This document shows, piece after piece, positions 1 to 64,000 of a stretch of 64,000 nucleotides of DNA. This DNA is from a virus. Numbering within the stretch: the stretch's first letter is position 1; each line of letters opens with the position of its first letter. The stretch is taken from IMG/VR virus record IMGVR_UViG_3300045988_165032. One strand, written 5' to 3'. The notes beneath the pieces are model-generated. The model was not told where the DNA came from, did not search any database, and worked only from the letters and a program-made list of their open reading frames with translations. A program made the translations under genes and the position numbers.

Positions 1-958
1 GAAATTGCGGGGATAGAATATAATCAATAAAGACTAAGTTATAATAGCGATATTATAATGGCAAGTAGTAATGTGCTTGGTATAGTAAAACGTTTATTGT
101 AGTTCCAATCCGCAGCCAAGTGTCTCACGGAGACAAAGGTTCAACGACTAGGTTTTATAACCGTAGATTTTATAATCGAAATACCCGTAGGTATTTAGGA
201 GGAATAATTATGGAAAAACAAGAAATTTGGAAAAAAATTTTAATTAACGGTCAAGAAACTTTTTATAGTGTATCTAATTATGGTAATGTGCGTAATGATT
301 CAACTAAAACCTTATTAGGAGGATCAGTTACTAATAATGGTTATCGTATAGTGCATTTACGTTATCGAATAGATAAGAATTGCTCAGTTCATAGATTGGT
401 TATGAAAGCATTTAAACCTTGTGAAGAGATGGATGAATTGCAAGTTAATCATATAGATGGAAATAAATTAAATAATAATATAGATAATTTAGAGTGGTCA
501 ACAGCATTAGAGAATATGCGTCATAGTTACACTAGTAATTTACAACAACATGAAATGAAAGAATGTCATCAATATGATTTAAGTGGCAATTACATTCAGT
601 CTTTTGTAAATGGTTATGAAGCTGCACAAAAGCTTAATTTGGATTACACTAGTATATGGAGATGTATAACAGAACAACAGCAGCATTATAAACAATATCA
701 GTTTAAATCGTATAAAAAAGATAAGATCAACTGTTGGAGTAATTCAAACAAGAAAATAGTTTATGTATATGATAATAATGGTAATTTTATTGACTCTTAT
801 AATTCACAGAAAGAGTGTGCTAAAGCTTTTGGAGTTGCACCTTCATCTATTTGCCGATATTTAAAAGGTATTCGTAAATTAAAAGGTTTTGTTTTTTCTG
901 ATATTCCTTTATAAATATTTGAAGATATAGTCTGATGTATTATATTATATAATATATG
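1..958 (+). mobile_element. Group I self-splicing intron, 5' end cut by the window, carrying an HNH homing endonuclease in the P8 loop
   Basis: Conserved core elements are present. P: AATTGCGGGGA at 2-14. Q: AATCCGCAGCCAAG at 107-120. R: GGTTCAACGACTAGG at 138-152. S: GAAGATATAGTCTGA at 921-935. R and S give the P7 pairing ACUA/UAGU. A terminal G lies at 958, immediately before an exon that starts KTTIATKF. Confidence 0.6.
210..914 (+). CDS. HNH homing endonuclease (HNH_3 plus NUMOD/IENR1 DNA-binding repeats), intron-encoded
   Basis: ATG at 210 is preceded by an AGGAGG RBS at 197-202. HNH motif HRLVMKAF...NHIDGNKLNNNIDNLEW. C-terminal NUMOD-like helix-turn-helix. The ORF-track start at 120 is a GTG that overlaps the intron R element. 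Confidence 0.8.
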   Translation: MEKQEIWKKILINGQETFYSVSNYGNVRNDSTKTLLGGSVTNNGYRIVHLRYRIDKNCSVHRLVMKAFKPCEEMDELQVNHIDGNKLNNNIDNLEWSTALENMRHSYTSNLQQHEMKECHQYDLSGNYIQSFVNGYEAAQKLNLDYTSIWRCITEQQQHYKQYQFKSYKKDKINCWSNSNKKIVYVYDNNGNFIDSYNSQKECAKAFGVAPSSICRYLKGIRKLKGFVFSDIPL

Positions 959-1897
959 AAAACGACAATCGCAACCAAATTTCCACGCCACTTGTTGCTG
1001 GCTTTTGAGAAAGGATACAACGCGATTCCTGGAGCAATGGCTCAGCCAATTAATACTTGGGCGGAATTTAGAAAAGTGCTGAGACAATTAAAAGATGAAA
1101 AAGTAAAAGAACAGTTTGAAACGATTATTCTGGATACAGCAGATATCGCATATGACTTGTGTGAAAAGTATATTTGTGCCAATGCAAAAAGACCAGATGG
1201 CGGCTTTGGGGTGGATTCTGTTAGTGATATTCCTTTTGGGAAAGGGTATACTCTAGTCGCCAAAGAATATGATGAATGTTTACGTTCTATTATTCAAATG
1301 GATTACGGTTTAGTTTTAATTAGTCACTCAGTAGATAAAACTTTTAAAGATGAGCAAGGTCAAGAGTATAATCAGATCGTTCCTACCTTAGGAAATAAAC
1401 CTAGAGCGATTGTATCTCGAATGTGCGATATTATAGGCTACTCTCGTAGTATTCAAGATAAAGAAGGTAAAACTTCAACTAAATTATTTATGCGTGGAAC
1501 GCCAAGATATATTGCAGGCTCTCGTTTTAAATATACTCCAGATTACATTGATTTTAATTATCAAAGCTTAGTTGATGCTATTGGCATGGCTATTGATAAA
1601 CAAATGGAAGAAGATGGAAGTGAGTATTTTACAGACGAAAGATCAAACTTATATAAAGACACAAGAGCGGAATTAGATTTTGATGAATTATTGAATAGTT
1701 TCAATACTATTGTAAATGATTTAATCATGCAAAAATCTAATGAGGAATTTAAAGAATATTGGCAGCCTAGAATCGTTCAAATTACAGATAGATATTTAGG
1801 AAAAGGTATGAAAGTTAGTCAATGTTCAAGAGATCAAGTTGAGGCTTTAGATTTAATTGTTACTGACTTGAAAGAATTAGTAAAAAGTGTGGATTAG
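959..1897 (+). CDS. AAA_24/Sak4-like ATPase, 3' exon only (5' exon lies upstream of the window)
   Basis: The exon begins KTTIATKFP, the second half of a Walker A GxxGxGKT(T) motif. Downstream AAA_24-like blocks: TIILDTADIAYDL, GLVLISHSVDK, VPTLGNKPRAIVSRMCDIIGY. Confidence 0.55.
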   Translation, partial: KTTIATKFPRHLLLAFEKGYNAIPGAMAQPINTWAEFRKVLRQLKDEKVKEQFETIILDTADIAYDLCEKYICANAKRPDGGFGVDSVSDIPFGKGYTLVAKEYDECLRSIIQMDYGLVLISHSVDKTFKDEQGQEYNQIVPTLGNKPRAIVSRMCDIIGYSRSIQDKEGKTSTKLFMRGTPRYIAGSRFKYTPDYIDFNYQSLVDAIGMAIDKQMEEDGSEYFTDERSNLYKDTRAELDFDELLNSFNTIVNDLIMQKSNEEFKEYWQPRIVQITDRYLGKGMKVSQCSRDQVEALDLIVTDLKELVKSVD

Positions 1898-1910
1898 TCC
1901 ACACTTTTTT
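1887..1910 (+). terminator. Rho-independent terminator (GTGTGGA-TTAG-TCCACAC followed by a T run)
   Basis: 7-bp stem plus T6 directly after the stop codon of the ATPase exon. Confidence 0.5.
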
Positions 1911-1937
1911 GATATTTATTAAAAAATATGTTATAAT
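1909..1937 (+). promoter_or_regulatory. Sigma-A-type promoter: TTGATA, 17-nt spacer, TGTTATAAT (extended -10)
   Basis: -35 at 1909-1914, spacer 17 nt, -10 TATAAT at 1932-1937 with an upstream TG. The same architecture recurs at 8750-8778 and 20053-20081. Confidence 0.45.
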
Positions 1938-1963
1938 ATAATAAAAGAATTAAGGAGTTTTAA

Positions 1964-2479
1964 ATGGCTCATTTAGTAACGTGCGTTTATTGTAAAAAAC
2001 GTTTTGATAGAGACAAAATAGACACAACTCAAATTTCCGCAAGGAGATATGCACATAAAGAATGTGCGGAAAAGAATCAAAAAGAAAAAAGCCAGGAAGA
2101 GCAAGACTTAGAAAAATTAGAGCAATATATTATGAAACTATTTGATGAACCTTATATTAATGCTAGAATTAAAAAACAAATTAAAGATTATAAAGCTATG
2201 TATAATTATACTTATAGTGGAATGTTAAAATCTTTGATTTGGTTTTATGAAATTAAAGGAAATTCAATAGAAAAAGCGAATGGCGGAATTGGTATTATCC
2301 CTTTTATATACAAGGATGCTTTACAATATTATTATAGCTTGTATTTAGCGAAATTATCAAATGAAAATAAGAATATTGAAGAATATAAACCTAAAATAAA
2401 ATATATAGAAATCACCCCCCCTTCTGCGATTCGAAAAATGAAAAGGCTATTTAATTTAGACAGTAAGGAGGAAGAATGA
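1964..2479 (+). CDS. Hypothetical zinc-finger protein (CxxC...HxxC), possible helicase-associated factor
   Basis: ORF with an AAGGAG RBS. N-terminal CVYCKK...HKEC. Sits immediately upstream of the dnaB-like gene. Confidence 0.45.
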   Translation: MAHLVTCVYCKKRFDRDKIDTTQISARRYAHKECAEKNQKEKSQEEQDLEKLEQYIMKLFDEPYINARIKKQIKDYKAMYNYTYSGMLKSLIWFYEIKGNSIEKANGGIGIIPFIYKDALQYYYSLYLAKLSNENKNIEEYKPKIKYIEITPPSAIRKMKRLFNLDSKEEE

Positions 2480-2480
2480 A

Positions 2481-3511
2481 GTGGGAAAATATGTAGACAT
2501 TCCATCTATTATTCAAGTTATTGGAGGGATTTATTTAAACCCTAATTTACTAGATGAAGATGGAAAATATTTTTTTAATGAAGAGGATTTTACAGAAGAA
2601 TTTCATAAAATTCTTTTTGGGTCTATATATAATTTACATGAATTAGGTGCTAAAGAAATTTCTATCAATGCGATAGAAGATTATTTAGAGCAAAGACCAA
2701 AAAGTTATGCAGTTTATAAAGCTAATAAGGGACAAGAATATCTTCAAAAATTAAGTAAATCAGTACAATTAGCTGCTTTTGATTTTTATTATAGCAGGAT
2801 GAAAAAGATGACTTTGCTAAGAATGTATCAAAATATAGGAATGGATTTATCATGGTTATATGATATAGACAATATCATGGATGTTAAGAAGAAGCAGGCT
2901 CAAGAGGATTGGTTAGATAATTCATCTATTGAAGATATTGCAGAGATCATTGACAAAAAAATTACTGATATAAGATTAAAGTATGTAGATGATGCTTCTA
3001 ATGGTGCGGAGCTGGCAGGTAATGGAGCATTAGAGCTACTCGAACGCTTAAAAGAGACACCTGAAGCAGGATATCCTCTATTCGGACCCTTGATAAATAC
3101 TGTAACTAGAGGGGCTAGATTAAAGAAATTTTATTTGCGATCAGCCGCAACAGGAGTAGGAAAAACACGAGCGATGATTGCGGATGCATGTTCTATTGCG
3201 TGCGATGAAATTTATGATTCTAAAGAAGGAAAATGGATTCCAAATGGAACTAAAGAACCAACAATCTTTATTTCAACAGAGCAAGAAAAAGATGAAATTC
3301 AAACTATGATAATTGCTTTTTTATCTGACGTAGATGAAGAGCATATTATTTCTGGAGAGTATTATGCTGGAGAATGGGAGCGTGTTATTTACGCAGCAAA
3401 TCTTTTAAAACAATGCCCTCTATATATAGAACAATTACCAGATTTTTCGCTAAAGGATATCGAGAATACTATTAAGCGTGGAGTTAGAGAGTATAATATT
3501 AGGTATGTGTT
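2481..3511 (+). CDS. dnaB: Replicative DnaB-like helicase, 5' exon (3' boundary approximate)
   Basis: GTG start with an AGGAGG RBS. DnaB N-terminal domain. Walker A SAATGVGKT. The exon ends near ...NIRYVF just before the DYxxx (Walker B/H2) motif. The listed ORF to 3578 reads through into the intron. Confidence 0.6.
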
Positions 3512-4526
3512 CAACCCTTTTGTGGGTTTAAAGGACTGTGTAAAACTTTTCCAGCTTACCACTGGGGTTATCGTTTAAGATAGCTAACGGGGAACCCTAA
3601 GTAGAAATATATGGGAATCCCGTGGGAAACTTTGGACAGAAATAATCAAATTTATTTTGACTACTTTCATACACAAATAGAAAATTGTGTGGAAGGAGTT
3701 AAAAATGGCAATAGTTTACTGTTATACTAATCAAATCAATAATAAAAAATATATAGGACAAACAATTAACCCAGAGCAAAGAAAAAATCAGCATCGAAGT
3801 TCTGCTTTCAATCCTTCTGATAAAGATTATGAATCATTAATTCATAGAGCTTTTAGAAAATATGGTTATGAAAATTTTACTTATGAAGTATTAGCTGAAA
3901 TTTATGACAATGATTTTGACTTACTTAATAAGCTAGAACAATATTATATTTTAAAATTTAACTCAAAAGTTCCTAATGGCTATAATGTTTTAGAAGGTGG
4001 AAAGAATTGTGCGAGACCGCATAAGGAAGAGACTAAAGAAAAAATGAGATGGTCTCATGCAGCTCTTACGAAAGAAGAAGTTATCTCTTTGCGAATTGCT
4101 TATAAAGAACAAAAAAGTCCAACTAAAATATTTAAAGAAAAATACGAAGGAAGAATAGAATGGCAATCTTTTTTAAATATCTGGACTGGAAAAAGGTATG
4201 CTACTGTAATGCCAGAAGTTTTTAAAACAAATGATGGTACGGGAAGAAAAACCAAACTTACTGTTGAAATTGTAAAAGCAATTAGGGAAGAAAGAGAAAA
4301 AACAGGGAAAAGCTATGATAAAATAGCAAAACAATATGGAATCTCAAAAGCAACTGTTGCAGATTTGATTAAAAGAAGAACTTGGAAAAATGTCTAAAGA
4401 ACCTGTATCGACTATCCTCGGATCGGAGGAGTAGGACTACTATTGGTACGTAGTTCGAAATGGTTTCCTATGACTTTTGTCGTAGTAAGAGATAGTCAAC
4501 GCCTCTTGAAAGAGAGGACTTACGTG
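3509..4526 (+). mobile_element. Group I intron (td-like IA2) carrying a GIY-YIG homing endonuclease in the P6 loop; boundaries within about 5 nt
   Basis: 5' core CTAACGGGGAACCCTAAGTAGA...GGGAATCCCGTGGGAAAC resembles the T4 td intron P3-P4-P5 region. 3' core TGTATCGACTATCC...GTAAGAGATAGTCAACGCCTCTTGAAAGAGAGGAC gives R/S and the P9 hairpin. It separates two halves of one DnaB reading frame. Confidence 0.55.
3705..4397 (+). CDS. GIY-YIG homing endonuclease (I-TevI-like) with C-terminal NUMOD/IENR1 domain
   Basis: IVYCYTN...KYIGQT...R...E...N motifs. GGAAGGAG RBS before the ATG at 3705. Embedded in the intron. Confidence 0.8.
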   Translation: MAIVYCYTNQINNKKYIGQTINPEQRKNQHRSSAFNPSDKDYESLIHRAFRKYGYENFTYEVLAEIYDNDFDLLNKLEQYYILKFNSKVPNGYNVLEGGKNCARPHKEETKEKMRWSHAALTKEEVISLRIAYKEQKSPTKIFKEKYEGRIEWQSFLNIWTGKRYATVMPEVFKTNDGTGRKTKLTVEIVKAIREEREKTGKSYDKIAKQYGISKATVADLIKRRTWKNV

Positions 4527-5046
4527 CTTCGATTACATCCATACAAGTATGAAAATTTTAAGTGAAGTCTCATCTAAGACTGGAGTAAGAGGATTAAGAG
4601 AAGATAATATCCTTTTTATGATTTCAATTCGCTTAAAAGATATGTGTAACCAGTATGGTATTTTTATTATGACAGCAACTCAGTTAAATAGTAGTTATAT
4701 AACAGCTCAACAATATGATCAGAATCTGTTAAGAGGAGCTAAATCTATTGCGGATAAAATTGATTGTGGTATGATTATGCTTGAAGTTGATAATGATGAT
4801 CGTAACGCTTTAGAAAATGTTTTAGCTCAAGGAGGATTTGAGACGCCTCAAATTAAAATATCTATTTATAAAAATCGTAGAGGTAGATATAAAGGAATTT
4901 TATTGTGGTGTAAGGCGAATAGAGGTACTTGTAAAATTATTCCTATGTTTGCAACTAATTACCAGTATGAGTTGATTCCTATTGAAGATTTAAAAATCAC
5001 TGTTAAGCCAAAAGAAGAAAAAAAGACTGATGTTAGTGCTTTTTAA
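4527..5046 (+). CDS. dnaB: DnaB-like helicase, 3' exon (5' boundary approximate)
   Basis: The in-frame sequence upstream of the listed ATG (from about 4527) encodes FDYIHTSMKIL, the DYLQL-type motif. ISIRLKDMCNQYGIFIMTATQLN matches DnaB ISRSLKxLAKELNVPVIALSQLNR. Confidence 0.6.
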
Positions 5047-5075
5047 TTTAAAAAGAAAGAAAGGAATAAAGAGTC

Positions 5076-6212
5076 TTGTATAAGTATGATAAAGACGAAT
5101 TAAAATTAAATCTTTCAATAGAGCAAGTTTTTGATCTGGTCGCGGAATTGGGTGGAGAGCCACGAATGGAAAGTGGTTTTTTTATTTCTAAAACAATATG
5201 TCATAATCATGCTGGAGAAGGCTCTTATAAATTATATTATTATGACAATACTAAATTATTTAGATGCTATACTGATTGTGGGACTAGCTTTGATATATAT
5301 GAACTTGTAAGAAAGATAAAAAATAATAGTAAGGACTTAAAAAGTTATTATAACAAAGAAGGAAAAGTTTGTTATAGAGAATGGGAACTTTTTGATGCTG
5401 TTGAATTTGTTGCAATATATTATGGATATTCACCAAAAACATTTGATTTTCAAAAGACTCAAGAGAAATTAAAAGATTGGGAAGTTCTTAATAATTATGA
5501 GCAAATAAACAAAGATGAACAAGAGCAAAGAGTAGAATTAAGAATTTTTGATAATAAAATTTTACAGTATTTACCTCGTCCGCGAATAATAACTTGGGAA
5601 CAAGAGGGAATAAAAAAGGAGGTAATGGATCATAGGGGCATCGCCTATGATCCTAAAAACCAAGGTATAGTAATTCCGCATTATGATATAAATAATCAAT
5701 TAGTTGGAATAAGAGAAAGAACTTTAATTAAAGAAGAAGAAAATTTTGGAAAATATCGACCAGCTATTCTAAATGGAGTTATGTATAACCACCCTCTAGG
5801 CTTTAACCTATATAATCTTAATAATAGTAAAGATAATATAAAAATAATTAAAAAAGTTATTGTTTATGAAGGAGAAAAATCTTGTCTTTTATATGCTAGC
5901 TATTTTGGAGAAGAAAATGACATTAGTGTAGCTTGTTGCGGAAGTTCATTAATTACTTATCAAGTTAAATTATTATTATCTTTAGGGGTAAAAGAAATTA
6001 TTGTTGCTTTTGATAAACAGTTTATTACTATTGGTGATGATGAATGGAAGCGTTGGACAAAGAAATTAACAGATATTCATAATAAGTATGGTGCTTATAC
6101 TCAAATATCTTTTATGTTTGATAGATGGGACCTATTGCAATATAAATCAAGCCCAATAGATGAAGGAAAAGATACTTTTATGGAACTATTTAAAAGGAGA
6201 ATTATATTATGA
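5076..6212 (+). CDS. dnaG: DnaG-like DNA primase (CHC2 zinc finger plus TOPRIM)
   Basis: CHNHAGEGSYKLYYYDNTKLFRCYTDCGTSFDIYELV zinc-binding region. VIVYEGEKS TOPRIM acidic motif. Apparent TTG start. Confidence 0.7.
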   Translation: MYKYDKDELKLNLSIEQVFDLVAELGGEPRMESGFFISKTICHNHAGEGSYKLYYYDNTKLFRCYTDCGTSFDIYELVRKIKNNSKDLKSYYNKEGKVCYREWELFDAVEFVAIYYGYSPKTFDFQKTQEKLKDWEVLNNYEQINKDEQEQRVELRIFDNKILQYLPRPRIITWEQEGIKKEVMDHRGIAYDPKNQGIVIPHYDINNQLVGIRERTLIKEEENFGKYRPAILNGVMYNHPLGFNLYNLNNSKDNIKIIKKVIVYEGEKSCLLYASYFGEENDISVACCGSSLITYQVKLLLSLGVKEIIVAFDKQFITIGDDEWKRWTKKLTDIHNKYGAYTQISFMFDRWDLLQYKSSPIDEGKDTFMELFKRRIIL

Positions 6213-6640
6213 GATATAAAGAACAAAAAAGAGACTTGTTTAGCACGGATAGTGATTATTACTTAGCACATTGCATTTCTGCGGATTTTGGGATGGGTAA
6301 GGGAATAGTTGTTGAATTTAATAAAAGGTTTGATATGAAAAATAAATTGAAACAATTATATCCTAATTATCTTCAAACTTGGACAAATGGAGATTGTCTT
6401 AAAGAAGGAAAAGTATTTAATCTTATTACTAAAGAAAGATACTATAGTAAACCAACTTTAGCAACTCTTAAAAATGCGTTAATTAAAATGAAAGAAATTT
6501 GTTTAAAAGAAAATATTACAAAAATTGCAATGCCTAAAATCGGATGTGGATTAGACCAATTAAATTGGAATGATGTTAAACGGTTATTATTTGAAACATT
6601 TGAAAATACAGATATTGAAATTTTTGTTTGTTATTTATAA
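6209..6640 (+). CDS. Small macro-domain (ADP-ribose-binding/hydrolase-like) protein
   Basis: YLAHCISADFGMGKGIVVEF resembles the macro-domain N-x-A-N...GGG ADP-ribose pocket. IAMPKIGCGLDQLNW resembles the IAFPxISTGxyGyP motif. Start overlaps the primase stop (ATGA). Confidence 0.5.
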   Translation: MRYKEQKRDLFSTDSDYYLAHCISADFGMGKGIVVEFNKRFDMKNKLKQLYPNYLQTWTNGDCLKEGKVFNLITKERYYSKPTLATLKNALIKMKEICLKENITKIAMPKIGCGLDQLNWNDVKRLLFETFENTDIEIFVCYL

Positions 6641-6650
6641 GGAGAGTATT

Positions 6651-6881
6651 ATGATTAAAATAATAAGAAAAGGAACAAGAAAAGTTCAAGAATGTAAGGA
6701 ATGTGGATGTTTATTTAGTTATGAAGAAGAAGATGTAAAAACAAAATCAGACTGTTTGGGCATCATGCCAGTTTATTATGAAAAATATATTAATTGTCCT
6801 CAATGTAAAAAAAATATTACTTTGGAGGAAATTAAATCTCCTCAATGTAAAAAAAATATTACTTTGGAGGAAATTAAATGA
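6651..6881 (+). CDS. Small double zinc-ribbon protein with a duplicated C-terminal 14-aa segment
   Basis: AGGAGAG RBS then ATG at 6651. CKEC...CPQC...PQC. The C-terminus CPQCKKNITLEEIKSPQCKKNITLEEIK comes from a 42-nt tandem duplication. Confidence 0.45.
   Translation: MIKIIRKGTRKVQECKECGCLFSYEEEDVKTKSDCLGIMPVYYEKYINCPQCKKNITLEEIKSPQCKKNITLEEIK
6797..6880 (+). repeat. Perfect tandem duplication, 2 x 42 nt, covering the end of one gene and the RBS/start of the next
   Basis: TCCTCAATGTAAAAAAAATATTACTTTGGAGGAAATTAAAT(C/G) occurs twice back to back. Only the second copy ends in ATG, the start of the DHH gene. Confidence 0.9.
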
Positions 6882-8677
6882 AATACCAGTTAATTAAACC
6901 TGTTAATTTAAAATATTCCGCGATAGAGCAAATTTTAACAAATCGTGGAATCAAACATGAAGATATTAAACATTATTTGAATACTACTGATAATGACATT
7001 TATTCGCCTTTAGAGTTAGGAGAAAAGGTATTAAAAGAAGGCGTTGCTGTACTTTTAAAAGCAATTTATAATAATACAAAAACTTTAATCATAGTAGATT
7101 CTGACTGTGATGGTTTTACCAGCAGTGCTGTTTTAATTAACTTTTTATATGACCATTTTCCGCGATATATTCTTTCAAAAGTAGAATGGTTAGTTCATAG
7201 CGGAAAACAACATGGATTAAAGGATTGTAAAGATATAATTCTTGAAAAAGACTATTCTTTAGTTATTTGCCCAGATTCTTCAAGTAACAATTTTGAAGAA
7301 CATAAAATGTTAAACGAGAAAGGAATAGATGTTTTAGTTCTAGATCATCATAAAGCTGATCATATAAGTGAAAATGCTATTGTTATAAATAATCAATTAA
7401 GTGACTATCCAAATAAACAGCTATCTGGTGTTGGTATTGTATGGCAGTTTTGCAGATATATAGATTTAATTATGAAAACCAATTATGCCGAAGATTATGT
7501 AGATTTAGTTGCATTAGGTCTAATGGCAGATATGATGAGTATGACTTCTTTTGAGACTAGGCATTTAATTACAAAGGGATTTAAAAATGAAAATATCCAG
7601 AATCCTTTTATCGTATATATAGCAGATAGAAATAGTTATTCATTAGGAAAAAATATCACTCCTATGGGAGCAGCGTTTTACATTGCACCTTTTGTTAATG
7701 CTATTGCTAGAAGCGGTACTTTAGAAGAAAAACATATTGTTTTTAAATCAATGCTTAAATTTGAAGCTTCAAAAAAAATACCTTCTACAAAAAGGGGACA
7801 TAAAGAAGGAGAAGAAGAGCCATTAGTGCTTCAAGCAATTAGAACTGCAATCAATGTTAAAAATCGACAGACAAAAGCTCAAGATGTAGGAATGACACTC
7901 TTAGAAGATAAAATTGAAAAGAAGCATTTATTAGATCACAAAGTGCTATTGTTTTTACTTAAACCAGGGGAGATTAATTCTAATATAGCTGGATTAATCG
8001 CGAATAAGTTTATGTCAAAGTATCAAAGACCTTGTTGCATTTTAACTCAAGTTGAAGATGAAAATAAGATTTTTTATCAAGGTTCTGCGAGAGGATATGA
8101 GAAAGGTGGAGTTGCTAATTTTAAAAATTTGTGTGAATCCGCACCAGGGGTAGAGTTTGCAGAAGGACATCCAAACGCCTTTGGTTTGAGTTTATATCTA
8201 GGTCAAAAAGGCTATGATGAAGAAGTTTGGGGTGAATCTATACTTTTGTTTTTAGATTATACAGATGAAGTTCTTAAATTCATGTCGTCTGAACCAATTT
8301 ATTTAGTAGATTATATTTATGAAGGAAATCAAGTTAAAGCAGAAAATATTCTTGATATAGCTTCATTAGATGATCTTTGGGGAAAAGATATGGAAGAACC
8401 TTTAGTTGCGGTTAAAGGTTTAACAATTACAAAAGACATGATAACTTTAATGTCACCAGATAAAAAACCTACTTTAAAAATAACTTTACCAAATAATATT
8501 TCTTTAATTAAATTCAATTCTTCTCAAGAGGAATACGAAAAATTATTTTCAGAGGATGGATATGTAGCTATTGATTTGGTAGGTAAATGTAATAAGAATG
8601 AATGGCAAGGATATGTAAATCCTCAAATTTTTATTGAAGATTATGAAATTGTTGATTCTAGTCAATATTACTTTTAA
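6878..8677 (+). CDS. DHH/DHHA1 family phosphoesterase, RecJ-like ssDNA exonuclease
   Basis: Motifs IVDSDCDGFTS, VLVLDHHKADH and GHPNAFG (DHHA1). Confidence 0.65.
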   Translation: MKYQLIKPVNLKYSAIEQILTNRGIKHEDIKHYLNTTDNDIYSPLELGEKVLKEGVAVLLKAIYNNTKTLIIVDSDCDGFTSSAVLINFLYDHFPRYILSKVEWLVHSGKQHGLKDCKDIILEKDYSLVICPDSSSNNFEEHKMLNEKGIDVLVLDHHKADHISENAIVINNQLSDYPNKQLSGVGIVWQFCRYIDLIMKTNYAEDYVDLVALGLMADMMSMTSFETRHLITKGFKNENIQNPFIVYIADRNSYSLGKNITPMGAAFYIAPFVNAIARSGTLEEKHIVFKSMLKFEASKKIPSTKRGHKEGEEEPLVLQAIRTAINVKNRQTKAQDVGMTLLEDKIEKKHLLDHKVLLFLLKPGEINSNIAGLIANKFMSKYQRPCCILTQVEDENKIFYQGSARGYEKGGVANFKNLCESAPGVEFAEGHPNAFGLSLYLGQKGYDEEVWGESILLFLDYTDEVLKFMSSEPIYLVDYIYEGNQVKAENILDIASLDDLWGKDMEEPLVAVKGLTITKDMITLMSPDKKPTLKITLPNNISLIKFNSSQEEYEKLFSEDGYVAIDLVGKCNKNEWQGYVNPQIFIEDYEIVDSSQYYF

Positions 8678-8749
8678 CTACCGGGCAGTCTACGCCCGAT
8701 TCTGAGAACTGAAAGTGGTTTTGGATTTTTTCAGACCAAAAATTATTTT

Positions 8750-8778
8750 TTGATTTTTCTTTAAAAAAATGTTATAAT
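8750..8778 (+). promoter_or_regulatory. Promoter: TTGATT, 17-nt spacer, TGTTATAAT
   Basis: Consensus-like -35/-10 with extended TG, 40 nt upstream of the helicase gene. Confidence 0.4.
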
Positions 8779-8820
8779 ATAAGTAAAAGTATATATTTAT
8801 AAGATAAGGAAAGGTAAAAT

Positions 8821-10005
8821 ATGATTTTAACAAAGAAACAAGAAGAAGGATTACATATTGCAATAGAAAGATATAAGAATAAGGAAAAGTACACTGTCAT
8901 TGGAGGTTACGCGGGAGTAGGCAAGAGTAGTTTAGTAAAATTTATAATTGAAGCTTTAGATATTGATATAAATAAAGTGTGTTATACTGCTTTTACTGGG
9001 AAAGCCGCAGAGGTTTTAAAGAAAAAAGGAAATCATAACGTTTGTACTTTACATAAACTTTTATATGACCATTTTCCAAAGCCAGAAGGCGGTTTCTTTA
9101 GAAAACCAAAAAAAGATATTCCATATTCAGTTGTAGTGGTTGATGAAATTTCCATGGCACCTAAGTCATTGATGGAATTACTAGCATCTCATAAATGTCA
9201 TATTATTTGCTTAGGAGATCCGTTTCAGCTCCCACCAATTAACAAAGATGAAGATAATCATTTATTAGACCATCCGCATATATTCTTAGATGAAATTATG
9301 CGGCAGGCGGAAGATTCTGAAATTATTCAACTGTCTATGAAAATTAGAAAAAGAGAACCAATTTCTTTATTTAATGGAAATAATGTTAAGGTCTTATCAA
9401 AAGAAACTTTAAATACAGGGATGCTTACTTGGGCGGATCAAATTTTGGTAGGAACAAATGCGACTCGTCAAAATATCAATAACCAGATGAGAGCTTTATT
9501 GGGGCGGGGATCACTCCCAGAAGATGGAGATAAAGTTATCTGTTTAAGAAATTATTGGGATGATATTAATGAAAATGGAGATTCATTAGTAAATGGAACT
9601 ATTGGCTACTTAAAGAATCCTTTTGAAACTTTTTATACAGTTCCGCGATTTATAAAAACAGATAAACGTAAATTAGAGATGATTAGCTCAGATTTTATTA
9701 TTGATAAAAATACTTCATTTAATTATGTTCTTGTAGATAAACAACTAATTTTAAATGGAGAAAGATGCTGTGATTGGAAAGTAGCTTATCAATTAGGGAA
9801 ATTAAAAGATAAAATCGGAGATGTAGTTCCTAAAGAATTCGCATACGCGTACGCTATTACGGGACATAAGTCACAAGGAAGTGAATGGGATAAAGTCTTA
9901 GTTATTGAGGAAGCTTTTCCTTTTGACAAGACAGAACATGCACGTTGGCTATATACTACAGTTACACGGGCAAGTGAAAAATTAGTTTTAATAAGGAATG
10001 AGTAA
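8821..10005 (+). CDS. RecD/Dda/Pif1-like superfamily 1 DNA helicase
   Basis: Walker A GGYAGVGKSS. Walker B VVVDEISM. C-terminal ITGHKSQGSEWDKVLVI (UvrD_C_2-like). Confidence 0.7.
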   Translation: MILTKKQEEGLHIAIERYKNKEKYTVIGGYAGVGKSSLVKFIIEALDIDINKVCYTAFTGKAAEVLKKKGNHNVCTLHKLLYDHFPKPEGGFFRKPKKDIPYSVVVVDEISMAPKSLMELLASHKCHIICLGDPFQLPPINKDEDNHLLDHPHIFLDEIMRQAEDSEIIQLSMKIRKREPISLFNGNNVKVLSKETLNTGMLTWADQILVGTNATRQNINNQMRALLGRGSLPEDGDKVICLRNYWDDINENGDSLVNGTIGYLKNPFETFYTVPRFIKTDKRKLEMISSDFIIDKNTSFNYVLVDKQLILNGERCCDWKVAYQLGKLKDKIGDVVPKEFAYAYAITGHKSQGSEWDKVLVIEEAFPFDKTEHARWLYTTVTRASEKLVLIRNE

Positions 10006-10008
10006 AAT

Positions 10009-10176
10009 ATGACAATAACTTATTATGATAGATATGCAGTTACTCCAAAAAGATGTAATAAATGTAATAGGCTTTTTCTTTTTGAAGGATATAATCTTTT
10101 CTATAGAGAGCTTGGTAGGGACTCTATAGAAATAATTAAATGTAAAAAATGCATTGACAACAATAAAAAAATATAA
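10009..10176 (+). CDS. Small zinc-ribbon protein, not in the ORF track
   Basis: 55-aa ORF MTITYYDRYAVTPKRCNKCNRLFLFEGY...KCKKCIDNNKKI with two CxxC pairs, in the gap between the helicase and dnaE. Confidence 0.3.
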   Translation: MTITYYDRYAVTPKRCNKCNRLFLFEGYNLFYRELGRDSIEIIKCKKCIDNNKKI

Positions 10177-10237
10177 TATAATAATTTTATAAATATTATA
10201 AAGAGCAAGTAGAATAAGTAAATGAAAGGAAAATAAA

Positions 10238-12759
10238 ATGAGTAATCGTTTTGAAACTCATTCTCATACTGAGTATAGTAATCTTCGTTTATTAGATTGT
10301 ATTAATAGACCAAAAGATTTAATTCAAAGAGCGATTGATTTAGGCTTATCTGGAATTGCTATTACAGACCATGATTGTCTATCTTCTCATATGGAAATAA
10401 ATATATATGCTCAGGAATTAAAAGAGAAAAATCCTAACTTTAAAATTGCATTAGGGAATGAAATTTATTTATGTCCATCAAGAGATAAAGGACAAAAATA
10501 TTTTCATTTTATTTTAATTGCTAAAAATAAAATTGGATATAGAGCATTAAAAGAATTATCTTCAAGAGCTTGGATGAATTCTTTTTTTGATAGAGGCATG
10601 GAAAGAGTAGTTACTTTATATGACGACTTAGCGGAAATTGTAAAAAAATATCCAAATAGTTTAATTGCAACAACAGCATGCTTGGGTGGAGAATTGAGCA
10701 CTCTAACTAAACAATTAATTTTAGCAGAACAAACAAAAGATGCTGAATCCGTGGAAGATGCTCATAACAGAATAGTTAATTTTATTTTATGGAATAAGTC
10801 TTTATTTGGACAAGATTTCTATATTGAGTGTGCTCCAGGACAAAGTAAAGATCAAGTAATGGTAAATAAGAGACTTTTATCTATTGCTAGATGTTTTAAT
10901 ATAAAAATGGTACTTGGCACAGATGCTCATTATTTAAAAAAAGAAGATAGATTTGTTCATAAATCTTACTTAAATTCTAAGGGTGGAGAACGAGAAGTTG
11001 ATGAGTTTTATGAATATAGTTACTTGCAATCAGAAGAAGAAATAATTGAAAATTTAAAGCCTTCTGAGTTAAATTATGAAGAATTATGTAATAATTCTTT
11101 AGAAATTTATTCTAAAATTGAAAATTATAATTTAAAACATAAACAAACAATTCCAAAAGTTAAAGTTAGAGATTACCCTAAAGATAACTCTTTAAAGGAA
11201 TATCCTACTTTACATAAATTATTATTAAGTGATGATATTCAAGACAGATATTGGGTTAATACTTGTTTGCAAAAACTCCAAGAAATAAATAAATATAACA
11301 ATACTTATTTATCTCGATTAGAAGAAGAAGCTGATATTAAAGATACTATTAGTAAAAAACTTGAAACTAATATGTTTAGTTATCCTAATACTTTACAACA
11401 TTATGTTGATTTATTTTGGGATTGCGGAAGTATGGTAGGTGCAGGAAGAGGAAGTTCTTGCTCTGGATTAAATCATTACTTAATGGGAATTACTCAACTA
11501 GATCCGATTGAATGGGAGCTTCCTTTCTGGAGATATTTAAATAAAGAGCGTATAGAGCTTGGAGATATAGATTTAGATTTAAGTCCAAGTAAAAGACCTT
11601 TAATTTTAAAGAAAATAAAGGAAGAACGCGGAAAAAATTTTAAAAAAGATATTGATGTTTTATCTCGAAAAAATTTAGGATGTACGTTGATAGCCACTTT
11701 TGGAACTGAAGGTACTCGATCAACTATTTTAACCGCTTGTCGCGGATATAGAAGTGAAGAGTATCCAGACGGAATTGATGTTGACACTGCTCAATTTTTA
11801 TCTTCTTTAATTCCAAGTGAAAGAGGTTTTTTATGGTCTTTATCAGATGCCATTAATGGTAACCCAGATAAAGATAGAAAGCCTATTAAGATGTTTACTA
11901 ATGAGGTAGAAAAATATCCTGGCTTATTAGATATTATGATTGCTATTGAAGGGTTAGTAAACAAAAGGAGTTCTCATGCTTCTGGAGTAATTCTTTTTGA
12001 TGAAGACCCATATGAATTTGGATGTTTTATGCGGACTCCTAAAGGAGAAATTATTACGCAATGGGATCTTCATATGTGCGAAGCAGCAGGTATGACAAAA
12101 TATGACTTCTTAGTAACTGAAGTCCAGGATAAATTAGCAGAAACAATTAAATTACTACAGGCTAATAATGAAATTGAATCAGATTTATCTTTAAAAGAAG
12201 TGTATGAAAAATATTTTCATCCAAGTGTTTTACCTATCGAAGATAAAAAATGTTGGAAAGCACTGCAAAACAACTCAGTTTTAAATATTTTTCAATTTGA
12301 TAGCGATGTAGGCAGTCAGGCTGCAAAAAAAATTAAGCCAGCCTCAATAATTGAAATGTCAGATGCTAATGGATTAATGAGACTTATGACTAGTGAAAAA
12401 GGTCAAGAAACGCCAATGGAAAAATATGTAAGATATAAAAAAAATATTGATCTTTGGTATCAAGAAATGAGAAGAGAGGGGTTATCTCCTCAAGAGATGA
12501 AAACATTAGAACCTTATTTCTTAAAGTCTTATGGTGTTCCGCCAAGTCAAGAACAATTAATGAGTATGTTAATGGATAAGGATATTTGCGGTTTTAAGTT
12601 ATCTGAAGCCAACACCGCGAGAAAAATTGTTGGTAAAAAACAAATGAGTAAAATTCCAGAATTGAAAAAGAAGGTTATTGAACAAGCTAAAAGAAAAGAA
12701 CTCGGAGACTATGTATGGAAATATGGCATAGGTCCGCAGATGGGATATAGCTTTAGCAT
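10238..12759 (+). CDS. dnaE: DNA polymerase III alpha (DnaE-type), 5' exon
   Basis: N-terminal PHP domain HSHTEYSNLRLLDCI...IAITDHDCL. Polymerase core. Exon ends ...GYSFSI. Last exon nucleotide is U12759. Confidence 0.7.
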
Positions 12760-13985
12760 TGTGTGAATGGTGCTTACACACTTAACCACTTATCAGTGGG
12801 GTAATTAAAACATTTACATATTTGGCAAATATGGTTTTAATTGCTAACGAGGGTTAAATCTCGTGACAAATTTCTTTAATAGAGGTATAGTATTTTTCAG
12901 TTATACATGAGAATAGTAAAACAATGTATAAGGAGAATATTATGTACTATATTTATAAATTTACAAATAAAACAAATGGTAAAATTTATATCGGACAAAC
13001 TAATAATGTTCAAAAAAGAAAAAATGGACATAAAAGTGAGTCTTTTAATGAAAAAGCTTCTGGCTATAATTTGCCATTTCACGCAGCCATAAGAAAATAT
13101 GGTTGGGATAATTTTAATTTTGATATTCTTGAAGAGATTGCTGATGGAGAATCTCAAGAATATATTGACGAAAGAGAAATTTATTTTATTCAATATTATC
13201 ATTCTTTAAAAGATGAAAATGGATATAATATTACTTTAGGCGGACAAGGATATAAAAGAAAACCTTTAACGTATGAAGAAAAATTAAACCGATCTAAACT
13301 CTTTAAAAAAGAAGAAATTATTGATATTCAAAATCGTCTAATGAATGATGAAGAATATGATGATATTGAAAAAATTTATTTTCCTAAGTTAAAAAGAACG
13401 TTTTTAGTTAATATAAATACTGGAACAAATTATTTTAATGAAGAGTTTGATTATCCTTTAAAGAAAAATTCTAAAAGCCGCTTTTCTCAAAAAGAAATTA
13501 GAGAAATAAAAGATAGAATTAAAAGCGGAGAAAAATATAAAACAATTCAAGAAGATTTTGGAATTAAATCAGCTGGATTTTTATCTATGATAAATACAGG
13601 AAAATATTTTTATAGTGATAAGGATAACTACCCTCTTTGTGATAAAGGTGGTAATAAAGCTAAAAATGAAATCTGGATTCAAGGTATTATAAAAGATATT
13701 TTAGAAACAGATTTATCTTTAAAAGATATCGCAAAAAAATGGAATAAAAGCTATGCAACAATTAAAAATATTAACGCAGGACGTTCTCATAAAAAAGAAA
13801 AATATAAATACCCTCTTAGAGATAATAAATAAATCTATTAAAAGAAAAATGTTGTATCGACTATCCCTGGTTAGACGGGGAGTACTGAAACTATTGATAC
13901 GTTTTGGGAAATAGTGTGCAGACAAGAGAAAAGCCAAAATCTCACTACAACGTCTGTAAAAAATAGTCAGTAATTTTAAATTATG
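12760..13985 (+). mobile_element. Group I intron (paralogous to the dnaB intron) carrying a GIY-YIG homing endonuclease
   Basis: P1: exon AGCAU (12755-12759) pairs with GUGCU (12770-12774), with a U.G pair at the splice site. 3' core TGTATCGACTATCCCTGG matches the dnaB intron. Terminal G at 13985. Excision joins GYSFSI to IHALAYSFIGFQT, restoring the DnaE F-N-K-S-H-A-x-A-Y block length. Confidence 0.65.
12942..13832 (+). CDS. GIY-YIG homing endonuclease (I-TevI-like) with NUMOD/IENR1 repeats
   Basis: YYIYKFTNKTNGKIYIGQT...R...E...N. AGGAG RBS. Related to the dnaB-intron endonuclease. Confidence 0.8.
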   Translation: MYYIYKFTNKTNGKIYIGQTNNVQKRKNGHKSESFNEKASGYNLPFHAAIRKYGWDNFNFDILEEIADGESQEYIDEREIYFIQYYHSLKDENGYNITLGGQGYKRKPLTYEEKLNRSKLFKKEEIIDIQNRLMNDEEYDDIEKIYFPKLKRTFLVNINTGTNYFNEEFDYPLKKNSKSRFSQKEIREIKDRIKSGEKYKTIQEDFGIKSAGFLSMINTGKYFYSDKDNYPLCDKGGNKAKNEIWIQGIIKDILETDLSLKDIAKKWNKSYATIKNINAGRSHKKEKYKYPLRDNK

Positions 13986-15387
13986 CATACATGCCCTGGC
14001 TTACTCTTTCATAGGATTTCAAACTATATACATAGCCACAAGATGGAATCCTATCTATTGGAATACCGCGTGTTTAATTGTAAATAGTGGAGCCTTAGAA
14101 GAAGATAATATTGAAAATGAAGAAGAAACAGAAGAAAGTAAAAAGAAAGAAAAATCTACGGATTATAGTAAAATAGCTAAGGCTATTGGAGATATTTTAT
14201 CAAGAGGAATAAAAATTTCTTTAGTTGATATAAATAAATCTGACTATAGCTTTAAGCCAGATGCTGAAAACAACGAAATTCTTTTTGGAATGAAAGCATT
14301 GAGTAATGTAGGTGCACCAATTATTGAGCAGATTTTTTCTGGTAGACCATATAAAAGCATTAAAGACTTTATGATAAGATGTCCTTTAAATAAATCTGCA
14401 ATGATTTCCTTAATAAAGAGCGGAGCTTTTGATAAACTGGAATTAGAATGGGCAAAAGAATTAAATGTTGAACCAAGAGTGCTTGTAATGATATATTATC
14501 TGTCTGTTGTTAGTGAACCAAAAAAGAAATTAACGCTACAAAACTTTAATGGTTTAATTCAAAAAGACTTAATTCCACCTTCTTTAGATAGTATGAAAAG
14601 ATTATTTTTCTTTAATAAGTATCTAAAAACTGAGAAAAAAGTTGGAAAATATTATGTCTTTGATGATGCTTGTGAAAAATTCTACAATCAAAGATACGAT
14701 ATGGAAGACCTTGAAGTGATAAACGGATGCGTTTGTATTTTACAAAACAAATGGGATAAAAAGTATCAAAAAGGCATGGATAGAGCTAGAGATTGGCTTA
14801 AAGAGAATCAACAGACAGTATTAAAAGAATTTAATGAGGCTTTATTTCTTGACTCTTGGAATAAATATGCTAAAGGAAATATTTCCGCGTGGGAAATGGA
14901 AAGCTTATGTTTTTATTATCATCCACATGAATTAATAAATATTGATACTTTAAAGTATGGAATTTCAGATTTTTCTAAATTACCCGAAGAGCCTGTTGTA
15001 GATTATTTTTTCAAAAGAAATGGAAAAGAAATCCCTATTTATAAGACTTATAAAATCATTGGCACTGTAATCAGTAAAAATGATGCTCGTTCTTCAATAT
15101 CATTATTAACAACTTCTGGAGTTGTTAATGTAAAATTTACAAAAGATTACTTTGCTATGTTTGGGAGACAAATTTCTGAAAAGCAAGAAGATGGAACTAA
15201 AAAAGTTATGGAAAAAGGCTGGTTTCAAAGAGGAACAAAAGTAATGTGTACTGGGTTTAGGCGTGGAGATACATTTCAGACTAAATCGTATAAACATACC
15301 CCTACCCATCAGCTCTACAAGATTATTGACGTCAATGGTTCAGATATGAAACTAGAGCATGTTAGATATGGTATGGAAGGAGAATAA
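13986..15387 (+). CDS. dnaE: DNA polymerase III alpha (DnaE-type), 3' exon
   Basis: Upstream in-frame extension HALAYSFIGFQTIYIATRWNPIYW matches the DnaE HAxAYxLxxYQTAYLKAHYP block. HhH region ALSNVGAPIIEQIF. C-terminal OB-like region. Confidence 0.7.
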
Positions 15388-15388
15388 A

Positions 15389-15949
15389 ATGTCAAAATAT
15401 AAAGTTCTTGCACTGTTCGGAAAGAGCGGTGCAGGAAAAGATACTATAAAAAAACGAATGTGTTACAATCATTCAGAAATAAAAGAAATTATTAGTTGTA
15501 CTACTAGATCACCAAGAGCATACGAAAGAGATGGCATAGATTATTATTTTCTATATCGTGATGATTTTGAAAGACGAGTTCGCAGTAAAGATATAATAGA
15601 TGCGGTTTACTTTAAAAAATGGCTATATGGCACTTCTATTCAAGAGTTAGATAAAGATAAAATAAATATTGGTGTTTTTAGTATCTCAGGGATTAGGCAA
15701 TTATTGAAAGATGAAAGAATAGAGGTACTACCAGTTTTAATAGAAGCACCAGGAAAAGAAAGATTAAAAAGAGCTTTAAGAAGAGAACATAACCCAGATT
15801 GCAGAGAAATTTGTCGAAGATTTCTTGCTGACGAAAGAGATTTTTCAGACATTAATTTTGAATATGTAACTTTTTATAATGAATCTGATTATGCCCCTAG
15901 TACGTTTGACTCTTTTGAGCCTATTGCAGATTTTATGCATGGACAATAA
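15389..15949 (+). CDS. Guanylate-kinase-like nucleoside monophosphate kinase
   Basis: P-loop LFGKSGAGKDT. CTTRSPRAYERDGIDYYF matches guanylate kinase S-TTR-PR-GE-dG-dY-F. RBS GGAAGGAG. Confidence 0.6.
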   Translation: MSKYKVLALFGKSGAGKDTIKKRMCYNHSEIKEIISCTTRSPRAYERDGIDYYFLYRDDFERRVRSKDIIDAVYFKKWLYGTSIQELDKDKINIGVFSISGIRQLLKDERIEVLPVLIEAPGKERLKRALRREHNPDCREICRRFLADERDFSDINFEYVTFYNESDYAPSTFDSFEPIADFMHGQ

Positions 15950-16029
15950 CTAATAATAATCAATAAGTAAAATTTAATATATATTATAAGCCTTAAAATA
16001 ATAATATAATTAGGAGGATAATATTAATT

Positions 16030-18153
16030 ATGGTAATTAAAAGAGATAATAGAACAGTAAAATTTGATAAGATGAAAATTGTAGACGCGGTTCTTGCTGC
16101 TTTTAAGCAAATTGATAATGATATATCTGATTATGCTTTAATTAAAGCTGGTAATATTGCAGATTATATTTCAGATATAGCAAAAACAAAAGACTTAACA
16201 GTAGAAGAAATTCAAGATTTAGTTGAAAAAGGACTAATGTCTACTAAGAGAAAAGATGTTGCAAAAGCTTTTATTGTGTATAGAGATGAAAGAACTCATC
16301 TTAGAGAAATGAAAGGAACATTAAAATTTAAGAATGAAAAAATTCTTAATCTAATTGATGGGACAGATAAAGAATCTAAAACCGAAAACTCTAATAAAGA
16401 TACTAGAATTATTCCAACTATGAGAGATTATATTGCTGGATTTACCTGCAAAGAATTAGCGGAATTTCATATTGATAGAGACATTTTAGATGCTCACAAT
16501 AAAGGATGGATTCATTTTCACGATATGGACTATAGTCCTGCTATGCCAATGACTAACTGTTGTTTAGTTAATCTTGAAGATATGTTACAAAATGGTACTG
16601 TTATAAGCGGTTCTAAAATAGATCCTCCAAATAGCTTTAGAACAGGTTGTACTGTTGCAACTCAAATTGCTGCTCAAGTTGCAAGCTCTCAGTATGGAGG
16701 ACAAACTATCAATATAGCTCACTTAGCCCCTCTTGTTCAAAAATCAAGAGAAAGGTATTTAAGAAAATTTCCTTTTTTGAGTGATCCTGAAATTGAAAGG
16801 TTAATAAGAGATGAAATCTCAGATGGCGTTCAGACAATTCAGTATCAATTAATTACAATGTCTAGTACGAATGGTCAGTCTCCATTTGCAAGTTTATTTC
16901 TTTATTTAAAAGATGCTAAAAATAAACAAGAGGAAAAAGACTTAGCTCTAATAATAGAAGAAATTTTAAAACAAAGAATTAAAGGAATTAAGAATGAACA
17001 GGGTGTTTACGTAACTGTAGCTTTTCCAAAGTTACTTTATGTTTTAGATAAAAATAACATTACAGAAGATAGCGAATATTGGTATTTAACAGAATTAGCC
17101 GCGGAGTGTAGTGCAAAAAGATTAGTTCCAGATTATATCTCTGCAAAGAAGATGAAAGAGTTAAAAGGCGACGTCTACGGATGTATGGGATGTAGATCTT
17201 TTCTCGCAGGAGATCCAATCGAACATAGATATTGGGGGAAATTTAATCAGGGCGTAGTCACTATAAATCTGGCGGCAGCCGCATTAGAAGCTATCAATAG
17301 TAAGGAAGATTTCTGGAGTGTGCTAGACGAAAGACTAGAATTATGCTATAGAGCATTAATGATTAGGCATAATAGATTGCTAGGAACAAAGTCTGATGTA
17401 GCCCCGATATTATGGCAACATGGTGCTTGTGCAAGATTAAAACCTGGAGAAGTAATTGATCCTTTATTATACGGATTAAATTCATCTATCTCTCTTGGCT
17501 ATGCAGGACTGTGGGAAACAGTATTAGCTTTAACAAATAAAAGCTTAACTACTTCAGAAGGAAAAGAAATGGCTCTGTCTATTATGAAGCACCTTAATGA
17601 AAAATGTAAAGAATGGAAAAATAAAACAAATATAGGTTTTTCTTTATATGGGACTCCTATTGAAAATACTACAACTAAATTTGCAAAAGCGTTGAAAGAA
17701 TATCCTATCATAAAAGGTGTTAATGATAAATTATATATTACTAATTCTTATCATATAAATCCTGCATTTTCAATAGATGCTTTTGAGAAATTAACTATTG
17801 AAAGTGATTTCGCTAAATATAGCGAAGGAGGTCAAATTACATATTGTGAAACACCAAATATGGAAAATAATATTCCTGCACTATTGGAAATTATTAAACA
17901 TATTTATGAAACTAATATGTATGCAGAAATTAATACTACTACATCTTACTGTCAAGTTTGCGGAAGTACAGATATTAAAATGGATAAAAATAAATTAAAA
18001 TTCGTTTGTCCTTGTTGCGGAAATGATGACTTTGATAAAATGAATGTTGCAGTTCGTATATGTGGGTATATAAGTACTAATCCTTTTAGCGAAGGTAGAG
18101 CAGCAGATATAGCCGCAAGAGTTTATCACATTGATCCAGAAGAGGAAGAATAA
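16030..18153 (+). CDS. nrdD: Anaerobic ribonucleoside-triphosphate reductase NrdD (class III) with N-terminal ATP-cone
   Basis: Glycyl-radical motif VRICGYIS near the C-terminus. Zn-ribbon CQVCG...CPCCG. ATP-cone N-terminus. Confidence 0.85.
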   Translation: MVIKRDNRTVKFDKMKIVDAVLAAFKQIDNDISDYALIKAGNIADYISDIAKTKDLTVEEIQDLVEKGLMSTKRKDVAKAFIVYRDERTHLREMKGTLKFKNEKILNLIDGTDKESKTENSNKDTRIIPTMRDYIAGFTCKELAEFHIDRDILDAHNKGWIHFHDMDYSPAMPMTNCCLVNLEDMLQNGTVISGSKIDPPNSFRTGCTVATQIAAQVASSQYGGQTINIAHLAPLVQKSRERYLRKFPFLSDPEIERLIRDEISDGVQTIQYQLITMSSTNGQSPFASLFLYLKDAKNKQEEKDLALIIEEILKQRIKGIKNEQGVYVTVAFPKLLYVLDKNNITEDSEYWYLTELAAECSAKRLVPDYISAKKMKELKGDVYGCMGCRSFLAGDPIEHRYWGKFNQGVVTINLAAAALEAINSKEDFWSVLDERLELCYRALMIRHNRLLGTKSDVAPILWQHGACARLKPGEVIDPLLYGLNSSISLGYAGLWETVLALTNKSLTTSEGKEMALSIMKHLNEKCKEWKNKTNIGFSLYGTPIENTTTKFAKALKEYPIIKGVNDKLYITNSYHINPAFSIDAFEKLTIESDFAKYSEGGQITYCETPNMENNIPALLEIIKHIYETNMYAEINTTTSYCQVCGSTDIKMDKNKLKFVCPCCGNDDFDKMNVAVRICGYISTNPFSEGRAADIAARVYHIDPEEEE

Positions 18154-18154
18154 T

Positions 18155-18616
18155 ATGGCTAATATAGCAAAGATTAAAAAATATTGCATATCAAATGGAG
18201 AAGGGTTAAGAACCGCTATCTTTTTTTCTGGATGTGATTTCCATTGTAAAGGATGTTTTAATTATAAATTACAGAATCCTAATTATGGAGAAGAGTATAC
18301 TGAAACAAAAGAACAAGAAATTTTTAATTCTATTAACGAACATATCAGTGGAATATCAATTTTGGGCGGGGAACCTTTAAGTCAATATAATCTAAATACT
18401 GTTACTAAATTATGTGTTAATTTTAAAGAAAATTTTCCAAATAAAACAATATGGCTTTGGACTGGTTATACTTTGGAAGATATAAAAGAATTGTCAATAC
18501 TAAAATATATAGATGTTTTAATAGATGGACAATTTAAGCAAGATGAATACGAATATGGGCTGCCTTGGAGGGGCAGCCGCAATCAACGAATATTAAAAAA
18601 AGGAATTGACTTTTAA
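18155..18616 (+). CDS. nrdG: NrdG anaerobic RNR activating protein (radical SAM)
   Basis: CDFHCKGCFN (CxxxCxxC). RBS GAGGAAG. Adjacent to nrdD. Confidence 0.8.
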   Translation: MANIAKIKKYCISNGEGLRTAIFFSGCDFHCKGCFNYKLQNPNYGEEYTETKEQEIFNSINEHISGISILGGEPLSQYNLNTVTKLCVNFKENFPNKTIWLWTGYTLEDIKELSILKYIDVLIDGQFKQDEYEYGLPWRGSRNQRILKKGIDF

Positions 18617-18634
18617 ATAAAAATATATTATAAT
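18606..18634 (+). promoter_or_regulatory. Candidate promoter: TTGACT, 17-nt spacer, TATAAT
   Basis: Overlaps the end of nrdG, upstream of a cluster of small ORFs. Confidence 0.3.
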
Positions 18635-18651
18635 AAATAAGGAGTAAAAAA

Positions 18652-19020
18652 ATGGGAGAAGTTAGTTTAGGAACTTTATACGATATTAACAAAAACCTTA
18701 TGAAAAAAGAAAAAAAACTTTCTTATCCTGCTTTAACTAATAAATTAAAACAGGTAACTAAATTTTTTAAAAATAATAAAATGTATTTTATGCTACTTTG
18801 CAATGAAGCAAAGGATTACACTATTTTTAAAATAAACAATCATGCTTCCGCGGAAAAGGCAACAGAAGAATTAAAAGAGTGTTTACTCAATAGAGGGGAA
18901 GTTTTAGACATTAGTAAAGTAGACGAAATACAAGAAGCTTTTGAAATTTGGATTAAAACGAATAATGATGCATACTGCTATTATTTATTTCCATATGATG
19001 AAGCTATTATAGAGGTGTAA
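18652..19020 (+). CDS. Hypothetical protein (122 aa)
   Basis: ORF with AAGGAG RBS. No recognisable motif. Confidence 0.4.
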   Translation: MGEVSLGTLYDINKNLMKKEKKLSYPALTNKLKQVTKFFKNNKMYFMLLCNEAKDYTIFKINNHASAEKATEELKECLLNRGEVLDISKVDEIQEAFEIWIKTNNDAYCYYLFPYDEAIIEV

Positions 19021-19021
19021 T

Positions 19022-19279
19022 ATGAAAATAGTTGGAATATTAAGACCTTTTGATTTGGAACAAAGCTTTTACGTTTATGAAAATGGTAATAAAATTGATA
19101 TGGCTTATCCTACAATAGATGAAGTAAACGATACCATCTTTACTTTTGTAGAAAAGTATAATATTACTCAGGTAGACTTGACTGGACCTAAGCAATATAC
19201 AAAAGGCATTAGTAAAAAAATTAAAGAAGCAGAATTTTCTAAATATAATAAAAACTCAATTCAAATTAATTTAATTTAG
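19022..19279 (+). CDS. Hypothetical protein (85 aa)
   Basis: Tightly packed ORF (start overlaps previous stop). Confidence 0.4.
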   Translation: MKIVGILRPFDLEQSFYVYENGNKIDMAYPTIDEVNDTIFTFVEKYNITQVDLTGPKQYTKGISKKIKEAEFSKYNKNSIQINLI

Positions 19280-19290
19280 GGAGAATTATA

Positions 19291-19542
19291 ATGAGATATT
19301 TAACAAAAGTAGTAGAAACATATAGATTAAGTAATGAAAGAGAAGTAGAAGATTTTCTTAAAGAATTAAAAGCTGATCCGCATTTTACGGTAGCTAAATA
19401 TAGTAGTACCAAAAAAGAAAAAAAATCAAAAGGCGAAATCATTGATGAATGGATTCGTTTTGAAGTTGTAAAACTTTTTAATAATGAACAAGAGCCAGAT
19501 AGTGAGATTGACATTGAATATACTAAAAAAGGAGCTTTTTAA
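19291..19542 (+). CDS. Hypothetical protein (83 aa)
   Basis: ORF with GGAGAA RBS. Coupled to dut (ATGG overlap). Confidence 0.4.
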   Translation: MRYLTKVVETYRLSNEREVEDFLKELKADPHFTVAKYSSTKKEKKSKGEIIDEWIRFEVVKLFNNEQEPDSEIDIEYTKKGAF

Positions 19543-19985
19543 TGGCAAATAAAATAAAAATAAAGCGTTTAAATGATTTAGCGAAAATTCCTACTCGCGG
19601 AAGTGAGTATGCCGCAGGCTATGATTTATACGCGGCGACCGCATATGATATAGAAATTCCTCCTCACAAAACTGTAAAAATAGGTACGGGACTTGCTATT
19701 GAATTAGAGGAAAATACTTTTGGAGCCATTTTCGCGAGAAGCGGATTGGCTACGAAAAAAGGATTACGTCCAGCTAACTGTGTAGGTGCTTGTGACCCAG
19801 ACTATCGGGGCGAATATATTGTAGCCGTTCATAATGATTCTGATGAAACAATGGCAGTAGAGGCTGGAGAAAGAATAGCACAACTGATTATTATGCCTTT
19901 TATTCCAGCTACTTTTGAAGAGACCGACTTTCTCACGGATACCGACAGAGGGGCAGGGGGCTTTGGTTCTACCGGTTCCAAATAA
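19542..19985 (+). CDS. dut: dUTP diphosphatase
   Basis: dUTPase motifs AAGYDLYA, ARSGLA, RGAGGFGSTG. Confidence 0.8.
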   Translation: MANKIKIKRLNDLAKIPTRGSEYAAGYDLYAATAYDIEIPPHKTVKIGTGLAIELEENTFGAIFARSGLATKKGLRPANCVGACDPDYRGEYIVAVHNDSDETMAVEAGERIAQLIIMPFIPATFEETDFLTDTDRGAGGFGSTGSK

Positions 19986-19990
19986 ATATT

Positions 19991-20040
19991 AAGTAGAGTA
20001 TATAATAATATATATATTATTATATACTCTACTTTTTTTG
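19991..20040 (+). terminator. Strong rho-independent terminator (about 21-bp AT-rich perfect palindrome plus T7)
   Basis: AAGTAGAGTATATAATAATATAT / ATATTATTATATACTCTACTT followed by TTTTTTT. Confidence 0.6.
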
Positions 20041-20052
20041 TTTAAATAAAAT

Positions 20053-20081
20053 TTGACAGAGTTAGAATAATATGTTATAAT
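20053..20081 (+). promoter_or_regulatory. Consensus promoter: TTGACA, 17-nt spacer, TGTTATAAT
   Basis: Perfect -35 and -10 hexamers with extended TG, 28 nt upstream of the ruvC-like gene. Confidence 0.55.
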
Positions 20082-20109
20082 TTAGATAGAAAAATAAAGG
20101 AGATTAAAT

Positions 20110-20604
20110 ATGAACATATTATCAATAGATGCAAGTTCTAAAAGTAGCGGATTTGCTATTTTTGAAAATAATAAACTAACTTATCATACTTGTATTACGG
20201 CTTCTTCAAAAGATGTTATCGCAAGAATAAAAAAAATGATAGAAGGACTAATTGAAATTTTAAAGAAATATTCTATAGATAAAATTATTTTGGAGGAAGT
20301 TAGACCAGAAAATGGATTGCAAAATATTCAAACTCATCGTGTTTTGATGTGGCTTCAAGCAGCGATAGCTTTTACTGTACATGATAATTTTCCACAAATA
20401 AAAATTGAATATTTATACCCAAGTGAATGGCGTTCTGCATGTGGAATCCGCACAGGAAAAGGAATCAAAAGAGAAGAATTAAAGCTTGAAGATATTCGAT
20501 TTGTAGAAGAAAAATTTAATATTAAAGTAAATGATGATGAAGCAGATGCTATAGGAATAGGTTATGCATATATTCTTTTAAATAATAAGATTATTTGGGA
20601 ATAA
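20110..20604 (+). CDS. ruvC: RuvC-like Holliday junction resolvase
   Basis: Catalytic pattern N-terminal D (LSIDAS), E (ILEEV), C-terminal DEADAIGIG. Confidence 0.65.
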   Translation: MNILSIDASSKSSGFAIFENNKLTYHTCITASSKDVIARIKKMIEGLIEILKKYSIDKIILEEVRPENGLQNIQTHRVLMWLQAAIAFTVHDNFPQIKIEYLYPSEWRSACGIRTGKGIKREELKLEDIRFVEEKFNIKVNDDEADAIGIGYAYILLNNKIIWE

Positions 20605-20609
20605 AAAAA

Positions 20610-20633
20610 TATGGGAGCTAAATAGCTCCCATT
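20610..20633. terminator. Bidirectional terminator between the convergent modules (GGGAGCTA-AA-TAGCTCCC)
   Basis: 8-bp GC-containing stem flanked by an A run on one side and a T-rich tract on the other. Confidence 0.55.
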
Positions 20634-21177
20634 ATTTATATCTACGACTAAGGTAATCAGAGATTTCACAGATACATTGATAATTATAATCATGTTCTTC
20701 TAAGATGTCCATTAATGTTTCTATATGCTTTATCTCTTGCATGACATCTTCTATCATTTTATGCACGATCTTTCTATCTTCTACATTTCTTTTCCATTGT
20801 AATAGATGTTCTAAAACTTCGCTTTCCCAATCAGCGTATTGTTTCATAGATTCTTTCACTAAAGAAATAATTTTTTCTTCAGATAAATCTTTATATAAAT
20901 CCTCATTTTCTTCCCAACGGTCAATACTTTTTGTTTTTAAGATTGGAAATTTTTTATATTTCTCAATATATTTATGTTTTAAAAGTTCAAGAGTTTCAGT
21001 CTCTTCTTGTGATTGGTGATGATGTAAAGCCTTAAATCCAGGTAATTTTAATAAATCATATAAGTCTGTTTCAAATAAATGAAACATTACTCCTTCTAAA
21101 TTTTGCTCCATCATCTTAATCATTATATCTTCGCTCGTATTTTCCACTATTGTTTTTGGAGATACTATTTCTGCCAT
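20632..21177 (-). CDS. Hypothetical acidic His-rich protein (181 aa)
   Basis: ORF with GGAGG RBS. Last gene of the minus-strand terminal operon. Confidence 0.45.
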   Translation of the reverse strand: MAEIVSPKTIVENTSEDIMIKMMEQNLEGVMFHLFETDLYDLLKLPGFKALHHHQSQEETETLELLKHKYIEKYKKFPILKTKSIDRWEENEDLYKDLSEEKIISLVKESMKQYADWESEVLEHLLQWKRNVEDRKIVHKMIEDVMQEIKHIETLMDILEEHDYNYQCICEISDYLSRRYK

Positions 21178-21192
21178 AATATAGCCTCCTTA

Positions 21193-21642
21193 TTAGCATA
21201 ATTTAACTACAGTTATATTAGTATTAGAATAAATAGCTCCTACGCCAGTATTTAATACAGTCAAAGTAGTAGTATTATCAATAGAAGCACAAGAAGGTAA
21301 AACTTTGACAATAGTCGAAAAAGACATTCCATTAAAGTCTGTTACTGCCGCGGAATTAGAGCTACTTTTTGCCCCTTCTACATTAACTCCATTCTTCTGT
21401 AATTGCATAGTAACAGTTCCCGCGGTTCCAGATTCTGCGGCGGTAGCATCTACACTGATTAAATAGACTCCTGGTTTCTTTAGTTGAATTGAAGAGGAAC
21501 CAGCAACATAATTGATAGAGCATCCATTTAAAATATTGATATTAGTAAATGGTAAAAGTTGTCCTGTTGTTAAGGTTTCAGTCGCAGTAGATACAGCATT
21601 TAATACGCTTTTTTGATATGCTTTGTTTATTGTATATCCCAT
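21193..21642 (-). CDS. C1q/TNF-like jelly-roll domain protein (BclA C-terminal-domain-like)
   Basis: KPGVYLISVDATA...TVTMQLQKNGVNV...FSTIVKV...TLTVLN matches the C1q/BclA-CTD hydrophobic pattern. No collagen-like repeats. Confidence 0.4.
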   Translation of the reverse strand: MGYTINKAYQKSVLNAVSTATETLTTGQLLPFTNINILNGCSINYVAGSSSIQLKKPGVYLISVDATAAESGTAGTVTMQLQKNGVNVEGAKSSSNSAAVTDFNGMSFSTIVKVLPSCASIDNTTTLTVLNTGVGAIYSNTNITVVKLC

Positions 21643-21659
21643 ATTTTATATTTCCTTTC

Positions 21660-21678
21660 TTGGGCGGAGAATCTCCGC
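21660..21678. other. GC-rich hairpin GGGCGGAG-AAT-CTCCGCCC between two minus-strand genes
   Basis: 8-bp perfect stem, unusual in this AT-rich genome. No T run follows on the minus strand. Confidence 0.4.
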
Positions 21679-21694
21679 CCGTATTCTATTAAGA

Positions 21695-22011
21695 TTAATT
21701 ACAGCCGCATCCATTATAAATTCTGTTTCCTAATAAGGAAGCTTCATATGGAGAGCAAGTAATATAAGCTGGTTGTGGATAAGGTCTTAATGTTCCAATT
21801 AAGCTAGCACTTTGAGCTTGCTGACTTAGTTGGAAGTTTGCAGTCATAAGATCTCTATCTCTATCCGCTAATTTATCTCTTAAATCCTGCATTGTATTAG
21901 CATTGATTAACGCTCTTGTAGTATTTCCATCTTCACGAATTGCGTTTACAATATCGCAAGTATTACGAGAGTTTTCATAGCGAACCGCGTCTATGTTGCG
22001 ATTCGTTTCAC
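21695..22011 (-). CDS. 3' exon of an intron-split late gene (Cys-rich C-terminus ...NGCGCN)
   Basis: The listed 65-aa ORF extends 39 codons upstream without a stop, as far as the predicted 3' splice site at 22012. Confidence 0.45.
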
Positions 22012-23078
22012 CATTTTGTTATCATAAAGGCTCTTTATCCTCTATTTCTTATAGTTTCCTATAAGTTCAGACTATATCTTCATCCTATTTATATAGGAGT
22101 TCGGCACTCGTGTTGGTATTATTGTTTGTTGTAACTCAACCATTAGTCGTTGAACCTTCTAATTACTTTTATCAACTTTCATTAGCTTGGCTGCTGATTA
22201 ACATATTTACAAATATGACCTTTATAAGGTCTATTGGCTTTTAAAGCTTTGCATAAAGGAGATGTATCCTTTACTCCTAAAGCATTAGCAGCTTCTCTCA
22301 AAGAAGAATATTCAATTCCATCTATTAAAACTGCTTTTGAACTTGTTTTATGTATAGTATATTTTTTTTGTTCTTCATCTATATATTTACATGGATTCCC
22401 TTTAGTATCATATCCTCTTTTACACCAATTTGATATAGTATTTTCCCATACTCCAATTTCTTTAGCTGCATCTATTACTCCGTCATATCTAATTCCATTA
22501 ATAAGAACAGGACGTTTTTTCTTGTCAGCAACTTTTTGAGCTATTTTAGAATCTTTCATGGGATTTTTTTCTGACATTCTTTTTCTTTGAAAATCAGTTT
22601 TCATTGGGTTATACTCTGACATATATTGTCTCATTTCTTCTGTCCATTCTTTAGAGTATCCTCCATATCCACCATTAATTAAATTACATTTGCAAAATCC
22701 TTGTTGTCGATATTGTTTAGTTAATTCTGCTTCATATTTAAAAGCTTCTTCCTCTGTTTCAAAAAATTTAACTATTCTTACATCAACTTTATTTTTTGAA
22801 ATATAATCTTTAAAATACTTATTCCTATCTGAAATATTTTTATATCTATTATTACATCCTTTTCCGACATAAAATATTTCATTAGTTTCTACATTATACC
22901 ATTCATATACATAAAATTTATTCATTTTAATTCTCCTTATTTTCTTGATATTAAATATTAAAATAAAGGAGAATAATCTATCTTTCTTTGACCAATTTTT
23001 CTATTTGCAAACTTAGTATCCCAGCAATTCACCGAATATTTTACTAATAGTTACCTATTAGGCTGCCATGATATGTTT
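22012..23078 (-). mobile_element. Group I intron on the minus strand (same core family as intron 1) with a GIY-YIG endonuclease in the P6 region
   Basis: On the minus strand: P1 exon GCUGCU|, then loop AAACAUAUCAU, then IGS GGCAGC (U.G at the splice site). P: GAATTGCTGGGA (rc 23017-23031). Q: AATCAGCAGCCAAG (rc 22186-22200). R: GGTTCAACGACTA (rc 22143-22157). S: GAAGATATAGTCTGA (rc 22066-22080). P9 hairpin CTTATAG-GAAA-CTATAAG. Terminal G at 22012. P10 is UCAU paired with GUGA. Confidence 0.6.
22182..22925 (-). CDS. GIY-YIG family homing endonuclease (variant VYEW...YVGKG) with two NUMOD/IENR1-like helix-turn-helix repeats
   Basis: FYVYEWYNVETNEIFYVGKG...R...E(EAFKYEAEL)...N(LINGG). C-terminal IRYDGVIDAAKEIGV and IEYSSLREAANALGV repeats. 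AAGGAG RBS. The 3' end overlaps the intron Q element. Confidence 0.75.
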   Translation of the reverse strand: MNKFYVYEWYNVETNEIFYVGKGCNNRYKNISDRNKYFKDYISKNKVDVRIVKFFETEEEAFKYEAELTKQYRQQGFCKCNLINGGYGGYSKEWTEEMRQYMSEYNPMKTDFQRKRMSEKNPMKDSKIAQKVADKKKRPVLINGIRYDGVIDAAKEIGVWENTISNWCKRGYDTKGNPCKYIDEEQKKYTIHKTSSKAVLIDGIEYSSLREAANALGVKDTSPLCKALKANRPYKGHICKYVNQQPS

Positions 23079-23511
23079 AGCAGCATTGCTGATCCGCAAA
23101 TTTGGCATCATTAATTGCAGATTGGATTCCTGCAAATCCTAAGCTCATATTACTATTAACTCCACCAAATCCTTGACAAAGTTCTCTACCAACAGTATTA
23201 AAACCGTTTAACATAGTTGTGTTTTGAGCGTAGAATCCATCACAAAGTCCATTAGATAATCCTTGTAATTGTCTTTGAACGTCGCTGTTGTTAAATCCTT
23301 CAAATAAATCTGCTCTTGTTAAAGCTCCTTGAACTGCGGCACTATCTACTCCACTTCTATTACCAAAGAAGCCATTTCCGCCCCAAGCTAACAAGAAAAA
23401 TAAGAAAAATACCCAAATCCAAGTACCATTTCCGCCGAATCCAGTGCAATCTCCATCTTTTGCTAAAGCCATAGCATCAGCGATACTTAATCCATCATTC
23501 ATCATTCCCAT
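23079..23511 (-). CDS. 5' exon of the intron-split late gene: Gly-rich single-TM protein (ORF ends QQCC then the T of TAA)
   Basis: RBS GGAGAT. TM segment WIWVFFLFFLLAW flanked by Gly-rich tracts. The stop codon TAA begins exactly at the predicted 5' splice site, so it is removed by splicing. Confidence 0.5.
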
Positions 23512-23565
23512 AATAAATCTCCTTTTTTATAATTTATAATTTGTTTTCCATAAAAGCCTTGTACG

Positions 23566-23763
23566 CTAAAATCTAAATTGTTGTTGAAACATTTTCCATG
23601 CTTCATCAAAATTAATTCCTCTTTGCTGGCATAAATTTTTCGCAATTTGTTCTATCTCTTCTGACGTTTTTCCAGATACCATTTGTTCTGCTCTATTAAA
23701 AAGAGGATGGTTTGCAAACTGCTTTTTTAGTTGTTCCAGATTGTTGCTGTTTAATTGAGTCAT
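23566..23763 (-). CDS. Small ORF (65 aa) overlapping the upstream gene by 68 nt in the -1 frame
   Basis: Own RBS AAAGGAA 9 nt upstream of the ATG, inside the preceding gene. Confidence 0.3.
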   Translation of the reverse strand: MTQLNSNNLEQLKKQFANHPLFNRAEQMVSGKTSEEIEQIAKNLCQQRGINFDEAWKMFQQQFRF

Positions 23764-24205
23764 TATCTACATTCCTTTCTAATGTTTCCTTTTTAACCAT
23801 TTCTTCCCTAATTGATGAGATGGCTTTTTCAAATTCAGTTTTAGTGACATAACTTTCTATTGGTGCTACATTTTCTACAAGAGAGTAAGTGTTCAAAGTA
23901 GCAGTTCCATCAAGATTTATCTGTTTAGTATAAATCTTCTTATTTCCTATGTCAGTAAAAATAAACAACGAACCATCTAAATCAATCTGTGCGGCACGGG
24001 CTTCCTCCATGGATACTACTGGTCTACCTTTTAAAAAACTTTGATTTTGAGAAACCATAGTATTATATGGAGTATTCATCTGTTGTTGTTGTTCTAATTG
24101 TGCCAGGCGTTGATATTGTTGATTATAAGGGTATTGGTAATAAGGACTGTTTTGCAGTTGTTGTAAATTTTGATACATTTTACTTTTCACTCCTTTCCCT
24201 TGCAA
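23696..24205 (-). CDS. Hypothetical protein with Q/Y/P-rich low-complexity N-terminus (169 aa)
   Basis: First gene after the internal terminator. N-terminus NSPYYQYPYNQQYQRLAQLEQQQQ. Confidence 0.45.
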   Translation of the reverse strand: MQGKGVKSKMYQNLQQLQNSPYYQYPYNQQYQRLAQLEQQQQMNTPYNTMVSQNQSFLKGRPVVSMEEARAAQIDLDGSLFIFTDIGNKKIYTKQINLDGTATLNTYSLVENVAPIESYVTKTEFEKAISSIREEMVKKETLERNVDNDSIKQQQSGTTKKAVCKPSSF

Positions 24206-24330
24206 TGGTATATGAAAAATGACTAGTAATAAATTTACACTTTGCCCGAAATTTTCATTAAAATTTATTTAAAAAGTAAATTTGGCTCCTAAAGTAAATA
24301 AAAAGTACGTATATAAAATTCTGTATAAAA

Positions 24331-24372
24331 CAAAAAAATAGCCAAGAATAACAATAAATATTATTCTTGGCT
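24331..24372 (-). terminator. Rho-independent terminator on the minus strand (12-bp stem AGCCAAGAATAA/TTATTCTTGGCT plus T7)
   Basis: Lies downstream of the 24382..24945 gene on the minus strand. Separates the structural operon from the terminal accessory operon. Confidence 0.5.
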
Positions 24373-24381
24373 AGCATTTTA

Positions 24382-24945
24382 CTATCTTGAAAGGCATAAT
24401 TGTCTTAATCTATAAGCTTTATTATTTTTTCCTTCTACCACTTGAAAATCTAAATTTTTGCTACCATCGGATTCTATAATTACTTTTAATTCTGCTGTAC
24501 GAACATCAGAAACTGTTAAAGTATTTTTATCATTTTCCCAAGTTAGATTATATTGAAAAATAGTCATAGCATGGGTAATGGGATCTACAATGGTATAGGA
24601 TAATTGAATTATCTTATTTTCATAATCTACCATATTTACAGGAATCTGTTTTACTTCCATAGGATGACCATTATACTCAGAAAAAATATAAAGACAATTT
24701 GCTAATTTTTTCGCGGCTGGGGTAATAGTCAATCTAATGACAGTACCATCTGAGATCTCATAATTAAGATTTCCGCTACTTGTCCATTCTTTTTCAGCCT
24801 TTAAAAAATCTTCTAAATTATCCAATCCTTGAGTACCTTGATACTGGTCGGATAACTTTACATTTATTGTATCTACTTTAAATTTAAAATCTTTAAAAGT
24901 GCCATCTTTTTGTTTAACTTTAAATGAACTGCTTGTTTCCGCCAT
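24382..24945 (-). CDS. Hypothetical structural protein (187 aa)
   Basis: ORF in the late operon. Confidence 0.4.
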   Translation of the reverse strand: MAETSSSFKVKQKDGTFKDFKFKVDTINVKLSDQYQGTQGLDNLEDFLKAEKEWTSSGNLNYEISDGTVIRLTITPAAKKLANCLYIFSEYNGHPMEVKQIPVNMVDYENKIIQLSYTIVDPITHAMTIFQYNLTWENDKNTLTVSDVRTAELKVIIESDGSKNLDFQVVEGKNNKAYRLRQLCLSR

Positions 24946-24959
24946 CTAACACACTCCTT

Positions 24960-25250
24960 TCATTTATTACAAATAAAATCTACAATAGTATATTCATCAA
25001 CATCCTGCTTAAATTTTAAAGAAGTAATTTTATTATCATAATCGCTCTCCAAAATACCAGTTTTGCCTATTTCAAAGATATGACCATTTATTTCTATCTC
25101 GTTTCTTACATCTGTTTGAATACCTACTTTTTTTAAATAACTTAAATTTCTATAGTTAGTCACAGTTCTAATCAATTCTATAATTTCTTGGTCTTTGGTA
25201 AAAGGTCCTCGTATCTGACCAAAGAATTTATTAACACTTGTATCACTCAT
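24960..25250 (-). CDS. Hypothetical protein (96 aa)
   Basis: ORF in the late operon. Confidence 0.4.
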   Translation of the reverse strand: MSDTSVNKFFGQIRGPFTKDQEIIELIRTVTNYRNLSYLKKVGIQTDVRNEIEINGHIFEIGKTGILESDYDNKITSLKFKQDVDEYTIVDFICNK

Positions 25251-25262
25251 ATTTTAACTCCT

Positions 25263-26855
25263 TTAGTCTATTACAAACCAGATACCGCCTTCAGGTAAAT
25301 CATTTATCTTTGATTCTATATCTGCATCATTTTCTTTACCTACTACAATAGGAATATTAATTAAAGCAGAACCTGCGATGTAATACCATTCATTACTATC
25401 ATAATCGAATCCATAATAGTCTTTTATTGTTTCATCAAACTCTATAACTGCAACTTTTCCTTTATCTGCATCTGAAAAACCATTTGGATATAAACGTTTT
25501 AAAGCCGCAGCAATCTGTTGTGTAGTTGCACTACTTGTCAATCCTAAGTCTGAGATTTTTATACGCGGACCTACTAATAATCCACCCTTATCTTTTACTG
25601 AACCTAAATCTAACCATCCTTGAATTCCATTATAAGTAACTGCTTGTCCAGATGAAATTAAACTTTGTCTACGTGCGGGATCACTATAAAGAATTAACAA
25701 ATGATAATTTTCTTCATTTACCGCCATTCTCATAATATAATTTAATGGATTTCCAATTTCACTAGAAGTTCCATCATTATAAGTTACAGCGATTTTCTGA
25801 GTGCCATTTCCCTCTTGAGTTCCAGTGTTTACCGTTACATTAGAAATCCATTTTAATTTAGTAGATAAAACTACATCTGAAGCACCGCCTGTATAGCTAA
25901 GAGTGACAGTTCCATTTTCCGCTATTGAAATTCCATTAACAAATTGTAAAAATTTACCATAGTCATCATCATGTGTATAATTAATAGTAATCTTGCCTGT
26001 TACTCCATCTATATAGATATCTTCAATCATATTATAATCTCCTAAGTAAATAGGAGTTAATTCACCATTCGCATTAGCATCATAATTATAATAATCATAT
26101 ACTAGTACTTTTCTACTATTAGCAATATCATCTGCTTTTTTACTTAAGTTTTCATATTGAACTGAATCATCAGCAACCATTACTCTTAAGTTCTTTAAAG
26201 AGTCTCCTTTTATTCCTTTTGGAATTTTAATATCCCATTCTTCATAAAAAGGATGAGACTTATCATCAGCTCTTTCAACTAAATTATTATTAGTAAAATT
26301 AGCTGTGTCATTACTTCTATTATAATATGGACTAACTGAATTAGCTTTAAAGTCAACTACTAAATAAGGAAATTTAAAACCAATATATGCAGTAGTATCT
26401 TCTCCATTTGCATTTCTAACAGAGCAGTATCCCCATTGAATTTCATCATTATACTGGTCTTCTCCATCTACCTTACCTGGTAATAAATCTTTTCCGCTTA
26501 AGGCATAAGAGCCTTCACCTTTTCTATATTCAAAACCTTCTTCATTTTGTTTATCTTTTATTATATCTAAAGTAGTAACTTCTAGCATCGGAGCTCTTCC
26601 CGCGGGACCAACAACAGTACCTACATAAATAGCTCCCGCAGTTTTCGTATCAGTATAATTTAATCCTCTTCTAAAAATCTTTCCATTATCAGGATCATTT
26701 TTGTTCTCAGTGTTAATTAAAACATATTCCCCAAAAGTAACTTCACTAAAAAGCGGACCTTGTCTAAAATCATTTTTCATTGCCTCGATAGACAAATAAC
26801 TCTTTACAATGATAAAAGAAACTCCTGGTTTACCTCCATAAAAACTTCCTAACAT
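25263..26855 (-). CDS. Putative baseplate/tail-fibre-associated structural protein (530 aa)
   Basis: Large beta-rich ORF in the tail morphogenesis region. Confidence 0.4.
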   Translation of the reverse strand: MLGSFYGGKPGVSFIIVKSYLSIEAMKNDFRQGPLFSEVTFGEYVLINTENKNDPDNGKIFRRGLNYTDTKTAGAIYVGTVVGPAGRAPMLEVTTLDIIKDKQNEEGFEYRKGEGSYALSGKDLLPGKVDGEDQYNDEIQWGYCSVRNANGEDTTAYIGFKFPYLVVDFKANSVSPYYNRSNDTANFTNNNLVERADDKSHPFYEEWDIKIPKGIKGDSLKNLRVMVADDSVQYENLSKKADDIANSRKVLVYDYYNYDANANGELTPIYLGDYNMIEDIYIDGVTGKITINYTHDDDYGKFLQFVNGISIAENGTVTLSYTGGASDVVLSTKLKWISNVTVNTGTQEGNGTQKIAVTYNDGTSSEIGNPLNYIMRMAVNEENYHLLILYSDPARRQSLISSGQAVTYNGIQGWLDLGSVKDKGGLLVGPRIKISDLGLTSSATTQQIAAALKRLYPNGFSDADKGKVAVIEFDETIKDYYGFDYDSNEWYYIAGSALINIPIVVGKENDADIESKINDLPEGGIWFVID

Positions 26856-26865
26856 TTTAACCTCC

Positions 26866-27606
26866 TTAATACTGGAAATCCATTATGAAATAATCAGTTC
26901 CATCTAAATAAAAATCAGATTTTTTTAAAACAAAACCAATAGATTGAATCTTCATCCCATTATTTAATTCATATATTCCAGTTCTACCTATTCTAATCTG
27001 TTCCCTGTTGATACACATAATCAATCCAGGCGGTCCTTGTACGCCGATTTTAGCTAGCTCTTCTAAATCAGAATAATTAAGATTAGAAGATAAATCTTCA
27101 ATTATGTTATGAATAGCATAAAAATCATTAACTTCAATATTCATAACTCTTCCAACTACATCCTCTTTCTCTTGATTAGCTTCTTTTAAATCTATTGAAG
27201 TTCTATCTAAATCGAAAACAATTTGATTATATGTTGAATTAGGAGAAATAATTACTTCGAAAGTTACTTTATTATTTTTTTCTCCCTCTACTAACTTCGC
27301 CGCAACAAAAGACTCTATAGTCTGAGTTTCTTTGTTTGAAACATCACTATTCTTTAAAATTAAGTCAAAACTTTGTTCTCCAGAAGTTTTCTTATAAACA
27401 GTAAACTTTAAATAATAACTAGTTTGATTATCTAAAACATTACTACCTTCTAATAAAAGTCCTTTATTTTCAAAAACAAAAGAGTCATCTTCTTCACCAT
27501 TACTGCTTTTGAAGGTACTTTTTACGCTTACAATTTCACCTTGTTTGGTAATTTTATATCTATCTATAGGTAATTGAGTTCTACGAAATTGACCTATTTG
27601 ATACAT
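26866..27606 (-). CDS. Hypothetical tail-associated protein (246 aa)
   Basis: ORF position. Confidence 0.35.
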   Translation of the reverse strand: MYQIGQFRRTQLPIDRYKITKQGEIVSVKSTFKSSNGEEDDSFVFENKGLLLEGSNVLDNQTSYYLKFTVYKKTSGEQSFDLILKNSDVSNKETQTIESFVAAKLVEGEKNNKVTFEVIISPNSTYNQIVFDLDRTSIDLKEANQEKEDVVGRVMNIEVNDFYAIHNIIEDLSSNLNYSDLEELAKIGVQGPPGLIMCINREQIRIGRTGIYELNNGMKIQSIGFVLKKSDFYLDGTDYFIMDFQY

Positions 27607-27627
27607 AAGTTTTCTCCTTTCTTATTA

Positions 27628-29655
27628 TTAAAATCTTTCTAAAGCTCTTGTACAAGATATCGACATTGTACTAGATATGTCTAATGGAAGAGAAATACTT
27701 TTTATCATATAGTCTCCGTAGATTCCACTTAGACTATCTCTTACTGTAATTCTAACATTAGGCTCTAAATAATAAATTGGTAATGCATCTATTGTAATAC
27801 TTTCATTATAACTAGTATATTGATATAGAAGTTCTCGAACCATATTATACGCGGAATTAGATTTTCCTCCTGCAACAATCATATTAAAAATTCTATCTTC
27901 CAGTTGTACATAATCTTGTCCTTTGTTATCACATTCTGTCCTTAGCTCTTCGACATTCTTATCCGCTAAATTTAACAATACTAAGTCTGGAATCTCTGGC
28001 TCAAAAATACAGTTTATCTTATCATCGTTAATAACTTTAGTTCTTCTTCCTATATTAGATATACTAAGCTCAGAAATTGACGCTGAAGAGTCTATAAAAT
28101 CTAAAAAATAATCTATATCACTTGGTGTCTTTAAATTTTCATCATAAAATTTCCCGTTCTCAATATCATAGAGCTTGGGCCACTCATTCAATAGCTCAGT
28201 ATAATAATAATTAGAATCTGAACCTAAAGGCTCTCCGTTAACACCAGATAGATATAACTCAGTCCGCCAATCAGAAGTAATAATGGAAGTTAATTGATTC
28301 TCTATAGCAATATATTTTTCATCTCCATTTTCTGAAGTAACCCATTTATATATTATACCTGAATCTTTAGCCATGTAAAAAACATCTGCTTTACCTTCCT
28401 TTGGAAAGTCAGAAAAAGTAGGAAAAGTAATAGGGCATTTAGCCTTTTTAATTTTATCATCTGGATCTTCATAGAAAAAACATTTATAAGTATTTCCAAC
28501 TTTAGGCTTAGAATCAATAGCTAAATGATAACGAATAGGCATTGTGTTTCCATTCTCATTTTCTTTCATACCCCATACTATAAAATCATTTTTTATCATT
28601 CCATATTGCGGGCTATTTGAATAAGAAGTAACCAAACAACTATCATCAAAAGTATAAACTGACTTGCCTTTACTCATATCAATTAAATAATTGTCATTTG
28701 TCATATTATTTAATTCAACTTTTGTTTGAGAATTGTTTAAATAATTTTTAATTTCTTGAAAAATAAAATTTCCTTCTACATCATAAAAATATTCATAATT
28801 CCCTAAAGTGTCTTTAATAGAGTCTAAAATATCACATACAGTGCTTCCAGCATCTCCAATTAATTCTCCTGGATAGACGAAGTCTGTGTATACATATCCT
28901 ATATCTTCTCCATATTCATATATTTTATACTCTTGAACATCTTCTTTTGTAAGTTCATCTGCGTTAGTAGTAGGCAAATATTGAATAGTATTATTTTTCA
29001 TTTTTTTTATCAAGTAGAAAGGAGAACTTCCTGTCCATTTCATAACCTTCTTAATGCGGAGATCAATATCACTAATAATAATTTTACTTAGCTGTTCTCC
29101 GCCAAAATGATTAACTACCTCTTGAATAATCTGATAAATTGTTGGATTACTTATTACTGTATTACCATTTTCATCAGTTGTCTCATATTCGTGAAAAGTT
29201 GTAGAAGCAGGAATAATGCCTCCGCACTCTCCATTAAGTAAACACATTTTATCTTTCATCTGTAATGATATAGTTACGTCACTAGTAGAATGTGAAATAG
29301 ATGAGTTAATATTAACAAAAATACCTTGCGGAAACCAGATTATTTTATACTCTTGATATTTTTTTGTAGTATTTAAAATTCCTATTTCTAATTGAATCTT
29401 TTTATTTATAGAAATAAGATTATTTATATTAGTTAGATCATTTTCAAAAGGACTTGCAACCATAGTTAAATTGCAAGTCCTTCTAATATTTGATTCCCCT
29501 TCTAAATTTAAGCTACCACTTATAGCTTTTCCCTGTATTTCTCTTATTGGGTTCTCATAAAAATCTAATAATATAATCTTTACAAATTGCTCCTTTATTT
29601 TTAATTTATCAATTTCTTTTAAAAAAGAAGAGTCTTTTAAATAAGGATATCTCAT
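27628..29655 (-). CDS. Putative baseplate/tail protein (675 aa)
   Basis: Large ORF overlapping the upstream gene stop. Tail module context. Confidence 0.4.
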   Translation of the reverse strand: MRYPYLKDSSFLKEIDKLKIKEQFVKIILLDFYENPIREIQGKAISGSLNLEGESNIRRTCNLTMVASPFENDLTNINNLISINKKIQLEIGILNTTKKYQEYKIIWFPQGIFVNINSSISHSTSDVTISLQMKDKMCLLNGECGGIIPASTTFHEYETTDENGNTVISNPTIYQIIQEVVNHFGGEQLSKIIISDIDLRIKKVMKWTGSSPFYLIKKMKNNTIQYLPTTNADELTKEDVQEYKIYEYGEDIGYVYTDFVYPGELIGDAGSTVCDILDSIKDTLGNYEYFYDVEGNFIFQEIKNYLNNSQTKVELNNMTNDNYLIDMSKGKSVYTFDDSCLVTSYSNSPQYGMIKNDFIVWGMKENENGNTMPIRYHLAIDSKPKVGNTYKCFFYEDPDDKIKKAKCPITFPTFSDFPKEGKADVFYMAKDSGIIYKWVTSENGDEKYIAIENQLTSIITSDWRTELYLSGVNGEPLGSDSNYYYTELLNEWPKLYDIENGKFYDENLKTPSDIDYFLDFIDSSASISELSISNIGRRTKVINDDKINCIFEPEIPDLVLLNLADKNVEELRTECDNKGQDYVQLEDRIFNMIVAGGKSNSAYNMVRELLYQYTSYNESITIDALPIYYLEPNVRITVRDSLSGIYGDYMIKSISLPLDISSTMSISCTRALERF

Positions 29656-32372
29656 GTTGCTGAATACTCTCCTTTCTCTATTTCACAAAAATAATCTATT
29701 AATGCATCTATTGGACAAAGAACATCTCCATTATCATTAAATACATACCATTTGTCTCTAAAATAAATGAATCTATTATTGATTAACTGTCTCAATAGCA
29801 ATATATACTTTTGAGTTACTGAATCTTTAACTATTCCTTTATTTGATGACAAAAATAACATCGGATTTTCATATCTATCACTATGTATACTATAATCTCT
29901 TATTTTGTAAACTCCATTCGGAATAGGATTTTTTATCTTATTAAAATCATTCGCTTCAATGCCAGTTTCTATATATTGACTATCCAAGTTCATAACTTCT
30001 AAATTCTCTCCAGTAAATTCAGTTAGGTGAAATCCGCCAAAATAAAAACCTTGAATAACTGCGTCATCACTATATAGCTGTAAAACTCCAGTTTCTCCAA
30101 TTACGTGTCTAAATAAACTTTCATCTTCTGAATCTTGTACATAAATAACAACTCCTGGATTAGCTTCTACATTAATTCCATTTATAGAAACTAATTTTTG
30201 ATAATACGTTTTAGTATCTTCAAAATATTTTGAGTAAACTTTATTTATTAAAAGATCTTTTATATCAAAAGTACCAAATAATTGACCAACCTTTTGAGTA
30301 TAATAAACTCTATCAACTTTTCTGCGAGTATCTTCTTCTTTTGTATAAACATAAACATAATCAATAGTAACATTACAGTCAACAGGGAAAACTAGTGAAG
30401 TTATGTTAATACCTTCATCTCTTAGTTCATAAAAACCGCGTTCTTTTACTATAACATTTTTTCCATTAATCGTCATTATATATCCTTGAACTAAGTTATT
30501 TGATTTTTCATTTGGTAACGCAGGGCGGGGATTACTTCCATCTACAATTAAATAAGGCTTTGAATTAAATTCAACTTTCAAATAGCTTAAATATTGAGGA
30601 ACATTTATTACACCTGTTTTACTAGATTCTACATATTTTTCTGAAATTATAGAAAAAATATTGGTATTCTTTCTAAATTCTCCATATAGTTGACCAATTT
30701 TAGAAAAAGTACCTTCTATATATGATACTGTTTCTCCACTTAATTGAATATTATATTTATTATAATTGACCAAATTACTTTCATCTATTTCATATGCGTT
30801 CGCGGAAAATGAATATAACATTCTACCTAACGTTTGATTAGGGGTTAAAGTAATATCCATTAACTTAACTAATATATTTCCTTCTGTTGTTGACCTAAAA
30901 AGTTTAACAGAATCTTCATATAAAAAATCCAATACCTTATCTCGAAACTTCTTCTCATATATAAAATCTCTATAATCAGAAATATTCTGTTCACTGTTAT
31001 ATTCTTTATAAAGATTTTTACTTTCACCATAAATCTCATCTTTGCTAGTAAATAATTCTTGTTCATCGCAAAAGCTAGTTATCAATCCAGTGATAGGAAA
31101 CTGACGATAATTCATATTGCCATTTCTTCTAATATATGGAAATTGAGAGCCTATGGTGTCCGTCTTAGTTTCTGAAATAGTATGTTGGAAAGAAGAAATC
31201 TGATTATCAAATTTTAATTTTAAGTGTTTTCCATTCGCACTTAAATAACTATCTTCAAGATTTAGCATGATTGGACTATCAATTTGAATTATCGGACCTC
31301 GGTCTCCACGCTCATTTGTTTTCTGGGCACAATACTTATACCAAACGCCGCTCTCAACGGTATAGTCGTACCAAGTCAAATCCAGTTTTTCACTCGCAAC
31401 AATACTAATTGTATATATATCTTCCCAAACTTGAAAATTACTGTTACTGGAGGTTCTTCTGATTGTAACGTTTCCAAAAAAAGTTTCATCTTTTGTACTT
31501 AATATATGAATTTTAACTCGCCCTTCATCAAGATCATCTAATGCGGTTATAGTGGCATTTAACCTATCTATTCCATAACTAATAATAATGAAATTATACG
31601 ATTGTGTAGAAGTATAATAATTATTTGTAGTATAGGTAATATCTACTCTATACTGAGTTCCTTCTTCTAATTGATAATTTAAAGTATAATTAATTTCATT
31701 AGGACTATATGGATTAGAATATAAAATCCCACTATCTATAACAGGCTTTGCTTCCTCTGTCTCACTATTATAAATTTGAATCTGATAGGTTTTTAAAAAT
31801 TCTTTTTCAAGAGTAGAATTAGCAGAATAATACATTGAACCTACTATTGATGTAACTTGATTTGTAAAAATAATTTCTTGGTCTAGTCCATTCTCGAATC
31901 CTACAATAGATAATTGTGGCTTCTCTATGCCTTTAATAACACAAACCGTAGACCATTCAGAAAAATAACTTTCATTACTTGATAACCAACTAGCTATTTT
32001 ATTGGTATCGCTTGGAAAACTAGTAGCATTTGTACTAGTAAAACGAATTTGAACTTTATAAAATTGATTAACTCCAAACCCCCTATTTCCTGCTAAATCT
32101 GAGGGATTTATTTCTACATAATATTTATCATCAGTAATTCTTTCTGAATCAATCAAAATATTAGATACTTTTATGCCCACGGGGTAAGCGACGGAATCTA
32201 GTACAGATGCGTTAGTACTTTGATTACTTACGATAATCTGTGCGTTCATTATTTCTTTTATATCATTATATCTTGACAATGAAAAATAAACTCTACAAGT
32301 TTGAGTTCGTGCAAAGGCTGGCATAAATGTATCTATAATTGGGGGATATAAATTATTTCCTATGCTTGCCAT
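29652..32372 (-). CDS. Putative tail-associated/receptor-binding protein (906 aa)
   Basis: Large ORF downstream of the fibre gene. Asn/Ser/Tyr-rich beta-type composition. Confidence 0.4.
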   Translation of the reverse strand: MASIGNNLYPPIIDTFMPAFARTQTCRVYFSLSRYNDIKEIMNAQIIVSNQSTNASVLDSVAYPVGIKVSNILIDSERITDDKYYVEINPSDLAGNRGFGVNQFYKVQIRFTSTNATSFPSDTNKIASWLSSNESYFSEWSTVCVIKGIEKPQLSIVGFENGLDQEIIFTNQVTSIVGSMYYSANSTLEKEFLKTYQIQIYNSETEEAKPVIDSGILYSNPYSPNEINYTLNYQLEEGTQYRVDITYTTNNYYTSTQSYNFIIISYGIDRLNATITALDDLDEGRVKIHILSTKDETFFGNVTIRRTSSNSNFQVWEDIYTISIVASEKLDLTWYDYTVESGVWYKYCAQKTNERGDRGPIIQIDSPIMLNLEDSYLSANGKHLKLKFDNQISSFQHTISETKTDTIGSQFPYIRRNGNMNYRQFPITGLITSFCDEQELFTSKDEIYGESKNLYKEYNSEQNISDYRDFIYEKKFRDKVLDFLYEDSVKLFRSTTEGNILVKLMDITLTPNQTLGRMLYSFSANAYEIDESNLVNYNKYNIQLSGETVSYIEGTFSKIGQLYGEFRKNTNIFSIISEKYVESSKTGVINVPQYLSYLKVEFNSKPYLIVDGSNPRPALPNEKSNNLVQGYIMTINGKNVIVKERGFYELRDEGINITSLVFPVDCNVTIDYVYVYTKEEDTRRKVDRVYYTQKVGQLFGTFDIKDLLINKVYSKYFEDTKTYYQKLVSINGINVEANPGVVIYVQDSEDESLFRHVIGETGVLQLYSDDAVIQGFYFGGFHLTEFTGENLEVMNLDSQYIETGIEANDFNKIKNPIPNGVYKIRDYSIHSDRYENPMLFLSSNKGIVKDSVTQKYILLLRQLINNRFIYFRDKWYVFNDNGDVLCPIDALIDYFCEIEKGEYSAT

Positions 32373-32404
32373 ATTATTTTCTCCTTTTTTCTCTTTAATT
32401 CAAT

Positions 32405-32887
32405 TCAACTATCTAAACCAGAAGGCGGCTGGTTTGGTAAATCTTTAACTTCATCCATCAATTTTTCAATAAAAGAATTGCCGCCTTCTTCTACATATCT
32501 TTCAAATCTTCTTTGCATACAATCTAAACTATAATCATCTATCCACTTTTTTTTATAACAAAAATAATGATGATCTTTAGTTAAATCAGCTTTTATATCA
32601 TCTTTATCAGAAGAAATTAACATTTCTAGTTGTTTATGAATTGCCTTTAATTGTTCATTAGTTTGTTTCTGTTGTTTATCTAAAGCCCGCATTTTATCAG
32701 CTCCATAAACTAATCTTTCTTCTAATACCTCTTTTTCTTTATCTCTTTGAGTTTCTTTACTAAAAGCTTTTTTTAATCGTTCAGTTGCCCAATCATAAAA
32801 AGAAATAACTCCTTTTATAGCCAAAGCAAAAGTAACTAAAAAAGCAACAATTTCTGATAAAGAATATTTTGCTAATAGCTCTATCAC
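32405..32887 (-). CDS. Membrane-anchored coiled-coil protein (160 aa), possible BhlA/UviB-type holin-like protein
   Basis: One N-terminal TM segment followed by a charged coiled-coil region. Confidence 0.3.
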   Translation of the reverse strand: MIELLAKYSLSEIVAFLVTFALAIKGVISFYDWATERLKKAFSKETQRDKEKEVLEERLVYGADKMRALDKQQKQTNEQLKAIHKQLEMLISSDKDDIKADLTKDHHYFCYKKKWIDDYSLDCMQRRFERYVEEGGNSFIEKLMDEVKDLPNQPPSGLDS

Positions 32888-32985
32888 AAAACTTACCCTC
32901 CTATTTTATCTTTCTTCACAATATTTTAAAAAAAGAAAAAAGTAATTAAATAGTTTTACCCATATAGAGCTACTAAAAACCTATA

Positions 32986-34386
32986 TTAGCCACCTATCGC
33001 AAAAACAGGTCTAACGCCATAAGTGCTAGTAGCATCATCTCTACTCGCATCTCCATATTGAGAAATTAAACAAAACCTAGTTTCGCTTGATACATCTCTC
33101 AACCAATAATCGCTATTGATATTTAGTAAACCTGAATTGAAACGAAATAAATTTAATTGCCTATTGTCAGAGGTTTGTTTATTATTGTTACGGGTATAAA
33201 TATAGCAACCGTATGCCATCACTTCATTCATCAAATCTAATGTAGCGACAGTCCAAGTCCCTTCAGCCATAATTCTACGAGATAGTATTCTTGATTTAAA
33301 AGTATCTGGTAAATTTGATGTAACGGTATTTAATATATTCGTTTTCATTCCAGAACCTATATATCCACCATTGGTAGTAAGGGAAGAATTCATCTGCCCA
33401 GTAGCTAAATAACTGTCTGGAACAATAACAAGATGATGAACTTTTGTTTTATCAACTTCTGGAAAGCCTTTGTTTATCCAATAATCAAAATCTGCTATCC
33501 TATAATTAACTCCATTAACAGTCCAATAATCGCCTAAATATAAATCTCTAAAAGTTCCATCACTAATTGCAGAAGCTTGTTCTGAAGTAATAGTATCTCC
33601 TAAAAATTTTCCTCTGTATATAGAATTATGAGCTGCGGCTCCAGGTTGAAGAAAATTCATTATAGAAGAGAGAAATATTTGTTCATTTCCAACAGTTATG
33701 ATTACATCTCCTGAATATACTGCATTACCTTGCCAATCAAGAGTATAAATATTTTTTCTTTGATTTTCAGAGCTACCTGTACCACCACCTACAATATGGG
33801 CATATTTATTTTCAACATCTTCTATATTATACTTTCCTTGTACATGTTGATATGAAGCGTGAGAAATAGTTCCAAGCCCTTCTACATGAGAGGCGGTACC
33901 TTTTGCTTCTCCACCGAATCCTTCACAATGAGACATATCCGCTCTAGCTATTGTATTATATCCCTGTGCATGAGAGTACATACCTAAAGCTTGAGTATTA
34001 CCGCCTTCAGCATGTGCTGCATAAGTTGTTTTACCAGTAGCAGTATTTTTGAAACCCGCAGTAGTACCATTACCTTCAGCATGACAAAAATTACCTACTG
34101 CATAAGTTGCTTTTCCTTCTGCAAAAGAATCTTCTCCAACTGCCCTATTGTTTGATCCAATGGTCAAGCTTCTCGCTCCAACAGGAACTTCTCCTTGATA
34201 ATTACGTAATCTGGCGGATTTTAAACTTGCTTTAAGTTCATTTGCAATTTTCATATCTTCTAAATATTCACCTAAGTTAGTTCCATCTGGTAGGTCTACA
34301 TTAGAAGCTTCTGCCCCAATAGGAATTTCTTCACTATAACTAGCACCATCATCTAAAGATATTTTTGCTGATTTAATTTTATCCAT
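32986..34386 (-). CDS. Tail fibre protein with repeated xHAEG/SHxxG beta-helix motifs
   Basis: Repeats CHAEGNG, AAHAEGG, YSHAQGY, SHCEGFG, ASHVEGLG. C-terminal beta-rich domain. Confidence 0.5.
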   Translation of the reverse strand: MDKIKSAKISLDDGASYSEEIPIGAEASNVDLPDGTNLGEYLEDMKIANELKASLKSARLRNYQGEVPVGARSLTIGSNNRAVGEDSFAEGKATYAVGNFCHAEGNGTTAGFKNTATGKTTYAAHAEGGNTQALGMYSHAQGYNTIARADMSHCEGFGGEAKGTASHVEGLGTISHASYQHVQGKYNIEDVENKYAHIVGGGTGSSENQRKNIYTLDWQGNAVYSGDVIITVGNEQIFLSSIMNFLQPGAAAHNSIYRGKFLGDTITSEQASAISDGTFRDLYLGDYWTVNGVNYRIADFDYWINKGFPEVDKTKVHHLVIVPDSYLATGQMNSSLTTNGGYIGSGMKTNILNTVTSNLPDTFKSRILSRRIMAEGTWTVATLDLMNEVMAYGCYIYTRNNNKQTSDNRQLNLFRFNSGLLNINSDYWLRDVSSETRFCLISQYGDASRDDATSTYGVRPVFAIGG

Positions 34387-34424
34387 ACTAAAAATAGGCG
34401 GGATGAACCCGCCTCTCTCCTTTC

Positions 34425-34808
34425 TTATTTATTTTTCTTTATTAAACTTTCTATTACTGTAGTAACATAAGTATCTAAGTTACCGTAACTAGCTTCAATC
34501 GCGGATTGGACATCAGTATTCATTAATTCAATAGCACGTTGTTTCGCACTTTGAAGAGCTTTAGACTGAGCTTCCGCGGTAAACTTATCTTCTTTCTTTA
34601 AATTATCTACGTATGTCTGTTGAACATAATTAACTGAATCTAAAATAATATTTAGTCCTTTCTTTAGAGCATCCGCAGTTTCATTTTGAACATTTTTGTT
34701 AATTAGTTCTTCAAGATAAGTTTTTAATAAGAATGTTAAAACTGATGTTGCTACTGGAACAACAACCATAATAACTAATTTTAAAAATACCATTAATACA
34801 TCTACCAT
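34425..34808 (-). CDS. Small membrane protein (127 aa; N-terminal TM)
   Basis: MVDVLMVFLKLVIMVVVPVATSVLTFLL hydrophobic N-terminus. Confidence 0.35.
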   Translation of the reverse strand: MVDVLMVFLKLVIMVVVPVATSVLTFLLKTYLEELINKNVQNETADALKKGLNIILDSVNYVQQTYVDNLKKEDKFTAEAQSKALQSAKQRAIELMNTDVQSAIEASYGNLDTYVTTVIESLIKKNK

Positions 34809-34809
34809 A

Positions 34810-35076
34810 TTAATTCTCCTTTTCTTCTAAATCTTCTTTATTATCTTGATTATCTTCTTCATTAATACTTAAAGGCACAGAAACTTTTTCTATAGATTCT
34901 GAAGATAGCATTGATAAATAATTATTTTTTGTTTTTTCAACTTGTTGACAAGTATCTTTTAAAATTAAATAAGCTACGGTAATAGGCAAACCGCTATTGC
35001 TTATTAATGTTATTAAATCTTGTGAAAATTTATAACATTGAATATTTAGATCTATATTATTGTTATTATTACTCAT
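34810..35076 (-). CDS. Hypothetical acidic protein (88 aa)
   Basis: ORF. Translationally coupled to its neighbours. Confidence 0.35.
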   Translation of the reverse strand: MSNNNNNIDLNIQCYKFSQDLITLISNSGLPITVAYLILKDTCQQVEKTKNNYLSMLSSESIEKVSVPLSINEEDNQDNKEDLEEKEN

Positions 35077-38000
35077 TTATTTTTCTCCTATATAATCAAA
35101 AGCTAATCCATGGGCATCACTGCTTGACACTGATCCTTTACTTAAAAAAGGCATCCGTTTATACCATAATGATGCAGTTTTATTTTTTACATCAAGAGAT
35201 ATTTTGTCTATTTGTACAATTCCTAAAAACCAACCTACCTCATATTGATCTGATTCTGAAGCTCTATTTTTTACATAATCATTATTACCTAAATTAGATG
35301 ACAAAGCTCCCCCAGATTGACTTCCTATATACTTAGGCAAATCTGATTGTTTTGAAACATTTCCATTACTATCATATTCCGTGCCAATTTGAGTACCTGC
35401 TGATATAATTGACTTTCCATTTATTAATACATTAGTAAAGCTAGCTGTGCCATCTCCTTGTATGCTCCAAGATGCTCCTCCTTTAGTAGAGCCAGAGATG
35501 CCACTACCTGTTATAGTACAGCCTCCAATCTCTCCGCTTTTTGCAGTTAAGTATCCATTTTGATTAACTGTAAAAAGATCATTAAAATTTATGCCTGTTG
35601 CTGGATTTAAAGTTATTTTCTTTTCTTCCTTATCTTTTTTCTTCTCTGTTCCTACTAAACTAGAGTCACTAATTTCCCAGCCTCCAATTTTTCCGCTCTT
35701 TGCAGTTAAATATCCAGCAGCATTAACTGTAAAATTCTTCGCACCTAATCCAATTCCATTCGACCCTAAATAAACTCCTTCGTTATTATCATTATAGGTT
35801 GTTTTACCTTTACACAAACCATTACTTGTTATTTCTAAAGGATCCTTTCCAAAACCAATACATCCTGAAGCGGCATAAAAATTTCCTTCATCATCTACTT
35901 GAAATTTGCTTACTATTTTACTTTTTACTTTTTCGGTCGTTCCAAGCCCAATTCCATTTGTTCCTAAGTAAAAGCCTTTTTCCTTTACTTGTAATCCATT
36001 TTTATCCCCACTATAAATAGCACTGTATGCTTTTGTTTGATTCATACCCACAGTAATTTTGGCTGTTCCACTACCTATGGTTGCTTGTTGAGCTACTAAA
36101 AATCCATTATAATCTACACTAAAAACATTTCCCACTTTAAAAGCTTTGTTAGTTTGTTCAGAATTGTCTGAACTTAAAATTACACTACCTTTAGATAGAG
36201 TATTTTTACCAATATTCCATCCAGCAATACTTCCTCCACCTTTTGCTGTTAAATAGCCACTACTATTAACACTAAAATAGCCTGTCCCAAATTTAATTTC
36301 TGGCGTAGTTAAATCAATTAACATGCCACCTACTCCATCTTTATAATTTCCAGACTTTATTTCAGCTTTTCCATCAGAAGGATCTAAAATAATTTGTCCG
36401 CCATTATTAACACCAAAAATAGCTTTACCCGTTTCCGCGTCTAAGAATATATTTCTTTGACCTTTATTATATCCGAATAATCCTACCTCAATATTATTCT
36501 GATTAGCTTCTTGTACTTTTCCCATAACAATACCTGTAAAAGCATTACTATTATCTTTTATTCCTGCTCCAACTTGCGGGGATAGGATAAATCCGCCATT
36601 GCTATTTACATTAACACTATTACCATCCCAATCATTTATAGCCGCATTATTAAATCTATTCAAATATAAATGTACTGGTATATAGATATCTGCAACTTTT
36701 TTATTGTTATTATTTTCATCTTTTATGGTACACACTATACCATTATTTACACATTGTCCATCATAATTATCAATAGGTTTATAACTATGCTGATTTATTG
36801 AAATGTTTTCTGGACTAATATCTATTAAATGTAGAGAAGATTTTTCTTCCCAACAAGTTGAATCATTAGTTCCAGAACTCTGGTGATATTCTAAAATGCT
36901 TCCTTTTCTATCCCATGTATAATTAGTTTTTGAATTGGTGCTAATATCCACATAGCCATTAGCTTCTTGCATACGTTTCTTAACTTCTAAAGTAAAAGGA
37001 GTAGCATTATCATATTTAGGTTTCCTTCCATCCGCATTATAAATAACATACCTAAAACCAGTATAATCCTTTAAATTAACTTTATAGTTGTAATCATAAA
37101 TTTCCGCAACTATGATTGGCATAGTAACATAATAAGTTACTCCATCATATTTTACTGTAGCTTTTATAATATTAGCAACTCCTAGGCGACCCCAAGCCAA
37201 AGGCTCTTTTGGCTCTTTTCCAGTAACCGCTTCAGTAACATTTCCATTTTGAGCATTAATTTGTATAAAAGAATAATCTGTACCGCTAGAATTCCCATAA
37301 TCAAGTCCATATTTATTTTTTAATACGCTCCAAACTACTGTCGTATTACCTGACGTAGTACTTCCGCTAAAAACTATTTCTCCATCTTTCCATATTTCAA
37401 TTTTAAAATTTGATTCTGCATTTTTTTTCTTCTCAAAATTAAAACTATAAGTAGCACCACTTTTAGTAAGAATTGGATATACTGGAATAGGTTTTCCATC
37501 TTCAACATTTGGAACTATTTTACATACAATGTCAGTCCCATTTGTTCCAGACTCTCCTTCTTTAACAAAAGTAAAGTTAGTTTCCGCAATTAAATTCATC
37601 TCTTTATATTCTACTGCTAATTGAATATTATTTCTAACTTTATTAACAGAATACTTATCTTCAATACCATATGTCAAAGTTGTAATATTATTATATGTTG
37701 TTGTATTATTGATTAAATCTTCATCTTTTTTAACATTATTATAATCTGATGAAATCTTTAACATAGTATTTTTAGAAGGAACAATCCATTTAATTTTACA
37801 GTGCTTAGCCACTTCATCATCAATAGGCTGACCTAAATTATTATAAATAGTAAAAGTTAAAGCTTGTAAAATGATAGGCTTTTCCAATGACTTAGAAGCT
37901 GGGCTAATTCCATTTTCATTATATTTAAAAGTTTGTATACCATTGTTAATAACTAAAGTATATGAACCTTCTGTGCCTAAGGAGTTAGTTAAAGTGATTG

Positions 38001-39690
38001 ATGCTGAACCTAAGAAGGTTTTATTTCCATTTCTAATATAATATACCGCACATTTATAAGTTTTATTTCGTGTAATAGAGCGTACATCTATATGAATAAT
38101 CTTATCTTTTTCTACTCTTGTTATTGTATTATATTTCTCTATAACAGCATTATATCTGTCTAATTCATCCTTTACAACTTCGTAATACTTTGTACCATCA
38201 CTAATAGCTTTTTCTAAATTTTTTTTATTCTTAACTGCCTTATTATATTCTTCATTTTCCGCGGTCGTCTCTTCAAGATTACTAAAACCGCCTATGCTAT
38301 CAACAGTAATCCAAGAGAATTCATAATTACCCGTATCTTTTATTTGTTCTCCATTCATTAAACAAGTTAAAGTAGGATAACCAACATCATAATAAAACTG
38401 CTCTCCTAAATCAGATACTAATGAAAATTGATAATTAGAATTATAATTTTTAATCACAATCTGTTTTTCTAAAGCACTCTCATCATAAATAACAACGCAT
38501 TTATATTTAGTCTCTTTCGCAATTACATCTTCAAAATAGACCTTGTACTCAGAATCAAGAGCTACATATTCTACTATTGCGGCTTCTCCATTTTCTTCAT
38601 TCGCGTCTTGAATAATATTATACTTATTTAAACATCTCCAGCCCTGACCGCCATACTTATGATAACCTAAACTTTTCGATGTAATATTAATATCTTCTAC
38701 AAACCAATAGAAAGGAAGTTTTTGAGAATTATTATCTATAACTTTTCCTTTGACTCTAACTTGAGCCTGTAACTTTTTATAATCATTTTTATTCGCATTT
38801 TTATTGAAAAAATTACCTTGCGGAGTTATGATACTTAAACTACAACCATTAATATCCTCCTCGCTAAGTTTTGCAACTCCATAAAATTGCAAATCTTCTA
38901 TAAAAATATCATCAATATAATTTTCCTTGCTATTCGGGAAATTATAACAGAATAATTTAATTTCTTTTATAGATTTGAAATTTATTCCATCTATATCAAA
39001 AATACCATATTGTTTAGTTGAATAAACTAGTTTATAAGGGTTACCTGTCATTTTATCCACATCTATAACATAATTTCTTGTTATAGTTTTATTAGTAGCA
39101 TTATCTAAAAAATCTAATGCAAAAATAATACCATAATTACCCCTACTTTGTTGCTCTGGCGGTAAAGATGTTCTTACTTTCATGCTACAAATTAAATTTG
39201 CAGATTGTTTTATATACTCTTCCGCAGATGCACTGTCTACTTTTATTAAATTCTTATTTGGAAAATCTCTGCTATATAAGATTTTCTCTTGTCCAACTTT
39301 TGAATATGAACTTAATCCAAAAGTAATAGATGAAGAAATACAGTTATTTCCAATAGGTTCATAACTCTCTTCTCCTTCTGAAGTAGCTATATAGTTAATA
39401 CCTAGTTTTTTCGTTGTACCTAAAATAGTCTTATCTTTTTTCATATCGTTACCAGGAATTAGTATATAGACATTAGAACCATCTGTATAAGTGGTATCAG
39501 AGTTTCCTGAGTACGCATAAAAAGTGCTATCTTGATACTTTACTTTGTATTTACCAATAGTAGCATCTACACATGAAAGAATTGTTGCTTGAATTGTTTT
39601 ATCATAGCTAGCTTGATTTACCGCTTTCTTTACAATAATATCAATAGCTTTGCAAATATTGCTTTCTATGTTATTACTCAACTTATACAC
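35077..39690 (-). CDS. Large tail protein (1537 aa) with C-terminal Gly-rich repeat module
   Basis: Follows the tape measure gene. Three copies of the motif N-x-x-G-Y-L-T-A-K-[SG]-G-x-I-G-G-W. Confidence 0.5.
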   Translation of the reverse strand: MYKLSNNIESNICKAIDIIVKKAVNQASYDKTIQATILSCVDATIGKYKVKYQDSTFYAYSGNSDTTYTDGSNVYILIPGNDMKKDKTILGTTKKLGINYIATSEGEESYEPIGNNCISSSITFGLSSYSKVGQEKILYSRDFPNKNLIKVDSASAEEYIKQSANLICSMKVRTSLPPEQQSRGNYGIIFALDFLDNATNKTITRNYVIDVDKMTGNPYKLVYSTKQYGIFDIDGINFKSIKEIKLFCYNFPNSKENYIDDIFIEDLQFYGVAKLSEEDINGCSLSIITPQGNFFNKNANKNDYKKLQAQVRVKGKVIDNNSQKLPFYWFVEDINITSKSLGYHKYGGQGWRCLNKYNIIQDANEENGEAAIVEYVALDSEYKVYFEDVIAKETKYKCVVIYDESALEKQIVIKNYNSNYQFSLVSDLGEQFYYDVGYPTLTCLMNGEQIKDTGNYEFSWITVDSIGGFSNLEETTAENEEYNKAVKNKKNLEKAISDGTKYYEVVKDELDRYNAVIEKYNTITRVEKDKIIHIDVRSITRNKTYKCAVYYIRNGNKTFLGSASITLTNSLGTEGSYTLVINNGIQTFKYNENGISPASKSLEKPIILQALTFTIYNNLGQPIDDEVAKHCKIKWIVPSKNTMLKISSDYNNVKKDEDLINNTTTYNNITTLTYGIEDKYSVNKVRNNIQLAVEYKEMNLIAETNFTFVKEGESGTNGTDIVCKIVPNVEDGKPIPVYPILTKSGATYSFNFEKKKNAESNFKIEIWKDGEIVFSGSTTSGNTTVVWSVLKNKYGLDYGNSSGTDYSFIQINAQNGNVTEAVTGKEPKEPLAWGRLGVANIIKATVKYDGVTYYVTMPIIVAEIYDYNYKVNLKDYTGFRYVIYNADGRKPKYDNATPFTLEVKKRMQEANGYVDISTNSKTNYTWDRKGSILEYHQSSGTNDSTCWEEKSSLHLIDISPENISINQHSYKPIDNYDGQCVNNGIVCTIKDENNNNKKVADIYIPVHLYLNRFNNAAINDWDGNSVNVNSNGGFILSPQVGAGIKDNSNAFTGIVMGKVQEANQNNIEVGLFGYNKGQRNIFLDAETGKAIFGVNNGGQIILDPSDGKAEIKSGNYKDGVGGMLIDLTTPEIKFGTGYFSVNSSGYLTAKGGGSIAGWNIGKNTLSKGSVILSSDNSEQTNKAFKVGNVFSVDYNGFLVAQQATIGSGTAKITVGMNQTKAYSAIYSGDKNGLQVKEKGFYLGTNGIGLGTTEKVKSKIVSKFQVDDEGNFYAASGCIGFGKDPLEITSNGLCKGKTTYNDNNEGVYLGSNGIGLGAKNFTVNAAGYLTAKSGKIGGWEISDSSLVGTEKKKDKEEKKITLNPATGINFNDLFTVNQNGYLTAKSGEIGGCTITGSGISGSTKGGASWSIQGDGTASFTNVLINGKSIISAGTQIGTEYDSNGNVSKQSDLPKYIGSQSGGALSSNLGNNDYVKNRASESDQYEVGWFLGIVQIDKISLDVKNKTASLWYKRMPFLSKGSVSSSDAHGLAFDYIGEK
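35525..36282 (-). repeat. Three degenerate copies of a ~57-nt repeat in-frame inside the 1537-aa tail gene (at about 35525-35585, 35688-35748 and 36222-36282)
   Basis: DNA copies encode SSGYLTAKGGGSIAGW, AAGYLTAKSGKIGGW and QNGYLTAKSGEIGGC. Confidence 0.6.
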
Positions 39691-39784
39691 TCCTTTTCTC
39701 TCTTTATATAAAATATAATTTTTTATTAAAGATTTTTAAATAAAAATGTCCAAAAAAAATAAGAGAGGTATAAACCTCTCTTAT

Positions 39785-42700
39785 CTAACGTTTAGTGTCA
39801 TATGCATGTTGACTTGCATAATTTACTAAATTTTTAAATGCCTCTTCAATTTCTCCAGAGTTTTGAACATTTGGGAAAGAAGCTTCTATTTGAACTTTCT
39901 GGTCAACAGTTAAATCCTGAGACGCGGAAATTCCGCTCAAAGAAGTAGTAGTCTTAGTTAACAATCCAACTAATCTATTCATCATAGATGCATTAATTGT
40001 ATCTAAAACACTATCTAAACTTCTAACAACATTCATAGCAGATAAGAAATTTTTAGTATCTTCTTTATTTAAGACTAACTCTTTCTGATGAAGAATACCA
40101 ACTTTTCCTTCATTTCCACTCCATGCTCCAGTATATCCACCAGTATCAAATTTCTTGATATCATCTTTTGTAAGCCATCCAAACGGACCATCGTTACTCT
40201 GAACATGAATAGGCTTTTTAGCTCCCTTTTCAATCTGAGTAATCGTACCAGGTTTATTCTGTCCAGCTCCTCTATTTCCTGAAGGTTCAGCTCCTTCAGA
40301 CGTATAATAATATCTTTTTCCTTTTAGTAATTTAACCTTATCTCCAACTTTAAATTTCTTACTACCTTCGTCCATGTCAACTGCACTTGCTGGAGTATCA
40401 GAAGGATCCGCTTTGACATCAACGATTGTATTCTTTCCTCCACCTTTATTACTTTTGTTATTCTTTTTATTATCTCCGCTTTTGCCATTTCCAGCAGCAT
40501 CTTTATCTGCTTCTTCTCTCGCTTCCTTATCCTTCTGTTGCTTTAATTTATTAGCTTCTGTAACCGCAGAAATAGCAGCTGCCGCAACACCTCTATAAGC
40601 TTCTTCTAGCTGTTTCACTTCTTGAAGTACATCTTGAACAGCTTCTAATTGAGCCTTGTATTTTTCAAGTAACTTATCATTTTCCTCAAGAAGTTCTTTA
40701 GCTTTTTGGATATTCATATCATATCCTTCAGCAATCTTGTTAAAATCTACCCCTGAACGCTCGCTTGTCTCACTCAAGTTATTTCTATAAGTAAGTAAAG
40801 CTTCATCTAGCTGTTTAAAGGCATTTTCACAAGTTGGAATAAAACCGCCTTCTCCCGCAAATTTATCAGCCATTTGCTGAACGCCTGAATTCCATTGCGG
40901 AATCATACTCTCCATTAAGATTCTCTTTTCCTCATCTGACATTCCTTGGAAGTTAGCTACATCGGTATTATATTTTTTAGCCAATTCTTGGAAAGTTGTA
41001 TCCTGGAGATTCTGCTTAACTTGCTCATTTTGTTCAACTAAGTTATTTATTATTTCGCCATATTGTTCTGCTAATAACTTTTTCTTTTCTTCTCTTTCTT
41101 CATCTGCAAGAGTGGTATCTGAATACAGTTCTAATAATTTCTGTTGGAACTCAGAATAAGTGCTATAGATTTCATCTAAATTACTCTTATACTTGTCTTT
41201 ATCCAAATTATAGAGAGAATTTTGAGCTTCTAATAGCTCTTGCTGTGCTTGAGCTATACTATCTTCATCAGAAACATATTGATAACTATAATTTCCTTGA
41301 GAATCACGTCTCAATCTCATTTTTGACTTATTTTTTTGAGCATCTTGTAAAGCAATTTCTTTTAAGGCTATTTCATATAACGCATTAGCACGATCTACAT
41401 CATATTGAGTTAACTTTTCTTTAGCTTTAAGCATTTCAATCTGCTCATTCATCAAGTTATTTAATTTCTTTTGAGCAGATAAGCTACTTGTATTATCAAT
41501 AGAATCTAAATACTTATTTTGAAGTTTTTGAATTTCAAAAGAAGAATTAATACTATCCAAATACATATCTGCATTTTTGTTAATTAAATCCCATTGATCT
41601 TTAACATAATCTAATCCGCTTCCGTTAGTTAATCTCTTGTTAATGTCTTCAAAGATTTTATTTATAGTATTTTTATATTCTTCAATAACTTCTTCAATAG
41701 AACTCTTAACTTTTGAGTTTAAATCAGTAACCGCTTTTTCATAATTAGCTTTATATTCTTTCCAAGCTTTGGAATCTTTTTCTTCGTTATCCATTCTCTG
41801 TTTCCAGAATTCTACTTGTTTTCTTGCAAAGTCTAAATTGTCATTATTATTTTTTCTTTGCATCTCATAATATTTAGCTAATTGAGAATAAGCTTTATCG
41901 CCATAGATTAAACCAATTACATCTTTATCATGGTCAATCAAATCAGATATAAATTCATATTGCTCTGATTGCTCATCTAGTTTTTCTTGAGCTTTATCTA
42001 TTGCACTTAGGTAAGTCTCTTCAATATCCTTTGATATTTGTGCATAGTTTTCTAACGCGGTCTCCGCATTTTTTTCATATTTCTCTAAGTCTTCATAAGC
42101 TTTAGCAAGATTATCTCCATAAATAGTTGATTTTCCACCAGCTTTCATAATTTCAATTTCACTCTTAGTTTTATTAAGCTGATCTGTTAAAGCTTGAATC
42201 TCACCTGTACCATCTGGCTTTACATATGAACTAAAATTAGATAGTAAAGCATTAACTTGACCCGAAAAATCGTCATCTTTTATACCATCAATAACTTTCT
42301 TTTTAAAAGCATTAAAATCTCTCTCTGCTTGAGCCGTATCAAGAGCTAAGTCAACTTTTAAGGTAAACTTCTTAATCCTTACTTCTGTAGCCTTATCTTC
42401 TGCCTCTTGCTGTTGCTTTTTTATTTCTTTTTCATCTGCTTTTAAGTCTTCATATTTGCTAAGAATCTTTTTAAAATTCTCATAATCCTTTTTAGCATCT
42501 TCAACCGTTTGCTTATATTTCTTTTGCTCTGCTTTGGACATGCCATTATATTTAGTAATCATTTTATTGACATTATCCAGCTTGGTTTTCATAATATTAA
42601 AATAATTGGTTATATTTCCATCTGCATCAAAAGTAACCCCTTCTTGTTTTAATGCAGATTTATATGCTCCTGACTGAATTTCGGCTACTTCTATCTTTTC

Positions 42701-45700
42701 ACCATAAGCTTTCTTTTGTTTTTCCAATAAGTCTAACTGCTCTTGAAGATTTTTAATTAATTCTTTACCTGTAAGCTTTTCTTGTTTTTTCTGTAAAGCA
42801 TCTAAATCTCTTGTGATATTTTTAATTTCAAGATCTATGTCGTGATATACTTCAGATTCATCTTGCAATAAATCTATTTTGTCAGCTTGTGCATCTGATG
42901 AAGAACCACCTTTTCCTCCGCTACCTTTTCCGCCTTTACTGCTCTTATCTTTCTCAAAAGGCGTTGAACCACCAGTCCCTGCTTTTGCACTTTCAAGAGC
43001 TAAATTAGAATTAGCTTCATTCTCACGAAGTCTTGACGCTAAAGCCTCCATTTCAGATATTGCTTTTGTATACTTATTTATTCTTATTTTAGCTTCATTA
43101 ATTTTATCTGCCGCAAACTCTTTTGTTGTTGTGGTTATATTGTTTTCAGCACCTTTAAACTTTGCGTCCAGAGTTTTTCCGGTAAAATTCTGTGACCAAC
43201 CTCCGCCAGAGAGACTATCTGGAGAAATGTATTCTCCTGCTACCTTTCCATTCATAGACGCGGATGCAGCTTTTCCCGCTTCTTGAGCAGCTCTCATAAC
43301 AGCCATAAAGTTAGTAACGACAGCACCTAAATTAGTCTTTGAGTTATTGGCTGCATCTTGAATACCCTGACTAAGGTTTTGATCCATATTGATAGAAGCA
43401 TCTTTTGCTATTCGAGCTAACTCATCGTAGTTTCCCGCCATAGCTTCTTTAACTGCTTTATCTGCATCAGATTCTTTAACACCTAAATCAACCAAATACT
43501 CAGTAAAAGATTTCTGTCCTCCCGCCATAGCTTCCAAAGCCTGAGAGTCCATATCTACTTTTCCTTGATATACAGATTGCCATAATTCTAACTCTGCCTC
43601 AGCCGCTTCTTTTTGTGCAGTTAAAATTTTAACCTGACTATCTATTCTAGATAAAGCGGTTGTTACATCTCCATGAAGAATAGATTGCTGTCCAGTTAAA
43701 GTTTCTTCAACTACACCTTGATTTAATTGAATTTGTCCATCTGCTAACACTTCCGCATTTTCCATAATTTCTGGAAAAACTTCTGCTAACTGTTTAGCAT
43801 CCTCAGACGCAACAACATATCCTTCACCAATCATCATTGCCGCTTCTCTAATCTTATCAGATTCACTTAAAATAGAATCACCGATACTTAAAATTTCTTC
43901 CGCACCAGCTAAATCAATTTTTAATTCCCAATCGGTATCCTCTATTTCTTTCTTTGTATCTGAAACAGCGTTTTGATATTCATTATATTTTTCTGTAACT
44001 GCTTCCAATTCAACTTGAGCATTACTAAGTTCATCTAGTTGTTCTTTACTAAGAGAACCTTCTTTCTCTCTTATATCCTCTAGCTGATTGATATGCATAG
44101 TTAATTCAGTTTTTCTATGTGCATATCCTTCTAATATTTTTTTATTAGAATCTAATTCCGCTTCTAATTTTTGTTTTTCTAACTCGATAACTTCAGTATA
44201 ATAATTAGAATCTGCTTCTCTTAAATCTTCTAAATATTCTATTTGTCCAAGAACGCCTCTAGCAGCAGCTTCTTCAAACTCTTGAGCCGCACTTACATTT
44301 TTATTATAAATGCCTGCGGTTTCCTCTAGCATCTGATTAAAAGTCTCTAAAGTAGCCTTTCCTTCTTTACTTTTACTTAATTTATCTAAGCTACCTTCGC
44401 TAGCTAATTGAGTAGAAATTTCACTAATTACAGATTTTTTATCTAATTCCTCTTGATACTGTTCTTGTTTTTTTGTTAATTCTTCAATTTCTTTTTTCTC
44501 TGTATTAGCCGCAATAGATGCCCCATCTTTAATATCATCATATTTAGCATCAATCTCATCAAGACTCTTTAATAAAATTTCTAAAGAAAGTCCTGTTTGA
44601 GTAGAGTATTCTTTTAAAGATTCAAAAGCATTACTACCTATAACATTTCGTAGCTTTTTACCATCATCCGCTAATAATACATCAATTCCGCCTTCTTTTT
44701 CTATCTCTGCTTTCATTTTATCAAAAGCTTCTTTATTTTCACTTAAAGCTTCACCGAAAGCTTGCTTAGTAGCAAAACCTAATGTATCTGTTTTTCTATA
44801 ATATTGTTCAACAATATTATAATAGTAGTCAACATATTTTGAACCAGCTTCTTCTAACAGAGGAATCTGTTTTAAAGCGTTATTATACGCGTCTGTTAAA
44901 CTTTTAGAAACTTCACCAGAAGAATTTTCCCATTTTTTATTTACTGAAGACAGAGTGAATTCTAAATTACTTACATAAGCCTTTAAAGCTTCTCTCTGGT
45001 CATAATTAATTCCAGTATTCTCTTTCGCTAATAGATCTCTAATTTCGGAAATAGAATATTCTGCTTGAGCTTTATATTCCTCATAAGCTTTCTCATCGCC
45101 TAGTTGAAACTTAGCAACAGAATCATCAAGAAGTATATCTTGAACTTTCCTTCCATTTCCAATATTTATTCCAGATACTTCTGCTAATTGGCTCCTATCT
45201 ACTGACGCGTCTACCGATGCTGTCTCAAGTTCTTTACCATATGCGTCTTTTTTTGCGGCTTGTTCTGCGGCTTCTACTGTTTTCTTTTCCTCAGCTTTTG
45301 CAACTTTCTTTCTTAGCTCAAGCTGTGTTGTCAACGCCGCATTTTGGGCTTCTAAGGTTTTTAGTTCCTCTTTTTGTGCAAGAGTAAGCTCATCTGGAGA
45401 AATTTGATATAATTCTTTTAATCTTTCTTGTGTTGTTTCTAACTTAGAATTTAATTCATCTACTTCCTGTTGAGCTTTTTCATACTCTTCAAATTGACTC
45501 TCTAAAGCTTCTTTTGCCTCTTTTGCACTTACCGTAAAATGATCTATAGCGAATACTACTAGTGCAATCGCACCTACTGCCGCCGCAGCCCAACCAATCC
45601 AAGAGGCTGAAAATAATGCTAAAAATGCTTCTCCTGCAGTCAAAGAAGAACTAGCTAAAGCTGGAATTGCATTTTGAGCCAAAGTTATAAGACCTGCTTG

Positions 45701-48316
45701 AAGTCCTTGAATCCCATTTATAAGAAGTGGTAAAGTAGAAAGCAAAACAGTAAATGATTGTCCTAATTTTTCTGTTATAGATAAAGAATCATCTGAAAAA
45801 ACATCCCATATTCCTTTTAAACTAACTATAGAAGAACCTATTTCTCCAATGGAGCCAGCAATATCTAAAGCTGATTGAATGACCGCGGTATTTCTTATGT
45901 CGTCTATAAAGCTTTTCCATGCAGAACGAGACTCTTCTAACTTTTCTTTTACTTGCTCTCCCGTTCCCGCAGCGACATCTTGAACGGTTTTCATAACCTT
46001 TTGTGCATCATTTACCGCCTGACTAGCATAGTCTTTACTTGCTTCTGTTACTTCTTTAAAAGCCTTACTTAATTCTGGATAAGTCGCAATTAATTCTCCT
46101 ACCGATTTTTCAGCATTTCCTGTGAGTTCACTATACTCTTTTAATTTCTTATTAAAATTTTCATAAGCACTTGCGACTTCTGGACTCGAAGAAATTATCT
46201 TTTTTACTTCATCACTATATTTTTTTACAGCGGTAGTTAAAGCTTCGTAAGAATTAGTTGCCTCTTCTTGATTTGAATTATTCTCAGAAACTTGTCTTTG
46301 ATTGAATACTGCTATAGTTAAAGCCCCAGTGTAATCAGCAACTTCTTTATTCAATCTTTTATACTGCTTCTGGGACTCATCTATTTGCTTCTGAATTTCT
46401 TTATATGTATCTGTACCTTTTGCTGTATCTTTCTTTCCTCTAAGACTATCTAAATCTAATTCTTTATTAGTTAAAGCTTTGTAAAGATTTTTCGCAGCTT
46501 CTTCATTTTCCTCTAACTGCTTTTTTTGGTTTTGTAAAGCATTTATTTGCTCAATAAAACCATTAGCAACATTCTGTTGTTCAATGGTAGCAATAGATCC
46601 TAAATCTATAATCTCTTGCTTCATATTTACCAATTCTTTAGTATCTTCGTCTAACGCAGATAACCCTTTATATCGTTGTAGAATATCTAACTGAGCACTA
46701 AATTGTTCAGCATTAGATTTTACATTCTTAAAATTGGCTATAGTTGTAGAAATACCACCTGCAATTTGTTTGCTAAATACTCTTACACCTAAAGATCCTA
46801 ATTCAGCAAGAACAGTCTTACCACCACCGATATTGTCAACTAATGTTGCAATTTTATCTACAACAAAAGTAATTCCGTCGACAACTTCATTAATGGCTTC
46901 TGGCTTTAATAAAGAATCATATAAATCTTCAAAAGTAGTTCTCATTCTTTGGATATGAGCTTCTGTTCTTTCAGAATAGATGTCCTGTTGTTCTTCAAGA
47001 GTTCCCAATGCATTTTTAGAAGTATCTAAAGCATCAGTATACATATCCCAGTTATCAAATAAAGCAATTAAGTTATTATACTGTCTCTTACCTGCGATTG
47101 CAACTGCTGCCGCTTGTCTTTGTTCGTCTGTCCAAGTACTCCACTTACCTGCTACTTCTTCAATAACATTTCCCATCTCTTTTAGATGACCATTCTCATC
47201 TAAGATGTCAATGCCCATTGTTTTCATCTTTCCAGAAACTTCACCAAGAGAAACTCCAAATTCATCAACACCATCAACAGCTAGATCACCCATACGAGCA
47301 TAAATTGTCTTTAGGGCTGTACCTACTGATTCTGGTGCTTGGCGGGTAACAGAAATAATAGTCGCAATCTGAGCATTTAATTGGTCAAAATCAACGCCCA
47401 TAGAACTTGCTGCGGAAGCTACTTTAGAAATAGCCATAGAAGATTCAGCTAAGTCTGACGCAGTTGTAGCTGCTACAGCCGCTAACTTGTCTACATATTT
47501 TTCATAAACGTCCATTCCTTCAGCCGCAGCTTCATTAGCTACTTTATAACCATTCCAAACCGCAGTTAAATATTCCGCAGCCTGTTCTGAGCTAATCTGA
47601 GATACATTCGCGGTTTTCTGAGTAATCTCAGCTTTAGCAAGAGCATCTTCATCTGTATCACCCTGTTGATAATAAATTAAAGCTCCTTCAGTTATGTCTC
47701 TTGTACTCGCGGATAGCTCTTGAGCGGTTTGACTCGCAGATTCCGCGAAATCACGCATTTCTTCCGCAGATTTGCCAGTTACAATTCTAATATTATTTAA
47801 TGAAGTATCTAATTTTTCAACATAATTAACTGCTTGTTGAACGTTATTAGTTAATGCATTCATGGCTCCAGATGCAATATTCCATTTAATAGTATTGGAT
47901 AGAGTTGTAGCCATATTCTCTAAGAAGCTATGAGTTTGTTTTAACTGCATATTAGTAGTTAAAATCTGAGTTGTCATATTTTTAAAAGCGGTTTGTCCTG
48001 CCGAACCCGCACTATTAAAATCATTGTAAATTTTATTTATATCTAAATTTTTTAATTCATTGTTAAATTTAGATACATTTAATGTTCCTAAATCCGCGTT
48101 AAAAGCTTTTTCTAACGCTTTTTGAACTTGGCTAGCAGATTCTTTTATTTGAGATAATCTGCTATTGGCTTCACTTAAATCCATTCCTTTATTTAAGCTC
48201 ATCAAATCACCAGAAGTCATTTTTTGAATTTCTTCTAATGCCTTCTTAATACTTGATAAACCGCTTTGATCTGTATTAAAGCCAACTGTAAAATCAATAC
48301 GATTTGTAGCCGCCAT
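39785..48316 (-). CDS. Tail tape measure protein (2843 aa)
   Basis: Very large alpha-helical coiled-coil-rich ORF with central hydrophobic segments. Lies between chaperone-like genes and distal tail genes. Lys-rich beta-type C-terminal domain. Confidence 0.75.
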   Translation of the reverse strand: MAATNRIDFTVGFNTDQSGLSSIKKALEEIQKMTSGDLMSLNKGMDLSEANSRLSQIKESASQVQKALEKAFNADLGTLNVSKFNNELKNLDINKIYNDFNSAGSAGQTAFKNMTTQILTTNMQLKQTHSFLENMATTLSNTIKWNIASGAMNALTNNVQQAVNYVEKLDTSLNNIRIVTGKSAEEMRDFAESASQTAQELSASTRDITEGALIYYQQGDTDEDALAKAEITQKTANVSQISSEQAAEYLTAVWNGYKVANEAAAEGMDVYEKYVDKLAAVAATTASDLAESSMAISKVASAASSMGVDFDQLNAQIATIISVTRQAPESVGTALKTIYARMGDLAVDGVDEFGVSLGEVSGKMKTMGIDILDENGHLKEMGNVIEEVAGKWSTWTDEQRQAAAVAIAGKRQYNNLIALFDNWDMYTDALDTSKNALGTLEEQQDIYSERTEAHIQRMRTTFEDLYDSLLKPEAINEVVDGITFVVDKIATLVDNIGGGKTVLAELGSLGVRVFSKQIAGGISTTIANFKNVKSNAEQFSAQLDILQRYKGLSALDEDTKELVNMKQEIIDLGSIATIEQQNVANGFIEQINALQNQKKQLEENEEAAKNLYKALTNKELDLDSLRGKKDTAKGTDTYKEIQKQIDESQKQYKRLNKEVADYTGALTIAVFNQRQVSENNSNQEEATNSYEALTTAVKKYSDEVKKIISSSPEVASAYENFNKKLKEYSELTGNAEKSVGELIATYPELSKAFKEVTEASKDYASQAVNDAQKVMKTVQDVAAGTGEQVKEKLEESRSAWKSFIDDIRNTAVIQSALDIAGSIGEIGSSIVSLKGIWDVFSDDSLSITEKLGQSFTVLLSTLPLLINGIQGLQAGLITLAQNAIPALASSSLTAGEAFLALFSASWIGWAAAAVGAIALVVFAIDHFTVSAKEAKEALESQFEEYEKAQQEVDELNSKLETTQERLKELYQISPDELTLAQKEELKTLEAQNAALTTQLELRKKVAKAEEKKTVEAAEQAAKKDAYGKELETASVDASVDRSQLAEVSGINIGNGRKVQDILLDDSVAKFQLGDEKAYEEYKAQAEYSISEIRDLLAKENTGINYDQREALKAYVSNLEFTLSSVNKKWENSSGEVSKSLTDAYNNALKQIPLLEEAGSKYVDYYYNIVEQYYRKTDTLGFATKQAFGEALSENKEAFDKMKAEIEKEGGIDVLLADDGKKLRNVIGSNAFESLKEYSTQTGLSLEILLKSLDEIDAKYDDIKDGASIAANTEKKEIEELTKKQEQYQEELDKKSVISEISTQLASEGSLDKLSKSKEGKATLETFNQMLEETAGIYNKNVSAAQEFEEAAARGVLGQIEYLEDLREADSNYYTEVIELEKQKLEAELDSNKKILEGYAHRKTELTMHINQLEDIREKEGSLSKEQLDELSNAQVELEAVTEKYNEYQNAVSDTKKEIEDTDWELKIDLAGAEEILSIGDSILSESDKIREAAMMIGEGYVVASEDAKQLAEVFPEIMENAEVLADGQIQLNQGVVEETLTGQQSILHGDVTTALSRIDSQVKILTAQKEAAEAELELWQSVYQGKVDMDSQALEAMAGGQKSFTEYLVDLGVKESDADKAVKEAMAGNYDELARIAKDASINMDQNLSQGIQDAANNSKTNLGAVVTNFMAVMRAAQEAGKAASASMNGKVAGEYISPDSLSGGGWSQNFTGKTLDAKFKGAENNITTTTKEFAADKINEAKIRINKYTKAISEMEALASRLRENEANSNLALESAKAGTGGSTPFEKDKSSKGGKGSGGKGGSSSDAQADKIDLLQDESEVYHDIDLEIKNITRDLDALQKKQEKLTGKELIKNLQEQLDLLEKQKKAYGEKIEVAEIQSGAYKSALKQEGVTFDADGNITNYFNIMKTKLDNVNKMITKYNGMSKAEQKKYKQTVEDAKKDYENFKKILSKYEDLKADEKEIKKQQQEAEDKATEVRIKKFTLKVDLALDTAQAERDFNAFKKKVIDGIKDDDFSGQVNALLSNFSSYVKPDGTGEIQALTDQLNKTKSEIEIMKAGGKSTIYGDNLAKAYEDLEKYEKNAETALENYAQISKDIEETYLSAIDKAQEKLDEQSEQYEFISDLIDHDKDVIGLIYGDKAYSQLAKYYEMQRKNNNDNLDFARKQVEFWKQRMDNEEKDSKAWKEYKANYEKAVTDLNSKVKSSIEEVIEEYKNTINKIFEDINKRLTNGSGLDYVKDQWDLINKNADMYLDSINSSFEIQKLQNKYLDSIDNTSSLSAQKKLNNLMNEQIEMLKAKEKLTQYDVDRANALYEIALKEIALQDAQKNKSKMRLRRDSQGNYSYQYVSDEDSIAQAQQELLEAQNSLYNLDKDKYKSNLDEIYSTYSEFQQKLLELYSDTTLADEEREEKKKLLAEQYGEIINNLVEQNEQVKQNLQDTTFQELAKKYNTDVANFQGMSDEEKRILMESMIPQWNSGVQQMADKFAGEGGFIPTCENAFKQLDEALLTYRNNLSETSERSGVDFNKIAEGYDMNIQKAKELLEENDKLLEKYKAQLEAVQDVLQEVKQLEEAYRGVAAAAISAVTEANKLKQQKDKEAREEADKDAAGNGKSGDNKKNNKSNKGGGKNTIVDVKADPSDTPASAVDMDEGSKKFKVGDKVKLLKGKRYYYTSEGAEPSGNRGAGQNKPGTITQIEKGAKKPIHVQSNDGPFGWLTKDDIKKFDTGGYTGAWSGNEGKVGILHQKELVLNKEDTKNFLSAMNVVRSLDSVLDTINASMMNRLVGLLTKTTTSLSGISASQDLTVDQKVQIEASFPNVQNSGEIEEAFKNLVNYASQHAYDTKR

Positions 48317-48399
48317 ATCCTTTTACCTCCTAAAATTACGCATAAAAAAATACCTTTACTACCATAATATGATAATAAAGGCATTTTTATTAATTTATT

Positions 48400-48933
48400 C
48401 TACCCAATCGGACGATTTCCATTAGCCGCTTTCGCAAATTCAATTACCTCTTGATATTTTTCTTTATCAAAAGAATCAACTATATCTTTAGCAATCTTTG
48501 CGTTTTTAGGTAAATCATTTATAATACTTTGAATAACAGCTCCCGCAGTATTGGTATAATTTAAAGTATTAAGCATTATTTCATCCATAAAAGTAAATAA
48601 AGCATTATATTCTTCTTCAGGAATAATTTCAATCATTTTATCAATAAAACCATTACTCTCTAAAGTATCATAAATTTTCATTTCATTTTCTTTTTGTTTC
48701 TCTGTAAAACTTAAATTGGTATACATATAAACTAAATGTAGATGAAAATACATATCTAATTTTAAAGCATTATAAATACCATTTTCTTCTGCTTTTTGTA
48801 AAGTAATCATAACTAAATCATATTTATCTTCAATAGGTAAATATTGTTTAACTTCTATTTCTGTATTATTAAAATTAAAAGTTTTAATTTCATCTTTAGT
48901 TTTTAATTTTAAATTTGCATAACTTACTTTCAT
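48400..48933 (-). CDS. Putative tail assembly chaperone (177 aa)
   Basis: Small acidic protein directly upstream of the tape measure gene. Confidence 0.35.
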   Translation of the reverse strand: MKVSYANLKLKTKDEIKTFNFNNTEIEVKQYLPIEDKYDLVMITLQKAEENGIYNALKLDMYFHLHLVYMYTNLSFTEKQKENEMKIYDTLESNGFIDKMIEIIPEEEYNALFTFMDEIMLNTLNYTNTAGAVIQSIINDLPKNAKIAKDIVDSFDKEKYQEVIEFAKAANGNRPIG

Positions 48934-48995
48934 TTTATTTATTTCTCCTTTTGTCTCATCTTATAAGAATATTATACTATAAAATTTTTCTTTTG

Positions 48996-50177
48996 TCAAG
49001 TTAATTTTTTTGCTCTGTTTAAAGCTCTTTTTCCGCCCATCTGGTACGCATCTATTATTGCTTCTTTTATACTCTTATCAACTTGATCTTCTAATGATTC
49101 TAAAAGTTTATTTCTTGTCTGTTTGTTCTCTTTAAATTCTTTTTTCTTCTTTAATAATTCTTCTTCGCTATAATTTTCATCTTCTACAATACTTTTGGCT
49201 AAATCTGCTAATTGTTGCAACCCTAATGCTGAAGCACCAGCAGATTTAATTCCATATTCAATTTCTCCCATCTCTAAATCTCCTTCTAATGCCCCAGGTA
49301 AACTATCTACTTTTAAAACTTCGTCAATAAAGTCCTTTACAAAAAGTTCTAATTGTAACAGAATATTGCTTTCGGTTATTTCAAAGCTAGGCTCTTGTCT
49401 ATTCGCCAAAACAATAGAAGCATAAGCTTCATTAATATCACCTTCTGAAGATATAAAAGCCTGATGCCAAGTCTTTAATGGATTTTGCCATAGTATAATA
49501 TAATGACCACCTGTTACTTTTTTACTTTTTCTAAATCTAAACATAACTTCATCATATGTTTGATTTAAGTTATTAAGATTGAAATTAAAATCATTCCCTG
49601 TTTCTAACTGCTGAATAGCCTTACTTTCTAACATATTTTCTATTTGTTTTTGAGTTGCCTTATATCTAGCTGTAAATCCAGACTTTGAAGCATCTCCAAA
49701 TTTTAATATATCTTCATTCAATATTTCATATAAAACAGGTGCTTGATTTTTATATCTATATACATAAACCATTGTTACTTTTTGACCTAAAAATTCATTC
49801 AAAGCTTTTTGAAACTTAAAACTACTTTCATAAAGTTGTTTAGGAATATCTCCAGCTAAAAGTCTATTCTTTTCTGTTCTTGCATGCACATACTCATCCA
49901 TTAATTCATATTCTGACACTGCTTTTTTTCTACCTGGAACTTTTACTTTATTAGAATATTGATGTCTAAATTCTTTTAACTTTTTAATCCTATCTTCTAT
50001 ATCTTCAATATCTTTTTTTAGTTCTTTTAATTTATTTAAATAAGCTAGAGCTTCCTCTCTCATTTTTTTTAAATTGCCTTTAACAACTTCTTTAACAGGT
50101 TCGTCCATAGCATCTAAAACAGTATCTTCCATTTTATCAATATCTTTCTCATTAACATCCATTTTAGTTTTTGCCAT
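48996..50177 (-). CDS. Hypothetical coiled-coil protein (393 aa), possible tail-assembly associated
   Basis: Lies between the major tail and chaperone genes. Confidence 0.3.
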   Translation of the reverse strand: MAKTKMDVNEKDIDKMEDTVLDAMDEPVKEVVKGNLKKMREEALAYLNKLKELKKDIEDIEDRIKKLKEFRHQYSNKVKVPGRKKAVSEYELMDEYVHARTEKNRLLAGDIPKQLYESSFKFQKALNEFLGQKVTMVYVYRYKNQAPVLYEILNEDILKFGDASKSGFTARYKATQKQIENMLESKAIQQLETGNDFNFNLNNLNQTYDEVMFRFRKSKKVTGGHYIILWQNPLKTWHQAFISSEGDINEAYASIVLANRQEPSFEITESNILLQLELFVKDFIDEVLKVDSLPGALEGDLEMGEIEYGIKSAGASALGLQQLADLAKSIVEDENYSEEELLKKKKEFKENKQTRNKLLESLEDQVDKSIKEAIIDAYQMGGKRALNRAKKLT

Positions 50178-50237
50178 ATTACACTTCCTCCATAAATAAA
50201 AAAAATAGGAGAGTTATTAAACTCTCCTATTTAATTA

Positions 50238-51182
50238 TCAACCTTTTTGATGGTTTGTATGACCTGTATCTTCAACACCATCTACTGCGTCAGTGCCAAT
50301 AATTTGAATTGCACAAAGGACTTTCTTTGTTCTATCAAACATTGTATATCCTGGGAAGGCATCCATCGTAAAAGTAAATGTAGATGGATCTCCGGTAGCA
50401 GCCATAGTGAATGTAAAGTTAGACTGAATTTTTACATTCGGAATAACTAATTCAGCAGGCATATCTACTCCAGTATCCTGACGTCTAAATAATGTACTAG
50501 CTTCTACATAGTAGTAACCAGCAAAGTTTTCAGCATCAATAGTAATGGTCTGAGCACCTGCAGATTTAATGATGTAATAATCAATTCTTACTACCTGACC
50601 TTCAACCGCACCTGTAAATTTAATCTGACAAGTTTTTCCGTTTGATACTTCAATAGCTTTTTCTATAGTAGTAGATTTTACATTTACCGTTGCGGTTGCT
50701 GCTTCAAATGTACCTGCTCCTAAGAATTTAATGCCTGAGCCAGAACCATCTAAAACAGTACCAAATACAGGAACATCTGTTGTATTACAGATTGTTGTTG
50801 TTTCATCATCAAAAGCTTCATAAGTGATTTCACAAACACCTTCTGCTCCCGCGATTACATCAGTTGTCATATGAACATGGACTAAATTCTTACTATCAGC
50901 TTTAACTAAGCCTGCTCCAGAAAGTACAGCAAAACCAATAGGTGATAATAGAGCATCTTCAACTGTAAAAGTTAAAGTCTTTTCACCTTCCCATGCGATC
51001 AGTCTAGTGTTTCCTTTTCCACCCTGTGCATAGACTGTGGTTGCAGCACCTTCTAAGGTAGAAGTTTTTGCTGTATCTATATAAAGTACAGGCTGACCTT
51101 TGACGAATTTAGTATTACCAATAGTGACATTTGCTTTCGCTTTAAACACTACATCACAAATCTCTCTAACGCCAAACTTCAT
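50238..51182 (-). CDS. Major tail (tube) protein with C-terminal Ig-like domain
   Basis: Position upstream of the chaperone and tape measure genes. Beta-rich with Thr/Val. C-terminal Ig-like segment. Confidence 0.5.
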   Translation of the reverse strand: MKFGVREICDVVFKAKANVTIGNTKFVKGQPVLYIDTAKTSTLEGAATTVYAQGGKGNTRLIAWEGEKTLTFTVEDALLSPIGFAVLSGAGLVKADSKNLVHVHMTTDVIAGAEGVCEITYEAFDDETTTICNTTDVPVFGTVLDGSGSGIKFLGAGTFEAATATVNVKSTTIEKAIEVSNGKTCQIKFTGAVEGQVVRIDYYIIKSAGAQTITIDAENFAGYYYVEASTLFRRQDTGVDMPAELVIPNVKIQSNFTFTMAATGDPSTFTFTMDAFPGYTMFDRTKKVLCAIQIIGTDAVDGVEDTGHTNHQKG

Positions 51183-51265
51183 AACGCATTATCCTCCTTA
51201 TATAAAATTCTTAATTTATCTTTTAAAAATAACTTTTTTAAGTTATCTTTATACATAAAGTAATA

Positions 51266-52009
51266 TTATGGATGGATATTTTTCATCCAATTTTCTACTT
51301 CATCCAAATCTTTAGCTCCAGCTAATTTAGCTTTAAAATATATATCATAGCTTTGTTTTAATTCAAACCGCTGAAACTCGTCAAATAATTGATAAACAGT
51401 ATATTGCATTAAAGAATTTATATCTTTATTTTCTCCAACAGCTAAGATAGAAATATATCTTTCTAAAATAGAAATTTTTTGAGAATCACCTTTTAAAGAT
51501 GCAACTTTAGCTCGACCTTTTTTCAGCTTTTCCGCGATTTTTCTAGCTGCATCATTACCAGGATTATATGAAGATACATCATCTTTGTTTTTATCTAAAC
51601 AAAAGACAGAAATTAGAATACTTTTAAATGCTTCATAATTTTTATTATTGATAAAATATTCTTTCCCATCTTTTTTTAGAACAATTTGTTCCATAAACAT
51701 ATCTAATGATAAACTATATTCTGGGAATAATAACATTAGCACTAATAAAGCACAGTTTTTATTCTGTTGGGCAATAACATTTTTGCTTTTCATTATTGAC
51801 ATTAATATTTCAAAATTAGTTTTATTTCTTAAATTAACTTTGTCCTCTTTACTTAAATTATCTTTTGAAAAATTTAGAAATTCGCATCCCATAAAAAAAG
51901 TTTCTTCTCCAATATAAGCAATTTCTTTAATAATAGGTTGATGTACAGTGAGTTGAGCTTCTGTAAAAGCAATATCATTACCAGACAATAAAAGTAAATC
52001 ATTATTCAT
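51266..52009 (-). CDS. Head-tail joining/tail completion protein candidate (247 aa)
   Basis: Position between the capsid and tail genes. Confidence 0.3.
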   Translation of the reverse strand: MNNDLLLLSGNDIAFTEAQLTVHQPIIKEIAYIGEETFFMGCEFLNFSKDNLSKEDKVNLRNKTNFEILMSIMKSKNVIAQQNKNCALLVLMLLFPEYSLSLDMFMEQIVLKKDGKEYFINNKNYEAFKSILISVFCLDKNKDDVSSYNPGNDAARKIAEKLKKGRAKVASLKGDSQKISILERYISILAVGENKDINSLMQYTVYQLFDEFQRFELKQSYDIYFKAKLAGAKDLDEVENWMKNIHP

Positions 52010-52617
52010 TATTCTTCCTCAGAAGGAATCTTATCATCACTGCCATGAATTGCTTTATAAGTTAAACTATATCCGCTTAAGTCTTCATCTAAAAGTAATT
52101 CATTACATCTTGCCAACTGCAATTCTCCAATTCCTGTTAATTTTGTATTATTCAAAAGCCCATCTATATAACCACAAATTTTAAGCGGTCTCACTCTATA
52201 GTTTCCTATATCCCAATAATCAGTATGACATAATACGTCAAAATTAATCGCACAATCTCTAAATTCTGGATTTGTTCTATTGGGTGTAAAATTATCATAA
52301 GAAACAATTATATAAGATTTAATTTCTTCATGTTCAGGAAGTCTAAGCTTAGGTTTTAATTTAACATAACCCTGCTCAATCATTTTTCCAAGAGTCATTT
52401 CAGTTAATTTTTTTTTATACTGTTCATCTTCTTTATTATCTAAACAGTCTTTAGTATTTATTACCAAAAGTCTTTTTAGATCGTCACTATAAGGTTTACT
52501 TTCAACAAAAAGTTTTTTTAATATTCTTTCAGTATCTTTTTCACAAGAGAGAAAAGATGATTGAATATTCGTTACGGCTAAATTTCTTTTCATATTACTC
52601 CTTTTATCTCTATTCAC
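52009..52617 (-). CDS. Head-tail connector candidate (202 aa)
   Basis: Position. Start overlaps the neighbour's stop. Confidence 0.3.
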   Translation of the reverse strand: MNRDKRSNMKRNLAVTNIQSSFLSCEKDTERILKKLFVESKPYSDDLKRLLVINTKDCLDNKEDEQYKKKLTEMTLGKMIEQGYVKLKPKLRLPEHEEIKSYIIVSYDNFTPNRTNPEFRDCAINFDVLCHTDYWDIGNYRVRPLKICGYIDGLLNNTKLTGIGELQLARCNELLLDEDLSGYSLTYKAIHGSDDKIPSEEE

Positions 52618-52620
52618 ATC

Positions 52621-53580
52621 TTACAAAGAATTGATTTTTACTTTTAAAGTTAAAACCTTTCCTTGATCTTTTTCACTGTAAGTTAAAATAAATTCTCCAC
52701 TTTTTCCAGTTACTACCTCTACAATAGCAGAATTATTTTTTATTTCTATAATTTTCGCTTTATTATTATTTATGCTCCAAGTACCTTCTTTAAAATCTCC
52801 TTTTAAAGAATATTCTTTTATATCATATGGATATACTTCAACATCTCCTACTATATCAGATTCTGTTGTTGAATCTTCTTTTTTTTCTTTTTCTCTTTCT
52901 TCATAATAATCTTGAAGCGGATTCTCATAATATTCTTTTACAGTAACTTTAATAATACCTTCCCCATAAAATATATTCGTGTCTTGGACTTCCCAAGTTT
53001 GTCCTTCTATTTTCAATAACTTAAATCTATGAAAAAAATCTAAAGTTTCCTCATTCTTAGTAATATAAAAAACTAAGGTGTTATTTAAGTCATTCCAAAC
53101 TGTATTATTCTTTTTATTCCATTGAATAGTAGTTTCTACCGGACCTCTAATATAAATCCAATATTTCTTCCCGTTTAATTCAGCTTGAGCCTCGCACTTT
53201 CTAATCTCCGCTCTAAAATAAGCAACTTCTTCTAAAAAAGGTAAATAAATAATCCATTTAGTATTAGTCTCTTTCCAAGAGATAATGTCGCCAGACTTTA
53301 TCCCCAACTCCTCTTCTGCTTCAGAAGTTTTTCCTAATCTGTCTTTATTTAAACATACATCTTTATAAGGTATAGAAAGTATTTTATTATCGTAATCTGG
53401 ATTTAACTTATTTGGGTTAATTAAGCATTTAAACTCTCGTCCGTCTTCAAGAATCGCGGTTTGACCTTGATAAGAATACATAGCTTTTTTTAATGATCTA
53501 AGTTTATCATTAATAAGCCTTCGTTCCTTACTTCCGCCATAATAATTAAGTCTAGTTTTTAAATTATCTAATCCACTCAT
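52621..53580 (-). CDS. Hypothetical structural protein (319 aa)
   Basis: Position in the connector region. Confidence 0.3.
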   Translation of the reverse strand: MSGLDNLKTRLNYYGGSKERRLINDKLRSLKKAMYSYQGQTAILEDGREFKCLINPNKLNPDYDNKILSIPYKDVCLNKDRLGKTSEAEEELGIKSGDIISWKETNTKWIIYLPFLEEVAYFRAEIRKCEAQAELNGKKYWIYIRGPVETTIQWNKKNNTVWNDLNNTLVFYITKNEETLDFFHRFKLLKIEGQTWEVQDTNIFYGEGIIKVTVKEYYENPLQDYYEEREKEKKEDSTTESDIVGDVEVYPYDIKEYSLKGDFKEGTWSINNNKAKIIEIKNNSAIVEVVTGKSGEFILTYSEKDQGKVLTLKVKINSL

Positions 53581-53882
53581 ATCTTTATATTATTTATCAA
53601 TCCTAAACATTCGAAGATAGTCCTTCTATAAAGAAAAAAATCTTTATCTTCTGATAGCAGGAATAATCCTTCTAATTTACACAAGAGCGGAAACAGAACT
53701 TCATGCTGGTCAAATAACAGTCTATCCATTCCCGCAAGCTCTTCAATAATAGTAGTTAATGGCTTTTGCCAATCTGTTTTTTCTTCTCTACTTGGCAATA
53801 ACTTATAGATTTGATTTGTAATTCTATTTAAGTTTTTATCAATAGCGGATTTATCTATTTCCGCACCATATTTAAGTATCAT
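53577..53882 (-). CDS. Head-tail adaptor candidate (101 aa)
   Basis: Small ORF. Coupled to its neighbours. Confidence 0.3.
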   Translation of the reverse strand: MILKYGAEIDKSAIDKNLNRITNQIYKLLPSREEKTDWQKPLTTIIEELAGMDRLLFDQHEVLFPLLCKLEGLFLLSEDKDFFLYRRTIFECLGLINNIKI

Positions 53883-54441
53883 AACGCTCCTCCTCTATTG
53901 GTTCCATAATAATATTGAAGGTTGAACGCACAATACCTTTTTTATCAGCTTTTCTTCTTTTATACAATCTCTGTAAATGAAATCCTTCTCTTTCATAATC
54001 TTTCTTAATTGCTAATAATTTATGCATATGATTTGCCTGAGAAGTAAATTTAAAATCTGAACCGCTATATTTAAGTCTAGTATTCTCAATCGAAGCTAAC
54101 TGATATCCTATCCACTCTACAACCATGTAAACCGCGAGAATATTGATTTCCTCTTGAGTTAAAAAACTATTAAAAAAACCACCCGAATAAATAAAAGCTT
54201 TAACTTCTATATTATTACTTTCAACTCCTTTATAAATAGATTCGTCTACAAAAGAATCTTCTTCATAATCGTAAAGATTAACTCGCGGAAATTCAAACTT
54301 ATGCATTGCGGAAAGCAAGAGGTCTTGCAACATACGAAACGTCTCTAATTCAGTTAATTCTAAGTACATATCGTCTGTTACCTTAGTTGATAAAAAACAA
54401 TCATAAACTTTAGAAAAAGGAGTTTTATTAATATTATTCAT
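53872..54441 (-). CDS. Head completion/connector candidate (189 aa)
   Basis: Position. Confidence 0.3.
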   Translation of the reverse strand: MNNINKTPFSKVYDCFLSTKVTDDMYLELTELETFRMLQDLLLSAMHKFEFPRVNLYDYEEDSFVDESIYKGVESNNIEVKAFIYSGGFFNSFLTQEEINILAVYMVVEWIGYQLASIENTRLKYSGSDFKFTSQANHMHKLLAIKKDYEREGFHLQRLYKRRKADKKGIVRSTFNIIMEPIEEERYDT

Positions 54442-54460
54442 AATTGCCTCCCTTTATGTT

Positions 54461-55030
54461 TTATTTTGTAACTGTTACTTTGTATTTTGGCGGAGCTGTT
54501 CTTCTTCCTGTCGAAGTTGATGTTGAAGAAACTGGAGTAGCTCTTCTAATTTTTTCTTTAGGAATTTCATTTTCGTCTGTCTCTTTATTGATTTCAATAG
54601 CCTTGCTTACATTAAAACCAGTCTTCTCAAAAATAGCTTCTCTCTTACTAATGTCATTAATTTTTAATTTAACTGCTAACTCTTTGACTAAATCAATAAC
54701 ACCAATAGGAGCAAAGTCTAAGCAATCCATAAGCTGATCTAATGAACCTGTTAAAAGTAATTTTTTAATATCTTCTTCTGAATAAAAATATTCTGGCTCG
54801 ACTTCTGGAAGTAATTCTTCTAAAGCCTCTTTGTTTTTAATGATTAAACAGTCTTTTAAAATAACTATTCCGCCTGGTAAATAAGATAGCTTTCTCAACT
54901 CGTCCATAGTAACTTCTTTTTCTTCTCTTGGCTGAAAATTACGATGTAAATTTCCTAAGTCAGGAATTGTATAACCAACAGTTCCATTATCTCTATTTAT
55001 AACTTTGATTAAAGTATCTTTCTCTAACAT
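54461..55030 (-). CDS. Hypothetical protein downstream of the capsid gene (189 aa; basic Ser/Thr-rich C-terminus)
   Basis: Position. Confidence 0.3.
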   Translation of the reverse strand: MLEKDTLIKVINRDNGTVGYTIPDLGNLHRNFQPREEKEVTMDELRKLSYLPGGIVILKDCLIIKNKEALEELLPEVEPEYFYSEEDIKKLLLTGSLDQLMDCLDFAPIGVIDLVKELAVKLKINDISKREAIFEKTGFNVSKAIEINKETDENEIPKEKIRRATPVSSTSTSTGRRTAPPKYKVTVTK

Positions 55031-55097
55031 ATTTTCTCCTTTTATCTCTAAATATATATAAAAATATTGGGGAAGATAATATCTTCCCCATATTAAA

Positions 55098-56126
55098 TTA
55101 TTGAGTCAAACCAGTGTTTCTATATACGCAAATATTATTAGTAATAATTGCAGCAACACCCATTTTCTTGTAAACCTGAATTTCTCTTGACATATCAGCA
55201 TTTTCAATTTCTCTAACGATAGTCTGTCCTTCAAGAGCAATTTTTACAGGTTTATCATTTCCGCCAGTAGGAATAATCCATGCATAAGATGGGTCGATAA
55301 CTTTTTTACTATTAGTTTCATCTTCATAAGACTGAGGTAAAACAATTACTCTATGTCCTTTATAATTTGCTAAATAACCATTATTCCATTTCTGGTCTTT
55401 CATAGCGTCTGAAACCCAACCTTCAGCAGGTACCATGGTAGCTGCGAATTCATACGTACAATAAATAGTAGCTTGTCCATAAGAATCTGCTACAGCTAAC
55501 AATTTATCCATTTCAGCTTCTATAAAAGAACCTTGGGTGGTTTTATTATTAGCTTGTAAATTAGTTACAGCACCTTTCAAAGCTCTTTCAATTTCAAGAT
55601 AAACGCTTTCGTCTAATCCTTCCATAACAATGTCAAGAACATCTGCGAAATCTATACGTCCATCTAAGAACTCTTCAAATCCAATCTGAGCAGCTCCACC
55701 AAAAGCACTTGTAGGAACTTCATAAGATTTACCATCCAGTTTGAATACTTCATAAATACCTGCTAATCCAACTTTTGTAATAAATTGTTTTGCACGTCTC
55801 TTTGAAGCAACCGTAATTCTCTGAGTGAATACAGGTTTGTCTCCCTGGCTAAATGTCTTAATTTCAGCAAATTGACCATACTGCTCTAATACTTTTTTTG
55901 GAAGAATATCGTCAATAGTCTCTTCCATAAGAGCAAAAATTGTATTCTTATTTTCGCGATAAAGTGCGTATGTTCCCGCGATTTCTCTTAATTCGTTTCT
56001 CAATGTATCGTTTAAATCTGAATAGCTAAATTTTTCATTACCGAAAGAATAAGCAACCTGAGAAGAAGGATTAGCTTTTGCTACGGTTTTAGCTAATGTA
56101 AATAAATCTTTTCTACTTAAAGCCAT
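55098..56126 (-). CDS. Major capsid protein (HK97-fold type)
   Basis: 342 aa. Position after the protease-scaffold and decoration-like genes. Composition typical of a major capsid protein. Confidence 0.6.
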   Translation of the reverse strand: MALSRKDLFTLAKTVAKANPSSQVAYSFGNEKFSYSDLNDTLRNELREIAGTYALYRENKNTIFALMEETIDDILPKKVLEQYGQFAEIKTFSQGDKPVFTQRITVASKRRAKQFITKVGLAGIYEVFKLDGKSYEVPTSAFGGAAQIGFEEFLDGRIDFADVLDIVMEGLDESVYLEIERALKGAVTNLQANNKTTQGSFIEAEMDKLLAVADSYGQATIYCTYEFAATMVPAEGWVSDAMKDQKWNNGYLANYKGHRVIVLPQSYEDETNSKKVIDPSYAWIIPTGGNDKPVKIALEGQTIVREIENADMSREIQVYKKMGVAAIITNNICVYRNTGLTQ

Positions 56127-56141
56127 CTCTTATAATCCTCC

Positions 56142-56726
56142 TTATTTAACTCTCATTACCTTAACAGCTGGTTGTCCATCTGCCATAGTATAAATTTTTA
56201 CTACTTGCCATAACATACTTTCTGTTGAAGCTTCTGCTGTTTCATCTTTTACTAAGAAGCCTGTTGTGTCAACTTTTAAAAAGTCTCCTACTTCAAGAGC
56301 AATACCAGCATATTCTGCTTTTCCGCTTGTATTCGCAGCACCAACAGCATTAGTAGTATAAATATCTCCAACATTTGTTTTAATTACACGCGGAACCATC
56401 TGACCTTTAAGTGGACCTAAGCCACCATGAGTAATATCATCGCTTCCCGCTGTATAATTATCTTTAATCATAGCAAAGTCTTTATAAGACTCTCTCCACT
56501 TATCATCGTATAATTTTACTTCGTTGAACACCATCATCCATTCGCCTTTGCCAGTAAAATTAACTTCTCCATTAGCATAGTCATATTTTACATACTGACC
56601 ATTTTCAAGAATACTAATATCAGATTTTGCTGGTAACTGTGCATAAATCTGAGAAGTTCTTTGAGCTGACAAATGATTAGGTTCAACTTGACCAAAACCA
56701 ACTCTTTTAATTGTTGTAGCAGCCAT
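56142..56726 (-). CDS. Capsid-associated/decoration protein candidate (194 aa)
   Basis: Lies between the scaffold-protease and major capsid genes. Confidence 0.35.
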   Translation of the reverse strand: MAATTIKRVGFGQVEPNHLSAQRTSQIYAQLPAKSDISILENGQYVKYDYANGEVNFTGKGEWMMVFNEVKLYDDKWRESYKDFAMIKDNYTAGSDDITHGGLGPLKGQMVPRVIKTNVGDIYTTNAVGAANTSGKAEYAGIALEVGDFLKVDTTGFLVKDETAEASTESMLWQVVKIYTMADGQPAVKVMRVK

Positions 56727-56739
56727 CTATATATCCTCC

Positions 56740-58167
56740 TTAATCATTTCTACTGTTTCGAGTATTTTTTAAAGCATTTATCCACGCTGGGATAGAGCTA
56801 TCCTGTTCTTCTAAACTAAAAGTTGTAACAGGATTATCTTTTTCATTTTTTGAGGTATTTTCTAAATCAAAATTAACTTTCTTTCTAACACAAATTACAG
56901 ATAACTTTGCTTCAATATCATCTAAAGAATATTTAGCTTTATTTGTAATTACATCTTTCTTATCCTCATCTGAAAGCATGTAAAAACTGTTAATTAAAGC
57001 ATCTTTTTTCTCATTTTCAATTTGATTTTTAAAAGCTACTAATGATTGAAAATCCTCTTCTAATGCAGAGTATTTACTTTGTAAATTTTGATATTGAGTT
57101 TCTAATAAAGTATATTTATCATTCTTCTTCTTTTCTTCTTCTTCGTCATCAGAAGATGCTTTATTATCATCTTTTTTATCTTCCTTTGAAGTAGAATCTT
57201 CTGTATTAGTTTTTTCTTCTTTAACAGTTTCATCTTCTTCTTTTTTTACAAAGTTTTTCTTTTTATCTTCATCATTTTTTTCTGTCTTTGTGGTTTCATC
57301 ATTTTTAGGCTGATCTTCTTTATCTTCCTCTTTTTTCTTTTTATCTTTATCAGAAGCTACAAAATCAGTTTGATTTAATCCCTCTGTAGAATTTTGATTT
57401 TCTGCGGAAAAGTTTTGTTCTTTTTTGTCCTTTTCATCAGAAACTTTTTTATTATCTTTTTCTAAAGCCATTTGTCCTCCTTCTAATGCATCTTTTAATT
57501 CATGCATCATAGTATATAAAGTCTTTTTAAAATTATCATCTACTTTAGTAAACGATGTACTTATACATGGAGCTGTTACACTTGAACCTTCAAAACAAGG
57601 TTCAACATTATCTCCTAAAATACATAATTTTGAAAATATTGCGTCATTTATAATAAAAAACTCTATACCTGTTTTATAATTTTTTGACCATTCTCCTTCT
57701 AAGGAATCTTCATCTAATTCCATAGAATGTGGTTTTCCCTGCTCAACAACAGCTTGAGCCTCTTCAAACTGCCCTGTCCACAAAAATCCAGTAGTCATTA
57801 AATATTCTCTAATAATAGAATTTCCAAAATCGTCTATATCCTCAAATTTTTGAAACCAAATTTTAGCATTAGGAGCTACAAATCCATAAGGTTTTGTAAG
57901 ACAATTAAAATGTATTCCATCTTCATCAATTACTACTTGATCCCCATGATCGCCAAAATCTTTTACATCTTGTTTAAAATAACCTACAATAGGACATCCA
58001 GGTAACGAATTAGCCATCTCTGTAGCTACTTCTTTACTTATATAGCTATGATTTCTATTTTCTCCAAGATACAAAACTTTAATTTCACATTCTGAAATTA
58101 AAGGATTATATGGAGAAACGTTTATAAATTCTGGACTATCTATCGTAGCTATACTCATTCTTGACAT
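56740..58167 (-). CDS. Prohead protease fused to a scaffolding domain
   Basis: N-terminal HK97-family prohead protease-like region. Long K/E/D low-complexity linker. C-terminal coiled-coil scaffold-like domain. Confidence 0.55.
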   Translation of the reverse strand: MSRMSIATIDSPEFINVSPYNPLISECEIKVLYLGENRNHSYISKEVATEMANSLPGCPIVGYFKQDVKDFGDHGDQVVIDEDGIHFNCLTKPYGFVAPNAKIWFQKFEDIDDFGNSIIREYLMTTGFLWTGQFEEAQAVVEQGKPHSMELDEDSLEGEWSKNYKTGIEFFIINDAIFSKLCILGDNVEPCFEGSSVTAPCISTSFTKVDDNFKKTLYTMMHELKDALEGGQMALEKDNKKVSDEKDKKEQNFSAENQNSTEGLNQTDFVASDKDKKKKEEDKEDQPKNDETTKTEKNDEDKKKNFVKKEEDETVKEEKTNTEDSTSKEDKKDDNKASSDDEEEEKKKNDKYTLLETQYQNLQSKYSALEEDFQSLVAFKNQIENEKKDALINSFYMLSDEDKKDVITNKAKYSLDDIEAKLSVICVRKKVNFDLENTSKNEKDNPVTTFSLEEQDSSIPAWINALKNTRNSRND

Positions 58168-58186
58168 TTAGCTACCTCCAATTTAA

Positions 58187-59779
58187 TCAACCTTGAGATT
58201 CTATATTTTTCATAGTTTTTTCACTTTTCTCATCATCAGCTTTTTCTTTTCTGCCCGCTTTCTTTTCTTCTCCATCTTCCGCAGTTTTTGCTTGGCTTAA
58301 TGCTTCCACGTTCATAGTGCTAGACATTAAAGGCGGAATAAATAGATTTACTAAATCTAAAACGTCATTTTCAAAATAAGCATTAGCTAAAATTGAACTT
58401 TGAGATTGACCTAGAGCTATTTGCGGTAACATCTTAGAATAACCTAATTGAGTCTGTTCTTTATACAATTTAGCCATCTCTTTATAATTATAAATTGTTG
58501 TAGTTAAAATCTGTGCTTTATAGTATACTTTTTTTGGATTCTTATTAAAAGGTTTTAATAATGTATTTAAAAACCCTTCAAATTGAATTAATAAATTATA
58601 CATGGAAGCTTCGTCATTCAAAATAGATTTTTCTAAGGCAATATTTCCATCTGTGTTAAATTGCATCTGAGAAACTCCAGCTTCATTATAAACTGCACGC
58701 TCAACCTTTTCCAATTCATCAACAGTAGTGGTGGAACTCTTATCAGCCATATCCGCAACTTCAACATCAGCAAAAGTAGTTAAAACATCTATCCCAATCG
58801 CTTTTCCTAACATTTTCACAGCGTTATTATGTAACTGTTGAGCTTCTTCTACATCAAAAATCAAATCTCCATTTTTATCAACAGGCATTTTCTGAATGAT
58901 AATTTTTAATAGTTTTTGTTGCATTTTCTTTCTATCTAGCTCTTGTGCAGCATCTAGATCTATAATTGCGGGAATGACTGAAATAAAAGCCGGAAAGTCA
59001 TCTCCATTCAAGTTAAATTTTATTACGTTATCAATGTTTAATAGATACCACCCAGATGTATCTCCAGCAAAATCAGCTTTTAATTTTCCTTCTTTGTAAA
59101 GAATATAAGCTTTCTTAAATTCCGCGGGAAACAGATTTAGCATTTTCATCTTTTGAGTTGTATCTCTAAATGCTTCATCAAAAAATCTCATATTAAACTC
59201 TACCGCAGGACGTCCATTAACACTAAATCTTGAACGGCAATATTTAGGCGGCAATTCTTGTATTACCATTCGATCTTTTTGGGGGATCAAATATCCATAA
59301 TAACAGCCATTCTTAATAACTTTTAATGCAACTTCCCCAAAAAAACGTTTAGCCTCAAAGTTATCTAAATACATTAAAGCTTTATTAAATCCATCTAATA
59401 CTTTTTCTGGCTTTAAATTATCTGAATTAATATAAGGAGTAATTAACCAATCATATCTATATAAATATGCCATATATCTACAAAGTCTATTATAAATACC
59501 ACTAGTTTTATAAAAGAAATTAGATATATCTCTCATTGTTTCATAGTCTCCATTATTAATAGCTCGTAAAACTTCTTTTTTATCAGCTAACCTAGGATTG
59601 ATTTTTTTTAGTTCTCCTAAGTTTACAATAGCGTCATCTAAAGTTTTTATCCCGACCTTGATTTTAGAAAAGTCTACTGCATTAAAAGATTGAGCATATA
59701 TATCTTCTGTGGAGTCATTAATACTCATTTGGAACCCCTTCTTCTTTATTTCTGCTACTCTATTTATCAAGATATACAC
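58187..59779 (-). CDS. Portal protein (start is either a GTG at 59779 or an ATG at 59728 with a GAAGGGG RBS)
   Basis: About 515-530 aa ORF between the nuclease and protease genes. Acidic C-terminus. Confidence 0.55.
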   Translation of the reverse strand: MYILINRVAEIKKKGFQMSINDSTEDIYAQSFNAVDFSKIKVGIKTLDDAIVNLGELKKINPRLADKKEVLRAINNGDYETMRDISNFFYKTSGIYNRLCRYMAYLYRYDWLITPYINSDNLKPEKVLDGFNKALMYLDNFEAKRFFGEVALKVIKNGCYYGYLIPQKDRMVIQELPPKYCRSRFSVNGRPAVEFNMRFFDEAFRDTTQKMKMLNLFPAEFKKAYILYKEGKLKADFAGDTSGWYLLNIDNVIKFNLNGDDFPAFISVIPAIIDLDAAQELDRKKMQQKLLKIIIQKMPVDKNGDLIFDVEEAQQLHNNAVKMLGKAIGIDVLTTFADVEVADMADKSSTTTVDELEKVERAVYNEAGVSQMQFNTDGNIALEKSILNDEASMYNLLIQFEGFLNTLLKPFNKNPKKVYYKAQILTTTIYNYKEMAKLYKEQTQLGYSKMLPQIALGQSQSSILANAYFENDVLDLVNLFIPPLMSSTMNVEALSQAKTAEDGEEKKAGRKEKADDEKSEKTMKNIESQG

Positions 59780-59844
59780 CTTAACCTTTCTAAGTATAGT
59801 ATAACATAAAATACAATTTTATCTAATTTATTAAAATAAAAATT

Positions 59845-60201
59845 TTAATATCCTGCGGCAGTCATAATATAATCATAATCAAGTCTACCTTCATCCCAAT
59901 AAGGAATGATTACAAGAGGAATATTGTGCTTAGCACAATATTCTCTCTTCTTCATATCATTATATTGTTGCTTCCGCAATCCAGAGATTCCACCAAATTT
60001 GCTCTTTGGTTCATAATGTTGAATACCCTGGAACTCTATTAAAAAATCTAATTCATTATTATCATCTAAAATCGCAAAATCAAATCTGAGGGGTCGACCG
60101 CTAGAACTTACAAGGTCAGAAAAAATATACTCTTCTTTAAAATTCAAACCTGATTCTTGAAGAATTTCTTCAATTTTTATTTCACCTCTACTTGCTCGCA
60201 T
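59845..60201 (-). CDS. Small putative PD-(D/E)xK-type nuclease (DUF559/Vsr-like pattern), possible free-standing homing endonuclease
   Basis: RFDFAILDDNNELDFLIEFQGIQH resembles the D...(D/E)-x-K/Q core. Sits at the terminase-portal junction. Confidence 0.35.
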   Translation of the reverse strand: MRASRGEIKIEEILQESGLNFKEEYIFSDLVSSSGRPLRFDFAILDDNNELDFLIEFQGIQHYEPKSKFGGISGLRKQQYNDMKKREYCAKHNIPLVIIPYWDEGRLDYDYIMTAAGY

Positions 60202-60274
60202 AGCATTTCTCCCTTCTTTTTCATAATACTTTAAAAATACTTCCTCTTTTTTATAAACATTTGTCCATTTTGTT

Positions 60275-62017
60275 TTAGCTAAAGAACATAAAATCTGATA
60301 TATTTCTACTTCGTCTCTTTTTCTTATGGTCTTCTTCCTGTTTTATATAGTACAGTCCATATATAAAAGCAGAAAACTTATCCTTTTTTATACCTCTTGA
60401 AGATTGTTTTAAAATAATATTAACTCCTTCATTTTCTTCAACTAGATTTAGCATTTGTTCTCTTAAAATCGTTGTTAAAACAAAAGGTTTTAAATATTCA
60501 TTTCTTTTATCTGCATCCATATTCTGACCAACTTTTGATGACATTAGCTTAGCTTTAGCTTCAGACTCATCTTTCAAAAATTTAATTTTTCCGCTAGACA
60601 TTTGAGTCTGAGTATATGAATAAGCTTCAGTATTAATTGGTGCATTTGCTTTAATTAAATATAAAGCATTATCTTCCACATCTCCGCCCTTAATTTTTCT
60701 ATAAGGAGCAATAGCATCCTCTGATGTTCCTCCTTCAACTCCAAACGGCGGAAGGGTATCCCCTGTTTCAGGGTCAATCTGTGCCCTTGTCATGAAGTCG
60801 ATGAGTCCAATACCCAAGCCATTTGCATCAATCGAAATAATTTTAGCTTTGTACTTATAATATAATTTCTTTAAATTGATTGCCTGAGTTTCAAAATGCT
60901 CTGCTTCATAAGTATAGATATTAACCAAACTCTTTAAAGCTGCTCCTTGCGGTTGAGGGGTAACTTTGAATATACAAGCTTCAGTTGTACAGCCTATACG
61001 TCCGACGTCCACCCCTATAACATAATAAGCTGATTTACTACTTCTTCCGCTATATTCGTATTCTGGTTGGGATAACACTCTATACCTATCAAACTTTTCA
61101 GAAGAATAAAATGCATTTTCTGCATCTCCGCTCCATTTAGAACGATATTCCCTATCAAAAGAATCTTCTTTAAATGTACCTTGTAATTTGAGTTGCTCTA
61201 CAAAGTCTTCATCCAAAAGACCTTCTGCAACAGGTGTTTCATAAGTTCCACCCATAATCATAACTTTATCAGGTTCAATCATTGACTGAACCAAAAGCTC
61301 CATCAGTTTATCATATGCAAATGAATTCTTCCACCCAGCTGTTGTAATATATATTTGACTTTTATTAATTATTTCTTCTTTATGTCTAGTTCCATCTGGT
61401 AATAATCTATCAACATTTGTCGTAGGAATTATTATTTCATTTAATATATCTCCGTCTATAAGAACACATTCTTCCATTAAACCACCTGTCCTACGCTGGC
61501 CTCTAGAAGATTGTTTCGCAGCTAATATATTAATAGAAGAATCATTTTTAAAGATATAATTAACATCGTCTTTTGATTTCTTAGAAGCTCCTCTTGACCA
61601 ATCTAATTCATTATTAAGTGCGGGAATGAGCTTACATATTTCTTCAATCTTTGCTATGGTAATACTAGCAGCTTGTTCTTTACCGCCAGTAGTAACAAAT
61701 AAATGTGAGTTAGGATAGAGAATACATCTTAACATAAGAATCATCATAGATAAGAATGATTTACTATACGCACGTGGAAAAGTGGCATACACATATCTAT
61801 GCCGCATTGTAATTCTTAAGAATATTCTCTGGTAAAAAAAGAATTTAAAAGTACTCTCAGGACCTTTCATAAAGTCTACTAAAAGATCTGGATATTCTCT
61901 ATAATAAGCGATTAGTTTTCTTAAATGAGGAAGTTGAGCTTTCAGTCTTTCTTCTGACATGCCCTGCTTCTTAAGGGTTCTAGATTCAGATAAATCTAAT
62001 AAACCTTTTAAACTCAT
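60275..62017 (-). CDS. terL: Terminase large subunit
   Basis: 580 aa. N-terminal ATPase region then a C-terminal RNaseH-like nuclease region (IGVDVGR...D). Immediately upstream of the portal gene. Confidence 0.7.
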   Translation of the reverse strand: MSLKGLLDLSESRTLKKQGMSEERLKAQLPHLRKLIAYYREYPDLLVDFMKGPESTFKFFFYQRIFLRITMRHRYVYATFPRAYSKSFLSMMILMLRCILYPNSHLFVTTGGKEQAASITIAKIEEICKLIPALNNELDWSRGASKKSKDDVNYIFKNDSSINILAAKQSSRGQRRTGGLMEECVLIDGDILNEIIIPTTNVDRLLPDGTRHKEEIINKSQIYITTAGWKNSFAYDKLMELLVQSMIEPDKVMIMGGTYETPVAEGLLDEDFVEQLKLQGTFKEDSFDREYRSKWSGDAENAFYSSEKFDRYRVLSQPEYEYSGRSSKSAYYVIGVDVGRIGCTTEACIFKVTPQPQGAALKSLVNIYTYEAEHFETQAINLKKLYYKYKAKIISIDANGLGIGLIDFMTRAQIDPETGDTLPPFGVEGGTSEDAIAPYRKIKGGDVEDNALYLIKANAPINTEAYSYTQTQMSSGKIKFLKDESEAKAKLMSSKVGQNMDADKRNEYLKPFVLTTILREQMLNLVEENEGVNIILKQSSRGIKKDKFSAFIYGLYYIKQEEDHKKKRRSRNISDFMFFS

Positions 62018-63213
62018 ATAAAGTCTTCATCCTCTCCTATATAAATTTTTTCATCATTTTCTTTTTCTTTTGCAATATTGTCAAAATAAGTTTGATAATC
62101 TCTATCTTTTAATTCTATTTGATTATAGCCTTTTTCTTTAGCTTCTTCTCTATCTTTCTTCATCGCATCCGCATTTTCTCTCTGCTTAATATAATTTTCT
62201 ATCTGTTGAGCAAGGGATTTATCATCATAAATCAATGATCTCGTATACTCTTTTAAATCCATGATAACCTTATCTACTATATCATTTGGAGCCTCTATCT
62301 TCATTCTTGGAATCTGACCGCCATTTTTTTCACAATAGGCAACCATCTCTCCAATACAGTCTACAAAATCACTTTTTACTTCTTTATTTTGTGCGGCTGT
62401 AAATTTTGCGGATTTACGCAATGAATCGTATACTCTGGATAATTTCTGGTATCCATCCATGTCACCGCAATCGATCGCCTGATTCATCTTTAAATAGGTT
62501 TTACAAATAAGAATTAAAGTTCCTGTAGTATCTGAATCTTGAATATCAAAAGAACTAGTCATCTCTTCATATTTTTTCTCTAATTCAACCCACTCATTTG
62601 GTTTGTATAAACGTCCCCATTTCATAGCTAAGTAAATCTTATCTTCTTGAGTTAATTCCGCGGCGGGATCAATTAATTCATCCTCGCTTATAAAATTATT
62701 TTCATCATAAAAATTGTCAGTTCCAATCTCATTCTTAGGAGCTTTTACCGCCAATTCCGCGTTCTGAGTAGGGGTAGAAACCATTGTTTTGTATTCAGCT
62801 TCAGAAATTTCCCCTTTTTCAAGCTGTTGCTTCATACTCTCTTCAAATTTTTTCTGTTGTTCGAGATCCTCTTGAGTCTTTTTTTCTTTTTCTTGAGCAA
62901 TCTTTTCTGTATCTGCCCAACTATAATTTTTCCACTGTTTTAGCCGCATTTTAGAAAGATATTTTCCAAATACTGACATCCCATTCATTTTATAAGGATC
63001 TTTTGCATAGGCTTTATCCCTTAAAATATTCCATTCTTCTGGAACATATGGAACATCCATCTTTTCTAATGCCCATAGGAAAGTATTAGGTTCAAAATTA
63101 TTTATATGCATAGTTAAACATTTTTTACATAATTCTGTTTTTTTACCATTTTTATATGTATAAAAATTTATTTCATCCATTGATTTTCCGCATTTGTTGC
63201 AAGTATAATTCAT
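62014..63213 (-). CDS. Zinc-ribbon/coiled-coil protein upstream of terL; terminase small subunit candidate
   Basis: N-terminal CNKCGK...CKKC. Overlaps the terL start (ATGA). Confidence 0.3.
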   Translation of the reverse strand: MNYTCNKCGKSMDEINFYTYKNGKKTELCKKCLTMHINNFEPNTFLWALEKMDVPYVPEEWNILRDKAYAKDPYKMNGMSVFGKYLSKMRLKQWKNYSWADTEKIAQEKEKKTQEDLEQQKKFEESMKQQLEKGEISEAEYKTMVSTPTQNAELAVKAPKNEIGTDNFYDENNFISEDELIDPAAELTQEDKIYLAMKWGRLYKPNEWVELEKKYEEMTSSFDIQDSDTTGTLILICKTYLKMNQAIDCGDMDGYQKLSRVYDSLRKSAKFTAAQNKEVKSDFVDCIGEMVAYCEKNGGQIPRMKIEAPNDIVDKVIMDLKEYTRSLIYDDKSLAQQIENYIKQRENADAMKKDREEAKEKGYNQIELKDRDYQTYFDNIAKEKENDEKIYIGEDEDFI

Positions 63214-63225
63214 TATTAGCCTCCT

Positions 63226-64000
63226 TTACTTATTTTTCTTATTTCGACAACATTTACATATACTGTAAAAATGATCTTTGCTTGTCTTATTCTTTGAAAA
63301 AAATTTATTATGAGCTAATTTGATTTCCCCACAGCGGGAACATTTTTTCCATTTTCCCTTCTTCTGAGTCGTATAATACCAAATTAAGTAGTCTTCCTGA
63401 GCTTGCTCTGACAATAGCTTAGGTATCTTATTCCGCCACAAAGATGATATATATTCCACTGAATGTTTTACATTATGCTTTTGATTCAATAGGCTTTGAA
63501 TTTCAAGATTTTGTTTTCCATCTATTTTATAAATCAAGAGGTCATAATACATTGGATAGCTGTCTCTTAAAGTCTTTTCTATTAATGTATCTAAATCTTC
63601 CATTAAAAAGTATGAATCACTATAGAATTTTCCCCATGCATCTTCTTTTAGGCGGGAATAGTTACATAATAACGCAGATACGTGCTTAGGATTAAAAAAA
63701 GAAACTAAGCTATTATCTTCAATTTCATCATCTCCGCTAATAGAAACATTTTCATCAAAATCAATTTTGCTAAAACTTTTAATTGCGTTCATACAATAAA
63801 TTGGCGGCTTATATGCACTTCTAATTACATATTGATCTTGTCTCATAGCAATAAGTTGCTTTTTTAATAAAAATTTCTTTTTACCAACTGCTTTTTTCTC
63901 AGCTTTTTCAACTTCCGCAATCGCGTCTACAAGTTGCTTTAACTCGGGGATTTCCGCAATATCTTGTTGAGTTATTTGAAATTTAGGTGTAAAGATAATA
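63226..64000 (-). CDS. Partial CDS running off the window edge (C-terminal zinc ribbon CSRCGE...CKCC)
   Basis: The reading frame upstream of the listed Met at 63846 stays open to position 64000 (...EIPELKQLVDAIAEVEKAEKKAVGKKKFLLKKQLIAMRQDQ...). Confidence 0.4.
   Translation of the reverse strand, partial: IIFTPKFQITQQDIAEIPELKQLVDAIAEVEKAEKKAVGKKKFLLKKQLIAMRQDQYVIRSAYKPPIYCMNAIKSFSKIDFDENVSISGDDEIEDNSLVSFFNPKHVSALLCNYSRLKEDAWGKFYSDSYFLMEDLDTLIEKTLRDSYPMYYDLLIYKIDGKQNLEIQSLLNQKHNVKHSVEYISSLWRNKIPKLLSEQAQEDYLIWYYTTQKKGKWKKCSRCGEIKLAHNKFFSKNKTSKDHFYSICKCCRNKKNK

Follow-up and report, generated by a model that had tools for sequence, protein, structure and literature searches.

Known phage introns and the elements of this locus

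The closest described systems are mobile introns of phages. The Bacillus phages SPO1/SP82, whose DNA-polymerase introns carry I-HmuI, and the Bastillevirinae are phages of Firmicutes with several introns per genome. Bastillevirinae genomes have up to 8, in which endonuclease loops break covariance-model matches and intron subgroup is decoupled from nuclease family, and splicing was shown for 8 of 9 tested genes (PMC11878797). The introns of Staphylococcus phage Twort (IA2) also occur at high density, but they keep the canonical P2-P3-J3/4 order and in several cases have no endonuclease genes. The td intron of phage T4, with I-TevI, is likewise assigned to IA2. DnaE and DnaB are also classic hosts of inteins, parasitic elements that are translated in frame and removed as protein. 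How far the insertion sites of introns and inteins are conserved is the subject of a published analysis (PMC2814812).

The window analyzed here is a 64,000-nucleotide stretch of DNA from an uncultured phage (IMG/VR record IMGVR_UViG_3300045988_165032). Four insertions of 993, 1015, 1226, and 1067 nt (introns 1 to 4), each with its own homing-endonuclease ORF, were identified within positions 1 to 23511. Three replication genes on the plus strand were interrupted, encoding a Sak4-like ATPase (in Walker A), DnaB (in Walker B), and DnaE (in the GYxFxxxHA motif), and the fourth insertion lay in the gene for a phrog_16490 protein in the structural region on the minus strand. These host genes and the uncultured lineage distinguish the locus from SPO1/SP82 and the Bastillevirinae; the breaking of covariance-model matches by endonuclease loops and the decoupling of subgroup from nuclease family were seen here as well.

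Excision of each insertion restored a conserved ORF. In 4 of 4 introns the U at position −1 of the exon paired with a G of the guide sequence, and the last intron nucleotide was G. The predicted plus-strand exon junctions join ...CCTAAGAGTGGT to AAAACGACAATC (intron 1), ...AGGTATGTGTT to CTTCGATTACAT (intron 2), and ...GCTTTAGCAT to CATACATGCCCT (intron 3); that of intron 4, on the minus strand, joins ...CAATGCTGCT to GTGAAACGAATC. One endonuclease belongs to the HNH family (intron 1) and three to the GIY-YIG family (introns 2 to 4). All four ORFs are full length, have their own ribosome-binding sites, and lie in the P8 loop (intron 1), the P6 loop (introns 2 and 3), or the P5 loop (intron 4). 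The restored conserved ORFs and the endonuclease families are established, and all four insertions are very probably mobile group I (subgroup IA-type) introns that splice, restoring their host genes. The original prediction of four group I introns with homing endonucleases in this region is supported by several independent lines of evidence described below (empty sites, splice rules, P1 covariation, covariance models, and downstream exons of DnaE and the minus-strand gene without start codons), and the three replication genes and the minus-strand gene were indeed interrupted where it had placed the introns. Its comparison of intron density with Twort/SPO1-like phages is reasonable beside the Bastillevirinae maximum (PMC11878797).

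Filled and empty sites in near-identical phages

Homing would account for near-identical phages being distinguished solely by whether they carry these elements. Near-identical metagenomic phages carried none, at least two, or at least three of the four introns. Contig _162193 (loci L125, L183, and L263; 95 to 98% nucleotide identity) carried none of the four. Contigs _151959 and _163175 were compared for introns 1, 2, and 4; the former had introns 1 and 2 and lacked intron 4, and the latter had all three. Comparison with intron-less homologous phages had been proposed with the original prediction, and in these the breakpoints of the empty sites coincided with the predicted splice junctions. 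The intron 1 site was filled in L124 and empty in L125, and the intron 2 site was empty in L125, L127, L133, and L136. The intron 3 site was empty in L183, whose DnaE matched the predicted spliced product at 100% identity along 205 aa that include the junction, and the deletion at the intron 4 site in L263 and L264 corresponded exactly to 23078..22012. The same introns were found again in related contigs (L022, L124, L126, and L265). The exact insertion boundaries and the polymorphism of the population are established.

Introns 1 and 4

The window starts at position 36 of intron 1 and contains its 3′ 958 nt (1..958, plus strand; terminal G at 958). The intron is present as predicted, with its 5′ part cut off by the window edge; its initial 35 nt and ATPase exon 1 (31 codons, ending ...GEPKSG) lie upstream and are known only from a relative (L124), in which 955/958 nt of the intron are identical and P1 reads GUGGU/GCCAC. 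The P, Q, R, and S elements were located at 1-16, 107-117, 139-150, and 922-932, with the P4 5′ strand at 5-12, the P7.1 and P7.2 hairpins at about 151-185, P3′ (CCCGU) at 183-187, and P8 enclosing the ORF. RF00028 gave a partial match on a short stretch (24.1 bits; E = 2e−4; 2-153). The I-HmuI-like HNH endonuclease (210..914, plus strand; 234 aa) is preceded by an AGGAGG ribosome-binding site. Pfam identified NUMOD4, HNH_3, NUMOD1, and I-HmuI_NUMOD-like domains, the first three in the same architecture as in the SPO1/SP82 enzymes, and PHROG returned the phrog_59 HNH endonuclease (E = 3e−44). Exon 2 of the ATPase (959..1897, plus strand) starts with KTTIATKF, the second half of a Walker A motif in which GEPKSG is joined to KTT. 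Its Pfam AAA_24 match begins at profile position 15, and the motif was uninterrupted in about 30 homologous loci.

Exon 1 of the phrog_16490 gene (23079..23511, minus strand) ends ...FADQQCC, and exon 2 (21695..22011) continues (C)ETNRNIDAVRYEN... with no in-frame start codon before 21892, that is, through 40 codons of conserved coding. PHROG and tblastn matches spanned the junction, and an uninterrupted form of the protein occurs in L263, L264, Dulem virus 36, and phrog_16490. Intron 4 (22012..23078, minus strand; terminal G at 22012) has the canonical helix order: P1 (GCUGCU 23084-23079 with GGCAGC 23067-23062), P2 (23061-23044), P3 (UUCGGU 23036-23031 with GCCGAA 22105-22100), P4 (23027-23020 with Q at 22199-22189), R (22155-22144), and S (22080-22070), followed by P9 and P9.1. 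RF00028 matched at 22048-22240 with 50.7 bits (gathering score, 50; E = 2.6e−12). The GIY-YIG-type endonuclease (22182..22925, minus strand; 247 aa) overlaps with its final codons the Q element, which is the P4 3′ strand. It scored 22.0 bits with Pfam GIY-YIG, slightly below the cut-off of 22.6, and matched the phrog_314 homing endonuclease (E = 2e−19); it has nothing but the GIY-YIG motif in common with the enzymes of introns 2 and 3.

An intron with 72% identity to intron 4 over 958 nt lies in Clostridium perfringens phage CPQ4 (MZ401006, about 2105-3130, minus strand). It belongs to the same ribozyme family, carries a homologous GIY-YIG ORF, and interrupts a homologue of the phrog_16490 gene at the same point, between ...CC and CETNRNIDAVRYEN. 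The two introns differ by compensatory changes in P1, P2, P6, and P9, and P1 covaries with the exon (GCUGCU/GGCAGC versus GCUGUU/GACAGC in CPQ4). CPQ4 is a 40-kb C. perfringens siphovirus of a different lineage from this phage. The intron is unannotated in the CPQ4 record, where the gene fragments and endonuclease are hypothetical proteins or unannotated.

Introns 1 and 4 were said to share elements and to carry different endonucleases. Both GTTCAACGACTA and AAGATATAGTC were found exactly at these two introns, one encoding an HNH and the other a GIY-YIG enzyme. A fifth S-like match, at 27732, lay inside an uninterrupted 675-aa ORF and was rejected as chance.

Introns 2 and 3

DnaB exon 1 (2481..3511, plus strand; Pfam DnaB and DnaB_C 10-134) ends ...RYVF with a partial codon TT and is colinear with the intron-less DnaB of L125. 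Exon 2 (4527..5046, plus strand), (F)FDYIHTSMKIL..., aligned with the IIDYLQ region of Taq DnaB, placing the junction on a solved structure, and the spliced DnaB was identical to that of L125 at 490/512 positions with no gaps. Within intron 2 (3512..4526, plus strand; terminal G at 4526), P1 is formed by GUU and C, on either side of the splice site, with GGAC plus UAUGU/GUGUA (guide, 3533-3542). This weak helix contains a bulge and several G.U pairs; relatives of intron 2 all have the same exon sequence. P3 pairs 3543-3547 with 4462-4466, and between its 5′ strand and P4 (3588-3592 with 3618-3622) lie hairpins A (3551-3565) and B (3566-3585) and the J3/4 UAA (3585-3587); P7 pairs 4410-4415 with 4492-4497. 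The GIY-YIG endonuclease (3705..4397, plus strand; 230 aa, C-terminal HTH) scored 36.6 bits with Pfam GIY-YIG and matched the phrog_7168 homing endonuclease (E = 2e−34).

DnaE (Pol III alpha) exon 1 (10238..12759, plus strand; Pfam PHP, DNA_pol3_alpha, and finger domains) ends ...GYSFSI, and exon 2 (13986..15387, plus strand) continues (I)IHALAYSFIGFQ... with no in-frame start codon before 14290, i.e., through 101 codons of conserved coding. Alignment to a PDB structure continued across the junction, as did contiguous alignments in 113 phage records. Intron 3 (12760..13985, plus strand; terminal G at 13985) has P1 AGCAU/GUGCU (guide, 12770-12774), which covaries with the exon to AGCGU/GCGCU in relatives L012, L045, L094, and L104. 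P3 (CACACU 12777-12782 with AGUGUG 13913-13918), hairpin A (12786-12799), a long hairpin B (about 12801-12844), UAA (12845-12847), P4 (12848-12852 with 12860-12863), and P7 (13859-13864 with 13963-13968) were also identified. Its GIY-YIG endonuclease (12942..13832, plus strand; 296 aa; Pfam GIY-YIG, 41.8 bits; phrog_7168, E = 1e−40) is homologous to that of intron 2 (32% identity; E = 3e−26), as the original prediction had proposed.

Ribozyme family of introns 2 and 3

An Intron_gpI search of Rfam had been suggested as a check. The scan of the whole window found nothing, whether Intron_gpI, group II, or another family, and Intron_gpI matches appeared only on short ORF-free stretches, at 50.7 bits for intron 4 and partially for intron 1. 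RF00028 reached just 13.6 bits on intron 2, below the gathering score, and gave no match on intron 3. These two introns belong to an abundant IA2-like family for which RF00028 is subthreshold even in ORF-less members; one such member, L051, scored 36 bits (E = 1e−7), with all P3 pairs flagged as noncanonical. A covariance model of the family, R1, was built from 23 members, leaving out the window and same-site relatives. It matched intron 2 with 116 bits (E = 2.4e−25; 4401-4524) and intron 3 with 78.2 bits (E = 2e−16; 13850-13989), and nothing else significant was found across the 64 kb.

In the 3′ domain of the family, 90% of cells were paired, compared with 68% in shuffles and 35 to 42% with slid partners, and compensatory changes were present in 23/30 pairs. 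P4 contained 26 G-C and 20 A-U pairs and no mixed ones. Cognate P3 helices were better than noncognate ones (P = 6e−16), and the observed mean was reached in 0/20,000 permutations. The covarying conserved ribozyme helices are established, and covariation together with the family model supports a predicted structure with two hairpins between the P3 5′ strand and J3/4. All core helices and the P7 G-binding sequences are intact and agree exactly with the consensus of the family.

The elements of introns 2 and 3 were matched to the td sequence of phage T4, and a td-like intron found by Rfam (L025:6369-6595) served as a check on this comparison. The td intron and introns 2 and 3 have in common the J3/4-P4 sequence (UAACGGGG...AAUCCCGU), the P7 sequence CGACUAU/AUAGUC, P7.1 and P7.2 between P7 and P3′, a GIY-YIG ORF in the P6 loop, and insertion into a DNA-metabolism gene at a conserved motif. 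Where td and the td-like reference have two hairpins ahead of P3 and a P3 5′ strand adjoining J3/4, introns 2 and 3 have this strand directly after the guide, followed by two conserved hairpins that lead to J3/4. With RF00028, td-like introns scored 85 bits and the family of introns 2 and 3 scored 36 bits or less. The label "td-like IA2" fits the layout of P4-P6, P7, P7.1, P7.2, P8, and P9 and does not fit the P3 5′ strand, which is not beside J3/4. Of the two core motifs proposed to be shared, the 3′ 14-mer TGTATCGACTATCC had just two exact matches in the window, at positions 4405 and 13854 (allowing 2 mismatches added one occurrence, 3 in total versus 0.64 expected by chance), and the 5′ motif CTAACGGGGAACC was present in intron 2 only, intron 3 having CTAACGAGGG, a compensatory P4 variant. 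The Twort 3′ domain motif, presumably ...GAGUAGGG-P7.2-CGAAAUGG-P3′..., is common to introns 1 to 3.

Alternative explanations

Free-standing homing-endonuclease genes could instead have split the host genes into two separately translated functional fragments, without splicing, an arrangement described for some T4-like phages. The endonuclease ORF of every insertion has its own ribosome-binding site, Rfam was negative on the whole window, an ATG is found 7 codons past the junction in DnaB exon 2, and intron 1 ends in an in-frame ATG; the candidate ATGs, however, are all without a Shine-Dalgarno sequence, and the conserved downstream coding of DnaE and the minus-strand gene runs for 101 and 40 codons, respectively, without a start codon. 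Separate fragments would lack catalytic residues, because the breaks lie within the Walker A, Walker B, and finger motifs, and the 200 to 350 nt around each ORF form conserved, covarying group I helices; we consider such gene splitting very improbable. There is similarly little chance that the insertions are decayed introns that no longer splice, with the interrupted genes being pseudogenes in this phage. The weak P1 of intron 2 and the poor RF00028 scores of introns 2 and 3 would fit decay, but the exons of the three replication genes are still open and conserved, the core helices and P7 G-binding sequences are all intact, the four endonuclease ORFs are full length, and the introns recur in the four related contigs named above.

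The insertions occupy the same conserved motifs as the inteins of DnaE and DnaB, and the cyanobacterial split DnaE intein immediately precedes CFNKSH, about 4 codons away from where intron 3 is inserted. "Fractured genes", in which split-intein halves flank a free-standing endonuclease and the protein is trans-spliced, are treated in PMC2677866. For this locus, such an origin is extremely improbable, and the sequence already contradicts it. Past each junction the frame stays open for only 2 to about 22 codons, leaving no room for an ∼100-aa N-intein or a 35-aa C-intein half; Pfam returned no intein matches, and the flanks, with their stop codons, fold as structured RNA rather than being coding. 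It is scarcely credible, too, that introns 2 and 3 represent a different kind of structured or mobile RNA whose likeness to group I is only local, even though no family member, with or without an ORF, reached the RF00028 gathering score and the P3 5′ strand has a noncanonical position. Each element of the family lines up in order with the canonical td-like intron at L025 (85 bits), the shared elements being J3/4 UAA, P4, P5, P4′, P6, the CGACUAU P7, P7.1, GAGUAG, P7.2, GAAA, P3′, P8, AGAUAGUC, and the P9 GAAA hairpin. The 36-bit ORF-less member, the U.G pair, the terminal G, and exon-guide covariation all favor group I, and Rfam returned no match to group II or to any further family.

Proposed mechanism of splicing and homing

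As self-splicing group I introns, the four elements would fold after transcription so that the 3′ end of the preceding exon is paired to the internal guide sequence, forming P1 with a U.G wobble at the splice site. This site would be attacked by an external guanosine bound in P7, and the freed exon end would then attack the bond after the terminal intron G, which joins the exons and makes the frames for the Sak4-like ATPase, DnaB, DnaE, and the phrog_16490 protein continuous again. During mixed infection, the endonuclease would cut the corresponding allele of a related phage that has no intron, and the intron would be copied in as the break is repaired (homing). We infer that both splicing and endonuclease cleavage actually occur. 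The four introns of this uncultured phage are a well-documented yet essentially ordinary instance of mobile phage introns.

Gene interruptions and endonuclease ORFs

An ORF map of window positions 1 to 26000 showed four genes broken by endonuclease-like ORFs. An ORF with NUMOD4, HNH_3, and NUMOD1 domains lies upstream of an AAA_24 (Sak4-like) ATPase gene lacking the first ∼14 profile positions, one GIY-YIG ORF sits between two parts of DnaB and a second between parts of the polymerase III alpha subunit (DnaE), and a third, GIY-YIG-like, ORF splits a minus-strand gene in the structural region. These insertions are here numbered introns 1 to 4, respectively. The original prediction had placed four endonuclease-bearing insertions in these same genes, and the ORF map, Pfam matches, and empty sites in related phages confirmed them, but their coordinates needed correction.

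The intron 1 ORF (210 to 914) matched NUMOD4, HNH_3, NUMOD1, and an I-HmuI NUMOD-like profile, all four above Pfam cutoffs, giving an HNH, I-HmuI-type architecture. ORFs of introns 2 (3705 to 4397) and 3 (12942 to 13832) scored 36.6 and 41.8 bits, respectively, against Pfam GIY-YIG, carried helix-turn-helix modules, matched phrog_7168, and had the I-TevI-type layout of an N-terminal GIY-YIG domain with a C-terminal DNA-binding module. The intron 4 ORF (22925 to 22182, minus strand) was borderline for Pfam GIY-YIG (22.0 against a cutoff of 22.6) and matched phrog_314 (E value, 2e−19), with traces of NUMOD1 and an I-TevI DNA-binding domain. All four ORFs are full length, each with an AGGAG ribosome-binding site. 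Beyond them the window holds densely packed minus-strand structural genes, and no additional insertions were apparent in its remainder; an S-like AAGAGATAGTC at 27732, considered as the mark of a fifth intron, lies inside a continuous 675-amino-acid ORF and was dismissed as a chance match. The phage has a G+C content of 30.5%, its closest DnaE relatives are ∼40% identical, and a scan of GTDB genomes returned a single 25-kb contig, from an uncultured Bacilli metagenome-assembled genome.

Filled and empty sites define the insertions

Three IMG/VR phage contigs with flanking genes 95 to 98% identical to the window were compared. All four introns were absent from contig _162193 (loci L125, L183, and L263). 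Sites 1, 2, and 4 were examined in the other two: contig _151959 (L124, L022, and L264) carried introns 1 and 2 and lacked intron 4, while contig _163175 (L126 and L265) carried all three. With all four introns in the window, near-identical genomes thus differ at single, precise sites, as mobile introns do, and the breakpoints of the empty sites match the predicted junctions.

In L124, intron 1 is 993 nt long and lies between ...AGTGGT and AAAACG; the window begins at its position 36, and the portion present (1 to 958, plus strand) is identical to the L124 copy at 955 of 958 positions. Its predicted exon junction joins ...AGAGTGGT to AAAACGAC and lies between GEPKSG and KTT of the Walker A motif, which is uninterrupted in about 30 homologous loci. 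Intron 2 (3512 to 4526, plus strand) was fixed by the YVFFDY encoded at the L125 empty site. A junction at 3509 was rejected as 3 nt off, having given YVFDY and a one-residue gap against Taq DnaB, and is contradicted by L125. Spliced at 3512 (...TATGTGTT to CTTCGATT, plus strand), DnaB was colinear with that of L125, free of gaps, and identical at 490 of 512 residues. Exon single-nucleotide polymorphisms at this site were clustered within ∼20 nt and may reflect co-conversion or target-site divergence.

At the intron 3 site, L183 lacks 1,226 nt with a boundary ambiguous by 1 nt, which the terminal-G rule settles as 12760 to 13985 (plus strand; ...TTAGCAT to CATACATG). The predicted spliced DnaE was 100% identical to that of L183 over 205 amino acids, and 113 phage records were contiguous across the junction in alignment. 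The stretch that L263 and L264 lack at the intron 4 site is exactly 23078 to 22012 (minus strand; ...TGCTGCT to GTGAAACG); Dulem virus 36, like other phages, encodes the interrupted protein in one unbroken ORF, and the protein matched phrog_16490 in one stretch. Spliced DnaB aligned through its junction to IIDYLQ (Walker B), and spliced DnaE to NYGFNKSHAAAYS, in solved structures. A separate difference was seen between DnaB and the primase gene of contig _162193, where ∼1 kb (L125 7033 to 8070, corresponding to window 5006 to 5077) absent from the window encodes two small ORFs of 71 and 111 amino acids with no obvious endonuclease motif.

There are other ways of reading the insertions, namely as free-standing endonucleases beside genes that are truly split, as dead insertions, as fractured genes with split inteins, or as RNAs outside group I. 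All four are contradicted by the sequence and are, taken jointly, improbable. Separate translation of the downstream gene fragments would need a start codon, and none occurs in the 101 (DnaE) and 40 (minus-strand gene) conserved codons that follow the junctions. Split inteins would need coding sequence continuing beyond the exons, and are excluded by reading frames that stop 2 to about 22 codons past each junction. The free-standing endonuclease and split-intein readings were rejected, as was a group II intron. Intron 1 itself ends in ATG (956 to 958), in frame with exon 2, so that unspliced RNA could in principle yield an N-terminally truncated ATPase without half of Walker A; no Shine-Dalgarno sequence precedes this ATG.

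The best-supported reading, and a highly probable one, is that the four insertions are self-splicing, mobile IA-type group I introns, in keeping with the original prediction of group I introns. They have exact boundaries, restore conserved ORFs when removed, contain conserved, covarying ribozyme helices and full-length endonuclease ORFs, and are polymorphic for presence and absence. On this sequence evidence, the four intron RNAs would splice themselves out and the nucleases would cut intron-less alleles.

Splice sites and core elements

All four upstream exons end in U, which forms a U·G wobble with the internal guide sequence in P1, and the last base missing from each empty site is the terminal G (ωG; G958, G4526, G13985, and G22012). 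P1 of intron 1 is GUGGU/GCCAC, visible in L124. That of intron 2 is weak, with exonic GUU and the following C paired to GGAC, then a bulge, then UAUGU/GUGUA; it offers no covariation test because the exon is invariant in its relatives, and the adjoining P1a hairpin does covary. For intron 3, AGCAU/GUGCU is replaced by AGCGU/GCGCU in relatives at the same DnaE site (L012, L045, L094, and L104), a compensatory exon-guide change. In intron 4, P1 is GCUGCU/GGCAGC, with a compensatory GCUGUU/GACAGC in the unannotated homologous intron of Clostridium perfringens phage CPQ4, where P2, P6, and P9 show further compensatory differences.

The P, Q, R, and S elements of introns 1 and 4 are nearly identical between the two and are aligned by RF00028, the Rfam Intron_gpI model. 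GTTCAACGACTA and AAGATATAGTC matched exactly at each of the two introns, and P4 differs by one compensatory change (GCGG/CCGC versus GCUG/CAGC). Near-identical core elements with different nucleases had been proposed for this pair, and indeed the HNH enzyme of intron 1 lies in L8 and the GIY-YIG enzyme of intron 4 in L5. At the P7.1/P7.2 position, intron 1 has two hairpins (GGUU/AACC and GAUU/AAUC) and intron 4 only one. The order of intron 4 is canonical, the P3 5′ strand abutting J3/4 (UUCGGU-GAA-UUGCUGGG), and intron 1 is apparently arranged likewise.

Covariance-model searches

Searches with Rfam gave a divided result. At gathering thresholds the whole window returned no hit, and Intron_gpI found no match in window 1 to 26000 at E ≤ 10. 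On short ORF-free stretches, RF00028 (gathering threshold, 50 bits) scored the 3′ part of intron 4 at 50.7 bits (E value, 2.6e−12), the P4-P7 part of intron 1 at 24.1 bits (E value, 2e−4), and intron 2 at 13.6 bits, and gave nothing for intron 3. Introns 1 and 4 are thus hidden in long scans by the endonuclease ORF inserts and search filters rather than being absent, whereas the shortfall for introns 2 and 3 is attributed to ORF inserts plus a displaced P3 strand. Spurious matches to microRNA families came from two A+T-rich hairpins (19993 to 20032 and 24325 to 24387), each a perfect palindrome lying between genes that are convergent or adjacent; these hairpins are probably terminators.

A family of introns with a displaced P3 strand

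The motifs quoted in the original prediction were found in the window. Introns 2 and 3 share the 14-mer TGTATCGACTATCC, which matched exactly at 4405 and 13854. Searching with this 14-mer gave at least 120 stretches of viral contigs; the 3′ core was complete in 53 of 125 matches, most of which also had a matching 5′ core. The 3′ domain (P7 enclosing P7.1, P7.2, and P8, followed by P9) was assessed in 23 family members, with the window and all same-site relatives left out. Paired cells amounted to 90.3%, against 67.7% for shuffles and 35 to 42% for slid partners, and compensatory changes were found in 23 of 30 pairs. Pairing reached 90% in P7.1 and 98% in P7.2, where all pairs covaried, and these two are the extra helices expected of IA2 introns between P7 and the P3 3′ strand; P8 was 68% paired, a column-wise count that, like that for P3, understates the helix because MAFFT shifts its register between rows. 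A covariance model built from the 23 sequences detected 4401 to 4524 at 116 bits (E value, 2.4e−25) and 13850 to 13989 at 78 bits (E value, 2e−16), its next match in the window, to the intron 4 3′ domain, scoring 15 bits. Covariation in P4 was perfect (26 G-C and 20 A-U pairs and no mixed ones), and RNAalifold on ten sequences independently recovered hairpin A, P4, P5, P7, P7.1, P7.2, and P9.

Compared with a canonical td-like intron at locus L025 (6369 to 6595; RF00028, 85 bits), the family is colinear except for the position of the P3 5′ strand. Instead of abutting J3/4, the canonical IA2 order, which was not seen in introns 2 and 3, this strand comes straight after the guide sequence and is followed by two hairpins, both conserved and covarying, ahead of the J3/4 UAA; the P3′ partner of the strand lies just after P7.2 and GAAA. 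The "td-like IA2" label originally given to introns 2 and 3 therefore fits P7.1/P7.2 and the colinear core but not the placement of P3. In intron 3 (plus strand), the proposed P3 pairs CACACU (12777 to 12782) with AGUGUG (13913 to 13918). Across 36 distinct cognate helices, cognate pairings exceeded noncognate ones in an anchored scan (P = 6e−16), and none of 20,000 permutations reached the observed mean; a looser helix scan gave a P value of 7e−5, and RNAduplex applied to broad regions failed to separate cognate from noncognate pairings (P = 0.18).

An ORF-less family member scored only 36 bits against RF00028, with every P3 pair flagged as noncanonical, and at eight loci with ORF-less members no member reached the Rfam gathering threshold, the only introns found being others on those contigs. 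These low scores are ascribed to the displaced-P3 layout. Of 50,697 deposited phage genomes, only those of Enterococcus phages EF1, EF5, and VRE9_3 contained members of the family, none of them annotated; in all it spans more than 45 nonredundant metagenomic phage loci and these three cultured phages. It is possible, if still tentative, that introns 2 and 3 represent an abundant IA structural subclass that has a displaced P3 and two hairpins and is without an existing model. The two hairpins (loop consensus UNAUCA; stem closed by G-U...G-C) may share one end of P3 with P7.1/P7.2. If this subclass is real, RF00028 would be unable to align P3, and such introns would be systematically missed by Rfam-based annotation even when ORF-less.

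In their first ∼20 nt, many of the members inserted after ...GGGU (L025, L038, L052, L056, L061, L070, and L112) start AAGAGAUAGUCUGGCCC. The P1 loop of these introns thus repeats the J8/7-P7 3′ strand sequence (AAGAGAUAGUC), and this copy could pair alternatively with the P7 5′ strand. Three metagenomic phages (L018, L025, and L116) carry several introns each, since further canonical group I introns (Rfam, 52 to 85 bits) lie a few kilobases from their family members.

Other insertions in related phages

The intron 4 homologue of CPQ4 (GenBank accession number MZ401006; 1800 to 3463, minus strand) occupies the same gene. In the deposited record, the 5′ gene fragment and the endonuclease appear as two hypothetical proteins, and the 3′ exon has no annotation. 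A head-region gene of Clostridium phage phiCP39-O (EU588980) carries an unannotated insertion (∼2501 to 3424, minus strand of the locus) with an ORF (locus 2682 to 3332), also present in phiCP26F, phiCP9O, vB_CpeP_PMQ04, and Clostridioides phage CD1801. Its core is unlike that of intron 4, and its last ∼54 nt (the P9/P9.1 domain through the terminal G) match window 22015 to 22068 at 94% identity; the insertion has the appearance of a further group I intron with a 3′-terminal module in common with intron 4.

At least three other, unrelated insertions were found just upstream of the Sak4-like KTT codons (L128 to L130, L142, L143, L165, L174, L181, and L182), at the same Walker A site or ∼3 nt off. 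The sequence ...TTAATAACTAATTGGGT closes one of them, and a second contains an AAGATATAGTC element. Repeated independent invasion of the Sak4 Walker A site is suggested. About 15 nt upstream of this junction, two relatives (L141 and L155) have an in-frame TAG (YG*PKSG) where all others have a Glu codon, and these phages may recode TAG.

Novelty and implications

Phage replication genes are well known to harbor group I introns that carry GIY-YIG or HNH endonucleases, as in T4 td/I-TevI, SPO1/I-HmuI, and Twort. The kind of element is therefore already familiar, while its host genes and uncultured lineage were not found described in the literature searched: publications on phage DnaE introns, C. 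perfringens phages, and "P3.1" contained no account of these sites or this architecture. The displaced-P3 architecture is the more novel element; no description was found, and an earlier one (e.g., in GISSD) is possible. A 2025 study of Bastillevirinae reported up to eight introns per genome, covariance-model hits broken by endonuclease loops, and underrepresentation of phage introns in RF00028 and GISSD (PMC11878797); the family motif was absent from its supplements. A large family missed by the standard Rfam model supports the view from that study that group I introns of phages are more diverse than the current subgroup models allow.

Where such introns go unrecognized, gene callers fragment DnaB, DnaE, the Sak4-like ATPase, and the structural-region gene and add "hypothetical proteins," as seen in the CPQ4 record. 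The insertion sites, in Walker A, Walker B, and the finger motif of Pol III alpha, strengthen the case for convergence of introns and inteins on shared conserved motifs. Not surprising in kind, the four introns are a useful annotation warning and a clean natural homing-intron system, in which near-identical phages carrying from none to all four can serve for the study of homing, of co-conversion, and of what introns cost their carriers in fitness.

Follow-up and report, generated by a model that had tools for sequence, protein, structure and literature searches.

The window, the whole stretch of 64,000 nucleotides analysed here (IMG/VR record IMGVR_UViG_3300045988_165032), opens with 209 nucleotides in which we found no convincing gene; group I core sequences are present there instead. 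They are followed by an open reading frame for an I-HmuI-like HNH homing endonuclease, and then by most of a gene for a Sak4-like ATPase of the AAA_24 family (Table 1). The upstream part of the locus is supplied by L004 (ENA ERZ27239097), a metagenomic contig of 134.6 kb that matches the window without a single mismatch over 10,914 overlapping nucleotides, and in which window position 1 corresponds to position 9792. The source is an SPbeta-like phage type of about 135 kb seen in metagenomes (samples ERZ27239097 and SRR9333274, for example), and the exact HNH protein of the window is encoded on several metagenomic contigs, L004 among them. Gene callers give three separate ORFs of 32, 234 and 313 aa for this locus. 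The first of these, MGIDLLNIKPHQVSRDLRGYSVFFYGEPKSG-E-stop on L004, closes 30 bases before the window start. The last is reported as a 313-aa ‘ATP-binding protein’ because an ATG at 956–958, which gene callers use as the start, is in frame with the ATPase sequence. This ORF matches AAA_24 only from position 15; it thus lacks its N-terminal part, and with it the first half of the P-loop.

On L004, a 31-codon exon 1 (MGIDLLNIKPHQVSRDLRGYSVFFYGEPKSG; MGIDLL...FFYGEPKSG) ends with the codon GGU, 35 nt before window position 1. The uninterrupted Sak4-like protein of Enterococcus phage VRE9_4, which is 50% identical, reads ...FYGEPKSGKTTTATRFPKSLLLAFEKGY; together with the end of exon 1, this reading places the join between GEPKSG and KTTIATKF. 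The DNA at the boundaries runs from ...AAAAGTGGT through GAATAG...ATATATG to AAAACGACA..., and the predicted spliced RNA reads ...CCTAAAAGTGGT followed directly by AAAACGACAATC (GGU joined to AAA). The ATG at 956–958 thus constitutes the last three bases of the intron and lies outside the exon. In L004, GUGGU at the end of exon 1 pairs with GCCAC 19 nt downstream to form P1, with a U.G at the splice site, and UUUU just 5′ of this guide could form a candidate P10 with the AAAA at the start of exon 2. The 3′ end of the intron is the G at window 958, and a G is terminal in all six same-site copies described below. Only 5 nt separate P1 from P3 in the L004 upstream sequence, and P2 is absent.

These data confirm the reading of an earlier note on this DNA, that an intron lies in a Sak4-like ATPase gene at the start of the window; positions 1–958 are the 3′ part of a group I intron. 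The window does open inside an intron that splits Walker A, with exon 1, P1 and the P3 5′ strand lying on the identical contig L004. Of the upstream features that the note had named for inspection, the in-frame first half of Walker A, P1 and the P3 5′ strand were found, but P2 was not. Likewise, the intron sits inside the P-loop codons as proposed, but the motif had been given as GxxGxGK; Walker A here is GEPKSGKT, that is, GxxxxGK[T].

Table 1. Features of the interrupted ATPase locus in window coordinates; positions of 0 and below lie upstream of the window, on L004.
Feature	Position	Strand	Details and basis
Group I intron, 3′ 958 nt of 993	1..958	+	Start at window −34 (L004 9757), 35 nt upstream of the window
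Element P, AAATTGCGGGGAT	2..14	+	J3/4 and P4 5′ strand UGCGGG (6–11); Rfam alignment
P5 domain	26..98	+	P5 26–31/93–98, P5a 32–36/83–87, P5b 38–46/51–59, P5c 65–67/74–76; RNAalifold
Element Q, AATCCGCAGCCAAG	107..120	+	P4 3′ strand UCCGCA (109–114) and start of P6, GCC (115–117)
P6 hairpin	115..140	+	115–117/138–140 and 121–124/132–135
Element R, GGTTCAACGACTAGG	138..152	+	P6 3′ strand, J6/7 and P7 5′ strand GACUA (146–150)
P7.1 GGUUuuauAACC (151–162) and P7.2 GAUUuuauAAUC (166–177)	151..177	+	RNAalifold
P3 3′ strand CCCGUA	184..189	+	Partner UAUGGG at −5..0, just upstream of the window
P8 5′ strand	190..204	+	Holds Shine-Dalgarno AGGAGG (197–202) of the endonuclease gene
HNH homing endonuclease ORF, 234 aa, I-HmuI-like, in P8 loop	210..914	+	ATG 210, TAA 912–914; Pfam, PDB 1U3E, PHROG 59
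P8 3′ strand	905..919	+	Overlaps stop codon TAA 912–914
Element S, GAAGATATAGTCTGA	921..935	+	J8/7 and P7 3′ strand UAGUC (928–932)
AU-rich P9 hairpin (935–957) and terminal G (omega-G, 958)	935..958	+	
Exon 2, Sak4-like/YorG-like AAA_24 ATPase	959..1897	+	Starts KTTIATKF at the Walker A Lys; stop 1895–1897

The elements P, Q, R and S are all located where the earlier note had put them. P pairs with Q (UGCGGG/UCCGCA) and R with S (GACUA/UAGUC), the latter in 6/6 copies, and the P9 hairpin is missing in three relatives (L024, L031 and L042). The Rfam model RF00028 aligns P3-P4-P5-P6-P7-P3′ to window −7..189 with 27.8 bits (E 7.7e-5), below the gathering score of 50, a threshold that serves as an operational cut-off and is no biological defining feature. 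The match is local (model positions 47–158) and emerged only when the upstream 35 nt were included and the stretch searched was short; the window alone gave no intron match, either as a whole at the gathering threshold or over 1–6000 at E ≤ 10. We attribute the shortfall to the 715-nt ORF-containing P8 loop, beyond which the 3′ half of the core lies, and to the lack of P1–P3 in the window. Extra hairpins at the P7.1/P7.2 position are typical of subgroup IA, and the marks of IA2 are P7.1/P7.2 between P7 and P3′ and a core sequence similar to that of the T4 td, SPO1 and Twort type. With an extended P5, P7.1/P7.2 and no P2, the intron appears IA2-like, an assignment that draws on architecture and general resemblance rather than on a subgroup-specific model.

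The endonuclease gene was proposed in the earlier note to lie between R and S in the P8 loop, and the two strands of P8 indeed enclose it. Its product matches NUMOD4 (9.8e-11), HNH_3 (5.3e-13), NUMOD1 (4.1e-14) and I-HmuI_NUMOD-like (2.2e-10) in Pfam, all above the curated cut-offs, as well as the structure of I-HmuI (PDB 1U3E; E 2e-8), whose catalytic-motif region DHKDGNK...NLRW reads NHIDGNK...NLEW here. Orthologues occupy the same place in all six same-site introns, with 232–234 aa, 50–68% protein identity and no frame disruptions. Where dS is unsaturated, dN/dS is 0.11–0.16 (0.108 for the close pair L024/L027), and therefore the protein is maintained by purifying selection. A tblastn search of the HNH protein against deposited phages gave nothing above about 37% identity.

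The predicted spliced product aligns to AAA_24 (PF13479) over positions 2–195 of 195 with 128 bits (cut-off 27), bearing out a check that the earlier note had suggested; exon 2 alone covers positions 15–195 with 109.9 bits. It also matches PHROG 124, ‘Sak4-like ssDNA annealing protein’ (7.9e-50), and shares 50% identity with proteins annotated as Sak4-like in Enterococcus phages. As the name derives from such annotation, ssDNA annealing is to be read as a putative function. By megablast, window 1–2400 found among deposited phages only a 58-nt HNH motif match and no close cultured relative. A scan of bacterial genomes for the phage host returned only MAG bins of inconsistent taxonomy. One 2.4-kb NCBI record is labelled Megamonas funiformis; P0049, an NCBI protein under the same label, is an exon-2 fragment. 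A further homologue, 70% identical and intron-less, lies in a MAG named ‘Cyanobacteria bacterium UBA6984’ (L045 1709–1750) and carries an in-frame TAG in the Walker A region (FFYG*PKSGKTT), which could be a sequencing error or a sign that this phage has reassigned the stop codon.

Alleles with and without the intron coexist in this phage group. Searching with the predicted spliced protein retrieved five 343-aa proteins (P0001–P0005) that are 98–99% identical over their full length and read ...FFYGEPKSGKTTIATKF... at the site. The contigs that encode them (L013–L016) have the same neighbours, YorF-like, YorH-like and DnaB-like genes, and no insertion. In a blastn comparison of the window with one of them (L013), homology resumes exactly at window 959, in agreement with the earlier placement of the downstream exon start at KTTIATKF. 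The intron-less alleles read GGT or, as in L013 and L015, GGC followed by AAA at the junction. The empty site of L014 and L016 is GAGCCTAAGAGTGGTAAAACGACGATCGC; it reads TATGGAGAGCCTAAGAGTGGT-AAAACGACGATCGCAACCAAG, and the same 21 + 21 nt flank the intron in L035 and L041. Among the occupied loci examined, about 18, both exon fragments are intact and in register in every one, and exon-2-only forms (313–314 aa) occur on well over 100 contigs. Intron presence is thus polymorphic among near-identical phages, and its boundaries are exact.

Two scans of viral contigs, one for a Q...R pattern and one for a P7-P7.1 pattern, yielded five further diverged copies (L024, L027, L031, L042 and L043), each at the same Gly/Lys site, in Sak4-like genes 50–65% protein-identical to that of the window. 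These five and the window/L004 copy were aligned with the ORF replaced by a short loop. From this alignment, RNAalifold independently predicts P1, P3, P4, P5/5a/5b/5c, P6, P7.1, P7.2 and P8; P7 was added as a pseudoknot before pairs were counted. Across the six copies, standard pairs fill 96.3% of cells compared with 35–46% in controls slid by 1–3 columns, and changes on both sides occur in 30/74 pairs compared with 4–10, a comparison that is inflated because the tested structure was derived from the same six-sequence alignment. None of 500 shuffles reaches any of the observed measures. Compensatory pairs are found in P5 (5/6), P5b (6/9), P5c (3/3), P6 (4/7) and P8 (7/13), the last of which confirms that the endonuclease gene lies in the P8 loop. 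P7.2 has one such pair, and P3 has one (UA/AU) in addition to a change from U.G to C-G in L043. P4, P7 and P7.1 show no variation across the six copies and therefore contribute no covariation. P1 varies together with the exon, as GUGGU/GCCAC, GCGGGU/GCUCGC, AGCGGU/GCCGCU and UAGGU/GCCUA; its U.G is kept in 6/6 copies, and two of its pairs show compensatory changes that follow the exon differences.

This body of evidence bears directly on whether the gene is spliced at all. The three separate ORFs given by gene callers, and the fact that Rfam reports no intron at its gathering threshold, would both fit a locus without splicing, in which a free-standing HNH gene broke the Sak4-like gene into a 32-codon stub and a 313-aa pseudogene or fragment. 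However, a conserved group I core flanks the ORF and carries the compensatory changes described above, the guide covaries with the end of exon 1 across diverged lineages, and the boundaries match a U...G group I junction exactly; moreover, both exon fragments are intact and in register in all occupied loci examined, and exon-2-only forms recur on well over 100 contigs. We consider such a breakage highly improbable. The in-frame ATG at the intron 3′ end, present in the window, L042 and L043, could instead point to a decayed relic that no longer splices efficiently, with exon 2 translated alone from 956–958 into an ATPase lacking the first half of its P-loop. Yet this ATG has no Shine-Dalgarno before it and is not conserved, the intron ending in ACG in L024 and L027 and in TCG in L031, while compensatory changes maintain the core helices and P1, and exon 1 is kept at 31 codons with its Walker A half intact; a relic is likewise highly improbable. 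Conserved P-loops are a type of site also favoured by inteins, but an intein or other protein-level element, for which only this position speaks, can safely be rejected as already refuted by the reading frames, as the exon-1 frame is closed two codons past the junction (GAA TAG), the HNH ORF has a separate start and ribosome-binding site, and Pfam found no intein domains. These alternatives fail on the covariation, the unconserved ATG at 956 and the reading frames. We are highly confident that, in a large SPbeta-like phage, the gene for the Sak4-like (SPbeta YorG-like, AAA_24) ATPase is interrupted between the Walker A Gly and Lys codons (GEPKSG followed by KTT) by a 993-nt group I intron that appears IA2-like and is predicted to be mobile and self-splicing.

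Among the closest known systems are insertions in DNA polymerase genes. The RNA core of the window is closest to that of an HNH-containing insertion splitting the DNA polymerase gene of Staphylococcus phages 184DA and BE05, with which window 3–155 aligns at about 73–77% and which likewise has its HNH ORF between R and S; further matches to the core fall in unannotated gaps of Bacillus, Vibrio, PhiPA3 and Clostridioides phages. More broadly, the I-HmuI-family insertions in polymerase genes of Gram-positive phages (I-HmuI/II of Bacillus SPO1/SP82, I-KsaIII of Staphylococcus K-like phages, 184DA and BE05) share with the intron described here the P/Q/R/S core, the HNH plus NUMOD architecture, in which the present endonuclease matches the I-HmuI structure 1U3E, and a conserved replication or recombination gene as the site. 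In contrast to these, the intron sits in a Sak4-like AAA_24 ATPase gene, its guide is specific for the Walker A codons, and its endonuclease shares no more than 37% identity with any found in deposited phage genomes.

SPbeta carries group I introns in bnrdE and bnrdF (ribonucleotide reductase). It has the gene order YorF, YorG, YorH, DnaB-like in common with this phage (by Pfam names), and resembles it in having several HEG-containing insertions per genome. Its yorG, however, is uninterrupted and about 31% identical to the ATPase of the window, and the bnrdE/bnrdF introns differ from the present one in both insertion site and endonuclease. A functional parallel is the recA gene of Bacillus thuringiensis phage 0305phi8-36, a recombination ATPase gene which also contains an endonuclease-encoding group I intron; there, the host protein is RecA rather than Sak4/AAA_24, and the enzyme, I-Bth0305I, is described as representing a new homing endonuclease family rather than the HNH family (PMC3239194). 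The literature searched yielded no account of an intron in a Sak4/AAA_24 gene, and none of the deposited phage genomes carries the intron of the window. As a phage group I intron with an I-HmuI-type HNH gene it is typical; its host gene and insertion site are new.

Homing-endonuclease genes are unusually abundant in the replication module of this phage group. In the window, the DnaB-like helicase gene (2481–3578 and 4549–5046) is split by an insertion of about 1016 nt (3512–4527) that contains a GIY-YIG ORF (3705–4397) and an S-like GAGATAGTCA at about 4491–4500; the insertion is absent from L011 and L013, which have intact helicases of 516 and 512 aa, and Rfam found no group I match in it. 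The DNA polymerase III alpha gene (10238–15387) also appears split, into 842 aa (PHP, pol3_alpha, finger), a GIY-YIG ORF (12924–13832) and 365 aa beginning inside HHH_6, with no Rfam match over 12700–14350; the corresponding proteins of L009 and L013 have 1304–1307 aa. Gyrase B-like and topoisomerase IV/GyrA-like genes, which lie upstream of the window, are variably split by GIY-YIG ORFs in relatives (L004 1–1600, L012 426–3844, and the upstream regions of L008 and L013); one further GIY-YIG gene precedes thyX, and another the YorF-like gene in L013. A different P-loop insertion, of about 1.05 kb and with a LAGLIDADG-type ORF, is found in a 60%-identical Sak4-like gene of the MAG ‘Clostridium sp. 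SUG825’ (L048 about 1860–3010; JALFMW010000007.1). Its likely junction, between GGWKT and GKTT, lies 3 nt upstream of the site used in the window; it has a possible P1 (AGACU/GGUCU) and a terminal G, and Rfam gave no group I match for it.

We propose the following course of events for the intron in the window. In the pre-mRNA, the last five bases of exon 1 would pair with the internal guide, setting the U.G at the splice site, and the first bases of exon 2 would be held by the UUUU just 5′ of the guide in P10. Through two transesterifications GGU would become joined to AAA, and the 343-aa ATPase would be restored. Self-splicing is suggested by a ribozyme structure that is conserved and covaries, by the exact U...G junction and by the presence of both exons, intact, in every occupied locus examined. 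The I-HmuI-type HNH endonuclease would be made from the P8 loop, with its ribosome-binding site within the P8 stem, and would presumably nick or cut the intron-less Sak4 alleles of co-infecting relatives near the conserved site; the intron would be copied in during repair. Homing of this kind is consistent with the presence/absence polymorphism, with occupation of the same site in distant hosts and with purifying selection on the ORF; the activity of the endonuclease and its target on intron-less Sak4 alleles are predictions.

The HNH/IA2-like intron occupies the Gly/Lys position in five or more diverged lineages, and the LAGLIDADG-type insertion of L048 appears to lie 3 nt upstream of that position in another lineage. 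It is conceivable, if rather unlikely, that the Walker A codons of phage Sak4-like ATPases are a recurrent homing hot spot of unrelated elements, and that the HNH enzyme, instead of being a purely selfish passenger, is used as a weapon against intron-less relatives that infect the same cell. The intron endonuclease of PhiPA3 is described as such a weapon (PMC11620839).

The P-loop of a Sak4-type ATPase is a new host gene and site for phage group I introns, and no concept is changed by it. For annotation, the ORFs of 32, 234 and 313 aa should become one spliced 343-aa ATPase gene with an intron-encoded endonuclease, and public-database entries for a 313-aa ‘ATP-binding protein’, such as P0049, represent fragments encoded by exon 2. 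Taken together, the occupied and empty alleles and the six diverged copies form a natural set for the co-evolution of intron, endonuclease and target.

Follow-up and report, generated by a model that had tools for sequence, protein, structure and literature searches.

A TARG1-type macrodomain gene in the replication operon of an SPbeta-related gut phage: an accessory gene with a possible role in countering DNA ADP-ribosylation

A small gene lodged between the primase and RecJ-like genes of an SPbeta-related phage from the gut encodes a 143-aa protein which, judged from its sequence and its structure model, is a macrodomain of the TARG1/OARD1 type, a subclass of the ALC1-like macrodomains. Counter-defence is most likely its role. 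In the reading that we favour, whose probability as a whole we put at about 45%, the protein would be an active TARG1-type hydrolase, carried as an accessory cassette and directed against DarT2-type marks on the single-stranded DNA (ssDNA) of the phage. What is new here is breadth rather than principle, because the idea of a phage anti-DarT macrodomain has already been published. The features of the locus are collected in Table 1, with positions counted along the window, i.e. the whole stretch of 64,000 nt that was analysed.

Table 1. Coordinates of the macrodomain gene, its catalytic codons and its surroundings in the window.
Feature	Position	Strand	Basis
YorJ/DnaG-type primase gene, directly upstream	5076..6212	+	PHROG 47, NCBIfam PRK08624, tblastn to phage primases/SPbeta-like YorJ
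Recently exchanged tract of ~750 bp: final ~320 nt of the primase gene and all of the macro gene, up to its stop codon	5890..6645	+	Identity profile against L003; dS
Shine-Dalgarno AGGAG (6195-6199) and ATGA start/stop overlap (6209-6212)	6195..6212	+	Read from the sequence
TARG1/OARD1-type macrodomain gene, 143 aa	6209..6640	+	ORF list, Pfam, phmmer, BLASTP, AF2, Foldseek, pattern
K75 codon, equivalent of catalytic TARG1 K84 / DarG K80	6431..6433	+	Alignments; invariant in the 34-sequence alignment A1
D116 codon, equivalent of catalytic TARG1 D125 (in GCGLD)	6554..6556	+	Alignments; invariant in A1
Small Zn-ribbon ORF, 76 aa, same variable slot	6651..6881	+	Own AGGAG and ATG; PHROG 2834 (function unknown)
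RecJ-like ssDNA exonuclease (YorK homologue)	6878..8677	+	Pfam DHH, DHHA1, RecJ_OB; PHROG 2484, E 1.8e-142

The original prediction of a 143-aa macrodomain was upheld far beyond chance. The Pfam profile search that it had proposed returned Macro (PF01661) at E 8.2e-6, with 26.2 bits against a gathering cut-off of 22; phmmer retrieved human TARG1 as a full-length PDB match (E 3.8e-26; 94.9 bits vs. 33.5 bits for DarG), and the PADLOC DarG model matched the protein at E 2.2e-16. The two pocket motifs on which the prediction was built are also present, CISADFGMGKG at residues 22-32 and IAMPKIGCGLDQLNW at residues 106-120. The macrodomain with an intact pocket thus stood, and its family can be given more precisely: the protein is of the TARG1/OARD1 type, with 41% BLASTP identity to human TARG1, rather than a generic or DarG-type macrodomain. 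In a profile search of the PDB, TARG1 came first (E 3e-33, 117.9 bits) and the DarG macrodomains next (35.4 bits). The NCBIfam DarG model matched the macro part at E 7e-15, and the DarG HMMs cover residues 29-140; the label DarG was nevertheless rejected, as the NCBIfam antitoxin_DarG match reached 55 bits vs. a cut-off of 250 and spanned only profile positions 26-145 of 338. The protein, with a pI of 8.9, is a standalone domain with nothing added to it.

The AF2 model (pLDDT 96) points the same way. The best eight Foldseek matches in the PDB were all TARG1, and the TM-scores were 0.87 for TARG1, 0.87 for the macrodomain of Mycobacterium tuberculosis DarG and 0.83 for Thermus aquaticus DarG; Poa1p appeared in Foldseek with TM 0.73-0.77 at 15-20% identity, and was absent from the matches of the sequence searches. 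The diagnostic TARG1 pattern TKx(30,35)Px[IL]GxGxD (Garcia-Saura 2019, PMC6397177) matches residues 74-116 of the protein, residues 83-125 of human TARG1 and 34 out of 34 homologues in alignment A1; searched as a regular expression, it found no match in PhiKZ AdfM or Bacillus thuringiensis DarG. The subclass is defined by the distal-ribose ligands H32, C33, S35, T83 and G123 of TARG1 together with the Lys84/Asp125 dyad, and the catalytic role of TARG1 K84 / DarG K80 is documented (PMC8501950, PMC6397177). The phage residues H21, C22, S24, T74, K75, G114 and D116 align with TARG1 H32, C33, S35, T83, K84, G123 and D125, and these catalytic and ligand residues are mostly invariant in alignment A1, S24 being nearly so. 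The ADP-ribose pocket and the Lys75/Asp116 dyad are intact.

The gene was also predicted to overlap the primase gene within a replication module, and both points agree with the sequence. The junction reads ...TTATTATGAGAT..., so that the macro ATG (6209-6211) overlaps the TGA (6210-6212) of the primase ORF, with AGGAG 9 nt upstream of the ATG. The 4-nt overlap is kept in all the relatives that carry the macro gene (L003-L008). Around the gene lie AAA_24, DnaB, primase, RecJ-like DHH, SF1 helicase, PolIII alpha, NrdD/NrdG and dUTPase. Two profiles recognise the upstream ORF, PHROG 47 ('DNA primase'; E 2.8e-31) and NCBIfam PRK08624 (E 2.5e-77); dnaG TOPRIM matches it weakly, and the ORF is 33-38% identical to annotated phage primases and SPbeta YorJ. 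A promoter scan did no better than shuffled sequence (64 sites found vs. 59 expected), and for this reason the operon structure rests on gene spacing and absent terminators. From 1882 to 10500, the only plus-strand terminator-like sites were a hairpin at 1882-1909 and, within the intervening region of DnaB, a weak stem of 6 pairs at 3549-3567; none was found between 3567 and 10500. The macro gene is probably co-transcribed with the replication operon; that the overlap means anything beyond co-expression we only infer. It should be noted that an Rfam search of the inserts splitting DnaB and PolIII alpha found no group I intron model.

Within this otherwise tight SPbeta-type operon, the macro gene is an accessory, dispensable and recently exchanged insert. 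In phi3T, LIBA2945 and PhiSepi-HH3 the primase gene adjoins the RecJ gene directly, i.e. the slot is empty in SPbeta-type phages. Three near-identical relatives (95-96% nucleotide identity) have a truncated macro pseudogene or no macro gene; in the relatives L023 and L025 the gene has been lost without visible loss of any partner gene, and in others the slot holds assorted unrelated small ORFs. The exchanged tract is 95-100% identical to that of relative L003, while the flanks are only ~60-75% identical and the boundaries are sharp; correspondingly, dS is 0.067 for the macro gene vs. 0.95 for primase and 1.56 for RecJ. Phages that are close relatives of one another thus gain the gene by recombination and lose it by decay. 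Across copies that are 72-97% identical its dN/dS is 0.11-0.29, which indicates that intact copies are under purifying selection. The Zn-ribbon ORF in the same slot accompanies the macro gene in L003-L007, is also present in L023/L024 and L035/L036, where no macro gene is intact, and is absent from L025; the linkage of the two is not strict.

A 'conserved primase-macro gene pair' was considered as a family-wide feature and rejected, as the homologues of other phages lie elsewhere and the SPbeta-type primase abuts RecJ. In Fusobacterium, Lactobacillus and other large phages, macro homologues sit among unrelated early genes, outside replication modules. The macro gene may lie next to primase by accident, simply because recombination could insert it there.

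The closest relatives of the protein are standalone macro proteins of Clostridia-like bacteria (65% identical) and of other large gut phages. Bacterial TARG1s are found mostly in Firmicutes and Fusobacteria (PMC6397177), a range which the Clostridia-like homologues fit. The phage has no close cultured relative, given that megablast of positions 5000-9000 of the window found nothing among 50,697 phage records. No tRNA genes were found in the window, and a primase scan of genome contigs retrieved only three MAG contigs (46-63% identity), whose bin taxonomy is unreliable. From NrdD/NrdG, the sample names and the Clostridia-like homologues, we infer that the host is a low-GC (30.5%) anaerobe of the human or animal gut. 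A plasmid of B. thuringiensis carries a DarT2-DarG2 operon, and named DarT homologues are present in Bacillus, Geobacillus and others, so that DarT2-DarG2 operons do occur in Bacillota; there were no named Clostridia among the best 120 DarT matches.

In the favoured counter-defence reading, the macro gene would be expressed together with the replication proteins from its place between primase and RecJ, at a time when replication exposes ssDNA. A host DarT2-type ADP-ribosyltransferase, the presumed opponent, would mark thymines of this ssDNA, and the phage enzyme, standalone and presumably active through its Lys75/Asp116 dyad, would strip the ADP-ribose from them, so that polymerase and primase could proceed. 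By analogy, such an anti-DarT role is plausible. TARG1 removes the thymine-ADP-ribose made by DarT, and its rescue of E. coli from DarT depends on K84 (PMC8501950); reversal of thymine-ADP-ribose has been described as a unifying activity of the ALC1-like class (TARG1, DarG, SCO6735; PMC9411070). The TARG1-type assignment therefore makes the anti-DarT idea biochemically more plausible. In addition, work of 2026 showed that the phage macrodomain AdfM counteracts DarTG2 (PMC13309987).

TARG1-type enzymes are, however, promiscuous, acting also on O-acetyl-ADP-ribose, Glu/Asp-linked mono- and poly-ADP-ribose and phosphate-linked nucleic-acid ends (PMC6397177, PMC8501950), and because of this the fold alone does not single out DNA as the substrate. 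According to a large survey (Iyer et al.), phage domains that process ADP-ribose mostly act on soluble ADP-ribose derivatives (PMC9503650). Promiscuity and this survey were counted against the counter-defence reading, along with the position of the other-phage homologues outside replication modules, the identity of only 23% to AdfM and the lack of named Clostridia among the best DarT matches.

The macro protein might instead be a broad de-ADP-ribosylase that works on protein or RNA rather than DNA and reverses other host ADP-ribosyltransferases (ARTs), such as CmdTAC-type mRNA modification, polymorphic ART toxins or bacterial PARPs. Both human and Fusobacterium TARG1 are efficient at taking mono- and poly-ADP-ribose off proteins, and bacterial TARG1 genes are neighbours of genes for immunity proteins in polymorphic toxin systems (PMC6397177); ADP-ribosylation of mRNA is an established defence (PMC11618068); and in phage contigs of 165 kb a PARG gene of bacterial type is found close to the homologues, a hint of a general toolkit against ADP-ribosylation. 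We consider this rather unlikely all the same, given that thymine-ADP-ribose activity has been demonstrated for the ALC1-like class including TARG1 (PMC9411070, PMC8501950), that the gene is placed, and predicted to be expressed, with replication proteins, and that there is no demonstrated case of a phage macrodomain of the TARG1/ALC1-like class countering a protein or RNA ART defence. Somewhat less likely still is an action on soluble NAD-derived metabolites: the protein would either deacetylate O-acetyl-ADP-ribose or, as phage Adpp does, dephosphorylate ADP-ribose-1''-phosphate, within an arms race of NAD+ depletion and reconstitution or in RNA repair. The protein matches PHROG 335, which carries the label 'phosphatase', and resembles Poa1p in structure (TM ~0.75); the phage Poa1p-like Adpp dephosphorylates ADPR-1P and defeats aRES (bioRxiv 10.64898/2026.01.28.702374); genes for RlaP, CCA-adding enzyme and YpsA are found several genes away from one homologue; and the survey of Iyer et al. 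prefers soluble substrates for phage macrodomains. But Adpp acts inside NARP1 operons (Adps, Namat), of which nothing is seen near the macro gene, whose neighbours are primase, RecJ and helicases; Poa1p shares 15-17% identity and gave no sequence-search match vs. 41% for TARG1, and the Lys/Asp dyad is a TARG1 glycohydrolase signature.

It appears very unlikely that the macro protein balances an ART encoded by the phage itself, so as to limit or undo what that ART does to host or phage targets. T4 and other phages do carry ARTs, ARTs and macrodomains co-occur in large phages (PMC9503650), and the window covers 64 kb of a genome of roughly 145 kb; yet Pfam shows no ART domain in 30 ORFs of the window or in the flanks of related loci, and in L023 and L025 the gene is gone with no visible loss of a partner. 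Least of all do we believe in a neutral passenger, i.e. a gene of host origin that was carried along into the slot and is useless to the phage. Such an origin would suit the pseudogenes, the empty loci of the closest relatives and the unrelated small ORFs that occupy the slot elsewhere, but it is at odds with the low dN/dS, with the conservation of the catalytic and ligand-binding residues in A1, with the recent spread of an intact copy between diverged phages, and with the strong Shine-Dalgarno sequence and the conserved overlap with the primase gene. A more elaborate version of the counter-defence reading, improbable in our view, would tie the macro protein functionally to the replisome, where it would clear lagging-strand thymine-ADP-ribose ahead of primase, and would make its gene a self-spreading cassette that moves among diverged SPbeta-like gut phages by recombination anchored at the conserved 3' end of the primase gene. 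If true, the TARG1 subclass would thereby gain its first anti-DarT factor, as would the siphoviruses of Gram-positive anaerobes.

The anti-DarT macrodomain strategy has so far been shown only for the DarG2-like AdfM of nucleus-forming jumbo phages of Gram-negative bacteria (PMC13309987). If the protein described here does strip DarT2-type ADP-ribose from phage DNA, the strategy would extend to the TARG1 subclass and to large temperate-type phages of gut Firmicutes. The near-identical phages would then offer a natural three-state comparison (intact gene, pseudogene, no gene) that could reveal gut hosts with the matching defence. In practical terms the gene is of modest value: a candidate enzyme for engineering phage host range, and a bacterial-scale TARG1 orthologue for biochemistry.

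Among known systems, Adpp (Poa1p-like, NARP1-AP) is likewise a small phage macrodomain used in counter-defence. It is, however, an ADPR-1''-phosphate phosphatase whose substrate is a soluble metabolite and whose gene lies within Adps-Namat operons (bioRxiv 10.64898/2026.01.28.702374); this label was rejected, as no NARP1-type genes flank the macro gene and the similarity to Poa1p is much weaker than that to TARG1. The name AdfB covers two anti-DarT factors, both phage-borne counters of DarTG: the T4-like AdfB (PMC11825919) has a NADAR rather than a macro fold and acts on the guanine-ADP-ribose made by DarT1, whereas the AdfB of ICP1 (Gp145, 77 aa; PMC11481870) is not an enzyme, and binds DarT directly as an antitoxin mimic.

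Human TARG1/OARD1/C6orf130 (PDB 4J5Q/R/S) and FmTARG1 of Fusobacterium mortiferum are standalone proteins of about 145-150 aa, and the phage protein shares with TARG1 the identity and TM-score given above, the Lys/Asp dyad, the loop residues and the diagnostic pattern. It differs in being phage-encoded within a replication operon, while cellular TARG1s belong to contexts of DNA damage and telomere biology or of polymorphic-toxin immunity. The DarG2 macrodomains of T. aquaticus and M. tuberculosis (PDB 5M31, 5M3E, 5M3I) are of the same ALC1-like subclass, with TM 0.83-0.87 and a conserved catalytic lysine, but the phage protein is only 18-25% identical to them. DarG is also longer, about 340 aa (341 in B. 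thuringiensis), whereas the phage protein ends at residue 143, without the C-terminal DarT-binding domain, and has Ser at the position of DarG Asn22 and the loop GCGLD in place of DarG GCGNGGLD. No DarT (DUF4433, PF14487) was seen in the scanned ORFs of the window or in related loci, the neighbours of the macro gene being primase, the Zn-ribbon ORF and RecJ.

AdfM (PhiKZ gp104 and chimallivirus homologues; PMC13309987) is, like the phage protein described here, an orphan phage macrodomain with a conserved catalytic lysine, and the two are, by their sequences, of the same class but of different subclasses. Their identity is 23% (pairwise E 1e-5). AdfM is DarG2-like, with an Asn/Lys site, and both DarG and AdfM have the loop GC(G/A)NGGLD at the position of D116, while our protein is TARG1-like, with Ser24 at the Asn position and the Lys conserved. 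AdfM is moreover acidic (pI 5.1 vs. 8.9) and is imported into the phage nucleus of Gram-negative jumbo myoviruses, whereas the TARG1-type protein belongs to an SPbeta-like phage of low-GC gut anaerobes. AdfM is nonetheless the experimentally shown case of the function that we propose for the latter.

The ORF listing gave a 143-aa ORF exactly where the original prediction had placed a macro domain, and the ADP-ribose pocket motifs invoked there were found at residues 22-32 (CISADFGMGKG) and 106-120 (IAMPKIGCGLDQLNW). The ATGA overlap claimed there is also present: the ATG (6209-6211) overlaps the TGA (6210-6212) of the preceding ORF, the DNA reading AAAAGGAGAATTATATTATGAGAT, and a Shine-Dalgarno-like AGGAG lies 9 nt 5' of the ATG. 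The Pfam search, by which the domain was to be checked, returned the Macro profile at 26.2 bits (gathering score 22).

When all PDB sequences were searched with phmmer, human TARG1 (OARD1, C6orf130) matched the macro protein over its whole length (E 3.8e-26), followed by DarG macrodomains (E 3e-7 and 2e-3). Identity to human TARG1 was 41% over 135 residues (BLASTP), and with a profile of 34 homologues the TARG1 match rose to E 3e-33. The best PDB structural matches of an AlphaFold2 model built on the alignment of these homologues (mean pLDDT 96.2) were TARG1 structures (TM 0.87, 41% identity), followed by the DarG macrodomain from M. tuberculosis (TM 0.87) and T. aquaticus (0.83), with BT1257 and yeast Poa1p lower (TM ~0.75). 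The diagnostic pattern of TARG1-like proteins, TKx(30,35)Px[IL]GxGxD (PMC6397177), matches residues 74-116 and all 34 aligned homologues, and is unmatched in AdfM of phage PhiKZ and in one B. thuringiensis DarG. K75 and D116 are the equivalents of the TARG1 catalytic dyad K84/D125, while H21, C22, S24, T74 and G114 correspond to the ligand residues H32, C33, S35, T83 and G123; these positions are mostly invariant in the alignment, S24 nearly so. Judged from sequence and model, the macro protein is a TARG1-type enzyme with a predicted intact active site.

The DarG models of PADLOC and NCBIfam cover the macro part only (E 2e-16 and 7e-15); at 55 bits, the NCBIfam match falls far under the 250-bit cut-off. 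Identity with DarG was rejected because the protein stops at residue 143, so that the ~190 DarT-binding residues are missing, and because there is no DUF4433/DarT gene nearby.

The upstream ORF had no Pfam match. It is a primase, as predicted, because it matches PHROG 47 'DNA primase' (E 2.8e-31) and NCBIfam PRK08624 (E 2.5e-77), with an additional weak match to dnaG TOPRIM, and shares 33-38% identity with annotated primases of many Firmicute phages and with a phi3T protein whose annotation notes similarity to SPbeta YorJ. The location in a replication module was likewise correct. This module, which also serves nucleotide metabolism, comprises HNH endonuclease, AAA_24 (YorG-like) and YorH-like proteins; DnaB, primase, macro, a small Zn-ribbon ORF, RecJ-like DHH exonuclease and SF1 helicase; and PolIII alpha, guanylate kinase, NrdD/NrdG, dUTPase and RuvC. 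Around the macro gene, the genes follow the SPbeta order, yorF-yorG-yorH-yorI(DnaB)-yorJ(primase)-yorK(RecJ)...yorL(PolIII alpha). Nothing separates the primase from RecJ in phi3T, Clostridioides phage LIBA2945 or Staphylococcus phage PhiSepi-HH3. Megablast of 5000-9000 against 50,697 phage records found no close relative of the window (GC 30.5%) among cultured phages. On the plus strand, the only terminator-like site between a hairpin at 1882-1909 and position 10500 is a weak stem (3549-3567); the only perfect-consensus promoter-like site lies 5' of PolIII alpha (10154-10182), in a scan that was overall not above chance.

Coordinates of the macro gene, its neighbours and other features in the window and in related loci
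Locus	Position	Strand	Feature	Remarks
Window	120-914		HNH/NUMOD endonuclease	at window start
Window	2481-5046		DnaB-like helicase gene	split by ~1-kb insert, about 3525-4527; intact 514-aa DnaB of L003 aligns to 2487-3524 + 4528-5043
Window	3687-4397		GIY-YIG homing-endonuclease ORF	inside DnaB insert
Window	5076-6212		primase	
Window	6209-6640	+	macro gene	143 aa
Window	6651-6881		small Zn-ribbon ORF	matches PHROG 2834
Window	10238-15387		PolIII alpha gene	appears split: PHP, NTPase, finger domains 10238-12766; HHH_6 C-terminal part 14290-15387
Window	12924-13832		GIY-YIG ORF	between PolIII alpha parts
Window	22182-22925	-	third GIY-YIG-like ORF	weak, sub-threshold
Window	39785-48316	-	PhageMin_Tail (tape-measure-type) protein	2,843 aa
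L020	7901-10847		RecJ-like gene broken by GIY-YIG ORF	more distant relative
L021	7266-8725		RecJ-like gene broken by GIY-YIG ORF	more distant relative
L023	about 4966-6002		~1 kb extra between DnaB and primase	96% identical relative; extra absent from window
L013	10231-11016		bacterial-type PARG	a few kb from ~65% macro homologue
L015	11860-12444		bacterial-type PARG	a few kb from ~65% macro homologue
L009	1-4052		RlaP, CCA-adding enzyme, LemA, YpsA (SLOG)	few kb from macro homologue
L049	2276-3948		canonical DarT (DUF4433, 210 aa) + DarG (341 aa)	B. thuringiensis 345-kb plasmid; adjoins xerS and Cry8Ea-family toxin gene; PGAP labels only 'DUF4433' and 'macro domain-containing'

In one lineage or another, almost every gene of this replication operon seems to be a target of invading homing endonucleases. 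No Rfam model for a group I intron matched the DnaB insert, nor was an Rfam intron model found for the split in PolIII alpha, which in relatives is a single protein of 1,312-1,315 aa; the extra ~1 kb of L023 is another insertion polymorphism. The Zn-ribbon ORF ends in a 14-aa tandem duplication (PQCKKNITLEEIK twice), which is kept in L023 and L024 and missing from the 62-aa homologues in L003-L007. The tape-measure-type protein implies an unusually long tail; the adjoining proteins of 1,537 and 906 aa had no Pfam match.

With the primase as bait, 29 further loci were gathered, none of which has an intact macro gene. In these loci the primase-RecJ junction is tight or filled by other, unrelated small ORFs (the slot of L020 also holds an extra 243-aa ORF), the larger gaps of L020 and L021 being due to GIY-YIG insertions within RecJ. 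Across the region, the window is 95-96% identical in nucleotides to its three nearest relatives, L023, L024 and L025. L023 and L024 hold only a macro remnant, 5'-truncated and frame-broken, which has lost its start codon along with the first ~70 codons, while in L025 window position 6210 is fused straight to 6877, so that the Zn-ribbon ORF is missing together with the macro gene. By contrast, L003, a related locus bearing the macro gene, has flanks of only ~60-75% identity to the window, yet a sharply bounded tract (window ~5890-6645) is 95-100% identical; this tract takes in the 3'-terminal ~320 nt of the primase gene plus the entire macro gene and ends at the macro stop. Between window and L003, dS is 0.067 for macro, 0.95 for primase and 1.56 for RecJ; among more distant macro copies, dN/dS is 0.11-0.29.

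Taken together, the comparison of relatives and the dN/dS values show a gene that is evidently functional and under purifying selection, that replication can do without, and that, over short time scales, arrives by homologous recombination and disappears by decay. Such a pattern would be expected of an accessory gene that pays only under certain conditions, e.g. a counter-defence gene; adjacency to the primase may merely reflect where recombination could place the cassette. The series intact, pseudogene and absent in near-identical phages, together with the bounded tract, provides the most useful new facts for testers.

A protein search returned 2,325 macro homologues. Copies 72-99% identical occur on phage contigs reaching 145 kb in length, in the same slot and with the same 4-nt primase overlap. 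Those of ~65% identity are standalone proteins of 147-148 aa: one has a housekeeping setting within a bacterial contig of 452 kb, one is named from Clostridium sp., and others are on unrelated large phage-like contigs near DNA methylases, bacterial-type PARG, or RlaP/CCA-adding enzyme/YpsA. The neighbours in L013, L015 and L009 give a hint that those elements carry broader ADP-ribose or RNA-repair toolkits. Homologues in cultured phages (40-47% identity) are those of Fusobacterium Fnu1, FNU2 and FNU3, Bacillus phage G, and Lactobacillus LP65 and LpeD. Existing annotations of the Fusobacterium copies read 'O-acetyl-ADP-ribose deacetylase 1-like' or 'phosphatase'; the homologues of FNU3 and LP65, whose contexts were inspected, lie among hypothetical early genes, the primase not being adjacent. 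Among the closest viral structural matches in BFVD were macro modules from eukaryotic RNA viruses, for instance those in VP8 of Kadipiro virus (40% identity) and in several virga/negev-like polyproteins of insect viruses; TARG1-type macros are therefore common to phages and eukaryotic viruses.

TARG1 strips the thymine-linked ADP-ribose made by DarT from ssDNA, and its rescue of E. coli from DarT depends on K84 (PMC8501950). DarTG is an anti-phage defence that ADP-ribosylates phage DNA, thus blocking replication (summarised in PMC13309987, PMC11481870). The phage macrodomain AdfM (PhiKZ gp104) removes the DarT2 mark and is needed for growth on DarTG2 hosts (PMC13309987), its DarT1 counterpart being the phage NADAR enzymes (PMC11825919). 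The reasoning of the original prediction is sound and, for fold and family, largely borne out; what is established here is the TARG1-type fold with its active site, selection on the gene, its accessory status and its place in the replication operon. The function we infer is that the macro protein, co-produced with helicase, primase and RecJ while phage ssDNA is exposed, would take ADP-ribose off thymines and let replication continue (probability about 0.45). The broader reading, an active ADP-ribosyl hydrolase serving as an accessory counter-defence or anti-ADP-ribosylation gene, is considerably safer and quite likely correct. DarT2-DarG2 operons occur in Bacillota (B. thuringiensis plasmid; Bacillus, Geobacillus), with no named Clostridia among the 120 best DarT homologues; for host assignment, the window contains no tRNA genes, and a primase search of genome contigs gave distant MAG matches only.

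The substrate might instead be protein or RNA, considering that TARG1 and FmTARG1 work efficiently on proteins carrying mono- or poly-ADP-ribose (PMC6397177) and that mRNA ADP-ribosylation is a known defence (PMC11618068); we regard this as rather unlikely. Somewhat less likely still is the processing of soluble metabolites, as an OAADPr deacetylase or ADPR-1''P phosphatase: the Poa1p-like phage Adpp, which defeats aRES, is a precedent, but no NARP1 genes lie near the macro gene and the Poa1p match is far weaker than that to TARG1. In a large survey, phage ADPr-processing domains were judged to be more often aimed at soluble derivatives, and only about 1% of siphoviruses had a macro domain (PMC9503650). 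The SPbeta-type gene order and the tape-measure-like protein suggest that the window phage is a siphovirus, in which case its macro gene is taxonomically unusual. Control of a phage-encoded ART is very improbable, none having been found in the visible 64 kb, and even less credit can be given to a neutral passenger gene, which is contradicted by purifying selection and by the recent spread of an intact copy.

Phage TARG1-like macro genes are already annotated (PHROG 335, Fnu1 records), the anti-DarT activity of TARG1 is published (PMC8501950), and in 2026 a phage macrodomain was shown to counter DarT2 (PMC13309987). Therefore, the macro gene adds to a known kind, and the idea of thymine de-ADP-ribosylation by a phage is no longer surprising. 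What differs is the subclass, TARG1-type rather than DarG2-type, and the carrier, an under-studied phage group. The macro protein shares the lysine with DarG and AdfM; in these two, however, Asn takes the place of Ser24, and the loop GC(G/A)NGGLD is two residues longer than in the macro protein.

Follow-up and report, generated by a model that had tools for sequence, protein, structure and literature searches.

The window, i.e. the whole stretch of 64,000 nt of viral DNA that was analysed, carries a polymerase gene in two pieces separated by an insert that contains an endonuclease gene, which raises the question of whether and how a complete polymerase could be produced from this locus. The split gene (10238-12759 and 13986-15387) encodes a DnaE-type (family C) replicative polymerase and belongs to an SPbeta-like gut phage of ~135 kb. 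Bases 12760-13985 very probably constitute a mobile group I intron of the td/IA2 type inside this gene, its splicing being predicted from the sequence. The boundaries, the covarying RNA helices, the restored protein and the family of the endonuclease were established by computation, as was the fact that alleles lacking the intron or its ORF exist.

Restored polymerase and intron boundaries

Exon 1 (10238..12759, + strand; from the list of open reading frames) comprises 840 codons and two bases of an Ile codon. Its unspliced read-through stops at UGA 12764-12766, within the P1 loop, and the resulting ORF (10238..12766) ends in ...GYSFSIV*, the SIV* terminus already noticed in the preliminary description. 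Exon 2 (13986..15387, + strand; from translation) begins with the C that completes the Ile codon, after which come 466 codons and the stop. In the ORF list, no in-frame ATG, GTG or TTG start occurs 3' of the intron until 14290, about 100 codons into exon 2. Once 12759 is joined to 13986, translation gives 1,307 aa without a stop until 15387 and reads ...GYSFSIIHALAYSFIGFQTIYIATRWNP... over the junction.

The preliminary description had proposed comparing the joined protein with DnaE domain models. This returned the full Pfam DnaE domain set: the PHP, Pol3-alpha, finger and HhH domains are found in that order, 4/4 above the Pfam cut-off, with PHP, DNA_pol3_alpha and finger in the exon 1 part and HHH_6 in exon 2. 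The alignment with Taq Pol III alpha (3e0d/2hpi) is ungapped over the junction (GYSFSIIHALAYS / NYGFNKSHAAAYS), leaving the GYxFxxxHAxAY block intact, and SPbeta YorL aligns to the joined protein as a single piece. Furthermore, the best 80 viral relatives, intronless phage homologues, show no interruption at the junction site and each give one continuous match. The restoration of the DnaE block with the right spacing, as earlier proposed, therefore holds exactly against all these proteins. A megablast search of the dnaE region against a phage genome collection gave no match, indicating no close cultured relative there.

The intron (12760..13985, + strand, 1,226 nt) is delimited by a colinear intronless allele and by covariation within its family. 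Over 3,923 nt, the intronless allele (L001; 98% identical) follows the spliced sequence colinearly, differing from it by 80 mismatches and 0 indels, and is ungapped across the junction. Together with the gap-free Pol III alpha alignment and the family covariation, this upholds the boundaries 12759|13986 that had been placed from the window. The 3' splice sites of group I introns come after a terminal G. Position 13985 is a G, followed by CATACATGCC, and a terminal G is found at the intron end in all family members, in agreement with the end initially assigned to G13985. In the window and close relatives, it lies two bases 3' of the covarying P9 hairpin.

RNA helices, intron family and endonuclease gene

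About 36 distinct versions of the dnaE intron were found in viral and metagenomic contigs, 18 of which make up the covariation alignment. In these 18 introns, 95.6% of cells are paired, versus 31-43% when the partners are slid, and 31/61 pairs change on both sides, a count reached by 0/500 shuffles.

In P1 (12755..12774, + strand), exon AGCAU 12755-59 pairs with guide GUGCU 12770-74 around loop 12760-69. This pairing, four Watson-Crick pairs plus U12759.G12770, is the one originally proposed, and compensatory changes in relatives now back it: in the 18 aligned introns, 100% of cells are paired, the U.G is present in 18/18 and 3/5 pairs show compensatory changes. The exon/guide pairs of relatives are AGCAU/GUGCU, AGCGU/GCGCU, ACGCGU/GCGCGU, AGCCU/GGGCU and GGGUU/GGACCC. 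A U.G plus four Watson-Crick pairs within 8-30 nt also arises by chance at 551/23,200 T positions of the window (2.4%), so that P1 pairing alone is weak evidence; it is the family covariation, the ungapped intronless allele and the gap-free Pol III alpha alignment that raise P1 above chance. P10 (3 bp) joins CAU 13986-88 of exon 2 to AUG 12767-69 in the P1 loop, adjoins P1 and has 85% of its cells paired.

The other elements also lie on the + strand. The 5' strand of P3 (CACACU, 12777..12782) pairs with AGUGUG 13913-13918; it is 100% paired with 3 compensatory pairs, for instance CACGCU/AGCGUG in L232 and CAUACU/AGUAUG in L220. An alternative P3 (GCUA 12843-46 / UAGU 13912-15) was rejected, its outer pairs failing in L218, L225, L239 and L241 and the double change of L220 fitting only CACACU/AGUGUG. 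Hairpin 1 (12786..12799; CCAC/GUGG, loop UUAUCA) has a covarying stem (CCGA/UCGG in L084). Hairpin 2 (12802..12843) consists of an outer stem (12802-11/12834-43), where 9/10 pairs are compensatory, and an inner one (12817-23/12827-33). The following stretch (12844..12870), which includes J3/4 (CUAA), P4 (CGAG 12848-51 / CUCG 12860-63) and the joiner UGACAAA, is invariant in the family, an invariance to be read in the light of the use of this stretch as the family search pattern. The 4-bp P4 is closed by an 8-nt loop, GGUUAAAU, which shows no evident P5 helix. P6 (12871..13847; 12871-83 / 13834-47, with one bulged A) has compensatory changes in 10 of its 13 bp, and its loop holds the endonuclease gene.

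The 3' half of the catalytic core (13858..13970) starts with P7, in which C13858 and GACUAU 13859-64 pair with AUAGUC 13963-68 and G13970, A13969 being bulged; its seven pairs are invariant. Since P4 and P7 are constant in the family, they are backed by conservation and similarity to td, and not by covariation. P7.1 (13865-69/13876-80) shows compensatory changes in 3/5 pairs and P7.2 (13885-91/13901-07, loop UAUUGAUAC) in 6/7. The 3' strand of P3 (13913-18) precedes P8 (13919-23/13952-56, inner stem 13926-29/13940-43), which covaries strongly. The P3-P7 pseudoknot, the P7 bulged base (guanosine site) and the R and S flanking elements are thus all present. The intron ends (13971..13985) with the P9 hairpin (UAAUU 13971-75 / AAUUA 13979-83; 5/5 pairs compensatory), U13984 and the terminal G13985. 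Moreover, the loop of hairpin 1 (12791-95) contacts L7.2 (13895-99), and this contact covaries among related introns (AUCA/UGAU, ACCA/UGGU, GCCA/UGGC and GCUA/UAGC). Another partner for the P7.2 loop (GAUAC 13896-900 / GUAUC 13854-58) was discarded: relatives with GUAAC keep GAUAC and the loop variants do not track this strand. No specific account of a contact by the L7.2 loop turned up in the literature searched, which in itself proves nothing.

The gene carried in the P6 loop (12942..13832, + strand) encodes a GIY-YIG homing endonuclease of 296 aa; its ATG (12942) lies 6 nt after AAGGAG 12930-35. The N-terminal GIY-YIG domain matches PF01541 in Pfam (41.8 bits against a cut-off of 22.6, E 1.3e-10), BLASTP gives 31% identity with I-TevI over 121 aa (E 8e-8) and PDB matches are 1mk0/1ln0. 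In the C-terminal part, a HTH_38 match (residues 250-275) is sub-threshold (17.4 bits, cut-off 27). In L225 and L226, relatives that lack the ORF, a short hairpin occupies the position of P6, and ORF-less versions of the insert are present at the same dnaE site. The intron class, the core structure and the endonuclease, all of which go beyond the preliminary description, agree with its reading.

These elements suggest how the intron would be removed and spread. The last five exon bases would form P1 with the internal guide, the U.G wobble marking the cut site, and a free guanosine held in P7 would attack after U12759. The terminal G13985 would next occupy the same P7 pocket, while P10 would keep the first three bases of exon 2 beside P1 for exon ligation. 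The predicted mRNA reads AGC AUC AUA CAU and would encode the full-length polymerase of 1,307 aa. The endonuclease would cleave this conserved motif in alleles that lack the intron, and repair of the cut would spread the intron (homing).

The search with Rfam RF00028 (Intron_gpI) gave no match on the window at the gathering threshold and none on the intron region at E<=10. Likewise, Rfam reported no group I match to this intron family in L225 and L226 (E<=1) nor in the further dnaE loci tried, although it did detect two other introns in L226 (57.8 and 48.8 bits). Since covariation was found helix by helix, we take the Rfam miss to reflect insensitivity of the model and not absence of the intron. 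A blastn search of the 5' intron half against phage genomes returned only noise. Within a single dnaE hot spot, members of the family sit at several positions. The DnaB gene of the window is also split, by a second intron.

Tentatively, this intron and its ~36 relatives might form a distinct, unmodelled td-like subclass that was re-targeted to at least three positions of the dnaE motif, although we regard this joint reading as doubtful. Its marks may be a P3 strand directly after the guide, two hairpins between P3 and J3/4, a covarying contact between hairpin 1 and L7.2, the lack of an evident P5 and invisibility to RF00028. Re-targeting appears to proceed by change of the guide sequence, to sites that lie 0, 4 and 10 nt 5' of the His codon. 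The same dnaE motif is also struck by other introns, and possibly by the cyanobacterial intein.

Alternative readings of the interrupted gene

The exact position of the junction deserves attention because the first intron base is a T and the intronless allele, which reads AGCAT-T-ATACAT, has a T where exon 2 has its C. DNA comparison alone therefore permits 12759|13986 or 12760|13987, and Ile is encoded under either. If the cuts fell one base later, after U12760 and after C13986, ligation would give AGCAUU|AUACAU, which is the sequence of the intronless allele at that position; U12760 could moreover pair with G12769 in a second U.G lengthening P1, both bases being invariant in the family. However, an intron shifted in this way would end in C, whereas all family members have a G at the equivalent of 13985, followed by a variable C/U. 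Furthermore, G12769 is better read as the P10 partner of the first base of exon 2 (G-C in 7/18, G.U in 9/18), and we consider the shifted boundaries very unlikely. A 5' splice site after U12762 used with G13985 was rejected, as it inserts an extra Val and disrupts the motif spacing shared by all homologues.

Beyond the placement of the junction, the RNA could be a decayed, splicing-defective remnant that lost P5 and inactivates the polymerase gene in this genome. The lack of an evident P5 and the failure of Rfam to match even the ORF-less members agree with this, but the P5-less design is kept in ~36 diverged versions, in which compensatory changes preserve every other helix. Neither the exons nor the endonuclease ORF are damaged, and the polymerase is the replicase of the phage, its exons being 98% identical to the intronless allele with an undamaged frame; decay is therefore extremely improbable. 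The locus could also be left unspliced, as a polymerase gene broken by a free-standing GIY-YIG gene and yielding two proteins, or one joined by a split intein. 'Fractured gene' arrangements with a split intein exist (PMC2677866), Rfam finds no intron here and the annotation of related phages lists the pieces as separate genes. Against such a broken gene, the flanks of the endonuclease gene are non-coding and about ten helices covary in 18 relatives, including the pairing of the exon end with the intron. In addition, exon 2 has no in-frame start before 14290, and a free-standing endonuclease gene leaves the ORF-less inserts at the same site unexplained. Pfam shows DnaE families only, without intein motifs, and there is no room for intein halves since exon 1 continues for just 2 codons beyond the junction. 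An unspliced broken gene is hence scarcely credible, and a spliced group I intron remains by far the preferred reading.

Because gene callers and Rfam overlook this intron, the replicase appears as a truncated gene and a fragment devoid of a start, with an 'orphan' endonuclease gene between them, and the same annotation error is visible in deposited phage genomes. The true polymerase of 1,307 aa follows from exact boundaries. Family-C polymerases would thereby join the replication genes of phages in which group I introns with endonuclease genes have settled, and the GY-x-F-x-x-x-H block of DnaE stands out as a hot spot where insertions crowd together. The co-variation of guide and exon at this block could be used for studying how introns change their target site. 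The current understanding of the group I intron mechanism is unaffected.

Comparison with td and other known systems

Like the td intron of phage T4, the dnaE intron splits a phage protein-coding gene at a conserved motif, loops a GIY-YIG gene out of P6, with a catalytic domain 31% identical to that of I-TevI, and has P7.1 and P7.2 between P7 and the 3' strand of P3. In the 3' core, the two share near-identical strings (CGACUAUCCC, GGGGAGUA, GAAA(C/U) and AUAGUC), and P7 and its flanks match. In the 5' core, they share CUAAC-G..G...C..CGUG-C/A-AAAU, with J3/4-P4 and P4'-J-P6 collinear: positions 12844-12870 are collinear with CUAAACGGGG...CCCGUGCUAAAU of td, the td stretches of both core halves being taken directly from the T4 genome sequence. 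However, td interrupts the gene of thymidylate synthase and not that of a DnaE-type polymerase. In contrast to td, the dnaE intron has no hairpin between P1 and P3; P3 begins 2 nt after the guide, and the two hairpins that would ordinarily be P2/P2.1 lie 3' of the P3 5' strand and not 5' of it, as hairpins 1 and 2. Its P7.2 loop (UAUUGAUAC) contacts the hairpin 1 loop, whereas that of td is short and of AAGU type. Furthermore, no P5 is evident, and its 3' tail is a single P9 of 5 bp instead of P9-P9.2. A mark of IA2 introns is the presence of two hairpins, P7.1 and P7.2, in the interval from P7 to the 3' strand of P3 (PMC4227781). Both hairpins occur here and covary, while the extended P9 domain of IA2 introns (P9.0, P9.1, P9.2) and a P2 between P1 and P3 are absent, a single P9 preceding the final U-G.

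Reviews give polymerases, ribonucleotide reductases and terminases as the usual targets of phage introns (PMC3984707, PMC3428280). No description of a phage dnaE interrupted by a group I intron was found in the literature searched, an absence that is no proof. Phages SPO1/SP82, Bastille and Pf-WMP3 also harbour, in a replicative polymerase gene, a self-splicing intron that carries a homing endonuclease; there, the polymerase is of family A (Pol I-like) and the endonuclease an HNH nickase, whereas the present locus combines family C (DnaE-like) with GIY-YIG. In Enterococcus phages EF1 and EF5, the GenBank annotation already shows a dnaE divided into three and accompanied by an HNH endonuclease. 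The split gyrase gene of Lactococcus phage AM1 has the same succession of exon, 5' core, endonuclease gene, 3' core and exon, with a similar 3' core, and Enterococcus phages VRE9_3 and EF5 show the part of this layout in which an ORF precedes the 3' core. The split DnaE intein of cyanobacteria, whose C-extein begins with CFN (PMC3759424), can also be compared with this intron. It is likewise an endonuclease-derived selfish element that breaks up DnaE, but it is removed from the protein and not from the RNA, and the polymerase of the window contains no intein motifs. This CFN would correspond to the (G/C)FN within that same GY-GFNKSH block.

The interrupted dnaE gene and its ribozyme core

The insert at 12760-13985 of the window (1,226 nt) is a phage group I intron carrying a homing endonuclease gene and located in a replication gene, an element of an ordinary kind. 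The preliminary description was correct and precise in this respect, and its positions and strings are exact: AGCAT at 12755-12759, GTGCT at 12770-12774 and G13985 followed by CATACATGCC. The naive dnaE ORF starts at 10238, enters the insert and terminates at 12764-12766 (...GYSFSIV), after SIV as this description also stated. This in-frame UGA lies 5 nt inside the intron, within the P1 loop; most relatives, but not all, have UGA or UAA at the equivalent position. A ribosome running on from exon 1 would be halted there, before the ribozyme core.

Joining 12759 to 13986 gives a frame of 1,307 codons whose first stop is at 15387. The joined protein displays the PHP, DNA_pol3_alpha, finger and HHH_6 domains in this order, each over the Pfam cut-off. 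The proposed restoration of the DnaE block is borne out by alignment with the Thermus aquaticus Pol III alpha (3e0d/2hpi), which has no gap over the junction (mgysfsiihalaysfigfqtiyiatrw in the joined protein versus anygfnkshaaaysllsyqtayvkahy). Furthermore, SPbeta YorL and its relatives align with the joined protein as a single piece (~40% identity), and the 220 residues around the junction have an unbroken match in all of the best 80 viral-contig relatives.

Since 2.4% of the window's U positions show a P1-type pattern, the P1 pairing is by itself no more than chance. The intron does have many relatives: as a search pattern, the motif GCTAACGAGGGNNAAATCTCGTGACAA matches 28 viral and 19 metagenomic loci, corresponding to ~36 distinct versions (hereafter the family), nearly all located in dnaE at the same protein motif and including an ORF-less member of ~265 nt (L225). 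In these relatives, exon and guide sequence change together (AGCAU/GUGCU, AGCGU/GCGCU, ACGCGU/GCGCGU, AGCCU/GGGCU, GGGUU/GGACCC), which upholds the claimed P1 with U.G at the splice site. For instance, one relative (L084) carries a natural double change, A12758 to G being matched by U12771 to C. In an alignment of 18 sequences with the ORF removed, all P1 cells (100%) are paired, U.G is invariant and three of the five pairs are double-changed.

In the same alignment, the whole proposed structure has standard pairs in 95.6% of cells, versus 31-43% when partners are slid by 1-3 columns. Double changes affect 31 of the 61 pairs, and none of 500 shuffles reached the observed values. All cells of P3 (12777-12782 with 13913-13918, plus strand) are paired (100%), and three of its pairs are compensatory. 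Covariation is heavy in P7.1, P7.2, P8 and the second of two hairpins located 3' of the P3 5' strand (12802-12843), and is also found in P9, the inner stems and P6, the helix that closes the ORF loop. No variation occurs across the family in P4 or in P7, where A13969 is bulged; support for these two helices comes from their being identical to, or collinear with, their counterparts in the T4 td intron. The window intron and td, as read from the T4 genome, have in common CGACUAUCCC...GGGGAGUA...GAAA(C/U)...AUAGUC and a second string, CUAA(A)CG..G...C..CGUG(C/A)(U/C)AAAU. The hallmark of subgroup IA2 is the presence of P7.1 and P7.2 (PMC4227781). Moreover, the signature CGACTATCCC...GGGGAGTA is present in more than 120 viral contigs, and this core is therefore common in phages.

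Splice sites and alternative explanations

In IMG/VR contig 3300045988_162193 (L001), an intronless dnaE allele matches the spliced sequence colinearly along 3,923 nt, with 80 mismatches and no indel. Around the insertion site it reads AGCATTATACATGCT, AGCAT-T-ATACATGCT facing AGCAT/C-ATACATGCC in the window (slashes denote junctions). Since the intron, too, begins with T, the DNA comparison allows both 12759/13986 and 12760/13987, and either junction encodes Ile. The boundary displaced by 1 nt, which gives the same protein, is nevertheless very unlikely according to the terminal-G rule: every family member has a G at its 3' end, and the base after it varies between C and U. The 3' site is therefore G13985, and the reading frame then places the 5' site at U12759. 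In addition, CAU of exon 2 (13986-13988) can pair with AUG (12767-12769), immediately 5' of the guide sequence, and this P10 is paired in 85% of cells of the 18-sequence alignment. Hence, the 12759/13986 junction is supported by three independent lines, namely protein alignment, intronless allele and RNA rules; the predicted ligated RNA would read ...GGAUAUAGCUUUAGCAU/CAUACAUGCC. Two synonymous T>C differences separate the window from the intronless allele at 13986 (+1) and 13995 (+10), the next mismatches being only at -146 and +52, for an expectation of ~0.2 per 10 nt. These two substitutions might perhaps fit a co-conversion tract or immunity of the endonuclease target.

That the intron is dead seems more doubtful still, the same design being kept in ~36 diverged copies with intact exons. 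Least credible of all is a polymerase gene broken by a free-standing endonuclease gene, or a split intein: the RNA helices covary, ORF-less inserts occupy the same site, exon 2 has no start codon and intein domains are absent. For a self-splicing group I intron, the known chemistry of this family suggests that a P7-bound guanosine would attack after U12759 and that G13985 would next take its place in the P7 pocket. Exon 2 would be aligned by P10, and exon ligation would yield AGC AUC AUA CAU.

Insertion hot spot and phage context

Beyond an ordinary intron, the insertion hot spot in dnaE and the structural oddities of the family are worth noting. The GY-x-F-x-x-x-H block is an insertion hot spot, as seen from the loci compared (L242, L220, L250, L217; L226; L264, L266; L265). 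Family introns lie 10 nt (GYGF^N), 4 nt (window site) or 0 nt (L226, CCU/CAC) upstream of the His codon, with a guide sequence matched to the exon at each of the three positions. L264 and L266 carry a related intron with normal P4-P5, 17 nt upstream of this codon, and L265 harbors at the same block an unrelated ORF-less insert of ~250 nt (GUUCAGAGACUAUAA...GGUAUAGUCC; approximate extent). Some relatives have several introns in a single dnaE; that of L226 has at least three, Rfam finding 4224-4440 and 4960-5192 (both minus strand) and missing the family member. A related intron is located at a different site (...DLHDAEDCS/...) in L085-L087, and dnaE of Enterococcus phages EF1 and EF5 is annotated as three pieces plus an HNH endonuclease.

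The window appears to belong to a large SPbeta-like phage, encoding DnaB, RecJ-like, RecD-like, DnaE and anaerobic ribonucleotide reductase proteins, then structural proteins on the opposite strand. Its relatives, contigs of ~125-140 kb along with several shorter fragments, come from metagenomes of animal gut and rumen or from MAGs bearing the label Bacilli or Erysipelotrichaceae. The gene for the DnaB-like helicase, with exon 1 from 2481, is interrupted by a second group I intron (approximately 3569-4526) with a GIY-YIG ORF (3687/3706-4397), a td-like 5' core (3585-3630, CUAACGGGGAACCCUAAG...AAUCCCGUGGGAAAC) and a 3' core (4406-4497, GUAUCGACUAUCC...GGAGGAGUA...CUAUUGGUAC...AGAUAGUC). With ends at U3568.G3583 and G4526, the frame continues as ...TGV/FDYIHTSMKIL, a sequence reminiscent of the Walker-B region of DnaB; this intron goes unreported by Rfam. 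In the deposited genomes of Enterococcus phages VRE9_3 (L081) and EF5 (L082) and Lactococcus phage AM1 (L083), 3' cores similar to that of the dnaE intron lie directly 3' of an ORF. In VRE9_3, this ORF carries a homing endonuclease annotation and small predicted ORFs overlap the core region; in EF5 and AM1, the ORF is listed as a hypothetical protein and the core region has no annotation. The AM1 annotation treats the interrupted gyrase gene as two separate genes.

Unusual structure and likeness to td

The window intron escapes searches with Rfam RF00028, as do the ORF-less relatives that L225 and L226 carry, whereas the same search detects two other introns farther upstream in the L226 dnaE (57.8 and 48.8 bits). 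The miss is likely due to a P3 starting 2 nt past the guide sequence, to two hairpins (12786-12799 and 12802-12843) between P3 and J3/4, and to a P4 (12848-12863) whose capping loop has 8 nt, GGUUAAAU here and GGUAAAAU in the majority of relatives. P2/P2.1 normally precede P3. With this P4 loop of 8 nt, no P5 helix is evident in the family, which makes it plausible that splicing would depend on a protein.

The loops of the first hairpin (UUAUCA) and of P7.2 (UAUUGAUAC) are conserved. Among the window, L136, L137, L157, L179, L124, L165 and L200, a contact between 12791-12795 and 13895-13899 co-changes across different intron families (AUCA/UGAU, ACCA/UGGU, GCCA/UGGC, GCUA/UAGC). A literature search of incomplete coverage found no description of this loop-loop contact or of the P3, hairpin and P4-loop features. 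The family is thus a possible new variant, whose novelty is not established.

The ORF of the insert, with a likely start at ATG 12942, 6 nt past AAGGAG, encodes a 296-aa protein with a GIY-YIG domain (Pfam) that shares 31% identity with I-TevI across the catalytic domain and also matches I-TevI crystal structures. This endonuclease would be expected to cleave intronless alleles and to spare those that contain the intron, leading to homing. In T4 td, 19 nt separate the P4 strands, presumably forming a short P5 hairpin, versus 8 nt in the window intron; related introns have ~25 nt, apparently including P5. The I-TevI gene lies in the P6 loop of td, and the endonuclease gene of the window intron occupies the same place.
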